Origin: Selenomonadaceae bacterium
Lineage (GTDB): Bacteria; Bacillota; Negativicutes; Selenomonadales; Selenomonadaceae
Direction: 5' to 3'
DNA length: 30,307 nt
NCBI GenBank assembly: GCA_017445435.1
Contig: JAFSUE010000158.1
Location: 1-30,307 of the forward strand
The notes under the pieces were generated by a model. The model worked only from the letters and a program-made list of their open reading frames with translations, did not search any database and was not told where the DNA came from. Each line of letters begins with the position of its first letter. Within the stretch, counting starts at the first letter, position 1. The position numbers and the translations under genes were made by a program. This document shows positions 1 to 30,307 of this stretch, piece by piece.

Positions 1-1014
1 TACTATGAATTTACAGAGACAAAATCTGACGGTACGACGGAAACTGTAAAATCGCCAACTTACGGTCAAATGAAAAATGCCGTTACAACCGCGATTAAAG
101 GACTTTATAATTATTGGTTGGGTGAAAGCGCAAAGCTTAATTACGATTCACTTGGACTGGCGCTTAATGGACAGACGATTGGAATTTGTTTTTGTACGGG
201 TGGAGAGTACAACGAATTTTCGGCAGATACCGAATCTATTCGCAAAGATACTTTACCCGCCGACAATATTATCATTGGCATTTGTCTTTATAGTTACGGC
301 ATACTCAATCCGCAATTTGTAGGTGATTCTTCGCAGACAGAAAATTTCCGTTACGACACGAAAGGCGCTGTTATCACAAACTACGGCGAAGAAGACGCGA
401 TTTATTTTGATAAAGACGTTGACACTTATTCAATCTCCACTTATCTAAACGATTTTTAAATTGAATCACCGACTGGCGAAACTAAATATGATTTATCTAT
501 GCTTGTACTTCGTGACGTTCGCGGCAAGCTTATGACTTTTGAAACACCCAACGGTACGGCTTATGCTTACATGGCGTCCGATTCAAATGAAGTCAACGGA
601 AATAATTTTGGCGACGGAAATAATTATGAAATTCTTTTCGGCGCAAATTATGCAAATGATACGATTCGAGCAGGTAACGGCGGAAGTTATCTTTGGGGCG
701 GCTTGCAAGGTAATGATGAAATTTTCGGTGGCAACGGCGTTGATACTTTTGTTTACGGTTTCTAAGTCATTTTCTGTTTTTTAGATGGAAATGATTCTGT
801 TCAAAATGCAGAAAATCAAGACATCGTAATCTTAAAAGATATTACGCTTGACCAAATTAAAACCGCGCAGATTAATGACGGCGGCGTTAATTTGCAATTT
901 ACCGACGGCGGCTCACTTACAATCAATGGCACACCTTCAACGTTCATAGTAAGAAATTCAAATACTACTACCTATCGTGCTGATTATCAAAATAAAATTT
1001 GGACGCAAGGTTAA
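1..1014 (+). pseudogene. 5'-truncated RTX/hemolysin-type calcium-binding secreted protein, interrupted by two in-frame TAA codons (457-459, 763-765)
   Basis: Frame +1 is open from base 1 (YYEFTETKSDG...) and continues in the same frame past each TAA (NDF*IESPTGE; VYGF*VIFCFLDGNDSVQNAENQD...YRADYQNKIWTQG*). Gly-rich GGxGxD-type repeats (AGNGGS, GGLQGNDEIFGGNGVDTF). Final TAA at 1012-1014 is followed by a terminator. Confidence 0.7.
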
Positions 1015-1032
1015 TTCGGAATGCGAAATGAA
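1012..1032 (+). repeat. Short degenerate heptamer array TAATTCG-GAATGCG-AAATGAA starting at the stop codon
   Basis: 7-nt phase of the NAAT core, read directly. Confidence 0.5.
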
Positions 1033-1045
1033 AACTAAAAATTAA

Positions 1046-1075
1046 TCGTGGAAAAATTTTTCTACGACTTTTTTT
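1046..1075 (+). terminator. Intrinsic terminator
   Basis: TCGTGGAAA/TTTCTACGA stem (one G-U) followed by a T run. Confidence 0.7.
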
Positions 1076-1112
1076 ATTTAATTGAAAAATTTTCAGGTAA
1101 AATATTTTTTTT

Positions 1113-1122
1113 CTGTTATAAT
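1113..1122 (+). promoter_or_regulatory. Extended -10 promoter element upstream of the LCP gene
   Basis: TG-T-TATAAT about 60 nt upstream of ATG 1181. Confidence 0.5.
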
Positions 1123-1180
1123 GGCGGCTGTTGGGAGGAAATTTTTTTGTCGAGAAAATTTTTTTAGCTGGTGAGGAATT

Positions 1181-2296
1181 ATGAGTGAAAGAGCCTTGCG
1201 TGAAAGAATGGCGCAACGTAGAAAACTTGCCGTAAGCAAAACTTTGGTATCATTTTTAATTTGTCTTTTTATCGGCGTGGCGTCATTGGGCGTCTACGCT
1301 GGTTTCCGTTTCACGGACAAAGTTTCTACGTCTGCAAATTCAAATAATTTTTTCACGCAGAAAAAAAATTCGGCGCAGGAAGAAACAATTTTGCCGACCG
1401 TCAAACAAAATATGACGCTGATTTTAATGGGCGTCGATGAACGCAAAGATGACGTTGGCAGGTCTGATACTTTAATGTTTCTGAATTTTTCCAGCGACGA
1501 AGTGTCCTTGTTGTCAATACCGCGTGACACAAGAGTTTACATTGAAAGGCAGGGTTATCAAAAAATTAATGCGGCGTATGCTTACGGCGGAGAAAAGTTG
1601 ACGCGTCAAACTGTCGAAGATTTTCTTGGCGTCGACGTTGACCGCTACATTAAAATCAATACTCACGCTTTCCCAAAAATTATTGATGAAATGGGCGGCA
1701 TTGATATTTACGTTGAACGCGATATGCAGTACGAAGATCCTTGGGACGACGACGGCGGACTTATCATTGACCTTCGGCAAGGTTATCAACATTTAGACGG
1801 CAATGAAGCGGTTCAATTTGTACGTTACCGCGATTCAGAAGGCGACGCTGGCAGAGTTCGTAGACAACAAGCTTTCATGCGTGCGCTTGCAGAAAAAGTT
1901 ACTGACCCTTCAACTTTGTTGAGGTTGCCAAAAATTTTAAGTGTTGCCTTTGACGCTGTCGAAACAGATTTATCAATGGGCGAAATGTTGGCGCTTGCTG
2001 GTACGTTAAAATCTGCCGAATCTGCAGGAAACATTCAAACGGGCGTTGTGCCAGGCTATATGGAATACATTGACAACATTAGCTATCTTGTTCCCGACGC
2101 TGAAAGACTTGGTGAAGTTGTCATGGAAAATTTGAAGATTGACGCTAGCAAAAGTCACTTTGAAAATCTTGCGTTGGAGTACGACAGAGGATCGCCCGCA
2201 GATTTTTACGATGTGAATCCCAACTTGGAGCGCGATTTACAAATTATGGACGACTTCCACCGCGCAAAGTTCAACTTTGAAGAAAATAAATTGTAA
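1181..2296 (+). CDS. LCP (LytR/CpsA/Psr) family protein, cell-wall glycopolymer phosphotransferase
   Basis: N-terminal TM helix. Motifs LILMGVD, GRSDTLM, LLSIPRDTRV, KINAAYAYGG, D.GRVRRQQ. Confidence 0.93.
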   Translation: MSERALRERMAQRRKLAVSKTLVSFLICLFIGVASLGVYAGFRFTDKVSTSANSNNFFTQKKNSAQEETILPTVKQNMTLILMGVDERKDDVGRSDTLMFLNFSSDEVSLLSIPRDTRVYIERQGYQKINAAYAYGGEKLTRQTVEDFLGVDVDRYIKINTHAFPKIIDEMGGIDIYVERDMQYEDPWDDDGGLIIDLRQGYQHLDGNEAVQFVRYRDSEGDAGRVRRQQAFMRALAEKVTDPSTLLRLPKILSVAFDAVETDLSMGEMLALAGTLKSAESAGNIQTGVVPGYMEYIDNISYLVPDAERLGEVVMENLKIDASKSHFENLALEYDRGSPADFYDVNPNLERDLQIMDDFHRAKFNFEENKL

Positions 2297-2326
2297 GCTT
2301 AAATCAAATCTTAAAGGAAATTATAA

Positions 2327-3619
2327 ATGGAACAACTTAGAAATTATTTTTTATTCGACGAACGCAAAACAAATCTGCGTACAGAAATTTTAGCAGGCGC
2401 AACGACTTTCCTTTCAATGTTGTATATCGTCATAGTAAATCCAACTGTCTTTTCAACGGCGGGAATGGATTTTGGCGGCGTGTACGTTGCAACGATTATT
2501 GCAACGGTAATAGGCACAATGATAATGGGCGTGGCGGCGAATTATCCAATAGCGATAGCGCCAGGCTTAGGCATCAACGCTTATTTAGTTTATTCGGTAA
2601 TGTTATCTCAAGGCGTCGCATGGCAACAAGCACTTGGCGCGGCGGCAGTTGCATCTGGAATTTTTACGCTGTTATCGCTTACACAATTTCGCGAAATGTT
2701 CATTAACTCAATTCCACTTTCGCTGAAAAAATCTATCGCGGCAGGTATCGGCTTATTCATTGCGTTAATTGGTTTTCGTAGCGGTCACATTGTCATTCCT
2801 TCTGACGCAACGATGATAGCTTTCGGCGACCTTGACGATCCAATTTTGCATTTAACGGTTATCGGACTTTTAATCACGATGATTTTAGTTGTGATGAACG
2901 TTAGGGGCGGAATTTTTATCGGCATGATTTGTACGACGTTTTTTGCATGGATATTTGGATATTGGCATTTGCCGCAAGAATTTTTTTCAACGCCGCAAGG
3001 TTTCGACCAAACTTTTATGCAGTTGAGCTTTGACGGTATGCCGTCACTGGCAATGATAATCTTCACGATTTTATTAGTAACGCTTTTCGACACTACTGGA
3101 ACAATGCTCGGCGTCGGTCAACAAGCTGGATTGATTCGCGACGATAAATTTCCCAATTTGAAAAGCGCGTTACTTGCAGACTCAATCGCCAGTTTTGCAG
3201 GCGCATTTGCTGGTACAGGTCCAACATCAAGCTACGTCGAATCTGGAACGGGCGTTGCGGCTGGTGGACGAACGGGCTTTACGTCATTTGTCACGGCATT
3301 TTTATTTTTACTGTTGCTATTCTTTCAACCAATCGCGGCGTCAATCGCATCAATTCCAGCGGCAACATCTCCCGCGTTAATTTTAACAGGTTGCTTTATG
3401 GTCGCTGACGTTGCAAATATTGACTGGAAAGACTACACGGAAGCTTTTCCCTCTTTCTTGACAATGGTTTTAATGCCGTTTACCTACAGCATAACAAACG
3501 GCGTCGGCATTGGAATAATAACTTACGTTATATTGAAAGTTGCAACGCGGCAGTGGCGGCAAATTCATCCGTTGTTGGCGGTTATGGCGATATTATTTTT
3601 AATTCAAATGCTTTACTAA
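2327..3619 (+). CDS. NCS2 family (AzgA/PbuG-like) purine permease
   Basis: RTEILAGATTFLSMLYI, ANYPIAIAPGLG, FDTTGT, YVESGTGVAAGGRTG; polytopic membrane protein. Confidence 0.92.
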   Translation: MEQLRNYFLFDERKTNLRTEILAGATTFLSMLYIVIVNPTVFSTAGMDFGGVYVATIIATVIGTMIMGVAANYPIAIAPGLGINAYLVYSVMLSQGVAWQQALGAAAVASGIFTLLSLTQFREMFINSIPLSLKKSIAAGIGLFIALIGFRSGHIVIPSDATMIAFGDLDDPILHLTVIGLLITMILVVMNVRGGIFIGMICTTFFAWIFGYWHLPQEFFSTPQGFDQTFMQLSFDGMPSLAMIIFTILLVTLFDTTGTMLGVGQQAGLIRDDKFPNLKSALLADSIASFAGAFAGTGPTSSYVESGTGVAAGGRTGFTSFVTAFLFLLLLFFQPIAASIASIPAATSPALILTGCFMVADVANIDWKDYTEAFPSFLTMVLMPFTYSITNGVGIGIITYVILKVATRQWRQIHPLLAVMAILFLIQMLY

Positions 3620-3646
3620 GGTTAAGTGGTAGCGTTTAGGAAATTC

Positions 3647-3676
3647 CTACTCACTACTCACTACTCACTACTGACT
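3647..3676. repeat. Heptamer array (CTACTCA)3-CTACTGA abutting the miaB ATG
   Basis: Read directly. Confidence 0.9.
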
Positions 3677-4996
3677 ATGACAAAAAAATTTAAAATTCTA
3701 ACTTACGGCTGCCAAATGAACGTTGCCGAATCTGAACGTATGGCAGGACAACTTTATAAAATCGGCTACAAATTGACGGACGATATTGCGGCGGCTGACT
3801 TAATTTTAATTAACTCCTGTTGCGTACGCGCTACGGCGGAGGATAAAATTTACGGCAAGATTGGCGAGCTTAACCGCTACAAGTTGCAGAATCCCGCGTT
3901 GATTATCGGCGTTATGGGTTGCCTTGCGCAGAAAGACGGCGACGACTTGATTAAACGTTATCCCAACGTTGACTTCGTATTGGGAACTGCGCGGCGCGGT
4001 GAACTTTCTAACGTTGTGGAAAGTTTTGAATCTGCGCGGAAAAGATTTGTCGACACTTCCAACGTTAGCGGACAAATTATTGAGCCTGAAGTTTTTCCCA
4101 TTCGCACTGGTAAAGTGTCTGCCTTCGTGCCGATTATGTACGGTTGCAACAATTTCTGTACCTATTGCATTGTGCCGTATGTTCGCGGACGTGAAAGAAG
4201 CCGTCCTGCCGCCGAAATTTTCGCCGAAATTAAAAACGCCGTCGATAATGGCTACAAGGAAATAACTTTGTTGGGGCAAAACGTCAACTCTTACGGTAAA
4301 GATTTGCAGGAGATGACCTTTGCAAAACTTTTAGCCGCTGTTGATAAAATTGAAGGGCTTAAACGTCTTCGCTTTATGACTAGCCATCCGAAAGATTTAT
4401 CAGACGAATTAATTGACGTTATGGCGAACGGTAAAAATATTTGTGAACATATTCATCTGCCTGTACAGTACGGTTCAAATAAAATTTTGCAAAAGATGAA
4501 TCGTGTTTACACCGTCGAAAAATATTTTGAGCTTGTCAAAAAAATTCGCGCCGCCATTCCGAATATCAGTTTGACGACTGATTTAATTGTCGGCTTTCCT
4601 GGCGAAACGGAAAAAGATTTTCAGCTGACGTTAGATTTTCTGCGCGAAATTAAATTTGATATGGCATTCACTTTCATTTATTCCGAACGTAGCGGGACGC
4701 CTGCCGCAAATTTTGACGGCAAGGTTGACGACGAAACTAAACACCGCCGCCTTAATGAATTAATGGCGGTACAAAATGAAATTAGCCTTGCGAAAAATTT
4801 ACAGCTGGACGATACGACGGTTGAAGTTTTAGTCGAAGGCGCTAGCAAGACTGACAAAAATATTTTCACTGGTCGGACGCGTACAAATAAATCTGTACTC
4901 TTCCCGCATGGTACGGAAAGTGCTGGCGATTTAATCAACGTGAAAGTTAATCAAGTGCAAACTTGGATTCTGAAAGGCATTCGAGATTTTTTATAA
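3677..4996 (+). CDS. miaB: tRNA 2-methylthio-N6-isopentenyl-A37 methylthiotransferase MiaB (alternative start GTG 3626)
   Basis: TYGCQMN, NSCCVRATAE, GCLAQ, radical SAM motif CNNFCTYC, IVGFPGET, C-terminal TRAM domain (GRTRTNK). Confidence 0.95.
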   Translation: MTKKFKILTYGCQMNVAESERMAGQLYKIGYKLTDDIAAADLILINSCCVRATAEDKIYGKIGELNRYKLQNPALIIGVMGCLAQKDGDDLIKRYPNVDFVLGTARRGELSNVVESFESARKRFVDTSNVSGQIIEPEVFPIRTGKVSAFVPIMYGCNNFCTYCIVPYVRGRERSRPAAEIFAEIKNAVDNGYKEITLLGQNVNSYGKDLQEMTFAKLLAAVDKIEGLKRLRFMTSHPKDLSDELIDVMANGKNICEHIHLPVQYGSNKILQKMNRVYTVEKYFELVKKIRAAIPNISLTTDLIVGFPGETEKDFQLTLDFLREIKFDMAFTFIYSERSGTPAANFDGKVDDETKHRRLNELMAVQNEISLAKNLQLDDTTVEVLVEGASKTDKNIFTGRTRTNKSVLFPHGTESAGDLINVKVNQVQTWILKGIRDFL

Positions 4997-5028
4997 AATG
5001 CGAAATGTAAGGGCATAATGATAAGATG

Positions 5029-5172
5029 GAGTTGAATAACGGACTTAAAGTTCACGTAGGATAGAAAGGGGCGCGCAAGGACGCGCGCCCGCCCGCGCAA
5101 ATCGCGTGATGCGATTTCAGCGGGCATGTTTCTTTTTGCTACTTTTTCTTTGCGCCAAAGAAAAAGTAGTTT
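5029..5172 (+). ncRNA. Candidate structured RNA/REP-like element, copy 1
   Basis: GGGCGCGC-AAGGAC-GCGCGCCC; GCCCGC..AAATCGC-GTGAT-GCGATTT..GCGGGC; perfect 14-bp CTACTTTTTCTTTG-cgc-CAAAGAAAAAGTAG. Homologous to 17352-17550 on the minus strand. Confidence 0.6.
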
Positions 5173-5258
5173 AATTAAAAATTTTTCTAAAAACTTTAAG
5201 TTTACTAACAACCTCTAAAATTTGAACGCTACCATATAAAAATTTGCAGGAATTTCAT

Positions 5259-5294
5259 AACTTGCAGGGAACTGATAACCTTGCAAGTTTTTTT
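5259..5294 (+). terminator. Intrinsic terminator after miaB and the structured element, upstream of the MgtC gene
   Basis: AACTTGCAGGG/CCTTGCAAGTT 11-bp stem (one G-U) followed by a T run. Confidence 0.8.
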
Positions 5295-5335
5295 GTGAAA
5301 ATTTTAAAAGCTTAAAGATAAATGAAGGGATAAAA

Positions 5336-6001
5336 TTGGTTTCAGAGTGGGAACTTTTTTTGAGATTAGCGCTTTCATGCGTTTTAGGCGGCATAATCGG
5401 TTATGAAAGACAGAGCCGTAGAAAATCGGCGGGATTGCGGACAAACGTTTTAGTTTGTCTTGGCTCATGCTTGATAATGGTACTTAGTGAAGCGCTTTAC
5501 TTCAACGTCGAAGGACGTACTAACGCAGACCCTGCACGATTAGCGGCGCAAGTTGTCAGCGGCATCGGCTTTTTAGGCGCAGGCGCGATTATGAAGGAAG
5601 GCTTAACCGTCACAGGTTTAACTACGGCGGCTTGTCTTTGGGTAGTAGCTGGCGTTGGACTTGCAGTAGGCGCAGGCTATTATTCAGGCGCACTTTTCAC
5701 GACGGGATTAATTTTCGCCACGCTTGGAACACTTTCACGCATTGACGAATGGGTTATGCACGACCAAAATTTATATTTAAAAGTTCGTACCCATGACAAG
5801 CCAGGTCAGCTTATGCACATTAGCTCTTGCATTGACGATTTGCAGTTGAAAGTTCGCGGCGTCAAAGTTACGGCTGATGAAAACCACAACGATATTTTGT
5901 GCATTGACTTTGAGGTTTATAACCATCGCGGCTTGAAAGGCGTTATCGTCGTCGACGCGATTAAACGTATTGAAGGCGTCTTAAGCGTTGACGTTAATTA
6001 A
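5336..6001 (+). CDS. MgtC/SapB family membrane protein
   Basis: GGIIGYERQ, SAGLRTN, RLAAQVVSGIGFLGAGAI, GLTTAA; C-terminal ACT-like domain. Confidence 0.93.
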   Translation: MVSEWELFLRLALSCVLGGIIGYERQSRRKSAGLRTNVLVCLGSCLIMVLSEALYFNVEGRTNADPARLAAQVVSGIGFLGAGAIMKEGLTVTGLTTAACLWVVAGVGLAVGAGYYSGALFTTGLIFATLGTLSRIDEWVMHDQNLYLKVRTHDKPGQLMHISSCIDDLQLKVRGVKVTADENHNDILCIDFEVYNHRGLKGVIVVDAIKRIEGVLSVDVN

Positions 6002-6025
6002 ATTTAAAATTTAGGAGAAAATTTT

Positions 6026-6682
6026 GTGATAGTTTATACAGTTAAAGGCGGAAAATATTTTCCCGTCGCTGAAAGTTTTGCAAATGACGCTGAAACTCTG
6101 CGCGGGATTTACATTAATTTAACGAATCGCTGTAACAATGACTGCGTATTTTGTCTGCGCGATAAAAAAGTTATGGCGGCTGAAAAAAGTTTGTGGCTTG
6201 ACGAAGAGCCGACAGTTGACGACGTTAAAGCGGAATTGAACGCCGTACCTTTTCATCTTGTCAAAGAAATTGTCTTTTGCGGTTTCGGTGAACCGACGAT
6301 AAGACTTGCCGAACTTACGGAAATTTTGCGCTACGTAAAAAAAATTCAGCCGAACATTTCAACACGGCTGAATACAAACGGACTTGGTGAACTTGAACAC
6401 GGGCGCGATATTTCTGCGGATTTTAAAAATATTTTGGACGTGGCGTCAATCAGCTTGAATGCGGCGACGGCTGAAAGATATTTGAAAATTACGCGCTCAA
6501 AGTTTGGCATTCAAGCTTACGCGGCAATGTTCACTTTTGCCGAGCATATGAAAAAAACTGTCCCGCAAGTTGTAATGACGATTGTTGATAAAGTTACGCC
6601 GCCAGATGAAATTTCCGCCTGTAAAAAAATTTGTGCTGAACACGGCGTAACGCTTAGGATTCGCCCCTACGAAAACAGTTAA
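6026..6682 (+). CDS. Radical SAM protein, TatD-associated type
   Basis: YINLTNRCNNDCVFCLR (CxxxCxxC), EIVFCGFGEPT, RLNTNG, SISLNA; GGAG RBS. Confidence 0.82.
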   Translation: MIVYTVKGGKYFPVAESFANDAETLRGIYINLTNRCNNDCVFCLRDKKVMAAEKSLWLDEEPTVDDVKAELNAVPFHLVKEIVFCGFGEPTIRLAELTEILRYVKKIQPNISTRLNTNGLGELEHGRDISADFKNILDVASISLNAATAERYLKITRSKFGIQAYAAMFTFAEHMKKTVPQVVMTIVDKVTPPDEISACKKICAEHGVTLRIRPYENS

Positions 6683-6724
6683 TTGAATGAAGAATTTTTA
6701 ATTACGCATTACGAATTACGCATT
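6680..6724. repeat. Bipartite heptamer array: TTGAATGAAGAATT then (ATTACGC/ATTACGA)3, spanning both convergent stop codons
   Basis: Read directly. The DAK2 C-terminus MRNS* is encoded by the array. Confidence 0.8.
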
Positions 6725-7947
6725 ATGTTTGCGTTTTCAAGAGCTGAAAAGCCTGCCGAAAATTTTTTCAAGGCGGCTACAGCGTCATTAAAAGATTCAG
6801 TCAAAACTAATTCAACGCGACTTCCCAAAAGTCTTTTAGCTTGCCGAAAAATTAATTTGTAATCGTCACTCGACGAAACTAAAACGTAGCTTGACGCTAA
6901 ATCCGAATGCGCCGCGCCAACAATTTCCGATACCGATGGCGAAGATTCTTCACTGCCAGAAACTAAAATTGACGCGCCAGCATCTTGCAAAATTTGCGCT
7001 TCAGCCGCATTTCTAGCTACTGCAAGCGCCGCAACTTTCATCAACGCATCATGCGCGGGGAGTTGATGACTTTCGCTCATATTCGTAATTTTCACGTCGT
7101 GCAAAGGTCCCCAGCCCAACGCTTGATCAATCGCATTGCCAACGTGATCTGTGTGTAAGTGAATATCCAGCGTACCGCTTGACCGTTCGACGATTGAAAA
7201 ACTGCTGAAATCTTTCATACGCTGTTCAACTTCATAAATATTCGCCTTAGAATTTTTCACGCGAAGACGTACGCAGTACGGTCGAACTCTATCGTTGCGC
7301 GGGTCAGGCATATTTTTATGAATGCCTAAGCCCAACGATAAACTTACGGCGGGCGATACAAAATTTCCGTCAAGACCTTTCAAGCAACCTTTCAAAAAGC
7401 TGAACATAATGTGTGCGCCAGCGTCATTGTGTCCATTTTTTTCGACGGCATCTTCACCCGCTTTAATCGCCGTAGATAAAATTTCTGAAATTGGTTTGCC
7501 GTCACGAACTGCGCGGTAAGCACCTTTAGCAACTGCCTTTGCAACAAATATGAATGGGCTGTCATGATTTTCAGGCATAACACGTTGGGAATACAAAATG
7601 CCATACTGAAAAGCCTTGCCAAATTCAGAGCCAGTAGCTTCGTATTTGCCAATTAAACCAGTAGCAATTCCGTGAAACATTTGCGCCAAAACTACGCCAG
7701 CATTTCCGCGAGCACCAAATACAGCCGCCGTTGCAACACGTCTACTCAAGCCGCCTAAGCTGTCGTCTTTAGCTTCTGTCAATGGCATAACCGCCGCGCC
7801 TATCGTTCGCAAAATGTGTGTACCAGGCAAAGTTCCCGCGCCTGTCTGCGAATTTATATTTTCATATTCTAATAAAAATTCGCTGTACGCGCCTGAAATC
7901 ATTCTCTTGAAATCTCCACCAGTTATAACTTCTCTACTGCCCGTCAT
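6709..7947 (-). CDS. DAK2-domain/fatty-acid-kinase FakA-like protein, degenerate and shortened (412 aa)
   Basis: GARGNAGVVLAQMFHG, PYC, DIHLHTD, VKITNMSESH. Start reassigned to ATG 7947 behind a GGTGGTGA RBS. Confidence 0.8.
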   Translation of the reverse strand: MTGSREVITGGDFKRMISGAYSEFLLEYENINSQTGAGTLPGTHILRTIGAAVMPLTEAKDDSLGGLSRRVATAAVFGARGNAGVVLAQMFHGIATGLIGKYEATGSEFGKAFQYGILYSQRVMPENHDSPFIFVAKAVAKGAYRAVRDGKPISEILSTAIKAGEDAVEKNGHNDAGAHIMFSFLKGCLKGLDGNFVSPAVSLSLGLGIHKNMPDPRNDRVRPYCVRLRVKNSKANIYEVEQRMKDFSSFSIVERSSGTLDIHLHTDHVGNAIDQALGWGPLHDVKITNMSESHQLPAHDALMKVAALAVARNAAEAQILQDAGASILVSGSEESSPSVSEIVGAAHSDLASSYVLVSSSDDYKLIFRQAKRLLGSRVELVLTESFNDAVAALKKFSAGFSALENANIMRNS

Positions 7948-7997
7948 AGAATCACCACCTTTTGATATAACGTCGAAATTTTTTACTTTATCATTAA

Positions 7998-8942
7998 CTA
8001 ACCATTCAAAAATTCGCTGATAATAAATCGCGGTCGTCTTTTTGTTTCCAAATAAATTTTTCCGATATATTCGCCTACAATGCCGATTGACAACAGCACA
8101 AGTCCACCTAAAAACCATAATGACGCCAATGTACTGGACCAACCTGCTACTACGCCGCCTGTAAAATATCTATAAAAAATCCATAGCAACACAAGCAAAC
8201 TCAATAGCGAAATTGTAAAGCCTAACCGCGTAATTAATCTTATTGGCTCAATCGTCAGTGAAGTTATTCCTTCAAATGCAAACGCCAACATTTTTTTCAG
8301 CGGATATTTACTTTCTCCCGCGAAACGTTCTGCCCGTTCGTAATAAACTATTGTTGAAGGATAGCCAATCATCGGCACAAGTCCGCGCAGAAATAAATTT
8401 ACCTCTTCAAATTCCGCCAGACCGTTCAAGGCGCGTTTACTCATCAATCTATAATCGGCGTGATTGTTTACAACGTCAGCGCCTAAAATTTTTATCAGCT
8501 TATAAAAACTTTCCGCCGTGAATCGCTTGAAAAAAGTATCAGTCGCCCGTTTACTTCTCACGCCGTAAACAATGTCATAGCCTTCAATGTATTTGTCAAT
8601 CATTTTGTCAACGGCGTTGATGTCGTCTTGTAAATCGGCGTCCATTGAAATTACGGCGTCCGCAAAATCTTTTACCGTCATTAAGCCAGCAAGTAATGCG
8701 TTTTGGTGTCCGCGATTTCTTGAAAGATTAATGCCGCCGAAAATTTTATCAGCCGCGTGGAGTTCACAAATAATTTTCCACGTTAAATCTTTTGAGCCGT
8801 CATTCACAAAAACAATTTTACTATCGGCAGAAATTTTTTCAACTTCAATCAATGCCAAAATTTTTTCACGAAGTCGCCGCGCAGTTTCGCGCAAAACTTC
8901 TTCTTCGTTGTAGCACGGCACGACGATATAAAGTTTAGTCAT
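7998..8942 (-). CDS. GT2 polyprenol-phosphate glycosyltransferase (GtrB/YkcC-like)
   Basis: IVVPCYNEE, FVNDGSKD, LSRNRGHQNALLAGL, MDADLQDD, DYRLMS, R.AGESKY, two C-terminal TMs, YLETKRRPRF. GGAG RBS before ATG 8942. Confidence 0.92.
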   Translation of the reverse strand: MTKLYIVVPCYNEEEVLRETARRLREKILALIEVEKISADSKIVFVNDGSKDLTWKIICELHAADKIFGGINLSRNRGHQNALLAGLMTVKDFADAVISMDADLQDDINAVDKMIDKYIEGYDIVYGVRSKRATDTFFKRFTAESFYKLIKILGADVVNNHADYRLMSKRALNGLAEFEEVNLFLRGLVPMIGYPSTIVYYERAERFAGESKYPLKKMLAFAFEGITSLTIEPIRLITRLGFTISLLSLLVLLWIFYRYFTGGVVAGWSSTLASLWFLGGLVLLSIGIVGEYIGKIYLETKRRPRFIISEFLNG

Positions 8943-10710
8943 TAAAATTCTCCAGTTTATATTTTTCAAATCTGTCTTTGAAAAGCTCGGGATTATTAGG
9001 ATAAAGATTGACGAAAAGATTTTCCACGAAGTCAATATCAGATTTTTCGTAAGGCGAAATTTTTTCGTAAACTTTCAACGTGACGCAATCTGAAACTTTT
9101 TCCGTCGGGTACAGCGAAATTTCTTTGACGAATCGAAAATGCCTTGCAAGCGGCATACTTGTAACCAATTCGGAAATTTTCCATACTACCGATTGATCTT
9201 GCGGGAGCAAATGTACTTGAATTGGCGCAGAGATAATAATAATGTCCGCATCAAAAAAATTTATTGGGAAACCGTCGCGTAAATCAATATCCGCCGTAAA
9301 CATCATCTTGGGGGCGGCGTCCAATGTATCGGGAAGTCCACTTTGTTTAAAACTAGTCGCGTTGTAAAGTCCGCTACTCATTAAAGGGTAAGCTTTACGG
9401 TTGCCCTCGTCGCACATCGTATTAATTTCCCCAATAAAATTTTTCAACTCGTCAATGTCGTTGCGAACAGGCGGAATGTAGCTGAAATTTATTTTTTGAT
9501 CCGCAATTTTAACGGGTAAAATGTTCGTGTAAGCTTGAACAAAATTTAGCGCTAACAGAAAGATTAAAATTCCTCCGCGCAGTTTAGATTTTTTCAGCGC
9601 AATTAAAATCGTTACGGTAACAATCGCGCAGAATGGGATTAACATTGTATAGTAATGTTGCATTCCCATAAATTGTATACGCGAAATTAAAATTACTGTG
9701 ACTGCCGCCCAAGCTGTAGAAAAAATTGTAAGTGGACGAAAATTTTTTGATAGCAAGCCTGCAATTATTCCAGCAAAAAAAATTATATAAAGTGCCAAGC
9801 CACCTTTCAAAACGTGTGCAAAAATTTTTATCGTTAAAGTATGTCCGACTGTATATGCCGAATAAGCCGCGCCGTGATTGTAAGTTAGGACGTGTTCGAC
9901 GAATGGAAAAAATAAAATTGCCATCAATCCTGCGCCGAATATTCCGATGACGAAAAATTTTTTTATCAGCATAAAAATATTTCCGCGCAGATAAATTTTG
10001 TAAACCGTAAAGCCGAAAAATAATCCTATAATCATATAAGCCGCCGAGCGACTTTGAATCACTGCCAAAATTGACAGCACCGCGATTAAAAATAATCGTA
10101 ACGGTTGAAATTTTTCGTCGTCCAAATTCAGCAACATCAGCCACAAAATTATTCCCTGCAACATTATCGCGACGTTAGCGTAGCCGTTCATTACTGGAAT
10201 TTCAATCAGCGGAATTGAAAACAAAATTAAAAGTATCGCCGCGCAGGAAACATTTTCTTCACAAAATTTTTCTATTGCGGTTTTAATTGCCGCCGCCGTT
10301 AAAAAAATTGCGGGCAGTGCAAACATTATCCAAACGTACATTGTATAGGCAAGAAAACTTTTTCCCAAAATATGCATCAGTAAAGCCATAAGCATCGGCA
10401 AAAAATTGTTATAGTCTCTATAATTTATTGAGAAAATTAAGTTTTCCCACGCCGTGAAAGGTTCTGAAAAAACTGTCTGCTCGCATACAATGGTTGGTTG
10501 CCAAGTTTCCGCAAAATCCCAAAAATAAATCCATTGTTGACGGCTTACTTGCCAAAATACAAATGCCGTTCCTACTAAAAGCACAAATAAAATTTTTCCG
10601 CGTTCTTCACGAAAAATTTTTACGAAGTCAACGTTACAAAATTTCAGCGAAAAAATTATTACGCCATAATAACATATCAACATCATTAAGCAAAGAATTA
10701 TAAGCAACAC
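8935..10710 (-). CDS. Polytopic membrane protein, probable GT-C fold (GtrC-like) glycosyltransferase
   Basis: About 10 or more hydrophobic segments, first external loop with YFWDF, soluble C-terminal domain, 8-nt overlap with the GtrB-like gene. The function is inferred. Confidence 0.6.
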   Translation of the reverse strand: MLLIILCLMMLICYYGVIIFSLKFCNVDFVKIFREERGKILFVLLVGTAFVFWQVSRQQWIYFWDFAETWQPTIVCEQTVFSEPFTAWENLIFSINYRDYNNFLPMLMALLMHILGKSFLAYTMYVWIMFALPAIFLTAAAIKTAIEKFCEENVSCAAILLILFSIPLIEIPVMNGYANVAIMLQGIILWLMLLNLDDEKFQPLRLFLIAVLSILAVIQSRSAAYMIIGLFFGFTVYKIYLRGNIFMLIKKFFVIGIFGAGLMAILFFPFVEHVLTYNHGAAYSAYTVGHTLTIKIFAHVLKGGLALYIIFFAGIIAGLLSKNFRPLTIFSTAWAAVTVILISRIQFMGMQHYYTMLIPFCAIVTVTILIALKKSKLRGGILIFLLALNFVQAYTNILPVKIADQKINFSYIPPVRNDIDELKNFIGEINTMCDEGNRKAYPLMSSGLYNATSFKQSGLPDTLDAAPKMMFTADIDLRDGFPINFFDADIIIISAPIQVHLLPQDQSVVWKISELVTSMPLARHFRFVKEISLYPTEKVSDCVTLKVYEKISPYEKSDIDFVENLFVNLYPNNPELFKDRFEKYKLENFND

Positions 10711-10749
10711 CCCTTCCTTAATGCAAAAATTTTTCTACACGATTAAAAG

Positions 10750-13383
10750 CTAATCGTTACGAATAAAATCTTGTATCGTAAGTTTACGTTGCGTCTTAAG
10801 TTCGCGCATTGGCGTACTGTTCGACGGCAGGGACGCTGATAATTCGTCAAATTCTTTCAACGCCGCCTTTAAACTGTTAGACGATGAAATTTCTTTACCG
10901 TCAGGCGTCCGCAAAACAATTTCCAACTTGTCATTTTCGCGGATTGAGTCTGTGAAGTCGACAGGATGACCATTAACGCGAATTTCAAAACTCAAGCGGC
11001 TTTTAGGATTCGGCGGATTAAATTTCACGGCAAGTAAAGCGTCACTAACCGTTACAGATTTTCTTGAAGTTTTCTTGCAAACAATTTCCGCGCCGTCTTC
11101 GACAATCGTATTTAAATTTGACGGACGACCATTGACCTTTAATTCAAGGCTAGACATTGTCGGAATTTGAACTTCCTGCCCTTCGTAAGAAATTTTTATG
11201 TAAGCATTAATGCCAATGTAGCTAATAATGTCAGCAACTTTCGGGCTAGGCGAATCGACGTACTCAATTCTATCATTTGGGCGAACAGGTTCATCAAGTT
11301 GTGTTTCCATATCGTTGAGGGAAATTTTCGGCACGCAACTATATAAAAATTTCTGTTCGTTCAGCGTGTAATTAATCTGCCGCCCTTCAGCAGGATAACC
11401 CGCAATGTTCAAAACTTCTTCAACGGTACGCAGGGAAGTCGTGTCAATTTCGTCGCCGTCGTGCAAAAGGCGATTGGGTAAGCTGTCTTCATCGTTGACT
11501 AAAATTTTTGGCGTGACAGGTTCTTCAGAGCCGTTAATTTTCACGTAAAAATTTGGCGAAACAATTACAACGTCGGCAACTCTAAGCTTAGGCGTTCGAC
11601 CGTCGACGCCGTGTTCAACGTGTATTCGGCAATCATTTTTAATCACCGTTTCCAACGTCGCAGGTTGACCGTCAAGCGTCAATTTAGCAACTGTCCCCAT
11701 ACTGCCAGGAAAAATTTTTTTCTCGCCGTTAATGACGACCATTAAACCAAGTCCCGGCTTACCGTTCCACTTGCGAAGTTGAATGCCAGCGCTTAAAAGT
11801 GCGTCGCTTACCGTCAATTCGCGGAAATGGAATAAGCTGTATTCCTCATCATTGACGAAGACTGTTAAAAAGTGCAAAGTGTTACTCGACGCGATTTTCA
11901 AAATTCCCAGTGGCGTCACGGCGTCAGGCTTGCAAAGTTCTGGTGGAATGCCAGTTACGCCTTCAACGTTTTCAGGTGTACGAACTCTAACGCGTTGTTG
12001 TGGAATTTTCAGCGCGTCTGCAACATATTCATCCAGTTTCGGCGTAAGTGAGCCGCCGCCTACTAAAATTACAGCTTGTGGAAGTTCGCCGCCGTTAAGT
12101 TCCAAAATCGAATTGGAAATTGCATTTGCTAAGTTAGAAATTGTTTCAGAAATTGGCGCTACAATTTCTTCCGCCGTCAAATTATATTCTTCGCCAAGTA
12201 TATCGGCAAAAGTTGCGCCTTCTCCCATAGCCGCTTTACGTTTAACAGCCTCTGCAACGTTGAAATCTAATAAAAATTTTTGTGACAGCGCCTCTGTAAT
12301 TTCATCGCCAGCAATAGGCACCATACCGTAAGCAACAACAGCGCCGCTCTTCGTAATGGCAACGTCGGAAGTTCCCGCGCCAATGTCGACCAAAACTAAA
12401 TTTAAGTGTCGCATTGTCTGCGGAATTAAAACATTTATTGCGGCAATAGGTTCAAGCGTCAACGCCCGCATTTCCATTCCTGTATAATTCAGCGCCGTTT
12501 GCATTGAGTCGATAACTTGACGCGGCAGGAACGTTGCAATAATTTTCGCGCGTGCATGCCGTCCACGTTGCCCAACTAAAATTTTCAGCGGTACGCCGTC
12601 CAATTCGTAGCTGATAATGCTAAATCCTACGCAACAGTAACTTGTTCTGTCGTCAATCACATTTGATTCGATAAGTTTCGACTGCGCAATTTGAACGCCA
12701 GTGAAATTTAAATTGCTCTGTTGCTCTTCGGTAATGACGCCGTGCATTTCCATTTCAACTTCAGCAGTCATCGTGTACAAGGCGCGACCTGCGGCGGCAA
12801 CTGCGGCGCTTGTAAGTTTGCCAACAGTTTTTGAAAGCGTGTCACGAACTTTTTCAATGACTTCAGCAACTTGTGGCACGTCGTGAATTTGTCCGTCAAG
12901 CATGGCGCGGGTAGTATGTTCCTCACGCGTATTTGCGATAACTTCCAAGTTGCCTTTTTTATCGCGAAGTGCAACGATACCTATAACACTGCGCGTACCA
13001 ATATCAAGGGCAAAAACTTTTTCGCGTTCGTCGTCACGGTAAAGCGGCTTAGCAGATTTTTTTTCAGGAGTAGAAATTTTTTCCTCAACGGCAGGAATTT
13101 TTTCAGCCGCAGATTTTTTTTCGGGCTTAGATTTTTTTTCAGACGACAAAGTTTTATCTTTTACTTCAACCGCATCAACTTTTTTCTTACGTGTACGCTT
13201 TTTACTGGCGGCAGATTTTTTTGGTGCATCGTCAACAGTTTTGTCGACAACTTTTTTCTTGCGACCGCGTTTAGGTTTTTCCTCCACGTTTAAATTTTTA
13301 TCAGTGACAGTAACGGTATCTGTTGACTGTTCAATATTTTCTGTACCCTCATTAATTTTATCTCCGACTTCAATTTCGGGCAT
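10750..13383 (-). CDS. FtsA/PilM-like actin-fold ATPase with a Lys-rich N-terminal extension and C-terminal beta-grasp-like repeats
   Basis: VFALDIGTRSV, EPIAA, VDIGAGTSD, ILVGGGS; GGGAGG RBS. Confidence 0.85.
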   Translation of the reverse strand: MPEIEVGDKINEGTENIEQSTDTVTVTDKNLNVEEKPKRGRKKKVVDKTVDDAPKKSAASKKRTRKKKVDAVEVKDKTLSSEKKSKPEKKSAAEKIPAVEEKISTPEKKSAKPLYRDDEREKVFALDIGTRSVIGIVALRDKKGNLEVIANTREEHTTRAMLDGQIHDVPQVAEVIEKVRDTLSKTVGKLTSAAVAAAGRALYTMTAEVEMEMHGVITEEQQSNLNFTGVQIAQSKLIESNVIDDRTSYCCVGFSIISYELDGVPLKILVGQRGRHARAKIIATFLPRQVIDSMQTALNYTGMEMRALTLEPIAAINVLIPQTMRHLNLVLVDIGAGTSDVAITKSGAVVAYGMVPIAGDEITEALSQKFLLDFNVAEAVKRKAAMGEGATFADILGEEYNLTAEEIVAPISETISNLANAISNSILELNGGELPQAVILVGGGSLTPKLDEYVADALKIPQQRVRVRTPENVEGVTGIPPELCKPDAVTPLGILKIASSNTLHFLTVFVNDEEYSLFHFRELTVSDALLSAGIQLRKWNGKPGLGLMVVINGEKKIFPGSMGTVAKLTLDGQPATLETVIKNDCRIHVEHGVDGRTPKLRVADVVIVSPNFYVKINGSEEPVTPKILVNDEDSLPNRLLHDGDEIDTTSLRTVEEVLNIAGYPAEGRQINYTLNEQKFLYSCVPKISLNDMETQLDEPVRPNDRIEYVDSPSPKVADIISYIGINAYIKISYEGQEVQIPTMSSLELKVNGRPSNLNTIVEDGAEIVCKKTSRKSVTVSDALLAVKFNPPNPKSRLSFEIRVNGHPVDFTDSIRENDKLEIVLRTPDGKEISSSNSLKAALKEFDELSASLPSNSTPMRELKTQRKLTIQDFIRND

Positions 13384-13470
13384 GGACTTTTCCTCCCACT
13401 TAAAAAGGTTATGCGGTTTATTTCGCGAATCAACTAGAATAATCCTTTTTTAGGAAGTTGGGATTAAAGA

Positions 13471-14502
13471 TTGAGGACTGGCAAAATAAAAAAAATTTCA
13501 GCGTGTTACATCGTGAAGAATGAAGCTGAAAGGTTAGCACTGTCTTTAAAAAATCTGCGCGGCATTGACGAAATTATAATTGTCGACACTGGCTCAACTG
13601 ATAACACGTTGGAAGTTGCAAAAAAATTTGGCGCAAAAATTTTTTGTACGAATTGGGCTGACGATTTTTCCACGCCGAGAAATTTAGCGTTGAGTCAAGC
13701 AACTGGCGATTGGATAATTTTTTTAGATGCGGACGAATATTTTACGGCGGCGACGGCTGATAATCTTCGTAGCGTGATTGAAAGTATTGACGCTACGGCG
13801 GCGAACGGACTTTTAATTTATCTTGTCAACATTGACACGGCGGACGGCGATAAAATTTTAGATACGACCTTCGTATTGCGGATTTACAGGAATTTGAACG
13901 GGCTAGCGTACGTTGGAAAAATTCATGAGGAATTGCGGCTTGACGGAAAAAGTTTGACAAATATAATTCCGTTACCGCCGAAATTTTTAACGCTGAATCA
14001 TACAGGCTATTCCGCGACGTTAAATAAGATGAAGGCGGCGCGAAATTTAAAGTTGCTGTTGGAAGAATTGGCGCAGACGAATGAACCGCAAAGAATTTAC
14101 GGCTATATTGCGCAGTGCTATAATGGGCTAGAAGATTTTATCAACGCGGAAAAATTTGCTAAGCTTGACATTGAATCGGGCGTACGGCGTTCAACTTTTT
14201 CTAGCAGTTCGTATAGAATTTTGCTGGATATTTTGTCGAAGGATTCAACGCGGCTTGAGGAGCGAAAAAATTTTGCTATGATGGCGGCTGAAGATTTTCC
14301 CGACTTGCCAGACTTTTTAGCGGAGCTAGCGGAATGTTACGCCGCGCAGAAAAATTTTGAGGCGGCAATAATTTTAATGACGGGTGCACTTGAAAATTTT
14401 GCAAAGTACGACGGCATTGAGCCTTCCATTTTCGACGAAGTACGGGCAAATTTGGCGCGTCAACGTATAAAAATTTGGACGCGTGAATTTATAAAGAATT
14501 AA
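13471..14502 (+). CDS. GT2 glycosyltransferase with TPR-like C-terminus (type often linked to flagellin/protein glycosylation)
   Basis: ISACYIVKNE, IIIVDTGSTD, W.DDFS..RN, WIIFLDADE, GKIHE, HTGY. Confidence 0.88.
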   Translation: MRTGKIKKISACYIVKNEAERLALSLKNLRGIDEIIIVDTGSTDNTLEVAKKFGAKIFCTNWADDFSTPRNLALSQATGDWIIFLDADEYFTAATADNLRSVIESIDATAANGLLIYLVNIDTADGDKILDTTFVLRIYRNLNGLAYVGKIHEELRLDGKSLTNIIPLPPKFLTLNHTGYSATLNKMKAARNLKLLLEELAQTNEPQRIYGYIAQCYNGLEDFINAEKFAKLDIESGVRRSTFSSSSYRILLDILSKDSTRLEERKNFAMMAAEDFPDLPDFLAELAECYAAQKNFEAAIILMTGALENFAKYDGIEPSIFDEVRANLARQRIKIWTREFIKN

Positions 14503-14528
14503 GAATTGAGAATTAAAAATTAAGAATT
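14494..14528 (+). repeat. Heptamer array (AAGAATT)5, degenerate, containing the GT2 stop codon
   Basis: aagaatt aagaatt gagaatt aaaaatt aagaatt. Confidence 0.85.
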
Positions 14529-14544
14529 TTTTGAGGTGAAAGAC

Positions 14545-15945
14545 TTGAAAACTAAAACTTACGTTGAAGATATTGAAAGGGCGCTTTATGATATTCGCGA
14601 CGCCGACGAATCAATTTATAAATCTGACGCAGGCTTGACTGAAGAAATTATCCGTGACATTTCTGCGCGGAAAAATGATCCAGCGTGGATGTTGGACTTT
14701 CGCTTAAAGGCGCTTGAAACGTATAAAAAAATTTCCCTGCCAACGTGGGGACCTGACATTTCAAATTTGAATATGGATGAAATTGTAACCTACGTCAAGC
14801 CCAACGCTAAGCAAGTTTCTGATTGGTCTGAAGTTCCTGACGAAATTAAAAATACTTTTGACAGGCTGGGAATTCCAGAGGCTGAAAAAAAATCTTTAGC
14901 TGGCGTCGGTGCGCAGTATGATTCAGAAGTCGTCTACCACAACATACAAAAAAATTTGACAAGTCAAGGCGTCGTCTATACCGATATGGAAACGGCACTT
15001 CGTGAACATGAAGATATTGTCCGTGAATATTTTATGACGCTCATTCCGCCGAAAGATCATAAATTCGCAGCACTGCATGGCGCGGTATGGTCGGGCGGAA
15101 GTTTTGTTTACGTACCGAAAAATGTTAATGTGGAAATTCCATTGCAATCTTACTTTCGACTCAACGCGGCAGGCGCTGGACAATTTGAACACACGCTGAT
15201 AATTGTTGAGGAAGGCGCGAATTTACATTTCATTGAAGGTTGTAGCGCCCCAAAATATAACGTCACAAATTTACATGCAGGTTGCGTTGAACTTTTCGTG
15301 AAGGAAGGAGCGCGGCTTAGATATTCGACGATTGAAAATTGGTCACGAAATATGATGAATTTAAATACAAAACGTGCGCTTGTCGAAAAAAACGGCTTGA
15401 TTGAATGGGTAAGCGGTTCTTTCGGTTCGCACGTTTCAATGTTATATCCTTGTAGCGTTTTGCACGGCGAAGGTGCACGCGCTGAATTTACTGGCGTAAC
15501 TTTCGCTGGCAAAGGTCAAAATCTTGATACAGGCGCGATTGTCATTCACGCGGCGCCAAAAACTTCGTCGAACATTAACACGCGGACAATTTCAAAATCA
15601 GGTGGCGCGGCTACGTACCGTTCAGCCGTCAAAGTTACGAAAAATGCGCCGTTCGCTAAATCGTCTGTCAACTGTGAATCACTTATGCTTGACGACGAAT
15701 CAAGATCGGACACGTTGCCTGTAATGGATATTGAAGGCGCGGAAGCTGATATTGGACACGAAGCTAAGATTGGAAGAATTTCCGACGAAGCAATTTTCTA
15801 TTTAACTGCGCGGGGAATTTCTGAAGACGAAGCACGCGCAATGATTGTACGCGGATTTGTTGAGCCGATAGCTAAAGAATTGCCGCTTGAATACGCCGTT
15901 GAGATGAACAATTTAATTTCAATCGAACTTGAAGGCGCTAATTGA
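14545..15945 (+). CDS. sufB: Fe-S cluster assembly scaffold SufB (TTG start preferred over GTG 14536)
   Basis: LAGVGAQYDSE, WSGGSF, GQFEHTLII, FIEGCSAP, LHAGCVE, IGHEAKIG, MIVRGF. Confidence 0.95.
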   Translation: MKTKTYVEDIERALYDIRDADESIYKSDAGLTEEIIRDISARKNDPAWMLDFRLKALETYKKISLPTWGPDISNLNMDEIVTYVKPNAKQVSDWSEVPDEIKNTFDRLGIPEAEKKSLAGVGAQYDSEVVYHNIQKNLTSQGVVYTDMETALREHEDIVREYFMTLIPPKDHKFAALHGAVWSGGSFVYVPKNVNVEIPLQSYFRLNAAGAGQFEHTLIIVEEGANLHFIEGCSAPKYNVTNLHAGCVELFVKEGARLRYSTIENWSRNMMNLNTKRALVEKNGLIEWVSGSFGSHVSMLYPCSVLHGEGARAEFTGVTFAGKGQNLDTGAIVIHAAPKTSSNINTRTISKSGGAATYRSAVKVTKNAPFAKSSVNCESLMLDDESRSDTLPVMDIEGAEADIGHEAKIGRISDEAIFYLTARGISEDEARAMIVRGFVEPIAKELPLEYAVEMNNLISIELEGAN

Positions 15946-15978
15946 ATTAAGAATTAAAAATTAAGAATGTAGAATTTT
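15944..15978 (+). repeat. Heptamer array (GAATTAA)-type, 5 units, between convergent genes
   Basis: gaattaa gaattaa aaattaa gaatgta gaatttt. Confidence 0.85.
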
Positions 15979-16402
15979 AATAGCCCCAAGTTAAAAGTTC
16001 CCATTCGCCTTTGTCTGTACGTGCAAGCCACCATTGCCAATTTTTATATTCGGAATCAGGATTTAAAGTCAATCCATATTTCTGCGCATCTTTTGAAACG
16101 TAAAAGTCGCTTAAAAATTCTATGCAGTCCGTACATTTATCTTTGTAGCCCCTAGCCTCTATCAATTCATTCAGCCATTTAACATTTTCTGCGCTGTTGC
16201 ATTCGTCGCCAGCGTAACGCAGATTATACATTTCGCAACCTTGCCACTTAGCAAACTGTTCCTGAATTAACGCTATTGATTCGTCCATATCTTCCTGCGA
16301 ATAAATTTTTGACTCGCCATAATCAATTTGAACCTGCGCTGACGCTTGAACATTTATAAGCGCTAATGCCAAAATTGCTAATGTCATAAAAAATTTTTTC
16401 AT
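15977..16402 (-). CDS. Secreted hypothetical protein, possibly DUF4829-like
   Basis: GGAGGG RBS before ATG 16402; Sec signal MKKFFMTLAILALALINVQASA; C-terminal WQWWLAR...WELLTWGY. The family assignment is from memory. Confidence 0.65.
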   Translation of the reverse strand: MKKFFMTLAILALALINVQASAQVQIDYGESKIYSQEDMDESIALIQEQFAKWQGCEMYNLRYAGDECNSAENVKWLNELIEARGYKDKCTDCIEFLSDFYVSKDAQKYGLTLNPDSEYKNWQWWLARTDKGEWELLTWGY

Positions 16403-16528
16403 AAAAATTCCCTCCAAAAATTTTTTCTCTGTCATTATACGCTATAACTTAAAAAATTTTAAATCTTTTACAGAAAATATTTCTTCTTTCTTAAATTTGC
16501 GAATAAAATTTTTTCTGAAAAATTTTAT

Positions 16529-16557
16529 AAGTTACGCGGCGTCAAGTTCAATGTCAA
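16529..16557 (-). promoter_or_regulatory. Sigma70-like promoter for the secreted protein
   Basis: TTGACA-17 nt-TAACTT on the minus strand. Confidence 0.45.
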
Positions 16558-16657
16558 GCTGAATAGAAATTTTTTGTACGTAGCAGGAAAATTTTTGTGG
16601 CGTGTAGAAATTTTCGGCTAAGATTTAACAGAAAATTTTTCAAGAGGTGAACTATTA

Positions 16658-16966
16658 ATGTTGGGATTAAATAATCTTGCAGACGGTCTGCTGAATGCGG
16701 CTGAAAAAGTTGAAGACATCAACAGTAAACTTACGGCTAAAAAAAATGCCGTCAAAGAATCTGTTTCAGAAAAAATCAGCGACGCTAAAGAGGCAGTCAA
16801 CGATAAAATCAACGATGCTAAAATGGCGGTTGATGACGCGAAAGACGCCGCAAATATCGTAAAAGAATCTGTTAGCGACGCTAAAGACAACGTTGCAACG
16901 GCGATGAAAAATGTTGCTAGAAATTCTTTGAAGTCGACTGTTGAAGAAATTAAAAGGCAAAGTTAA
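16658..16966 (+). CDS. Hypothetical amphipathic-helix protein (LEA/apolipoprotein/phasin-like repeats)
   Basis: GAGGTG RBS; recurring (S/N/D)DAK and VKESVS motifs; no Pro or aromatic residues. Confidence 0.7.
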   Translation: MLGLNNLADGLLNAAEKVEDINSKLTAKKNAVKESVSEKISDAKEAVNDKINDAKMAVDDAKDAANIVKESVSDAKDNVATAMKNVARNSLKSTVEEIKRQS

Positions 16967-17003
16967 ATTTCAGCGTTAAAATTTTGGAGGTGCAAATTTT
17001 TTT

Positions 17004-17300
17004 ATGGACAAAGATAAACTTACAAAGCTTGTAGCAGAAAAAGTTGACGCGGCTTGCAAGGCAAGTACTCATCCTAAAAAATTTTTCATTACGGAAAATG
17101 GACGCGGCGTAGTTGACGGCGGCGACCTTTACAATGCCGTTTTGAAAGACGTTTTGGACGTTGTGAAAGTGGCGCTTGTCGATATTTTGGACGAAACTTT
17201 AAAAGTTCCCGAAGTGCCGAAGGTTGAAACTAAAGTTGAATCGAAAGTTGAATCTAAGGGTGCGCCCAGTAAATCTTCCGCGAAGGATAAAAAGAAATAG
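17004..17300 (+). CDS. Hypothetical protein with low-complexity C-terminus (KVET/KVES x3)
   Basis: GGAGGTG RBS; 12-nt periodic repeat near 17221-17258. Confidence 0.75.
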   Translation: MDKDKLTKLVAEKVDAACKASTHPKKFFITENGRGVVDGGDLYNAVLKDVLDVVKVALVDILDETLKVPEVPKVETKVESKVESKGAPSKSSAKDKKK

Positions 17301-17351
17301 TTTGTTGTTAGCGGCGTATTGATTAAGTGGATTTTCTATTTTAATTTTTTT

Positions 17352-17550
17352 TTAAACTACTTTCTTTTGGCGCAAAAGAAAGTAGCAAAGAAAACATAGC
17401 GGCATTTGCGCGCTCGCGCTTTACTTTTCAGTAACAAAAGCAATACACCGCGTCCTTGTGTTCCCAAATATTCAACTCCGCAGAGCGCCATAAATGCCGC
17501 AAAGTACCATCATTTTTCAGCTTTGAATTTTTTACGTAGTTATTCAACTC
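17352..17550 (-). ncRNA. Candidate structured RNA/REP-like element, copy 2
   Basis: The minus strand carries GAGTTGAATAAC, CAAGGACGCG, GCGCAAAT and CTACTTTCTTTTG-cgc-CAAAAGAAAGTAG, as in copy 1. It adds GCGGCATTT/AAATGCCGC, GCGCTC/GAGCGC and TTACT-GAAA-AGTAA stems. Confidence 0.6.
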
Positions 17551-17588
17551 TACCTAATTACTAACACCTAGAAAGGAGCGTGAAATTT

Positions 17589-17864
17589 TTGGATAAGAAA
17601 AAAATTGTTCATTCTGCCCGTGAAAAAATTCGTGAACAGGATAATTCCTCAAGTGGTCGTGAAGCAGTTAGCGGCGAAAAATCACTTTTGGGCGACGTGA
17701 TTGGTGCGTTTATAAATATGGTTGGCGATACGTCAAATGATTCTGCTGATAATGAATCTGCGCGGGAAAGTGGACGTAGCGGCAAAACTTCAGGACGTAA
17801 GCCGCAAGGTCAAGGGCGCGTTGCATCTGTTGGAAGTCGTGTTGCCGAACAACTCAAAAAATAA
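17589..17864 (+). CDS. Hypothetical Ser/Gly/Arg-rich small protein (TTG start; alternative GTG 17580)
   Basis: AAGGAG RBS 10 nt upstream; open frame of about 91 aa. Confidence 0.65.
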   Translation: MDKKKIVHSAREKIREQDNSSSGREAVSGEKSLLGDVIGAFINMVGDTSNDSADNESARESGRSGKTSGRKPQGQGRVASVGSRVAEQLKK

Positions 17865-18030
17865 TTAGGAATGCGTAATTCGTAATGCGTAATGATAAAT
17901 CTTACCACCTACTCACTACTGACTACTAACTAAAAAAAGATTGATAATTAGTAAGGCGGTATGTTAAGAATTAAGAATTAAGAATTTTTCCCTACTCACT
18001 ACTAACTACTCACTACTAACTACTTACTAA
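17862..18030. repeat. Composite heptamer region: TAATGCG-type (17862-17893), CTACTNA (17909-17931), TAAGAAT x3 (17965-17986), CTACTNA x5 (17992-18030)
   Basis: Read directly. Confidence 0.9.
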
Positions 18031-18038
18031 AAAAATAA

Positions 18039-18068
18039 TTGATAATTGGCAAGGCGTTATGTTATAAT
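18039..18068 (+). promoter_or_regulatory. Sigma70 promoter of the TAXI gene
   Basis: TTGATA-18 nt-TATAAT with extended -10 TG; AGGAGG RBS downstream. Confidence 0.7.
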
Positions 18069-18108
18069 TCGTTTGAGAATTCATAATATTCTAGGAGGAG
18101 TGATTTAA

Positions 18109-19074
18109 ATGGGGTTCGGGAAATTTTTTAAGAGGATAGCGACGGTTTGTCTAGCACTTGCCGTAGCAGTTGGTGTAGCAGGTTGCGGCGGCGGCGCTGA
18201 TTCTGGCGAAAAGTTCGTGCATATCGCTACTGGTGGTACGGCTGGAACTTATTATCCCATTGGTGGCGCTATTGCAGACATCATTAAAAGGGACGTTAAA
18301 GGAATTGACGCCAACGCACAAAGTACTGGCGCGTCTGTTGCAAATATCAATATGCTCAATGACAAGCAAGTTGATATGGCGATTGTGCAAAATGACATTG
18401 CCTACTACGCCTTGAACGGTACGGAAATGTTTGAAAAGAAAGTTGAAGGTCTGCGTGGCATTGCGTCACTTTATCCTGAAACTTGCCAATTCGTCACGCT
18501 CGACGGTTCTGGCATTCACTCAATCAGCGACTTAAAAGGAAAACGTGTTGCAGTCGGCGCACAAGGTAGCGGTGTTGAATGTAACGTCCGCCAAATTCTT
18601 AAAGTCTACGGTATGACTTACGAAGATATTAACCCACAATTCCTTTCATTTGCAGAAGCGTCAGCCGCGCTTAAAGACGGTACTGTTGACGTTGCTTGCT
18701 TGACTGCTGGTTATCCTACAACTTCCGTACAGGACATCGCGTCACAAAAACAAATCAGACTCATTCCGCTTGATTCAGCTAAAATTGATGCCCTTATCGC
18801 AGATTATCCTTTCTACACAAGGACGACCATTCCAGCAGATACTTATCAAGGATTCAGCGCAGAAGTTCCAACTGTCAGCGTAATGGCAATTCTTGTTACT
18901 ACTGATAGAATGGACGCGCAAACTGGCTACGACATTACAAAGGCGATTTTCTCAAATACCGATAAACTTGCGGCGGCACACTCTGCGGCTAAAGCTATTA
19001 GCAAAGAAACTGCCCTTAATGGTATGAACTTCATTAAGATGAACGAAGGCGCAGAAAAATTCTTAAAAGAATAA
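18109..19074 (+). CDS. TAXI-family TRAP transporter solute-binding lipoprotein
   Basis: Lipobox VAGC; IATGGTAGTYYPIG, STGASVANI, AIVQND, LYPE, DLKGKRVAVGA.GSG. Confidence 0.93.
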   Translation: MGFGKFFKRIATVCLALAVAVGVAGCGGGADSGEKFVHIATGGTAGTYYPIGGAIADIIKRDVKGIDANAQSTGASVANINMLNDKQVDMAIVQNDIAYYALNGTEMFEKKVEGLRGIASLYPETCQFVTLDGSGIHSISDLKGKRVAVGAQGSGVECNVRQILKVYGMTYEDINPQFLSFAEASAALKDGTVDVACLTAGYPTTSVQDIASQKQIRLIPLDSAKIDALIADYPFYTRTTIPADTYQGFSAEVPTVSVMAILVTTDRMDAQTGYDITKAIFSNTDKLAAAHSAAKAISKETALNGMNFIKMNEGAEKFLKE

Positions 19075-19080
19075 TTTATT

Positions 19081-19148
19081 TAATGCGTAATTAGGAATGC
19101 GTAATTCGTAAATTAATGCGTAATGCGCAATGAGGAATGCGTAATTAA
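19081..19148 (+). repeat. Heptamer array TAATGCG/TAATTAG/GAATGCG/TAATTCG, 9 units
   Basis: Read directly; one 5-nt phase slip at 19109-19113. Confidence 0.88.
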
Positions 19149-19155
19149 AATTTTT

Positions 19156-19181
19156 AGCCTCCCAATCAGGGGGCTTTTTTT
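19156..19181 (+). terminator. Intrinsic terminator after the TAXI gene
   Basis: AGCCTCC/GGGGGCT stem followed by T7. Confidence 0.75.
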
Positions 19182-19197
19182 GTAGGAGAAATTTTTA

Positions 19198-20328
19198 ATG
19201 AGAATTGCAATTTTTGAAAACATTATGACGGAGGGCGGGCATGAAGTCGACTTCGATAGAATTTTAGTTGAAGAACTTGCCGCACTTGGTCACGACGTAA
19301 ATTTTTATGTGCCAGAAAATTTTATCTTCCACTTTGATTATAAAGTTCCAGTAACGAAACTTGCAGGTGACGCCGTAGTTTACAGTACGTCACGCGGGCT
19401 TAGGAAAATTGCCGCCACTATCAAGCGTGAAATAAATCGTCAGCGTTGGTACAGTCAACTTTACGACGCGCAAAAAAATTTCGACGCGCTGATTGTTCCC
19501 ACGTCGACTTACCGATATTTACGCGCTTTGAATCACAATTCGCTGAAAAAAATTTCCGTACCGCTGATTTTTATTCTGCATGGCATAAATCCCAATGAAG
19601 CGTCAAACTTTTTAAATGCGGCTGAAAAACTTTTGACGTACGACAATATTAAACTTTGCGTGTTGACGCTTGATGAAAATCTTTTCGGCGGCAAGTACAA
19701 AAATATTTTCCCGACGTACCCGCCGACTTTTATTCCGCGTGACGTAAAAATTTTTCAGCGGCAAGTTAGCGACGAATTGACGATTGGATTTTTTGGACAG
19801 TACAGGCGCGAAAAAAAATTGCGCGAATTGCTCAACGTCTTCATCAACGCCAACTACAAGCGCAAAGTGAAAATGATTGTTCAAGGGTCGACTATGCACG
19901 AGGAGGACGCGAAAGATTTTGAAGAGATTATCGCGCAGTATAAAAAATTTGACAGCCTAGAATTTCTGCACAAAGGGTTAATTGGGGCTGATTGGCAACG
20001 GGCAATTTTGAACGTCGACGCGCTTTTAATGCCGTATTCAGCGCCGCGCTATCGTTACCATTGGAGCGCCATGCTTTTCACGGCGTTAGGATTTAAAAAG
20101 CCTGTCATTGCGTCGAGTGATATTAATCCTGAAGTTTGGGAAAAATTTAGAATCGGTGAAGTTTTTGAAAGTGGAAATATTAACGCGCTTGACGTAGCTT
20201 TAAAAATTTTTATTGACAACTTCGACGAAAATATTTTGACGTACAAAAAAAATTTAGACGCCGCCGCAGAAATTTTTTCTCCTGCGAATTTTGCACGACG
20301 CCTAATTCAGCTTTCATTACATTCTTAA
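19198..20328 (+). CDS. GT-B fold (GT4-like) glycosyltransferase
   Basis: N-terminal GGHE, TIGFFGQYRREK, ALLMPY, ALGFKKPVIAS. Confidence 0.78.
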   Translation: MRIAIFENIMTEGGHEVDFDRILVEELAALGHDVNFYVPENFIFHFDYKVPVTKLAGDAVVYSTSRGLRKIAATIKREINRQRWYSQLYDAQKNFDALIVPTSTYRYLRALNHNSLKKISVPLIFILHGINPNEASNFLNAAEKLLTYDNIKLCVLTLDENLFGGKYKNIFPTYPPTFIPRDVKIFQRQVSDELTIGFFGQYRREKKLRELLNVFINANYKRKVKMIVQGSTMHEEDAKDFEEIIAQYKKFDSLEFLHKGLIGADWQRAILNVDALLMPYSAPRYRYHWSAMLFTALGFKKPVIASSDINPEVWEKFRIGEVFESGNINALDVALKIFIDNFDENILTYKKNLDAAAEIFSPANFARRLIQLSLHS

Positions 20329-20343
20329 TTCTTAATTCAATTA
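20321..20343 (-). repeat. Heptamer array (ATTCTTA)2-ATTCAAT carrying the stop codons of both convergent genes
   Basis: GT stop TAA 20326-20328 lies inside the array; fliG stop at 20341-20343. Confidence 0.75.
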
Positions 20344-21372
20344 GACAAGCATTTCGTCACCTTGACCACGAGCAATAACAATTTCGCCTTTGTCTTCAAG
20401 CGTACGAATAATATTAACAACTTTCATCTGCGCTTCCTCAACGTCGCGAATCTTGACAGGTCCCATATATTCAAGTTCTTCACGCAACATATCAGCGGCA
20501 CGTTTAGACATATTCTTATAAATTTTGTCAGCAACTTCCTGCGGCGTAGCTTTCATAGCCAACGACAAATCTTTTGTATCGACTTCGCGCAGTACCATTT
20601 GCAAGGAGCGGTCGTCCAAAAGTACAATATCTTCGAACACGAACATAAGCTTTTTGATTTCTTCGGCAAGTTCGGGGTTGTCCATTTCCAGCTGTTCGAT
20701 AATCGCCTTTTCTGTAGTACGGTCGACGCGGTTTAAAACTTCGACAACTGCAGGGATACCGCCAGCAGTTGTAAAATCTTGATTGAGCATAGCGGAAAGT
20801 TTTTTCTCCAAAACTCTTTCAACTTCACGAATAATATCAGGCGACGTTCTATCCATCATCGCGATTCTTTTTGCAACGTCGGCTTGTGATTCAGGCGGCA
20901 GACCACTCATAACTATAGCGGCTTGGTCAGGTTCAAGGTACGCCATAACTAAAGCGATAGTTTGCGGGTGTTCATTCTGCAAAAACGTCATAAGTTGGGA
21001 AGGATCAGTTTTGCGTAGGAAGTCGAAGGGACGAACTTGCAAGCTTGTAGTTAATCTGTTCAAAATGTCCATAGCGCGATCCGAGCCGAGCGCTTTTTCC
21101 AAAACATTCTGCGCGTATTCAAGCCCGCCAGTAGAAATGTAATCGCTAGCCATAGCCATTTGATAAAATTCTGACAGGACTTCAGCTTTTAATTCAGCGC
21201 TAACTTGTTTATTGTTAGCAATTTCAAGCGTGATACTTTCTATTTCGTCGTCGTCCATATGTTCAAAAAGTTTAGCGGCGTATTCTCCACCGATAGCGAT
21301 GAAGAATATAGCTGCTTTTTCATGCGCCGTCATTTCGCGGGGTTCGCCGTACATATCGGGCATTGCTGGCAT
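20341..21372 (-). CDS. fliG: Flagellar motor switch protein FliG
   Basis: EKAAI, GGLEYA, EHPQTIAL, GGIPAVVEVLN, MFVFEDI, GPVKIRDVEEAQ. Confidence 0.97.
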   Translation of the reverse strand: MPAMPDMYGEPREMTAHEKAAIFFIAIGGEYAAKLFEHMDDDEIESITLEIANNKQVSAELKAEVLSEFYQMAMASDYISTGGLEYAQNVLEKALGSDRAMDILNRLTTSLQVRPFDFLRKTDPSQLMTFLQNEHPQTIALVMAYLEPDQAAIVMSGLPPESQADVAKRIAMMDRTSPDIIREVERVLEKKLSAMLNQDFTTAGGIPAVVEVLNRVDRTTEKAIIEQLEMDNPELAEEIKKLMFVFEDIVLLDDRSLQMVLREVDTKDLSLAMKATPQEVADKIYKNMSKRAADMLREELEYMGPVKIRDVEEAQMKVVNIIRTLEDKGEIVIARGQGDEMLV

Positions 21373-21395
21373 AATTAATCGCCTCCATTTTAGGG

Positions 21396-21461
21396 ATTAG
21401 CTTTTAGCTTTTAGGATTTTTTACTACTCACTACTAACTACTGACTACTCACTACTCACTA
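21396..21461. repeat. Bipartite heptamer array: (TTTTAGC/G)-type then (CTACTNA)5, in the fliF-fliG spacer
   Basis: Read directly. Confidence 0.88.
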
Positions 21462-21533
21462 ATTTTTAGAAATTTAATAGGAGCTGGAACTGCTATAAGA
21501 ATTTTTAATTCTAAGTTCCTAGCCCCTAAAAAA

Positions 21534-23159
21534 TCATTCGTCTTCAGCCAACCAAGTTTTAATCAGCATTGCGACATCAGCAGGCTTTTCATCAATCATC
21601 TTAAGAATAGCTTGTTTTTCATCACGTTGCTGTTTCTCTTGCGGCGTCAAACCTTCATCTTCAATAATTCCCTCTTCAATATCGCGGGCACGTTGCGCCT
21701 CTTCAGCACGACGTTGAGCCGCCTCTTCAGCTTCACGCGCTTCCCTTTCAGCACGCAATCTAGCTTCTTCAACTTCGCGCTCCTGCTGTTTTTTGCGACG
21801 ATACATCAAGAATCCACCGAGCAACAAGGCGAGAAGTAAAATCAATGCTCCAAATTCCATATAAAGAATCCTATCTTGACGTTTTTGTTCAGCCGCTTCA
21901 GCAGCCGCCTCTCTGTCACGCGCTTCAGTGCTAAACGGCATAGGTTCAACTGAAATTACGTCGCCGCGCGTTTCATTGATACCAGCCGCAGAACTTACGA
22001 CGCGCAATAAATTTTCCCTTTGTGCATCAGTTATAGTATCGTTTACTAAAACTGCAACAGTCAAGCGGCTAATCGAGCCTGGCGACGATACAATTTTCTG
22101 ATTTTCTTCATTGACTTCGTAATTTTTAGTAGACTCTTTGCGCTCATAATCAGCGTTAGCGTTTCTATCTTCAGCGACGTAGCCAGGAACATTGCCTTGT
22201 ACACCAGCAGGACCGCCCGGCATATTTGAACGCCCGCTATAAGTTTCGCTAACATCTTGCTGACTTCTGATAATTCCAGCTTCATCAACAACTGGCGTGA
22301 ACGTTTGACGATCAGTTTGCCTTTCATCAAAATCAAGTTCGACGCTTACACGTACAAAAGCTTGACCGCGTCCCAACGAATTATCAAGTAACGTCTGAAT
22401 ATTTTGCTGGATATTGTCACGAACTTTGCGCGTCATTTCAATTTGATTGAGCGCCTTTAAATTATTTCGCTGTTGTTGTGCTAAGGCGTCATCAGATTCA
22501 TTTTCGTTTAAAATGTTGCCTGCCTCATCAACGATGGTGATATTTTCGGGAGTAAGTCCTTGAACGCTATGTGCAACTAAGTTGACAATGCCTTTGACTT
22601 CAGCGGGTGTAAGTTGAACACTACGCGAAAGTATCAGCATAATTGATGCGGTAGCTGGCTTTTCATTTTTTTTATAAAGGCTATCTTCTGGCAAAACAAT
22701 ATGTACACGCGCTTTTTGAACAGCCTCAATTTGTTCAATGGTACGTGTCAATTCGCCCTGCAACGCTTGAATATAATTAATTCTATTTTGAAATTCTGTA
22801 ACGCCAAGCTTGCTATCGTCGAAGAGTTCAAAACCTTTATTGCCACGAGGAAGACCAGCAGAGGCAAGTTCAAGCCGCACATCATGCACTTGAGTAGCTG
22901 GAACATAGACAGTCGTGCCGCGTTTGTTTTCTTCGATACGGTACTGAACGCCTGATTCACGCAGACTATTCACAACGTCGCCTGCGTCTTTAGTTTCAAG
23001 GTTGGTGTACAGTGGCACCATATCAGGCTTACTGCCATACCAAAAACTGATTCCTAAAATTGCTACTAAAATAGCTACAATGACGCCTATTCCTATAGCG
23101 CGTTGTGTTTTAGAGTACCTGTTCCACAGTTCTAGGAATCGCTCTTTCCAAGCTGCCAA
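21534..23159 (-). CDS. fliF: Flagellar M-ring protein FliF
   Basis: Two TMs; GFELFD..KLGVTEF, ALQGELTRTI, ARVHIVLP, KPATAS, RLTVAVLVN, LIKTWL. Confidence 0.96.
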   Translation of the reverse strand: MAAWKERFLELWNRYSKTQRAIGIGVIVAILVAILGISFWYGSKPDMVPLYTNLETKDAGDVVNSLRESGVQYRIEENKRGTTVYVPATQVHDVRLELASAGLPRGNKGFELFDDSKLGVTEFQNRINYIQALQGELTRTIEQIEAVQKARVHIVLPEDSLYKKNEKPATASIMLILSRSVQLTPAEVKGIVNLVAHSVQGLTPENITIVDEAGNILNENESDDALAQQQRNNLKALNQIEMTRKVRDNIQQNIQTLLDNSLGRGQAFVRVSVELDFDERQTDRQTFTPVVDEAGIIRSQQDVSETYSGRSNMPGGPAGVQGNVPGYVAEDRNANADYERKESTKNYEVNEENQKIVSSPGSISRLTVAVLVNDTITDAQRENLLRVVSSAAGINETRGDVISVEPMPFSTEARDREAAAEAAEQKRQDRILYMEFGALILLLALLLGGFLMYRRKKQQEREVEEARLRAEREAREAEEAAQRRAEEAQRARDIEEGIIEDEGLTPQEKQQRDEKQAILKMIDEKPADVAMLIKTWLAEDE

Positions 23160-23242
23160 ATAAACTCAGTCCTTTCGAACAGCCTGTGATCAGCTTTCAG
23201 GTGTTTTCCTTCCCTGTACAGATACCTGAAGCTTTCCCGTGA

Positions 23243-23545
23243 CTAAACCTGCATCCGCATAATTTCCTGATATGCGGAAGTAGCGCGGTTTCTTAATTGA
23301 AGTGTAAGTTGCAAAGCTAAATCGGCTTTTTGTCCCGCAATAATAACTTGTGAAACGTCTTCAATTCTGCCTGCTGCCAATGCGGCGTTCAACTTGTCTG
23401 ATGTAAGTTGAAGTTCGTTCGTCTTTTTTAGTGCATCTGTAAGCACTTCGCCGAAACTTTTTATAGGCTCTTCAACCTGTGTTTCTCCCAAGTGACTACG
23501 CGCACTCATTTTTACGGGCGTCATTTCAAGCGGTGCTATTTCCAT
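23243..23545 (-). CDS. fliE: Flagellar hook-basal body protein FliE
   Basis: SFGEVL, KADLALQLTLQLRNR..SAYQEIMRMQV; AAGGTG RBS before ATG 23545. Confidence 0.95.
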   Translation of the reverse strand: MEIAPLEMTPVKMSARSHLGETQVEEPIKSFGEVLTDALKKTNELQLTSDKLNAALAAGRIEDVSQVIIAGQKADLALQLTLQLRNRATSAYQEIMRMQV

Positions 23546-23610
23546 TCCATCACCTTCCCCGTCTAAATCTAAATTGACAAACCGCCTAAAAAAATATTTA
23601 ACTGCCGTCA

Positions 23611-23619
23611 ATTATAACA
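23611..23619 (-). promoter_or_regulatory. Proximal extended -10 element for fliE
   Basis: TG-T-TATAAT on the minus strand. Confidence 0.45.
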
Positions 23620-23699
23620 CGTGACAAAATTATTTCCACAAAAAATTTGTTGAAAATAAAAAATTGCGGCAGTTTATAATCTGTAAAAAATCTGAATGA

Positions 23700-23729
23700 A
23701 TTATACGCTAAATTTTAAATCAGCGTCAA
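23700..23729 (-). promoter_or_regulatory. Internal sigma70 promoter upstream of fliE-fliF-fliG
   Basis: TTGACG-18 nt-TATAAT on the minus strand. Confidence 0.65.
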
Positions 23730-23763
23730 GGATATTTGATAAGTGCAGAAAATTTTGTAGACG

Positions 23764-24213
23764 TTAGCCGCTAATTTCCAGCGCCTTATTGAACATAGCC
23801 TTAGCGGCGTTAATCGTCGTGGTATTTGCCTCGTAAGCACGATGCGCCGTTATCATATCAACCATTTCTGTGACGATATTGACATTTGGCTTTTCTACGT
23901 AACCTTCAGCGTTAGCATCTGGATGACCTGGTTCATAGACAAGCGGACCTTGTTGTTGATCTTCCATAATGGCAACTGCGCGGACGCCTTCGCCGACAGT
24001 TTTTTTACCGCTTGTAGCCTTTGATAAAGTTTGCTCAAAAGATTCAGCTTGACGATCACGCGGGCTGAATACGACGAAACGGCGACGATAAGCCGTACCA
24101 TTTGCAGTACGTGTAGTGTTGGCGTTAGCGATATTGTTTGAGATAACGTCCATTCTAAGACGTTCAGCCGTCAAGCCTGACGCCGCCGTATCAATTACCA
24201 TAAACATACTCAT
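23764..24213 (-). CDS. flgC: Flagellar basal-body rod protein FlgC
   Basis: SGLTAERLRMDVISNNIANANTTR, YEPGHPDA, PNVN..EMVDMI.A.RAYEAN; AGGTG RBS before ATG 24213. Confidence 0.97.
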   Translation of the reverse strand: MSMFMVIDTAASGLTAERLRMDVISNNIANANTTRTANGTAYRRRFVVFSPRDRQAESFEQTLSKATSGKKTVGEGVRAVAIMEDQQQGPLVYEPGHPDANAEGYVEKPNVNIVTEMVDMITAHRAYEANTTTINAAKAMFNKALEISG

Positions 24214-24232
24214 ACTTTTCACCTATTTTAGC

Positions 24233-24277
24233 TTGAATTAATTCTTAATTCTTCATTCTTAATTCTTAATTCAATTA
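24233..24277 (-). repeat. Heptamer array (GAATTAA-type on the minus strand) directly after the flgB stop
   Basis: ttgaatta attctta attcttc attctta attctta attcaa tta. Confidence 0.88.
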
Positions 24278-24700
24278 GCTTTGTCCGCTGGTAATGGCAG
24301 TACGAACTTTGTTTACGTGACCGCGCAGTTGAGTTGCCAACGCATTGTAATACATCTGATTTTTCAAAAGCGTTGCCATTTCAATATCAATATCAACGTT
24401 GTTATTGTCTTCGCGCATAATCGTTGTATTGTCCTCAACCATTGTCGGCACGGCGTGAACAGGTTTATTAACCGCTGGCAAGTGCGCATCATTTGTACGA
24501 ACCATTTGCAATTTGTTGCCTGTATCTTCGCCGTAAATTTCCTTAGCTAAAAGTTCCTCAAACTCAACAGCAGTTTTACGGTAATTCGGCGTGTTGACGT
24601 TAGCAATGTTGTGGGAAATGACTTCCTGCCGCATGGTCGCCGCCGTCATGCCACGCGCCAAGTAATTAAAATTTGGTGAGTTCAATATTTGTTCAAGCAT
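24275..24700 (-). CDS. flgB: Flagellar basal-body rod protein FlgB
   Basis: RQEVISHNIANVNTPNY, DNNNVDIDIEM. Confidence 0.96.
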   Translation of the reverse strand: MLEQILNSPNFNYLARGMTAATMRQEVISHNIANVNTPNYRKTAVEFEELLAKEIYGEDTGNKLQMVRTNDAHLPAVNKPVHAVPTMVEDNTTIMREDNNNVDIDIEMATLLKNQMYYNALATQLRGHVNKVRTAITSGQS

Positions 24701-24756
24701 AAAACCACCTTCCTTAAATAAATTCTACAAAAAATCCCAACTTCCATTTCTACGCT

Positions 24757-24794
24757 AAAAAAAAATTTCCTTCCATTTAAATCGGCGGAAGGAA
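24757..24794 (-). terminator. Intrinsic terminator of the cobJ-rapZ-yvcK unit
   Basis: TTCCTTCC/GGAAGGAA stem followed by a T run on the minus strand. Confidence 0.8.
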
Positions 24795-24814
24795 CAATTT
24801 GGTAAAGTTTATCG

Positions 24815-26110
24815 CTAATTTTTTTTGCCAAGTTCATAAATCATTTTTATAACGGCTTTACAAAGTTTATCGGGATCGTGTCGTCCCGCGTCAGTATCGC
24901 TGATTAAATCGGCTTTAACAATTCCCATACCTAGCGCGTTAATTTTATCTTCGTCGACTTCAACAGGCGTTGCCTTCGTTGATTGTAAAAATTCTTGCGG
25001 AATTGGCGCGGAGTTCACCAAAACGTAATCAATAGCGCCTTTGCCGACGTGATCCAAAATTGCCTTAGCATGCGCCGACGCTGAATAATTATCTGTTTCG
25101 CCGGGTTGCGTCATCACGTTGCAAATGTAAATTTTAATCGCCTTTGAACTTCTCAACGCCTTAGCCACGCCGTCAACTAAAAGATTCGGCATAATGCTAG
25201 TGTACAAACTGCCTGGACCTAAAATTATGGCGTCAGCATTTTCAATCGCTTCAATGGCGGCTGGTACAGCTTCAACTTTGCGCGGAAAAAGTTTTACACG
25301 GCGAATTTTTTTGTGCGCCTCTGGAATTTGCGATTCACCCTCAACAACTGTCCCGTCAGTCATAACCGCATCAAGCCGTACAGATTCTTTACTAGCTGGA
25401 ATGACTCTGCCTTTAACTGCCAAAACTTTCGACGACTCCTTAAGCGCCGTTTCCATATCGCCAGTAACTTCATTCATCGCCGCGATAAATAAATTTCCAA
25501 AACTATGACCCGCAAGTTCCGATTTACCTTCAAAACGGTATTGAAAAAGTTTTTCCATAAGCGGTTCAGTATCGGCAAGCGCTACAAGACAATTTCGCAA
25601 ATCGCCTGGCGGAATTATTCCCAACTCTTCACGTAGCCTGCCTGAACTGCCGCCGTCATCTGCAACTGTCACGACGGCTGAAACGTTGCTTGTTGAAGAT
25701 TTTATCCCGCGCAGAAGGACTGATAAACCGTGACCGCCGCCTATAACTGTGACTGCAGGTCCACGCCCTAGTTTCCTTTCACGGTAAATTAAATCTATCA
25801 GCTTGGTATTTTTATCTGGAATTATCACGGCGATTATTGAGCGAATTATTGAGCGCGTCGAGTAAAGCATAATGTACGCGCCGATTAAAACAATGCAAAT
25901 GCCCGTGACAAGTACGACGCCGTAATTGTAACTGCCGAAAAGTTTATATACCAGCCGAAAAATTTCTTCTTCGATTTTGCCGAGATATTCATAGTTTAGC
26001 ATAAGCGCGACGCCGAAACTTATCATCATTACGCCGAGTGCAAAGACGAATAGCCAGCGTTTAAGTTTTATTCCAGGATAAAACCATTTTAAAAGGTGCA
26101 GAACTTTCAC
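24815..26110 (-). CDS. yvcK: YvcK/CofD-like gluconeogenesis factor (UDP-GlcNAc-binding) with N-terminal TM extension; start may be CTG 26101
   Basis: IGGGHGL, VTVADDGGSSG.LR, PPGDLRNCL, GHSFGNL, GPGSLYTSI.PN, NVMTQPGET, RHDP. Confidence 0.93.
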   Translation of the reverse strand: MKVLHLLKWFYPGIKLKRWLFVFALGVMMISFGVALMLNYEYLGKIEEEIFRLVYKLFGSYNYGVVLVTGICIVLIGAYIMLYSTRSIIRSIIAVIIPDKNTKLIDLIYRERKLGRGPAVTVIGGGHGLSVLLRGIKSSTSNVSAVVTVADDGGSSGRLREELGIIPPGDLRNCLVALADTEPLMEKLFQYRFEGKSELAGHSFGNLFIAAMNEVTGDMETALKESSKVLAVKGRVIPASKESVRLDAVMTDGTVVEGESQIPEAHKKIRRVKLFPRKVEAVPAAIEAIENADAIILGPGSLYTSIMPNLLVDGVAKALRSSKAIKIYICNVMTQPGETDNYSASAHAKAILDHVGKGAIDYVLVNSAPIPQEFLQSTKATPVEVDEDKINALGMGIVKADLISDTDAGRHDPDKLCKAVIKMIYELGKKN

Positions 26111-26122
26111 CTCCCCTTTTTT

Positions 26123-26157
26123 TAATTAGGAATTCTTAATGCGTAATGCGTAATGTA
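26123..26157 (+). repeat. Heptamer array TAATTAG-GAATTCT-(TAATGCG)2-TAATGTA
   Basis: Read directly. Confidence 0.8.
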
Positions 26158-26160
26158 AAA

Positions 26161-27087
26161 CTAAACTTCCCTAACGTCATTTTTCATTAAGTCACGGTGT
26201 TCAAGGTTGACGGCGTAACCTTTTTTCTTCAACAGCTCAAAAATATGTTTCGCAATGAAAACGCTACGGTGCATTCCGCCAGTACAGCCGACAGCTAGCA
26301 CAAGTTGACTTTTGCCCTCACGAACATATTGCGGCGTTAAAAATTCTATCATTGGATCAAGCCGCTTTAAAAATTCCTGCGTGACAGGCTTTTCTGCAAT
26401 GTACGCGGCAACTTCAGGAACTGCTCCGCTTTTATGGCGCATTGACTCAATGTAAAATGGATTCGGCAAAAATCTAACGTCCAACACCAAGTCAGCGTCA
26501 AGCGGCATTCCATACTTAAAGCCGAAAGATAACACAGAAATATTCATTTCGTCGCCTTCATGAATACCGAAAAGCCGCCGAATTTTTTCGCGTAAATCAG
26601 CTTTCGTCAAGTTCGACGTGTCAATAATATAAGTAGCCTTGCCGCGTACAGATTCAAGCCGTGCCCGTTCCTTTGCAACGCCGTCAGAAATTCTAGTAGA
26701 AGGCGCCATTGGATGACTTCTGCGCGTCTCTTTGTAACGGCGAATAATCGTATCGTCTGAAGCGTCCATAAAAATTAATTCGTAGTCGCGGTCATTTTTA
26801 TCCATATCTTCAAGCACTTGTAAAAGCGTGTCGAAAAATTCACGGCTGCGCGTATCGACGACAAAGACAACGTGACTAACGCTGTTTACTGCATGTGCGC
26901 AAAGTTCCACGAACTTAGGAATTAAAATTGGCGGCAGATTGTCTACGCAAAAATATCCTAAGTCTTCAAGGAAACGGCAAGCTTGAGTTTTGCCGCTACC
27001 GCTCATGCCAGTCACGATGATAATTCGCGGCTTGTCTAAAAGTTTATCGTTGCCATCAACGTTTAAAGTTTTCGTGTCTGTTTCCAT
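26161..27087 (-). CDS. rapZ: RNase adapter / P-loop NTPase RapZ (YvcJ)
   Basis: VTGMSGSGKT, GYFCVDNLP, RYKETRRSHP, SFGFKYG, DVRFLPNP, GCTGGMHRSV. Confidence 0.96.
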   Translation of the reverse strand: METDTKTLNVDGNDKLLDKPRIIIVTGMSGSGKTQACRFLEDLGYFCVDNLPPILIPKFVELCAHAVNSVSHVVFVVDTRSREFFDTLLQVLEDMDKNDRDYELIFMDASDDTIIRRYKETRRSHPMAPSTRISDGVAKERARLESVRGKATYIIDTSNLTKADLREKIRRLFGIHEGDEMNISVLSFGFKYGMPLDADLVLDVRFLPNPFYIESMRHKSGAVPEVAAYIAEKPVTQEFLKRLDPMIEFLTPQYVREGKSQLVLAVGCTGGMHRSVFIAKHIFELLKKKGYAVNLEHRDLMKNDVREV

Positions 27088-27100
27088 AACTCACCCCATG

Positions 27101-27205
27101 TTGAATTAAGAATTTAGAATGTAGAATTAAGAATTAAGGATGATACTACTAACTACTGACTACTAACTACTGACTACTAACTACTAACTTCAAATTAAGA
27201 ATTAA
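27101..27205. repeat. Bipartite heptamer array: GAATTAA-type x5 (27103-27137), CTACTAA/CTACTGA x6 (27146-27187), AAATTAAGAATTAA over the cobJ stop
   Basis: Read directly. Confidence 0.92.
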
Positions 27206-27948
27206 AAGTTGTAACCGCGCGGCGTAACCATAAAATTTGACTTGACGAAAGTTTTTGAATTGCCAATTAAAACTAGCGTGAACATATTTATTTCTTCGCG
27301 TGTAAAATCTTTCAACGTCGAAATAACTTTTCGTTCATCAAGACGCCCAGCATTCGTGACGATACCGACGGGCGTATTTTCTGCGCGGAAGTTCAACAAA
27401 ATTTTCTGCACTTCGTCAATGTACGTGACGCGGCTTTTACTTTTCGGATTGAACAACGCAATTACAAAGTCACCTTCCGCCGCCAATGCCACGCGCTTTT
27501 TAATCAGTTCGTAAGGCGTCAGCCAATCACTTAAGCTGATAACGGCGAAGTCGTGCATAAGTGGAGCGCCGAGAATTGCCGCCGCTGAATTTAGCGCAGA
27601 TACGCCAGCCGCAACTTCAAATTTTGGTTGAAGATTTTCTGGCAAGTTCAAAATCATTTCGATTAAAAGTCCCGCCATACCGTAAATGCCAGCGTCGCCG
27701 CTTGAAATTACTGCCACGTTCAAATTTTTTTGCGCCTCATCAATGGCAACTTGTGCGCGTTGAACTTCCTGCCGCATGCCCGACGCCAAAATTTTTTTGC
27801 CTGCCGTCAATTCGCCAATCAATTCAATGTACGTTTTGTAGCCGACAATCACATCTGCCGCGTCAATAAGCGCCCTAGCTTTAGGCGTCATTTCATCAAG
27901 GTTGCCTGGTCCAATGCCGACGACTGAAATTTTTCCGCAATTATTCAT
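27202..27948 (-). CDS. cobJ: Precorrin-3B C17-methyltransferase CobJ/CbiH
   Basis: VVGIGPG, IVGYKTY, SSGDAGIYGMAG, LGAPLMHDF..ISLSD, LYNP-like LFNPKS, FMVTPRGY. Confidence 0.93.
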   Translation of the reverse strand: MNNCGKISVVGIGPGNLDEMTPKARALIDAADVIVGYKTYIELIGELTAGKKILASGMRQEVQRAQVAIDEAQKNLNVAVISSGDAGIYGMAGLLIEMILNLPENLQPKFEVAAGVSALNSAAAILGAPLMHDFAVISLSDWLTPYELIKKRVALAAEGDFVIALFNPKSKSRVTYIDEVQKILLNFRAENTPVGIVTNAGRLDERKVISTLKDFTREEINMFTLVLIGNSKTFVKSNFMVTPRGYNF

Positions 27949-28055
27949 ATTTCCTCCAAAAAATTTTATGGCGAAATTTTATCACATAAACAATTTAATC
28001 TGTCTGCAACTTTTTCGTGGCAGTAACATCAATATTCCTGTGTCCATAATTCACC

Positions 28056-28089
28056 GCTTTAAAAAATTACCCTCCATTTAAGAGGGTTT
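28056..28089 (-). terminator. Terminator-like hairpin in the cobJ leader
   Basis: ACCCTC/GAGGGT stem followed by AATTTTTT on the minus strand. Confidence 0.5.
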
Positions 28090-28150
28090 TAATAATCCGT
28101 CTTTCTTAGCCACTTGCCAAGTTTATTTTAATTATTTTTGTGTCGATTTA

Positions 28151-28179
28151 ATTTTACATATCAGAAAATTGTTTGTCAA
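28151..28179 (-). promoter_or_regulatory. Near-consensus sigma70 promoter facing cobJ
   Basis: TTGACA-17 nt-TAAAAT on the minus strand. Confidence 0.75.
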
Positions 28180-28267
28180 ACCAAATAAACCTAATGACAA
28201 ATTTAATTACGGTAAATGATTTGCTTGCACCGCTAAAGAAATAACTGAAAAGATTTTCTAGCAATAC

Positions 28268-28297
28268 TTTACAGGGTACGCGAAAAAAACGTAGAAT
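28268..28297 (+). promoter_or_regulatory. Sigma70-like promoter for the DUF169 gene
   Basis: TTTACA-18 nt-TAGAAT. Confidence 0.5.
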
Positions 28298-28351
28298 TTA
28301 ATTTGCAAACTTACTTAAAAATAATGAATAATAATTTAAGGAGAAAAATTT

Positions 28352-29074
28352 ATGGATAGCAAAATTAAAAATTTTATCAAGTTGAAAAATCAACCTGTAG
28401 CCGTAATTCAAGCTGATGAACTTCCTGAAAAAGTTTTGCAGTTTAAAGCGGGCAAATGGGGTTGTGTAGCCGCGATGCTTGCCGCCGCCGCTAATGGTAA
28501 AGTTGCCGCGTTTTCAAAAGATACTACAACTTGTATCGGTGGACGCGCTGGGCTAGGCTTTGAAAAATATCAGCTAGGCTGGATTGAATATTTTTTATCC
28601 TGCGGCAGTCCTACGATTGAACGTTGCGAACATTACAAGCAGACGCCTGAACTTGCTAAAAATTTTATTGAAAATGTTTCAAACCATTTAATTGAAAAAC
28701 TTCCGCCGCGTAAAAAATTTTTAATGTTCAAGCCGCTGGAATTTGTTGAAGAAAATGAAACGCCAGACGTAATAATTTTTTTGGCGAATGCAGACCAACT
28801 TTCAGCGCTTGTGACTTTGGCAAATTACGATTCGCCAACAAATGACGCCGTGAAAATTTTATTCGGCGCGGGCTGTGCGCAAGTCGTGTTGTACCCAATG
28901 ACCGATAAAAATTTTTGTTACGTGGGATTGACCGATCCTTCTGCGCGGAAATTCATTGACAAAAATTTATTGGCGTTCAGCTTGTCCTACGAAAAATTTT
29001 TGCACTTGGAAAATTTAGCCGCCGAAAGTTTTCTGAACTATGACGCGTGGCAAAAAATTTTCAACAGAATTTGA
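28352..29074 (+). CDS. DUF169 family protein
   Basis: QPVAV, WGCV, TCIGGRAGLGF, PDVIIF, GAGCA, GLTDPSAR; AAGGAG RBS. Confidence 0.75.
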   Translation: MDSKIKNFIKLKNQPVAVIQADELPEKVLQFKAGKWGCVAAMLAAAANGKVAAFSKDTTTCIGGRAGLGFEKYQLGWIEYFLSCGSPTIERCEHYKQTPELAKNFIENVSNHLIEKLPPRKKFLMFKPLEFVEENETPDVIIFLANADQLSALVTLANYDSPTNDAVKILFGAGCAQVVLYPMTDKNFCYVGLTDPSARKFIDKNLLAFSLSYEKFLHLENLAAESFLNYDAWQKIFNRI

Positions 29075-29142
29075 ATCGTACCAATGGCAGATGAATTTGC
29101 CTTAAGAAATTGTTCACTGTAAATTGTTCACGCTGTCAATAC

Positions 29143-29171
29143 TTGTAAATAAAATAAAAGCGTGTTAAAAT
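29143..29171 (+). promoter_or_regulatory. Sigma70 promoter for mreB/mbl
   Basis: TTGTAA-17 nt-TAAAAT with extended -10 TG. Confidence 0.6.
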
Positions 29172-29225
29172 TGCAACGCTTAATTTTTTTGAGAGAATCG
29201 ACTCTCGGAAGGGAGTTTGGAAATT

Positions 29226-30209
29226 TTGTTTGGAATGTCCACAAGTGTAGGAATAGATTTAGGGACAGCAAATGTTTTAGTGTACGTCAAAGGCAAAGGT
29301 ATAGTTTTGCGTGAACCGTCCGTCGTGGCAGTCGATAAAGAAAACGACGCGATATTGGCGATTGGTGAAGAAGCGCGGGAAATGATTGGGCGTACTCCTG
29401 GAAATATCGTAGCGATTAAACCACTGCGCGACGGTGTAATTTCCGATTACGATATGACAGAGGCAATGATTCGCCATTTTCTTGAAAAAGTTGTCGGTCG
29501 TTCATTTTTATTTCGTCCGCGTGTAATGATTTGCGTACCCACTGGCGTGACTGTCGTTGAAAAAAAAGCTGTACAGGAAGCCGCTGAACAAGCTGGCGCT
29601 AAAACTGCTGAATTGATTGAAGAACCGATAGCTGCCGCGCTTGGCGCTGGAATTGACATTGCTGAACCGATTGGCTCAATGGTTATCGACATTGGCGGCG
29701 GAACTTGTGACGTTGCAGTAATTTCACTTGGCGGAATTGTTTGCGGTGACAGTCTGCGCATTGCTGGCAACCAATTCGATAAAGATATTGAAACTTTCAT
29801 CAAAAAGCGTCACAATTTGATGATTGGTGAACGTACCGCAGAAAATATTAAAACTGAAATAGGCGCGGCATATCAAGAAGCGCGAAATTTAAAAATGGAC
29901 GTTCGCGGTCGTGACGTTGTGACGGGTTTGCCGAAAACCATTGAAGTTGTGACAGATGATGTTGTCGAGGCGCTCCGTGACTCTGTTGATAAAATTGTTG
30001 ACAGTGTTAAAAAAGTTTTGGAAAAGACGCCGCCTGAACTTGCCGCAGATATTATGGATCGCGGAATTATTTTAACTGGCGGCGGCGCTATGCTGTACGG
30101 TCTTGCTGAACTTATTCGTAAGGAAACAGATATTCCGACTTCTGTTGCTGACGATCCGCTTAGTTGTGTTGCACTTGGCACGGGTAAAGCGCTTGAAGCT
30201 AGCAAATAA
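29226..30209 (+). CDS. mreB: Rod shape-determining actin homologue MreB/Mbl (TTG 29226 preferred over 29217)
   Basis: GIDLGTANVLVY, EPSVVA, PLRDGVI, IEEPIAAA, DIGGGT, PPELAAD, LTGGGA. Confidence 0.95.
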   Translation: MFGMSTSVGIDLGTANVLVYVKGKGIVLREPSVVAVDKENDAILAIGEEAREMIGRTPGNIVAIKPLRDGVISDYDMTEAMIRHFLEKVVGRSFLFRPRVMICVPTGVTVVEKKAVQEAAEQAGAKTAELIEEPIAAALGAGIDIAEPIGSMVIDIGGGTCDVAVISLGGIVCGDSLRIAGNQFDKDIETFIKKRHNLMIGERTAENIKTEIGAAYQEARNLKMDVRGRDVVTGLPKTIEVVTDDVVEALRDSVDKIVDSVKKVLEKTPPELAADIMDRGIILTGGGAMLYGLAELIRKETDIPTSVADDPLSCVALGTGKALEASK

Positions 30210-30263
30210 ATTTTAAAATTTTCCGCTTAACGGCGGCTTTTTTATTTTGAGGAGGATTTTATT

Positions 30264-30307
30264 TTGGTTGAACTTTTAGCTCCCGCAGGAAATTTTGACG
30301 CACTCAA
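30264..30307 (+). CDS. 5' end of a U32 family peptidase-like protein (runs off the window)
   Basis: GAGGAGG RBS, TTG start, MVELLAPAGNFDAL (ELLAPAG is the U32 N-terminal signature). Confidence 0.75.
   Translation, partial: MVELLAPAGNFDAL

Follow-up and report, generated by a model that had tools for sequence, protein, structure and literature searches.

Heptamer arrays between the genes of a rumen Selenomonadaceae bacterium and their association with PF05635 (S23p/IVP) genes

Introduction

Tandem repeats with a 7-nt period are known between bacterial genes. In Xanthomonas (unit GGGAATC) and Nostoc (unit GGGGAYT), period-7 arrays, most of them with at least four units, occur between genes by the hundred. 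Their G-rich strand is sense where an array lies within 50 bp downstream of a stop codon and antisense where it lies within 50 bp ahead of an ORF. Each genome holds 70-75 convergent pairs, arrays between divergent genes are few, and most arrays are transcribed (PMC4692102). One GGGAATC array of Xanthomonas abuts XCC0516, a crystallised PF05635 homologue (PMC4692102 supplement); the main text of that paper, in which the words 'S23' and 'intervening' are absent, draws no link to S23p/IVP genes. Intervening sequences of 23S rRNA with an S23p ORF are found in Coxiella, Leptospira and Salmonella (Warrier et al. 2016, PMC4990558). Upstream of the S23p ORF of Coxiella are tandem GACAGAT heptamers, whose number varies between strains, and RNase III cuts at the first repeat (PMC4990558). 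TAACTGA repeats of marine Beggiatoaceae, Cyanobacteria and Bacteroidetes are intergenic, in 2-6 copies, often directly upstream of starts, and patchy in phylogenetic distribution (MacGregor 2015, PMC4679880). For long simple-sequence repeats with units of 5-11 nt, a slippage model was proposed (Mrazek, Guo and Shah 2007, as cited in PMC4679880).

The DNA analysed here, a stretch of 30,307 nt (hereafter the window), belongs to a 2.08-Mb, 81% complete assembly of a rumen Selenomonadaceae (G000). Both the kind of repeat found in it and its placement are already published (Xanthomonas, Rehm 2015; long simple-sequence repeats; TAACTGA). An earlier note on this DNA took the cyanobacterial STRR as the comparison and knew of no description in this lineage. 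Our literature searches likewise found none for the lineage, but the Xanthomonas and Nostoc repeats, sharing kind and placement (PMC4692102), are closer than STRR, whose units CCCCAGT, TTGGTCA and CAACAGT form 0, 0 and 1 arrays of at least two copies in G000. A link between such arrays and PF05635 genes was not found in the searchable literature.

The arrays of G000 resemble those of Xanthomonas and Nostoc in their intergenic location, period, placement rule and convergent pairs. They differ in that G000 combines three or four families of unrelated appearance, each with a four-helix-bundle gene of its own, and in that the units are AT-rich. The GAATTAA, TAATGCG, TAGTNAG and TAGCTTT units hold no G-runs and cannot form G-quadruplexes, so that the structural explanation offered for Xanthomonas is removed here; GGGAATC or GGGGATT arrays number 0 in G000. 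Like the 23S rRNA intervening sequences, the cassettes of G000 carry a small PF05635 ORF within complementary stem-forming arms, but they lie between operon genes, and their arms have multiplied into some 550 arrays that lack the gene. TAACTGA repeats, of which G000 has 0 arrays of at least two copies, are also intergenic heptamers; the G000 arrays differ from them in having their strongest tie to stop codons, several families and an associated gene family. Heptamer excess, exclusion from coding sequences and unit-number changes are shared with the long simple-sequence repeats, but the slippage model, as summarized in the citing paper, does not predict the orientation rule, the five-unit peak, the complementary arms or the associated gene. 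The REP/REPIN-RAYT systems of Proteobacteria, in which a single-copy protein gene is likewise flanked by an extragenic repeat in inverted pairs, are the best analogy for how the system may work, although the protein here, a four-helix bundle, is not a Y1 transposase and is not known to be catalytic, the repeats are tandem heptads instead of single palindromes, and RAYT is unassociated.

Results

Period-7 arrays in the window and the genome

Strict 7-nt periodicity had been claimed for twelve loci of the window. Tandem Repeats Finder (TRF) detected period-7 arrays at 11 of them (3647, 6701, 14494, 15944, 17862-18029 with four arrays, 19081, 20321, 21397 plus 21423, 24238, 26137, and 27103 plus 27145), while locus 1012, with 2-3 degenerate units, is below the TRF threshold and is the weakest of the twelve (Table 1). 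The periodicity is confirmed as real on the genome scale: a strict scan of G000 yielded 244 period-7 arrays of at least three copies, versus 0-7 arrays at each of the periods 2-6 and 8-15. A looser scan raised the count to 553 arrays, which are distributed over 372 of 1611 spacers (about a quarter of the intergenic gaps), 525 of the arrays being outside ORFs; the total of 553 is a lower bound because the strict detector recovered just 9 of the approximately 17 window arrays. An assembly artefact was rejected, since arrays are also present in contigs from four independent goat and gut metagenome runs and are not enriched at contig ends (12 ends vs 11 expected).

Table 1. Heptamer arrays of the window and PF05635 genes of G000. 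G011 is the nearest relative.
Position	Strand	Feature	Basis	Context	Same site in G011
1012..1034	+	degenerate TAATGCG-type array (TAATTCG GAATGCG AAATGAA), 2-3 units	sequence reading	in long spacer	
3647..3677	+	CTACTCA x4.4, C-rich orientation on sense strand	TRF, sequence	abuts likely ATG (about 3680) of MiaB-like radical SAM gene (Pfam)	
6680..6696	+	GAATTAA-family leader TAATTGAATGAAGAATT		first TAA is stop of radical SAM gene 6026..6682	
6701..6725	-	TAATGCG x3.6 (minus-strand reading)	TRF, ORFs, Pfam	begins at stop (6709-6711) of convergent DAK2/FakA-like gene	
14494..14528	+	GAATTAA-family array x5		provides GT2 TAA stop (14500-14502); ends 8 nt upstream of sufB GTG	unrelated spacer of ~130 nt; ORF ~4 codons longer
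15939..15976	+	leader + GAATTAA x4.7		embedded TGA (15943-15945) is sufB stop	two further arrays
17862..17894	+	TAATGCG-family array (TAATTAG GAATGCG TAATTCG TAATGCG TAATGAT)	TRF, sequence	starts with stop codon of ORF 17580..17864; unit order almost that of left arm of IVP cassette on C159	
17909..17932	+	CTACTNA x3.4		convergent partner of 17862..17894; different families, no pairing	
17964..17986	+	GAATTAA x3.3	TRF		
17992..18029	+	CTACTNA x5.4		~80 nt upstream of NMT1-like binding-protein gene	
19081..19148	+	two abutting TAATGCG-family blocks, ~9.6 units	TRF, sequence	start 6 nt past NMT1-like gene stop; terminator-like hairpin follows	
20321..20343	-	leader + GAATTAA x2.6		TAA is fliG stop (20341-20343); plus-strand GT1 gene stops within array (20326-20328)	two more units (also in one metagenome strain)
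21397..21414	+	TTAGCTT x2.6; sense (minus) reading AAAGCTA		just upstream of fliG ribosome-binding site	
21423..21461	-	TAGTNAG x5.6 on sense (minus) strand		fliF-fliG spacer	decayed through point changes
24238..24277	-	leader + GAATTAA x5		starts with flgB stop (24275-24277); ends ~15 nt ahead of flgC start	
26123..26155	+	TAATGCG-family array; sense (minus) reading CGCATTA		flush with CofD-like gene ribosome-binding site	shorter
27103..27138	+	GAATTAA x5.1; sense (minus) reading TTAATTC		flush with start region of gene 26161..27087	
27145..27189	-	TAGTNAG x6.4 on sense (minus) strand		12 nt past stop of gene 27202..27948	just ~1.5 units
C242:2654-2965		PF05635 gene		between TAGTNAG and CTACTNA arrays	
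C270:2194-2505		PF05635 gene		between GAATTAA (with leader TAATTGAATTAAGAATT, as at window sites) and TTAATTC	
C159:2699-3010		PF05635 gene		between TAATTAG GAATGCG TAATGCG TAATGCG TAATGAT and complement	

The arrays of G000 fall into three main unit families, TAGTNAG/CTACTNA, GAATTAA and TAATGCG, and a minor family, TAGCTTT. As the earlier note proposed for units of the main families, a single K-A-R-T-N-N-N frame recurs: the KART core with N3 spacing in at least three consecutive units occurs 719 times, versus 33, 11 and 29 times with N2, N4 and N5 spacers, the frame of GAATTAA being ambiguous because its complement TAATTCT also fits. The commonest number of KART cores is five in each of the three main families; individual arms contain between about 2.5 and 8 units, five being the mode and not a rule. 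The free N of TAGTNAG is identical between adjacent units in 32.5% of cases (expected, 28.5% for pooled arrays and 32.9% after shuffling within arrays). With N near-random and the other six positions kept between units, constraint or templating is indicated rather than recent slippage. A position-specific order of units and end caps are common to gene-less arrays and cassette arms. The TAGCTTT family and 53 'other' arrays are without a cognate IVP gene in the 81% complete assembly.

Positions of the arrays relative to genes

A single placement rule holds for all families: the KART-first strand is sense after a stop codon, and the complement lies before the next ribosome-binding site. Of the KART-sense arrays in G000, 47% start within 3 nt and 66% within 10 nt of the upstream stop, compared with 18% and 28% for random placement within the same spacers. 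Arrays in the opposite orientation, about 40% of the total, are located just upstream of ribosome-binding sites (median, 25 nt from the next start), and only 4% lie within 3 nt of a stop. The proposal that arrays begin at or follow stop codons is therefore correct for the KART-sense orientation, while the opposite orientation avoids stops. Relative to the nearest gene, 324 arrays point away and 109 towards it, and neighbouring arrays form 54 convergent, 8 tandem and 1 divergent pairs. Two-thirds of the convergent pairs are of mixed family and show no folding (z about -1), so a hairpin function cannot explain most arrays.

Arrays were also said to supply stop codons; the array at 14494 supplies that of the GT2 gene, and genome-wide the stop is overlapped by 27% of KART-sense arrays. 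The leader TAATTGAATKAAGAATT, reported after the radical SAM gene, sufB, fliG and flgB, is present at all four sites (0 expected by chance) and occurs 19 times in G000; in 14 of the 19 the gene terminates at the first TAA of the leader, and in one (sufB) at its embedded TGA. UAAU is a strong termination context in bacteria. These associations are what would be expected if the arrays were all-frame stop cassettes that trap readthrough or frameshifting, since three UAAU or UAGU heptads stop every frame. Such a role, which the earlier note had considered, is not the best reading and is very unlikely: it leaves the oppositely oriented arrays before starts unexplained, the homologous arms of relatives and 23S rRNA intervening sequences contain stop-free units (GGCTGTT, AAGGGAC, TGAGAGG), and one in-frame stop already ends each gene. 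Providing the stop appears to be a side effect that allows an array to adjoin a gene directly, rather than the reason why arrays exist.

The arrays could alternatively be sites for a host regulator of transcription or of a post-transcriptional step, unrelated to IVP, such as a cold-shock-domain protein, S1, a HutP/TRAP-like ring or Rho; a proposal of this kind exists for the TAACTGA repeats of Beggiatoaceae. The strand bias relative to transcription (GAATTAA 80:22, TAATGCG 61:20, AAAGCTA 21:3) fits this proposal, as do the arrays flush with ribosome-binding sites and the array at 3647, between which and the likely start codon there is no Shine-Dalgarno sequence. HutP sites are UAG-N4, and a four-base core with three free bases resembles them. 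However, a profile search with PF09021 found no HutP gene in the 81% complete G000, the Bacillus subtilis control being positive. Units that differ at the same sites between closely related species are a misfit with a conserved host regulator, and no pattern of regulated genes is evident, arrays flanking flagellar, Suf, glycosyltransferase and transport genes alike. We regard a host regulator as quite unlikely.

PF05635 genes between complementary arrays

Three genes for PF05635, the 23S-rRNA intervening-sequence protein, were detected in G000 (143, 103 and 102 bits; cut-off, 33.8), and each sits between convergent complementary arrays of a different main family, giving a one-to-one match between gene and family. 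The suggestion of the earlier note that a gene family flanked by arrays be sought, with four-helix-bundle/bAvd-like genes as a candidate, was thus decisive: all three genes are bracketed, by the three main families. The paired arms form duplexes of -43, -21 and -37 kcal/mol, versus -12, -7 and -10 for shuffled arms, and each cassette arm has 40-114 near-copies in G000. All three cassettes separate protein-coding genes within operons (for example trpB|argC); none is in 23S rRNA. The closest solved relative in a PDB search is 2gsc (E 6e-24), deposited with five chains and described as a homopentamer (Lin 2006, as cited in PMC4990558). A diversity-generating retroelement, of which Avd is the accessory protein, was rejected: no RVT_1 match was found in the 81% complete G000, and the neighbours of the PF05635 genes are housekeeping genes.

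Mobilisation of a REP/REPIN-type system by RAYT, an IS200-like Y1 transposase, was also considered. The arrays are extragenic, present in hundreds of copies, in inverted pairs and with GTAG-containing units, as for RAYT, and one Y1_Tnp fragment is located at a contig end of G000. However, the 500 nt upstream of this truncated gene hold no arrays, no Y1_Tnp was detected in G011, G013, G015 (100% complete) or G017, all of them array-rich congeners, and single arrays are not palindromes. RAYT mobilisation is already contradicted by this distribution, and we consider it extremely improbable.

Arrays and IVP genes in related genomes

On inspection, complementary arrays with a period of 7 or, in a few cases, 8 bracket almost every one of about 38 further IVP loci in the genus, the units differing between species. 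In other Negativicutes families, 11-12 of 13 IVP loci are bracketed in this way, and two of the bracketed loci (G062:C28 and G090:C34) are true 23S rRNA intervening sequences. The IVP tree has two deep clades, and KAAT-core units are found in all 12 members of one. Array density per 100 kb rises with the number of IVP copies among 14 congeners (Spearman 0.85, a value that overstates the support because the congeners are mutually related), and four of five IVP-negative congeners have zero arrays. G010 has four arrays and no detected IVP gene, and G006, with one IVP gene, has no arrays in 100 kb. In G011, 70% complete in about 400 contigs, many arrays but no IVP gene were detected.

The arrays turn over rapidly. 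Between G000 and a congener of 93-95% identity, array-free spacers are 98-100% identical, whereas spacers with arrays show differences of entire units or entire arrays; one metagenome strain has 14 additional nt at 20326. Sites that hold cassettes in sister species carry, in G000, gene-less arrays of G000's own families. The differences in units and arrays, found at orthologous sites and in the metagenome, support the active repeat-generating process that the earlier note had envisaged.

Whole-unit differences among G000, G011 and the metagenome strains indicate that slippage happens, and an excess of heptamers is known in many phyla, according to the account in PMC4679880. The arrays might then be ordinary long simple-sequence repeats, in which DNA polymerase slippage favours 7-nt steps (Mrazek 2007), selection purges harmful sites and the IVP genes are coincidental. 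Against this proposal, which we consider unlikely, neighbouring units are barely more alike than expected by chance, array length peaks at five cores without decay, and leaders, end caps and unit order are common to separate loci and cassette arms. Furthermore, congeners that lack IVP genes have no arrays in 84-100 kb each at similar GC content, and complementary arms with different units in every species are not produced by slippage alone.

Discussion

The arrays are probably the arms, or gene-less or single-arm derivatives, of intervening-sequence-type cassettes with a PF05635 gene. Such a cassette consists of a G-rich, KART-first heptamer array that directly follows a host gene's stop codon, then a short gene encoding a PF05635 four-helix bundle (S23p/IVP, a homopentamer in crystals), then the heptamer array complementary to the first, and finally the ribosome-binding site belonging to the next host gene; hundreds of gene-less, arm-like copies occupy other spacers in the same orientation. 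Since TAA or TAG appears in each of the three frames of the units in this AT-rich genome, an array could take the place of a gene's final codons and provide the stop, and this would explain the arrays flush with stops. Pairs of arms of the same family might fold into long transcript stems that RNase III could cut, by analogy with 23S rRNA intervening sequences, and polymerase slippage would later add or remove units.

Protein binding by the arrays, suggested in the earlier note, is plausible. More tentatively, S23p/IVP homopentamers may be heptad-specific readers, every subunit of a paralogue reading one heptad of the matching family, about five per pentamer, in single-stranded RNA or DNA. The interaction of IVP and heptads might maintain or spread each family, in the manner of RAYT and REPIN. 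Such a protein-repeat system would parallel RAYT-REPIN, with a non-enzymatic four-helix bundle as its protein, and it would explain the dominance of 7 nt among bacterial intergenic tandem repeats in many phyla as well as the purpose of the ORF in 23S rRNA intervening sequences. The match of arrays and PF05635 genes offers a testable lead on why 7-base repeats are common between bacterial genes. Linkage alone could produce co-variation of protein and unit, because gene and arms are inherited together.

Occurrence and unit families of the arrays

The earlier note had listed twelve loci in the window with strict 7-nt periodicity. Tandem Repeats Finder detected period-7 arrays at 11 of these loci, the exception being 1012, where only two to three degenerate units are present. 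The source assembly, G000, is a 2.08-Mb MAG of 345 contigs (40.9% GC, 81% completeness), and in its genome-wide scan for periods 2 to 15, period 7 accounted for 244 arrays and each other period for 0 to 7. At a looser threshold 553 arrays were obtained, a lower bound because the detector used for this count missed all but 9 of the window's roughly 17 arrays. The proposal that the units share one K-A-R-T-N-N-N frame (hereafter the KART core) was borne out: runs of at least three consecutive units occur 719 times, as compared with 11-33 times for other spacer lengths, and GAATTAA fits the frame on both strands.

A total of 525 of the 553 arrays are located outside ORF-called genes, though G000 is 87% coding, and those inside called ORFs mostly occupy over-extended 5' ends or last codons. 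Arrays are carried by 372 of the 1611 spacers. Assembly artefacts or contig-end effects were rejected as the source, since contig ends are not enriched for arrays and arrays are seen in independent runs.

Heptamer families of G000, with the genes for S23p/23S-rRNA intervening-sequence protein (IVP, PF05635) enclosed by each
Family	Arrays (looser scan)	Arrays with 3/4/5/6 cores	IVP gene (contig)	Arms	Arm-arm pairing (kcal/mol)
CTACTNA/TAGTNAG	200	38/30/113/49	C242	TAGTNAG ... CTACTNA	-43
GAATTAA	162	41/51/72/20	C270	leader-GAATTAA ... TTAATTC	-21
TAATGCG, with TAATTCG and TAATTAG	110	67/63/112/21	C159	TAATTAG GAATGCG TAATGCG TAATGCG TAATGAT ... its complement	-37
TTAGCTT	28				
Other units	53				

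Placement and orientation

An array is designated '>' when the top strand is the KART-first strand and '<' in the opposite case. Of the pairs of neighbouring arrays, 54 are convergent, 8 tandem and 1 divergent, in agreement with the convergent pairing claimed in a companion note, and with respect to the nearest gene 324 arrays point away and 109 towards. The association with stop codons, claimed for most arrays, applies to one orientation only. Of the '>' arrays, read in transcript sense, 47% start no more than 3 nt from the upstream stop (chance 18%) and 66% no more than 10 nt from it (chance 28%); 27% overlap the stop. The '<' arrays avoid stops, only 4% being within 3 nt of one, and are flush with the ribosome-binding site of the next gene, whose start is at a median distance of 25 nt. 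The leader TAATTGAATKAAGAATT, reported after four genes, was found at all four sites; among its 19 copies in the genome, the first TAA is the stop codon in 14.

Co-directional array-bearing spacers change in GC skew from +0.38 in their first half to -0.29 in the second, the values for array-free spacers being +0.13 and +0.05. In this 345-contig MAG, an effect of the replication strand on orientation is not separable from that of transcription direction because the local GC skew of the window follows gene direction.

Convergent pairs could be arranged to form hairpins, and the same-family pairs do fold (z -6 to -9). Two thirds of the convergent pairs are, however, of mixed family and do not fold (z about -1), and hairpins were thus rejected as the reason for all convergent pairs.

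Unit order and turnover

The arrays differ from plain microsatellites. The most frequent length is five KART cores in all three main families, and the units are ordered: TAATTAG tends to the first position and TAATGAA or TAATGAT to the last, GAATGTA is often the third unit in the GAATTAA family, and a TAGTTTT-type cap closes the CTACTNA/TAGTNAG arrays. According to the summary given in PMC4679880, Mrazek (2007) put the excess of heptamers down to polymerase slippage. TAGTNAG units keep six of their seven positions; at the remaining, free position N, adjacent units share their base in 32.5% of cases, against an expectation of 28.5% (pooled) or 32.9% (within-array shuffle). Recent slippage was rejected as the source of the units because this neighbour identity is near chance.

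Between G000 and the congener G011, array-free spacers are 98-100% identical, and arrays differ by whole units (2.6 vs 4.6 copies; 5 plus 6.4 vs 3.5 plus 1.5). The sufB|x spacer differs by entire extra arrays, and at GT2|sufB the replacement takes in the gene's last codons as well as the spacer. Arrays are also the end points of short-read contigs, with spikes in word depth.

A 270-nt element of the window (17300-17569) looks like a mobile MITE-like insertion, and the 24-nt repeat at the GT2 gene end, together with the word before 1012, may be what is left of a duplicated gene end. Mobilisation of the RAYT/REP type was rejected for the arrays, the sole IS200-like gene being truncated and without flanking arrays, and its family was not found in array-rich congeners.

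Features in the window, in other contigs of G000 and in two other Negativicutes (G062, G090)
Location	Positions	Feature	Observation
Window	996-1008	AAATTTGGACGC word	Related to the repeat at 14448-14500; precedes the degenerate array at 1012
Window	3647-3682	CTACTCA array	Runs directly into the likely ATG of a MiaB-like gene; no Shine-Dalgarno sequence
Window	13052-13142	18-nt-period repeat, 4.9 copies, 65% matches	Within a large FtsA-like CDS; unrelated to the heptamer arrays
Window	14448-14500	24-nt direct repeat AAATTTGGACGCGTCAACGTATAA, x2.2	Forms the 3' terminus of the GT2 gene, immediately ahead of the gene's array
Window	17300-17569	270-nt structured element	Absent from three independent metagenome strains; joint 17299->17570 with 9 other letters in runs X1, X3, X4; matches dozens of G011 contigs at 73-97% identity; overlaps 'structured element copy 2' of the earlier note
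Window	20326	Insertion of 14 nt	In one metagenome strain
C203	5040-6090	Upstream of hydrogenase large-subunit gene	Site of an IVP cassette in six sister species; G000 has another ORF here, of about 300 aa, bracketed by GAATTAA/AAAGCTA-like and CGCATTA arrays
C218	5-175, contig end	Truncated IS200-like Y1 transposase gene	No heptamer arrays in 500 nt upstream
C242	2560-3080	TAGTNAG stem	Mismatch at every seventh (N) position, giving 6-bp blocks split by single unpaired bases
G062, C28 (L178)		23S rRNA intervening sequence with IVP ORF	Stem built of GTCGAAA-type heptamer arrays
G090, C34 (L179)		23S rRNA intervening sequence with IVP ORF	Stem built of TGAGAGG-type heptamer arrays

Three IVP genes enclosed by three array families

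Four-helix-bundle genes had been suggested as a family to be searched for next to the arrays. The PF05635 search identified three such genes in G000, each between convergent complementary arrays and each with a different unit family, and near-copies of each arm number 40-114 elsewhere in the genome. The three gene products are homologues of Xcc0516 (PDB 2gsc; E 6e-24; five chains), which PMC4990558 describes as a ring of five four-helix bundles. Identity with Avd of diversity-generating retroelements (DGR) was rejected, as no reverse transcriptase was found in the G000 assembly, and so was a HutP-like ring protein reading UAG-N4, as no HutP gene was found there. With three repeat families, three paralogues and one family wrapping each gene, G000 provides an unusually clean natural experiment. 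The C203 ORF is also bracketed by arrays, indicating that arrays can enclose cargo other than IVP.

Arrays and IVP cassettes in related genomes

The nearest public loci are from rumen Selenomonadaceae MAGs (goat, buffalo and reindeer). Only G000 and G011, which share 93-95% nucleotide identity, are rich in GAATTAA arrays, together with G015, where the variant is GAATTAG; 21 other congeners have few or none. Several congeners carry period-7 arrays with other units. Per 100 kb sampled, arrays number 26.6 in G000, 26 in G016, 23.8 in G011, 16 in G015, 11-13 in G013, 11-12 in G017 and 5, 4 and 2 in further congeners, with none in the sampled sequence of G002, G006, G018, G054 and G056. IVP copy number correlates with array density (Spearman 0.85) across 14 congeners sampled at about 100 kb each, whose kinship means that the correlation overstates the support.

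One cassette layout is shared by almost all of some 38 further loci inspected in the genus: host-gene stop codon, G-rich array, IVP gene, complementary array and the ribosome-binding site of the next gene. The units are species-specific and of 7 nt, in few cases 8 nt, and common sites across species are trpB|argC, murD|murG, atpG|atpD, x|hydrogenase, y|cheA, z|glmU and secY|adk. These sites are followed by the IVP protein tree, and its deepest split sets off a clade with KAAT-core units in 12 of 12 members. IVP copies in G055, G020, G043 and G013 contain stop codons or are split, indicating that gene loss is under way. At y|cheA and x|hydrogenase G000 carries gene-less arrays of its own families instead of the sister-species units, which points to rewriting within the genome rather than to passive remnants. 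The same bracketing is seen for 11-12 of 13 IVP genes from other families of Negativicutes, two of them within 23S rRNA, which ties the arrays to the classical intervening sequences.

Possible role of IVP and comparison with known repeats

The arrays share homology with the cassette arms and obey a single orientation rule; their turnover is fast, and they occur together with the IVP gene. An IVP pentamer might read about five heptads of its own unit family, and this interaction would maintain or spread the arrays; same-family stems would be substrates of RNase III, and the TAA or TAG that arrays carry in all frames would let them take the place of a gene's end and so come to lie at stop codons. 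Against this reading stand the prevalence of mixed-family, non-folding pairs and the gene without arrays in 100 kb of G006, and the co-variation of protein and unit could be linkage alone. Sister species without an IVP gene are mostly also without arrays. G011 is array-rich with no IVP gene detected in its 70%-complete assembly, and likewise counts against the pentamer as reader. What the earlier note had observed (period 7, the KART frame and the stops) stands; its interpretation, a repeat-generating process or a protein-binding or readthrough-trap system, does so only in part.

Reports of the S23p ORF in rRNA intervening sequences go back to the 1990s, and those of intergenic bacterial heptamer repeats to 2007; to our knowledge, neither the ORF nor the repeats have an accepted function or origin. 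The present system turns these two descriptive puzzles into one testable binding question. The arrays, present in about a quarter of the spacers, provide genes with stop codons, change C-termini and interrupt short-read assemblies, effects that matter for the annotation of rumen MAGs.

The repeat class and its placement are already known, and the AT-rich multi-family form in Negativicutes and the one-to-one match with three S23p/IVP paralogues are new; our literature searches found no paper linking genome-wide heptamer arrays to the S23p/IVP gene family. Because the G000 units are AT-rich, G-quadruplexes are not a general explanation for this class. Identity with the TAACTGA, STRR or GGGAATC units was rejected, none being present in G000. 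The array at 3647 resembles the leaders of Beggiatoaceae that lack a Shine-Dalgarno sequence and carry TAACTGA, the repeat treated by MacGregor (2015; PMC4679880). The placement rule of G000 is also that described for the arrays of Xanthomonas (GGGAATC) and Nostoc (Rehm 2015; PMC4692102). In that paper, a GGGAATC array listed between XCC0517 and XCC0516 in the supplementary table overlaps the XCC0516 start, and the main text never mentions S23p or intervening sequences. In Coxiella, S23p is preceded by GACAGAT heptamers in variable number, the first of which is the site of RNase III cleavage (PMC4990558).

What the first reader, a model, noticed from the sequence alone, without database searches (positions are those of the whole stretch)
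5029..5172. Dispersed structured element, copy 1: three consecutive hairpins between miaB and its terminator
Seen: a GC-rich island in AT-rich spacer DNA, with an 8-bp stem around an AAGGAC loop, a nested 6+7-bp stem and a perfect 14-bp AT-rich stem. It shares ordered blocks (GAGTTGAATAAC, CAAGGACGCG, GCGCAAAT, ATGTTT..TTTGCTACTTT..TTTGCGCCAAA..AAAGTAGTTTAA) with 17352-17550 on the opposite strand. From memory, similar TACTTT..AAAGTA hairpins occur with GGA-loop repeats such as the TwoAYGGAY motif; this is unverified. Inference: a multicopy ncRNA or REP/MITE-like family, possibly undescribed in this lineage.
Basis: partly seen in the sequence, partly recalled or inferred. Interest (0 to 1): 0.72.

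Follow-up and report, generated by a model that had tools for sequence, protein, structure and literature searches.

The report
Mobile repeat carrying folded RNA module
The three hairpins after miaB are one copy of a small mobile repeat, present about 150 times in this rumen bacterium and found in 67 of 76 species of its genus, whose folded core resembles the unexplained TwoAYGGAY RNA and ends in a stretch laid out as a triple helix would need.

Summary
Window 5069-5169 folds into the three hairpins described (-58.7 kcal/mol, z -6.8), and all the listed blocks recur in the same order at 17352-17550 on the minus strand.

It is not a private pair of copies. The genome (a rumen Selenomonadaceae MAG, 2.08 Mb) holds about 150 copies or fragments. 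In this species the copies have 17-bp terminal inverted repeats and a TA target duplication, so they are MITEs.

The ~105-nt core is much more widespread. My covariance model finds it in 67 of 76 species of the genus and in 6 of 40 genera sampled in the family, usually without those inverted repeats.

The hairpins covary strongly: 97.5% of cells are paired and 30 of 34 pairs show compensatory changes. A U-rich tract upstream of hairpin 3 always mirrors the hairpin's pyrimidine arm, as an intrastrand U.A-U triple helix needs.

No Rfam family reaches threshold. TwoAYGGAY aligns to hairpins 1 and 2 at 22-28 bits, against a cut-off of 43.

Copies lie at gene 3' ends, often between convergent genes, mostly in sense to the upstream gene.

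My best reading is a mobile 3'-UTR structure module. Its function is inferred, not shown.

A follow-up on copy 2 of this window (e1-5294011) reached a similar reading. I tested its claims here.

The parts
5023..5217 (+). Whole repeat unit, copy 1: a MITE with decayed ends that carries the 'type A' core
   Evidence: The 5' end AAGATGGAGTTGAATAA matches the family TIR consensus TAGGTGGTGTTGAATAA at 14 of 17 positions. The 3' end TTTACTAACAACCTCTA matches TTATTCAACACGACCTA at only 9 of 17. The ends pair in the MFE of 5022-5220 (-76.5 kcal/mol, z -7.5).
5066..5171 (+). Structured core: three hairpins plus a U-rich tract
   Evidence: Covariance model R1 scores 111.5 bits, E 1.4e-22. The MFE is exactly the three hairpins.
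5069..5090 (+). Hairpin 1: 8-bp GC stem with loop AAGGAC (5077-5082)
   Evidence: Across species the stem covaries (7 of 8 pairs with changes on both sides) while the loop keeps A-N-GGA-Y. Read on the minus strand, it is followed by CTTTCTATCC and is flagged terminator-like.
5091..5125 (+). Hairpin 2: outer 6-bp stem and inner 7-bp stem, loop GUGAU (5106-5110)
   Evidence: All 6 outer pairs and 6 of 7 inner pairs have compensatory changes. In relatives the loop reads YGGAY or GUGAY.
5129..5137 (+). S1: U-rich tract TTTCTTTTT, the mirror image of the 5' arm of hairpin 3. Candidate Hoogsteen strand, and also the U-tract that follows hairpin 2.
   Evidence: S1 TTTCTTTTT, S2 TTTTTCTTT (5143-5151) and S3 AAAGAAAAA (5157-5165). 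S1 is parallel-complementary to S3 (T.A, C.G). The rule holds in 163 of 182 oriented sites and in 6 distinct variants.
5139..5169 (+). Hairpin 3: CTAC-S2-G / C-S3-GTAG, 14 bp. This is the module conserved in sequence across all subfamilies.
   Evidence: It is present in every subfamily and species examined. 11 of 13 pairs carry compensatory variants such as CAAC/GTTG, CTTC/GAAG and TTAC/GTAA.
5260..5295 (+). Context, not part of the element: an ordinary intrinsic-terminator-like hairpin (10 bp) followed by U7
   Evidence: Fold of 5250-5300: -17 kcal/mol, z -4.6. It shows that the element sits inside the miaB 3' UTR.
17309..17556 (-). Copy 2, 'type B' subfamily: same TIRs, same S1 and hairpin 3, different 5' structured domain
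   Evidence: Best nhmmer hit of the family. The TIRs TAGGTAGAGTTGAATAA and CACTTAATCAATACGCCGCTA were read. Hairpin 3 lies at 17357-17385 with a mirror S1 on the minus strand only.

Best explanation
The finding is one copy of a non-autonomous mobile element.

In this species the element is a ~190-250-nt MITE. It has 17-bp terminal inverted repeats (TAGGTGGTGTTGAATAA ... TTATTCAACACGACCTA) and inserts at TA, duplicating the TA.

Its cargo is a ~105-nt structured module that is older and far more widespread than the MITE shell. The module has four parts:

1. A GC hairpin with an A-N-GGA-Y loop.
2. A two-part GC hairpin with a YGGAY or GUGAY loop.
3. A U-rich tract (S1).
4. An AT-rich hairpin whose pyrimidine arm (S2) is the mirror image of S1, and whose purine arm is S3.

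The first two hairpins are a sub-threshold relative of the TwoAYGGAY RNA motif.

Here the copy sits in sense orientation in the 3' UTR of miaB, between the stop codon and the gene's own terminator, so it is transcribed with miaB.

Inferred mechanism: the module acts at the RNA level as a 3'-end structure for the upstream message. Hairpin 2 plus S1 looks like an intrinsic terminator. In transcripts that read through, S1, S2 and S3 can close into a U.A-U / C+.G-C triple-helix-capped hairpin, which would block 3'-5' exonucleases. The GGA loops are candidate protein-binding sites.

Shown: the family, the inverted repeats, the TA duplication, the covariation, the mirror rule, and the bias to gene 3' ends.

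Inferred: transcription, termination or stabilisation, triplex formation, and protein binding.
For: Family size:
- 170 nhmmer hits, 150 of them non-overlapping at E<1e-5.
- 61 intact hairpin-3 loci in 2.08 Mb.

Inverted repeats:
- Seen in the consensus of 55 full-length copies.

TA duplication:
- In all 6 copies that lie inside heptamer arrays, 7-nt phase across the junction is restored best by exactly one TA (6-9 of 9 positions, against 0-5 for 0, 1, 3 or 4 nt).

Presence/absence at one orthologous locus:
- G000 has the full element, G011 has only hairpin 3 plus tail, and G075 has nothing.

Core distribution:
- The TIR is multicopy in only 5 of 76 species.

Covariation on 71 distinct sequences:
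- 97.5% of cells paired, against 72.4% in shuffles and 43-51% in slid controls.
- 30 of 34 pairs have changes on both sides; 0 of 500 shuffles reach the observed score.

Strand:
- Outside one terminal pair, G.U mismatches outnumber A.C by 12 to 1.

Mirror rule:
- 163 of 182 oriented sites obey it, across 6 length or C-position variants.
- In G000, 58 of 61 loci obey it, and never on both strands.

Position:
- G000: 60 sense against 19 antisense in co-directional gaps, 24 convergent, 14 divergent, and only 6 of 150 overlapping long ORFs.
- Other species: 28 of 68 between convergent genes, 5 of 68 divergent, often 0-20 nt from both stop codons.

TwoAYGGAY:
- The best RF01731 hit in the whole genome falls on a type A copy (22.4 bits).
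- Hits of 22-28 bits occur in G054 and G023.
- The alignment puts hairpins 1 and 2 on the two AYGGAY hairpins.
Against: - No transposase with matching ends was found. No DDE_3 or IS630 HTH domain occurs in any of the five TIR-bearing MAGs, and IS630-like genes elsewhere in the genus have different ends.
- In most species the core has no inverted repeats, so how it spreads there is unexplained.
- The stems are almost purely Watson-Crick, and both strands fold equally well (-58.7 against -58.6 kcal/mol). A DNA-level hairpin or triplex is therefore not excluded.
- If hairpin 2 plus S1 terminates efficiently, S2 and S3 would not be transcribed, so the terminator idea and the triplex idea are in tension.
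- Only about a third of copies have an A-rich 5' flank good enough for reverse-direction termination.
- In this window an ordinary terminator still follows the element, so miaB does not need it.
- Copy 2 lies antisense to both flanking ORFs.
- I had no expression data.
Confidence: 0.55

Rival explanations
1. A DNA-level element only. The hairpins and the mirror repeat serve transposition, or form non-B DNA (an intrastrand or H-DNA triplex, or a cruciform), as proposed for REP/BIME elements and the abundant 'intrastrand triplex motifs' of bacteria. Any RNA fold is a by-product.
For: - The stems are almost exclusively Watson-Crick: 2291 WC cells against 12 G.U.
- Both strands fold with the same energy.
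- A homopyrimidine mirror repeat with a 5-nt spacer is the classical H-DNA layout.
- Holder et al. 2015 (PMC4666352) describe highly abundant, conserved intrastrand triplex motifs in bacterial genomes and link them to genome instability.
- The element breaks assemblies, and many copies are truncated or rearranged.
Against: - Orientation is biased towards the sense of the upstream gene: 60 to 19 in co-directional gaps.
- G.U exceeds A.C 12 to 1 in the forward orientation.
- The loops keep GGA while the stems change, which is a typical RNA-protein signature.
- A Y1/RAYT-type enzyme does not track the element.
Confidence: 0.25
2. A dispersed intrinsic-terminator cassette. Hairpin 2 plus the U-rich S1 stops forward transcription. 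Hairpin 1, read on the other strand and followed by the T-run encoded by the A-rich 5' flank, stops reverse transcription. The triplex layout is incidental.
For: - 28 of 68 copies in other species fill the gap between convergent genes, often 0-20 nt from both stop codons and with no room for another terminator. Only 5 of 68 lie between divergent genes.
- A GC-closed stem is always followed within 1-3 nt by S1.
- Hairpin 1 on the minus strand of this window is flagged terminator-like.
- The 5' flanks are A-rich (44% A).
Against: - This idea gives no reason for S2 and S3 to be conserved in sequence across genera, or to track S1 through six variants.
- Only 20 of 63 copies have at least 5 A in the 8 nt before hairpin 1.
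- Hairpin 3 is followed by an A-rich tail, not a U-rich one.
- In this window a separate terminator is retained.
Confidence: 0.2
3. A family of free-standing small RNA genes, for example CsrA-titrating RNAs of the Csr/Rsm kind, each transcribed from its own promoter.
For: - There are two hairpins with GGA in the loop at a spacing suited to a dimer.
- Rfam files TwoAYGGAY in clan CL00106, the same clan as rsmX.
- rsmX is the weak second-best hit on one copy (E 1.1).
- CsrA is encoded in this genome and in all carrier genera.
Against: - No conserved promoter lies upstream, and the 5' flanks are not conserved between copies.
- Copies abut stop codons.
- There are 50 to more than 150 copies per genome.
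- In this genome hairpin 2 mostly has GUGAU rather than GGA.
- CsrA is present in 115 of 141 genomes of the family whether or not they carry the element, so its presence says nothing.
Confidence: 0.08

Closest known systems
TwoAYGGAY RNA motif (Rfam RF01731, clan CL00106; Weinberg et al. 2010, PMC2864571)
   Same: Both have two adjacent GC-rich hairpins, the first simple and the second in two parts, with conserved YGGAY-type loops. The Rfam model aligns hairpin 1 and hairpin 2 of type A copies to its two AYGGAY hairpins. Its best hit in this whole genome is a type A copy. Weinberg 2010 lists the function as unknown ('probably RNA, not cis-regulatory').
   Different: Scores of 22-28 bits are below the gathering score of 43. 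The long outer stem of the Rfam model is not matched. The S1 and hairpin 3 mirror module is aligned only to unpaired or outer-stem positions. In this genome the loops are AAGGAC and GUGAU rather than AYGGAY. The taxa listed in 2010 are human gut, gamma-Proteobacteria and Clostridiales, not Selenomonadaceae.
MITEs that duplicate TA (non-autonomous derivatives of IS630 / Tc1-mariner-type transposons)
   Same: Size of 190-260 nt, 17-bp terminal inverted repeats, TA target duplication in a YTAR context, high copy number, intergenic location, both orientations, and many decayed copies.
   Different: No partner transposase with these ends was found in this or the related MAGs. The structured cargo is multicopy in 60-odd species that lack the inverted repeats. 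That IS630-family elements duplicate TA is from my own knowledge.
REP/BIME elements of Enterobacteria and their RAYT transposases
   Same: High-copy palindromic units at gene 3' ends and between convergent genes, with a mosaic or modular make-up and a CTAC...GTAG motif at the base of hairpin 3. The proposed role in protecting upstream mRNA from 3' exonucleases is the same (the REP properties are from my own knowledge).
   Different: A Y1/RAYT gene occurs in only 7 of 61 genomes and does not track the element. The unit is about 105 nt with three different hairpins, not a 20-40-nt GC-rich palindrome.
Abundant intrastrand triplex motifs of bacterial genomes (TMECO/BoxC; Holder et al. 2015, PMC4666352)
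   Same: Three consecutive blocks on one strand can fold into an intrastrand triplex. The motifs are multicopy, conserved and linked to rearranged loci.
   Different: TMECO is a G/C-rich purine-motif triplex studied as DNA. Here the layout is a pyrimidine-motif T.A-T / C+.G-C design (Py-Py-Pu order) joined to a covarying RNA-like domain, with a bias towards the sense strand of genes.
Triple-helix RNA stability elements (ENE of PAN/MALAT1 and transposon RNAs)
   Same: The order is a U-rich strand, then a U-rich strand, then an A-rich strand, with one C+.G-C triple among the U.A-U triples, placed at the 3' end of a transcript (the ENE comparison is from my own knowledge).
   Different: Those elements are eukaryotic or viral and clamp a poly(A) or genomically encoded A-tract. 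No bacterial example is known to me, and nothing here has been tested experimentally.

Membership tests
TwoAYGGAY (RF01731) | Score at or above the Rfam gathering threshold (43 bits) with the family covariance model | tested here: not met
   No RF01731 hit on the window copies at E<=10. Best score in the genome is 22.4 bits on G000:C42. Scores of 22-28 bits occur in G054 and G023.
TwoAYGGAY (RF01731) | Two hairpins whose terminal loops carry AYGGAY | tested here: inconclusive
   In relatives the loops read AUGGAU, ACGGAU, AUGGAC and CAGGAU/CGGAU. In this window's copy they read AAGGAC and GUGAU, so neither loop fits AYGGAY strictly.
TwoAYGGAY (RF01731) | Long outer stem enclosing both hairpins (consensus structure of the Rfam 15 model) | tested here: not met
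   In the alignment most outer-stem positions are deleted or unpaired. In this genome the MITE ends pair instead.
MITE (TA-duplicating, IS630/Tc1-mariner type) | Terminal inverted repeats | tested here: met
   The consensus TAGGTGGTGTTGAATAA / TTATTCAACACGACCTA was located at both ends in 41 of the 55 full-length copies aligned. In copy 1 the ends have decayed to 14 of 17 and 9 of 17.
MITE (TA-duplicating, IS630/Tc1-mariner type) | Target-site duplication of TA | tested here: met
   Nearly all copies begin and end with TA. In 6 of 6 copies inside heptamer arrays, only one retained TA restores the 7-nt phase. Copy 1 itself has AA at the left end.
MITE (TA-duplicating, IS630/Tc1-mariner type) | Insertion polymorphism at orthologous sites | tested here: met
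   One locus: G000 full element, G011 partial, G075 empty. Divergence is too high there to read the duplication.
MITE (TA-duplicating, IS630/Tc1-mariner type) | An autonomous element with the same ends that encodes the transposase | tested here: not met
   No DDE_3 (PF13358) or HTH_Tnp_IS630 (PF01710) in G000, G011, G045, G059 or G075. The only TIR pairs more than 300 bp apart flank ordinary genes. These MAGs are 69-83% complete, so absence is not shown.
REP/RAYT system | A RAYT (Y1 transposase) gene co-occurring with the repeats | tested here: not met
   PF01797 occurs in 7 of 61 genomes. In G000 there is one truncated gene at a contig end with an unrelated upstream hairpin.
Intrastrand triplex motif (pyrimidine motif) | Three blocks on one strand: a third strand parallel to and Hoogsteen-matched with the purine block, plus a Watson-Crick pyrimidine block | tested here: met
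   S1 TTTCTTTTT, S2 TTTTTCTTT and S3 AAAGAAAAA in the window. The rule is kept in 163 of 182 sites and in 6 variants.
Intrastrand triplex motif (pyrimidine motif) | Physical formation of the triplex (RNA or DNA) | not testable with these tools
   Needs CD or UV melting, NMR or chemical probing.
Csr/Rsm-type CsrA-binding RNA | Binding of CsrA to GGA hairpin loops | not testable with these tools
   A csrA gene is present, but it is near-ubiquitous in the family, so this is uninformative.

The most novel reading that the evidence does not exclude
The conserved 3' module (S1 - CUAC - S2 - loop - S3 - GUAG) forms an RNA triple helix in vivo. If so, it would be a bacterial counterpart of the ENE/MALAT1 3'-end stability elements, spread through rumen Selenomonadaceae genomes by a mobile element and joined to a TwoAYGGAY-type protein-binding domain. 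It would give hundreds of genes a portable 3'-end protection and regulation module.
Probability: 0.3. Interest if true: 0.85.

Novelty: new variant of a known kind. Interest (0 to 1): 0.68.

Why it matters
TwoAYGGAY has been an orphan motif since 2010. Here a relative of it appears in 50 to more than 150 copies per genome, across many species that include near-complete genomes in a few contigs, which may be cultured isolates. Its sequence variation pins down the fold.

The three-way mirror covariation makes a concrete hypothesis testable: that bacteria use a U.A-U triple helix at mRNA 3' ends.

The data also show a structured module being carried by a transposon shell in one subclade only. That is a clean case for studying how non-coding cargo is captured and spread.

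In practice these repeats explain much of the fragmentation of these MAGs, and they should be masked or annotated in rumen genome catalogues.

Tried and rejected
- **Rfam.** The whole window at gathering thresholds gave nothing. Permissive scans of both copies gave only chance-level miRNA and sRNA hits. Fifteen loci from relatives gave only unrelated HEARO, RAGATH-18 and tRNA hits. One G023 copy gave rsmX at E 1.1 and no TwoAYGGAY.
- **MAFFT on the two window copies.** It aligned them poorly. On 38 cores it misregistered hairpin 1, so RNAalifold missed it. I replaced this with a 13-sequence alignment, a hand-given structure and realignment by the covariance model.
- **Autonomous element.** TIR pairs 300-4000 bp apart turned out to be two half-elements around a coiled-coil gene on C97, and unrelated pairs on C135 and C324. 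IS630-like genes in G013, G003 and others have no matching ends.
- **RAYT idea.** Rejected.
- **CsrA co-occurrence.** Uninformative, because CsrA is nearly universal in the family.
- **Empty sites for the two window copies.** miaB and the MgtC-family gene are not neighbours in other species, and the closest relative's contigs break at the element. Only the left flank of copy 2 is conserved.
- **Hairpin 3 as a terminator.** Rejected, because its 3' flank is A-rich rather than U-rich.
- **The Minerva preprint.** The 2026 preprint that discusses TwoAYGGAY at length (10.64898/2026.09.22.753630; 52 mentions, 'triple' three times) could not be opened. Part of what is known about that motif is therefore unseen.

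Full report
**1.

- Hairpin 1: an 8-bp GC stem (5069-5076 with 5083-5090) around AAGGAC.
- Hairpin 2: a nested hairpin with a 6-bp outer stem (5091-5096 with 5120-5125) and a 7-bp inner stem (5099-5105 with 5111-5117) around GUGAU.
- Hairpin 3: a perfect 14-bp AT-rich stem (5139-5152 with 5156-5169).

RNAfold returns exactly these three hairpins for 5066-5171: -58.7 kcal/mol against -34.9 +/- 3.5 for dinucleotide shuffles, z -6.8. Each listed block occurs on the minus strand at 17352-17550 in the same order.

The upstream ORF 3626-4996 has the UPF0004, Radical_SAM and TRAM domains of a MiaB-type enzyme. The downstream ORF 5336-6001 belongs to the MgtC family. A conventional hairpin followed by U7 lies at 5260-5295. 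The element therefore sits inside the miaB 3' UTR, in sense orientation.

**2. It is a large family, and in this genome it is a MITE**

The window is contig C2 of a 2.08-Mb, 345-contig MAG that is 80.7% complete and 40.9% GC. Titles of related records name rumen Selenomonadaceae from goat, buffalo, reindeer and sheep.

BLASTN and iterated nhmmer give 170 hits, 150 of them non-overlapping at E<1e-5.

An alignment of 55 full-length copies with their flanks shows sharp ends and 17-bp terminal inverted repeats: TAGGTGGTGTTGAATAA ... TTATTCAACACGACCTA. Nearly all copies begin and end with TA, in a YTAR context.

Six copies lie inside the heptamer tandem arrays that fill many intergenic regions here. 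In all six, the 7-nt phase across the junction is restored best if exactly one TA is kept: 6-9 of 9 positions match, against 0-5 for 0, 1, 3 or 4 nt. The TA is therefore a target-site duplication.

There are at least two subfamilies:
- 'Type A' is the finding itself, with roughly 15-25 copies.
- 'Type B' is copy 2, the majority form.

They share the ends, the U-rich tract and hairpin 3, and differ in the 5' structured domain. Copy 1 spans about 5023-5217 with decayed ends (14 of 17 and 9 of 17 matches). Copy 2 spans 17309-17556 on the minus strand.

At one orthologous locus, G000 has a full type A element, its closest relative G011 has only hairpin 3 plus the tail, and G075 has neither.

No partner transposase was found:
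- No DDE_3 or IS630 HTH domain occurs in any of the five genomes that carry the TIR in many copies.
- IS630-like genes elsewhere in the genus have other ends.
- The only widely spaced TIR pairs flank ordinary genes.

These MAGs are incomplete, so absence is not shown.

**3. The core is older and wider than the MITE shell**

The TIR is multicopy in only 5 of 76 species of the genus. Hairpin 3 and the type A core recur on their own in many others. In the near-complete G006 the repeated unit is about 113 nt with sharp ends and no inverted repeats.

I built a covariance model (R1; 103 positions, 34 pairs) from 13 cores of several species. It finds the core:
- in 6 of 40 genera sampled in the family, including near-complete genomes in a few contigs.

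How the core spreads without inverted repeats is unexplained.

**4. Structure is under selection**

I realigned 75 hits (71 distinct) to the model and counted the pairs:
- 97.5% of cells form standard pairs, against 72.4% when partners are shuffled and 43-51% when they are slid by 1-3 columns.
- 30 of 34 pairs have changes on both sides.
- 0 of 500 shuffles reach the observed covariation score.

Two cautions apply. The alignment is fitted to the model, and the copies are related, so these are not probabilities. The raw sequences show the same thing plainly. Hairpin 1 appears as GGCGCGC/GCGCGCC, GGCCGTCA/TGACGGCC, GCGCCCC/GGGGCGC and so on, always around A-N-GGA-Y. The inner stem of hairpin 2 appears as AAATCGC, CATTCGC, GCTCACA, AAGCGAC and TTGAAACA, each with its exact complement.

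Mismatches are rare. Outside one doubtful terminal pair, G.U outnumbers A.C by 12 to 1. That is a weak sign that the forward strand is read as RNA.

**5. The mirror rule**

Immediately upstream of hairpin 3 lies a U-rich tract, S1. The layout is S1 - G - CTAC - S2 - G..C - S3 - GTAG.

S1 is always the mirror image (not the complement) of S2. It is therefore parallel-complementary, T to A and C to G, to the purine arm S3.

The rule holds through six variants that differ in length and in where the single C sits. Written as numbers of T on either side of the C, S1/S2 read 4-C-3/3-C-4, 3-C-5/5-C-3, 4-C-4, 4-C-5/5-C-4, 3-C-4/4-C-3 and 3-C-3. It holds in 163 of 182 oriented sites. Four further variant classes (11 sites) fit once a 2-nt joint is allowed.

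In G000, 58 of 61 intact hairpin-3 loci obey the rule, and never on both strands.

Ordinary mutation makes direct or inverted repeats, not mirror repeats. This is the layout a pyrimidine-motif intrastrand triplex needs (U.A-U with one C+.G-C).

Abundant intrastrand triplex motifs have been described in bacterial DNA (Holder et al. 2015, PMC4666352). RNA triple helices that protect 3' ends are known from eukaryotic and viral RNAs (my own knowledge).

An earlier follow-up on copy 2 (e1-5294011) made the same suggestion. I derived and counted the rule independently here.

**6. Relation to known RNA families**

No Rfam family reaches its threshold on the window or on 15 related loci.

Searching RF01731 (TwoAYGGAY) directly gave these results:
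- The best hit in the whole genome is a type A copy, at 22.4 bits.
- Copies in G054 and G023 score 22-28 bits, against a gathering score of 43.
- The alignment places hairpin 1 and the two-part hairpin 2 on the model's two AYGGAY hairpins. The model's long outer stem is not matched.

The core is therefore a sub-threshold relative or analogue of TwoAYGGAY, not a member by Rfam's test.

Weinberg et al. 2010 list TwoAYGGAY as probably an RNA, not cis-regulatory, from human gut, gamma-Proteobacteria and Clostridiales. Rfam places it in the clan that also holds rsmX.

A 2026 preprint mentions TwoAYGGAY 52 times but could not be opened.

**7. Where copies sit**

In G000, only 6 of 150 copies overlap long ORFs. 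In co-directional gaps, 60 are in sense and 19 in antisense to the genes. Another 24 lie between convergent genes and 14 between divergent genes.

In other species, 28 of 68 type A copies lie between convergent genes and only 5 between divergent ones. The copy is often 0-20 nt from both stop codons, so it is the whole intergenic region.

The 5' flank is A-rich (44% A), but only about a third of copies have a good T-run for the reverse direction. The 3' flank is A-rich, so hairpin 3 is not itself a terminator.

**8. Reading**

- **Shown:** a mobile, high-copy family; a TIR/TA MITE form in this lineage; a covarying three-hairpin core with a three-way mirror constraint; and a preference for gene 3' ends in sense orientation.
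- **Inferred:** the core works as RNA in 3' UTRs, ending or protecting the upstream message. Hairpin 2 plus S1 would act as a terminator. The S1.S3-S2 triplex-capped hairpin would act as an exonuclease block in read-through transcripts. The GGA loops would be protein sites.

The main rival is a purely DNA-level role. The nearly pure Watson-Crick pairing and the equal folding of both strands keep that rival alive. The Y1/RAYT idea is not supported. CsrA presence is uninformative.

**9. Verdict**

The element is real, abundant and structured. It is a new variant of known kinds: a TwoAYGGAY-like RNA, a TA-duplicating MITE and an intrastrand triplex motif. It carries a testable and unusual hypothesis, a bacterial 3'-end triple helix.

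Noticed in passing
window 3635-3697, 6685-6725, 14489-14541, 15937-15978, 17849-18049, 19075-19156, 21396-21481, 24227-24279, 26112-26165, 27101-27210: Strict heptamer tandem arrays (ACTACTN, GAATTAA, AATGCGT) fill many intergenic regions. MITE copies insert into them at TA.
   Followed up: partly
G000:C97 (L031 858-1000 and 2460-2550); G000:C290 ~3263-3400; L022 and L024: In several copies the interior of the element, between hairpin 1 or the 5' domain and the 3' arm of hairpin 3, is replaced by a heptamer array. On C97 two half-elements flank a 421-aa coiled-coil ORF. The arrays seem to grow inside elements or recombine with them.
   Followed up: no
L199 (G011:C224 ~1690-1765) compared with L009 1474-1572: At an orthologous site the closest relative carries only hairpin 3 plus the A/T-rich tail and lacks hairpins 1-2 and S1. 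The 99-nt difference is bounded by T-rich microhomology (TTTTCAA / TTTTCTTTTG), which suggests deletion.
   Followed up: partly
L133 5421-5638 (+): A strong HEARO (IscB-associated omega RNA, RF02033) hit, 138 bits, in a related Selenomonadaceae MAG. It is unrelated to the element.
   Followed up: no
L129 43-104 (+): A RAGATH-18 RNA hit (RF03064, 67.8 bits) in a related MAG.
   Followed up: no
G000:C218 5-175 (-) (L043): The N-terminal half of an IS200/IS605-type Y1 transposase, cut by the contig end. A small GC hairpin (CCCCCTGC...GTGGGGATG) lies upstream and is unrelated to the repeat family.
   Followed up: partly
G013 (16 matches), G003, G089, G078, G057, G063: IS630-type DDE_3 transposase genes are sporadic in the genus, with one genome (G013) holding 16 matches. 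Several have in-frame TGA stops.
   Followed up: partly
genomes of genus g53 (G127, G153, G171, G187, G199, G208, G215, G221): These genomes each encode two CsrA-family genes, whereas most of the family has one.
   Followed up: no
L116 2122-2226 (-), L149 111-238, G000:C280 8163-8272: A variant core in which hairpin 3 has a different base helix (CCAGCG...TGCTG or GCCAGGCG...) and a T-rich loop, yet still keeps the S1/S2 mirror.
   Followed up: partly
window 4951-5211 (-): An 86-aa ORF runs through the element on the minus strand. It is most likely spurious, because the same repeat occurs about 150 times in non-coding contexts.
   Followed up: no

Follow-up and report, generated by a model that had tools for sequence, protein, structure and literature searches.

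What kind of repeat has entered the narrow spacer between two small genes of a rumen Selenomonadaceae MAG, and does the fold it carries serve the DNA or an RNA? The window, meaning the whole stretch of 30,307 nucleotides that was analysed, contains two structured elements, here called copy 1 and copy 2. A sequence-only reading had taken the second of them, placed at 17352-17550, for one of two copies of a mobile/REP-like element, or else for an independently transcribed sRNA, with a structure that is either under selection or maintained by arm-to-arm correction. To answer both parts of the question we delimited the element, followed it through its own genome and through related ones, asked which of its helices are conserved, and compared its cargo with known RNAs.

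A TA-flanked transposon in an operon spacer

The hairpin, the 9-bp stem, the GGA motif, the pair of GAGTTGAATA motifs and the GAAA hairpin of copy 2 are all present where the sequence-only reading had placed them, and the minimum-free-energy fold of the minus strand yields the 9-bp stem, the multiloop and the GAAA hairpin again. The extent had to be corrected, as the element runs from 17311 to 17554 and ends in inverted repeats. Its parts and those of copy 1 are the following (coordinates, strand, feature):

17311-17554, minus: whole MITE copy (copy 2), 244 nt; similarity limits in an alignment of 26 copies with flanks, end logos from 49 copies
17555-17556: TA at the 5' end, a putative target-site duplication
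17309-17310: TA at the 3' end, 8 nt past the stop codon of ORF 17004-17300
17540-17554, minus: 5' terminal inverted repeat GGTAGAGTTGAATAA; family consensus GGTGGTGTTGAATAA
17311-17326, minus: 3' terminal inverted repeat TTAATCAATACGCCGC; consensus TTATTCAACACGACC, with a 1-nt indel in copy 2
17492-17500, minus: 5' strand GCGGCAUUU of the closing stem (9 bp); from the predicted fold, invariant in 32 copies
complement of 17451-17458, minus: GGA motif CAAGGACG, which fits CANGGANG, the consensus of CsrA sites, and is similar to an AYGGAY loop
17399-17407, minus: 3' strand AAAUGCCGC of the closing stem (9 bp); from the predicted fold and the comparison across MAGs
17386-17395, minus: U-rich linker GUUUUCUUUG, proposed Hoogsteen (third) strand; mirror of the hairpin pyrimidine arm in every variant class
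17357-17385, minus: terminal 13-bp hairpin with 4 variable bp (CUAC/GUAG), then 9 pyrimidine-purine pairs and a CGC triloop
17327-17356, minus: A/T-rich spacer from the hairpin to the 3' inverted repeat, differing in length and sequence among copies
5024-5215, plus: copy 1, a member of the same superfamily that differs in its core but has the same 3' module; inverted repeats degenerate
5022-5023 and 5216-5217: TA flanks of copy 1
5139-5169, plus: terminal hairpin of copy 1

The terminal inverted repeats (TIRs) of copy 2 measure 15-16 nt, and in an ungapped comparison with the TA-flanked 17-nt end patterns its two ends agree at 15/17 and, for the 3' end with its 1-nt indel, at 11/17 positions. 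No ORF of 60 aa or more lies within copy 2, the ORF list being empty between 17300 and 17580. On the minus strand GAGTTGAATA is found at 17469-17478 and at 17541-17550. The internal occurrence had been read as a second GAGTTGAATA of the core; it does exist, but as a copy-2-specific variant of the consensus GAGTTGGAC, and its counterpart at 17541-17550 belongs to the 5' inverted repeat.

Instead of the two copies assumed before, a BLAST search with both copies against their own assembly (2.08 Mb, 345 contigs, 81% complete) gave ~190 matching places. Copy 2 is one of roughly 60-90 copies of a tiny non-autonomous transposon in the source genome, where the 3' hairpin module was counted ~60 times. 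Using profile searches for both ends we identified 173 ends in this genome, and 49 bounded elements with lengths of 90-260 nt, and the alignment of 26 full copies with their flanks showed that the unit starts with GGTGGTGTTGAATAA directly behind a TA and finishes with TTATTCAACACGACC directly in front of a TA. Both flanks carry the TA in 42 of the 49 bounded copies; a C or T precedes the 5' TA in 43/49 and an A or G follows the 3' TA in 47/49, so that the flanks fit YTAR. Such a CTAG-like target presumably recalls the behaviour of IS630/Tc1-mariner elements, which we take as a lead only. Many insertions are located inside the heptamer arrays of the genome, where the 7-nt phase is regained if the site is rebuilt with a single TA, and in a heptamer register test d=2 was the best solution in 6/10 strong cases and in 20/49 overall. 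Flanks and heptamer phase taken together suggest that the TA is duplicated upon insertion, and among the empty sites found here no alignable orthologous one shows this duplication base for base.

The modules are intergenic in 58/60 cases, though ~84% of the assembly is coding according to a crude ORF call, and the upstream gene has the same orientation as the module in 38 cases versus 18. One third of the copies, copy 2 included, run antisense to the adjacent genes. Overall the copies diverge by 15-27% and fall into a few subfamilies. As side observations, elements are often found directly after stop codons, and in some copies heptamer arrays grow from a hairpin arm.

That the element has moved can be seen at the locus itself. 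The orthologues of ORF 17004-17300 and ORF 17580-17864 are only 9-12 nt apart in G075, G045 and G042, and the same spacer measures 279 nt in the source genome, where it is occupied by copy 2. In addition, a 755-nt contig from the metatranscriptome run X15, which is ~95% identical, joins 17247 to 17570 via 46 other letters; as it skips 17248-17569, it represents an allele without the element. Because the flanking genes adjoin without it in three related species and in the X15 contig, the MITE has inserted into an operon spacer, and the empty sites that had been proposed as a check are indeed present in relatives. Over 17365-17415 the word depth in DNA runs reaches ~100x that of the flanks, as expected for a repeat. 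Copy 2 is antisense to its operon, and read-through from the operon across it would add only a palindromic hairpin. Presence of the element also varies at the site of copy 1: miaB lies upstream of it, synteny and element occupancy downstream of miaB differ between species, and the site is not conserved among orthologous loci, G048 being the only other genome with an element there.

Thus, the terminal inverted repeats and TA flanks identify the element as a MITE and not as one of the REP type. From the earlier label mobile/REP-like the first half stands, given the empty sites and the 49 bounded copies, and the second half falls with the TIRs and the TA flanks. A transposase with these inverted repeats was not found in the source genome or in its relatives, which does not imply absence in a fragmented MAG that is 81% complete. 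IS630 (DDE_3) had no match in the source genome, and the IS630 copies of the relatives G013, G003 and G057 are without the inverted repeat. TIR pairs more than 400 nt apart were considered as autonomous elements and rejected, as they enclose DUF3084, GH1, NirDL-like and RNase Y genes and are half-elements or neighbouring copies.

Conserved helices and a mirror-image linker as proposed third strand

The terminal hairpin of copy 2 reads CUACUUUCUUUUG-CGC-CAAAAGAAAGUAG on the minus strand (arms also written CTACTTTCTTTTG / CAAAAGAAAGTAG, with a 3-nt loop). In the source genome we counted 57 perfect 13-bp stems and ~8 with one mismatch, belonging to four sequence variants each of which is fully paired, and this pairing is far beyond chance. 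As G.U and A.C mismatches are equally rare (~8 each), the stem statistics do not identify the folding strand. The core of copy 1 consists of a P1 hairpin with an AAGGAC loop and a P2 hairpin with a GUGA loop. Across 55 modules from many MAGs 94.5% of the P1/P2 cells are paired, versus 75% after shuffling and 47-51% after sliding, with double changes in 18 of 26 pairs and a covariation score of 0.454 versus 0.117. All four Watson-Crick pair types occur at single positions of P1/P2, which also contain tandem G.A pairs, and a comparison of the modules showed that GNRA loops, tandem G.A pairs and GGA loops are strand-specific.

For the core of copy 2 we compared 32 copies from the source genome and G011. 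In these the 9-bp closing stem and a GCGC stem persist without variation, and the inner helices (the 6+3-bp stem and the multiloop) are paired to 52-79% with a covariation no better than that of controls. In other Selenomonadaceae MAGs the closing stem shows the compensated changes GCGGCAUUAA/UUAAUGCCGC and GCGGCAGUU/AACUGCCGC, and other core types have wholly different closing stems at the same position. The copy alignment further shows that the GGA motif of copy-2-type cores is kept as AAGGAC, AUGGGAC or AUGGAC plus GCGG. Selection on structure is therefore supported for the terminal hairpin, the closing stem and P1/P2 of the copy-1 type; it is not supported for the detailed inner fold of copy 2. 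Within the stems unpaired substitutions are not as frequent as compensated ones, in agreement with what the sequence-only reading had expected.

Closing stem, U-rich linker and 13-bp hairpin together form the 3' module of the element. Its linker lies directly 5' of the hairpin and is the mirror image of the pyrimidine arm, being neither a direct nor an inverted copy of an arm, and its complementarity to the purine arm (U to A, C to G) is therefore parallel. We counted these putative parallel triplex arrangements with a custom script. Among the asymmetric copies of the source genome 40 of 44 are mirrors, four are hybrids and none is a direct copy; elsewhere an exact mirror was found within 28 nt upstream in 92 of 95 distinct asymmetric instances, again with no direct copy, which adds up to 132 exact mirror cases in both sets. 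Arm and linker vary in length and position in a coordinated manner, and the mirror relation persists throughout. The asymmetric arm/linker pairs belong to six classes (T3CT4/T4CT3, T4CT3/T3CT4, T5CT3/T3CT5, T5CT4/T4CT5, T3CT3C/CT3CT3 and T3CT3CT4/T4CT3CT3), accompanied by the symmetric pairs T4CT4/T4CT4 and T3CT3/T3CT3, and in one locus (L029) a U*A-U triple is changed to C*G-C. This three-way covariation defines a module of ~45 nt.

Judged from these sequence patterns, the mirror arrangement is what a pyrimidine-motif major-groove triple helix of U*A-U and C+*G-C triples would require. Watson-Crick pairing of the linker with the purine arm, as in an antiterminator, was rejected, since it would favour a direct repeat and none was seen. 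Arm-to-arm correction, offered before as an explanation of the perfect stems, cannot account for the pattern because the mirror-symmetric third strand changes along with both arms. The 4 bp at the foot of the hairpin lie outside the pyrimidine-purine tract and covary freely (CUAC/GUAG, CAAC/GUUG, AUUA/UGAU, GUAU/GUAC). We propose that the U-rich strand would fold back into the major groove of the upper 9 pyrimidine-purine pairs of the hairpin and form 8-12 U*A-U triples together with one or two C+*G-C triples. The lower four covarying pairs may serve as a spacer for the turn, because a 5' tail entering the deep groove of an A-form helix should first meet pairs a few steps up, a geometry that follows from general A-form reasoning.

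Relation to TwoAYGGAY RNA and other known systems

In most members of the genus the match is confined to the final 40-60 nt of the query and occurs in many copies, with 90-100% identity. The 3' module of G006 is preceded by P1, whose GC stem carries a CA(N)GGA(N)G loop, and by P2 with a GNRA or GGAU loop, and no clear inverted repeats were found around copies of this type. Other Selenomonadaceae MAGs carry the same 3' module behind at least five unrelated cores, many of these units being bounded by the same or related inverted repeats. An exact 23-mer of the hairpin occurs in more than 111 loci, which are mostly from Selenomonadaceae and cover six or more phylum-level groups; its other carriers are Nevskia, Lysobacteraceae, another gammaproteobacterium, Syntrophomonadaceae, Paludibacteraceae, Peribacteria and some Bacteroidales-labelled MAG contigs. 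Each of the 23-mer loci has the same linker and a GC-rich closing stem. In the gammaproteobacterial ones RF01731 (TwoAYGGAY) is matched above the cut-off, in L132 and L100 on the same strand and ~85-90 nt upstream of the module. The architecture of 23-mer, linker and closing stem is thus common to the family of copies described here and to the Nevskia/Lysobacteraceae units with RF01731 matches.

The Rfam search itself found no family in the window at the gathering score and nothing relevant around either copy at E<=10. With RF01731 the best score on the source genome was 22.4 bits, obtained for a copy-1-type element, against a gathering cut-off of 43, and none of nine related loci matched at E<=0.01. 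Two AYGGAY hairpins on a common basal stem are absent in copy 2, which has a single AAGGAC outside any conserved hairpin; copy 1 has one AAGGAC loop besides its GUGA loop, and some relatives do have two AUGGAU or AGGAU loops. From the shared architecture the cargo appears to be a modular relative of TwoAYGGAY RNA and much older than the MITE that carries it, and copy 2 is a TwoAYGGAY-family repeat with a distinct core inside a TIR/TA MITE.

TwoAYGGAY was listed as a probable RNA by Weinberg et al. 2010 (PMC2864571), and binding of CsrA to its loops was proposed by Gardner and Eldai 2015 (PMC4333381). For the Pseudomonadota a preprint from September 2026 (bioRxiv 10.64898/2026.09.22.753630) reports that the motif reaches as many as 202 copies, has an extended structure including a '3' pseudoknot', is flanked by arrays of short repeats and shows a 'mobile-element-like' expansion; it leaves the link between mobility and regulation open. 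Its main text does not use the words 'triplex', 'Hoogsteen', 'U-rich' or 'pyrimidine', and its TwoAYGGAY passages do not use 'triple' or 'transpos'. Like TwoAYGGAY, the family studied here is multi-copy and intergenic, with GC-rich hairpins bearing A(N)GGA(Y) loops, a copy number that varies between relatives, short tandem-repeat arrays nearby and 'mobile-element-like' behaviour, and the 23-mer loci of gammaproteobacteria carry RF01731 in the same unit. It differs in that the copies in the window score below the Rfam cut-off, in that the multiloop core of copy 2 is a different one with a single GGA motif, and in that the module lies inside a TIR/TA MITE. Repeats of the TwoAYGGAY type are among the most abundant unexplained structured non-coding elements of bacteria. 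Here a bounded element with inverted repeats and TA flanks encloses the RNA module, and empty sites are known, so that a cut-and-paste route can be tested; the source genome offers a clean case of mobility and several further covariation classes for this family.

On the DNA side the nearest systems are the Correia elements of Neisseria and the pneumococcal RUP, which are bacterial MITEs that duplicate TA (IS630/Tc1-mariner type). Like the family described here they have 100-260 bp, terminal inverted repeats, TA flanks and no ORF, are found in tens to hundreds of intergenic copies in either orientation and can sit inside operons. In contrast to them, the interior here is an RNA-type module conserved across phyla and not mere spacer DNA, several unrelated cores share the ends and the 3' module, and no partner transposase was found in the source genome or its relatives. 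REP/BIME elements and REPINs are likewise dispersed extragenic palindromes that may stabilise the upstream mRNA, but REPs are mobilised by RAYT Y1 transposases and have neither TIR nor TA, whereas our family shows no association with RAYT and forms a bounded unit of ~245 nt.

On the RNA side the proposed triplex of the 3' module resembles the ENE/MALAT1 triple helices (PMC7583470, PMC13541005). Like them it would combine an A-rich tract with two U-rich strands, one in the Hoogsteen and one in the Watson-Crick position, would consist mostly of U*A-U triples with isolated C+*G-C, and lies at the 3' end of a structured domain. It differs from them as a predicted simple fold-back of the type Y-turn-Y-loop-R, with no internal-loop clamp on a tail, as well as in its bacterial host. 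Passages of the same reviews report ENE-like elements also in transposable-element RNAs of plants and fungi, and where they mention bacteria or prokaryotes, riboswitches and a group II intron are the sole bacterial examples (PMC7583470, PMC13541005). A long stand-alone U*A-U triple helix would therefore, as far as these passages go, be a new structural class for bacteria and, if true, a candidate for a portable RNA-stability element.

What the module may do

Taking all results together we regard it as probable that copy 2 and its relatives are MITEs that carry a TwoAYGGAY-family RNA module with a triple-helix 3' end. According to this model a transposase acting in trans would recognise the ~15-nt inverted repeats, insert the element at YTAR and duplicate the central TA, and copy 2 would have landed recently, in antisense orientation, in the 9-12-nt spacer of two co-transcribed small genes. 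The cargo would comprise a variable core with a GGA-loop motif, closed by a stem and followed by the nearly invariant 3' module. The module would act as RNA, and its triple-helical 3' end, once formed, might stabilise the transcript or serve as a handle for a protein. A more far-reaching version, in which the 3' module is the bacterial counterpart of ENE/MALAT1, a self-contained Y-Y-R 'cap' that protects or marks the 3' end of any RNA domain in front of it and has been spread across phyla on MITEs, is a tentative idea that we think may well be wrong. If it were true, insertion of a MITE would supply neighbouring transcripts with a ready-made module for RNA stability and possibly for CsrA binding.

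The main rival to the RNA model is that the same fold works as DNA. In single-stranded or supercoiled DNA the combined mirror and inverted repeat would adopt H-DNA, an intramolecular triplex or a cruciform, with a role in transposition, in recombination or in the pausing of replication. H-DNA has its classic signature in mirror repeats of pyrimidine-purine tracts, and the elements are themselves mobile DNA; the near absence of G.U pairs, with G.U as rare as A.C mismatches, and the heptamer arrays that grow from the hairpin arm in some copies would also suit a function in DNA. This does not account for the GNRA tetraloops, tandem G.A pairs and GGA loops, which are RNA-type and strand-specific, nor for the orientation bias relative to neighbouring genes (38 versus 18). 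Moreover, TIR/TA transposition does not need an internal hairpin, and the module is kept in loci without recognisable inverted repeats such as those of G006. We therefore consider a role as DNA unlikely.

Could the hairpin instead be a transcription terminator, or a REP-like stabiliser of mRNA 3' ends, that was scattered by the MITE and whose linker symmetry is incidental? The hairpin is followed by UUUA in the source genome, the elements are intergenic and often begin right past stop codons, and E. coli REP elements are a precedent for the protection of upstream mRNA. However, the stem is A/U-rich, in most other taxa GAU, UGAU or ACA and no U tract follows the hairpin, a terminator needs neither a pure pyrimidine-purine stem nor a mirror strand that covaries in six classes, and an invariant 23-mer across phyla is not what this explanation would lead one to expect. 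A scan for terminators found no such site between 16900 and 17900. Such a role thus has a low probability in our view. The independently transcribed sRNA named in the sequence-only reading is a candidate for which the scan gave no promoter-like or terminator-like site either, and assembler contigs from public RNA runs, in which the element-free allele and the high repeat depth can be seen, revealed no transcript ends.

It is very improbable that the element is purely selfish DNA whose stems only seem conserved through young copies and gene conversion of palindromes, that is, arm-to-arm correction. Many pairs never vary in the source genome, the closing stem is invariant in 32 copies and the copies fall into few subfamilies, all of which would fit a young family; yet 57 hairpins are perfect at 15-27% divergence between copies, single positions of P1/P2 take all four Watson-Crick pair types, different phyla share the conserved module, and conversion between arms cannot make a mirror-symmetric third strand.

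Hardly any weight is left for the idea that, in place of a cut-and-paste MITE, this is a single-strand element that depends on its hairpin (of REP/RAYT or IS200/IS605 type, perhaps a guide-RNA scaffold): the conserved hairpin has GTAG at its end, clear inverted repeats are missing from G006-type copies and a partial Y1 transposase, the only one in the source genome, lies at a contig end, but Y1 (Y1_Tnp) occurs in just 8/61 genomes of the genus and is absent from the copy-rich G006 and G011, the TIRs and TA flanks are those of 49 bounded copies (TA on both sides in 42), and the window has no match to an RNA family of the TnpB/IscB type in Rfam. RAYT/Y1 was accordingly rejected as a partner, its occurrence being sporadic and not associated with the repeats.

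Within the favoured model of a MITE with an RNA cargo, the GGA loops may be binding sites for CsrA. The consensus CANGGANG used for this comparison was taken in part from PMC4333381. CsrA is encoded in the source genome, and the P1 loops read CA(N)GGA(N)G, with only 1-2 such sites per element.

Heptamer arrays in the window and the interrupted small-ORF cluster

Tandem arrays of 7-nt units are present in nearly all intergenic spacers of the window, the units being TACTNAC, GAATTAA and AATGCGT, and such arrays are a frequent site of MITE insertions.

Heptamer arrays in the window
3635-3697, heptamer array
6685-6725, heptamer array
14489-14530, heptamer array
15944-15978, heptamer array
17849-18049, heptamer array
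19075-19156, heptamer array
21396-21481, heptamer array
24233-24274, heptamer array
26112-26165, heptamer array
27101-27210, heptamer array

At 16658-17864 the window carries three small co-oriented ORFs of 102, 98 and 94 aa, a cluster conserved across the genus. In relatives 9-12 nt separate the second ORF from the third, whereas in the window the MITE lies between them. The second protein has variable C-terminal tails, rich in lysine and serine.

Arrays inside and between MITE copies

Heptamer tandem arrays are also found internally in 9 of the 41 aligned MITE copies, all nine in the window's own assembly, G000.

Array-bearing MITE copies (locus; G000 contig)
First group: L222, L224-L226; C265, C336, C257, C328
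Second group: L223, L227, L243, L247, L252; C70, C176, C321, C87, C15

Within the aligned copies a (CTACTNA)n array can run from mid-core as far as the hairpin loop, replacing the linker and the 5' arm of the hairpin, an arm that in the MITE itself starts with CTACTTT; elsewhere the core centre is replaced by inward-facing GAATKNA and TAATTCT arrays. The heptamer arrays seen genome-wide therefore grow within elements too. According to a preprint (10.64898/2026.09.22.753630), TwoAYGGAY elements of Pseudomonas are adjoined by arrays of 5-6-nt repeats.

At L017 (G000 C97:3600-5588) a 5' half-element, consisting of inverted repeat and half core, and a 3' half-element, consisting of hairpin arm and inverted repeat, stand 1.5 kb apart and flank a DUF3084 gene; each junction carries heptamer arrays. 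Recombination between copies, or array growth that split a single element, could account for this arrangement. On another contig (G000 C42:2298-2682) two elements, one of copy-1 type and one of copy-2 type, which share the 3' module, are convergent, tail to tail, with about 50 nt between them.

IS630-type matches and modules in other genomes

Contigs of G013, a relative in the same genus, contain at least 16 matches to the IS630-type transposase domain DDE_3 (L032, L036, L038, L039), many of them fragments; in most relatives there are none. The matches appear to reflect an IS expansion specific to one lineage and with no relation to the MITE inverted repeats.

In two Nevskia MAG contigs (L141, L075) the 3' module is repeated in tandem at a spacing of about 685-720 nt, with matches to RF01731 (TwoAYGGAY RNA) between the modules on the opposite strand, a layout resembling the divergent doublets or arrays that the preprint (10.64898/2026.09.22.753630) describes. 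In a related Selenomonadaceae MAG a 6S RNA gene (RF00013, 60.6 bits; L170:4722-4903) lies about 800 nt from a 3' module.
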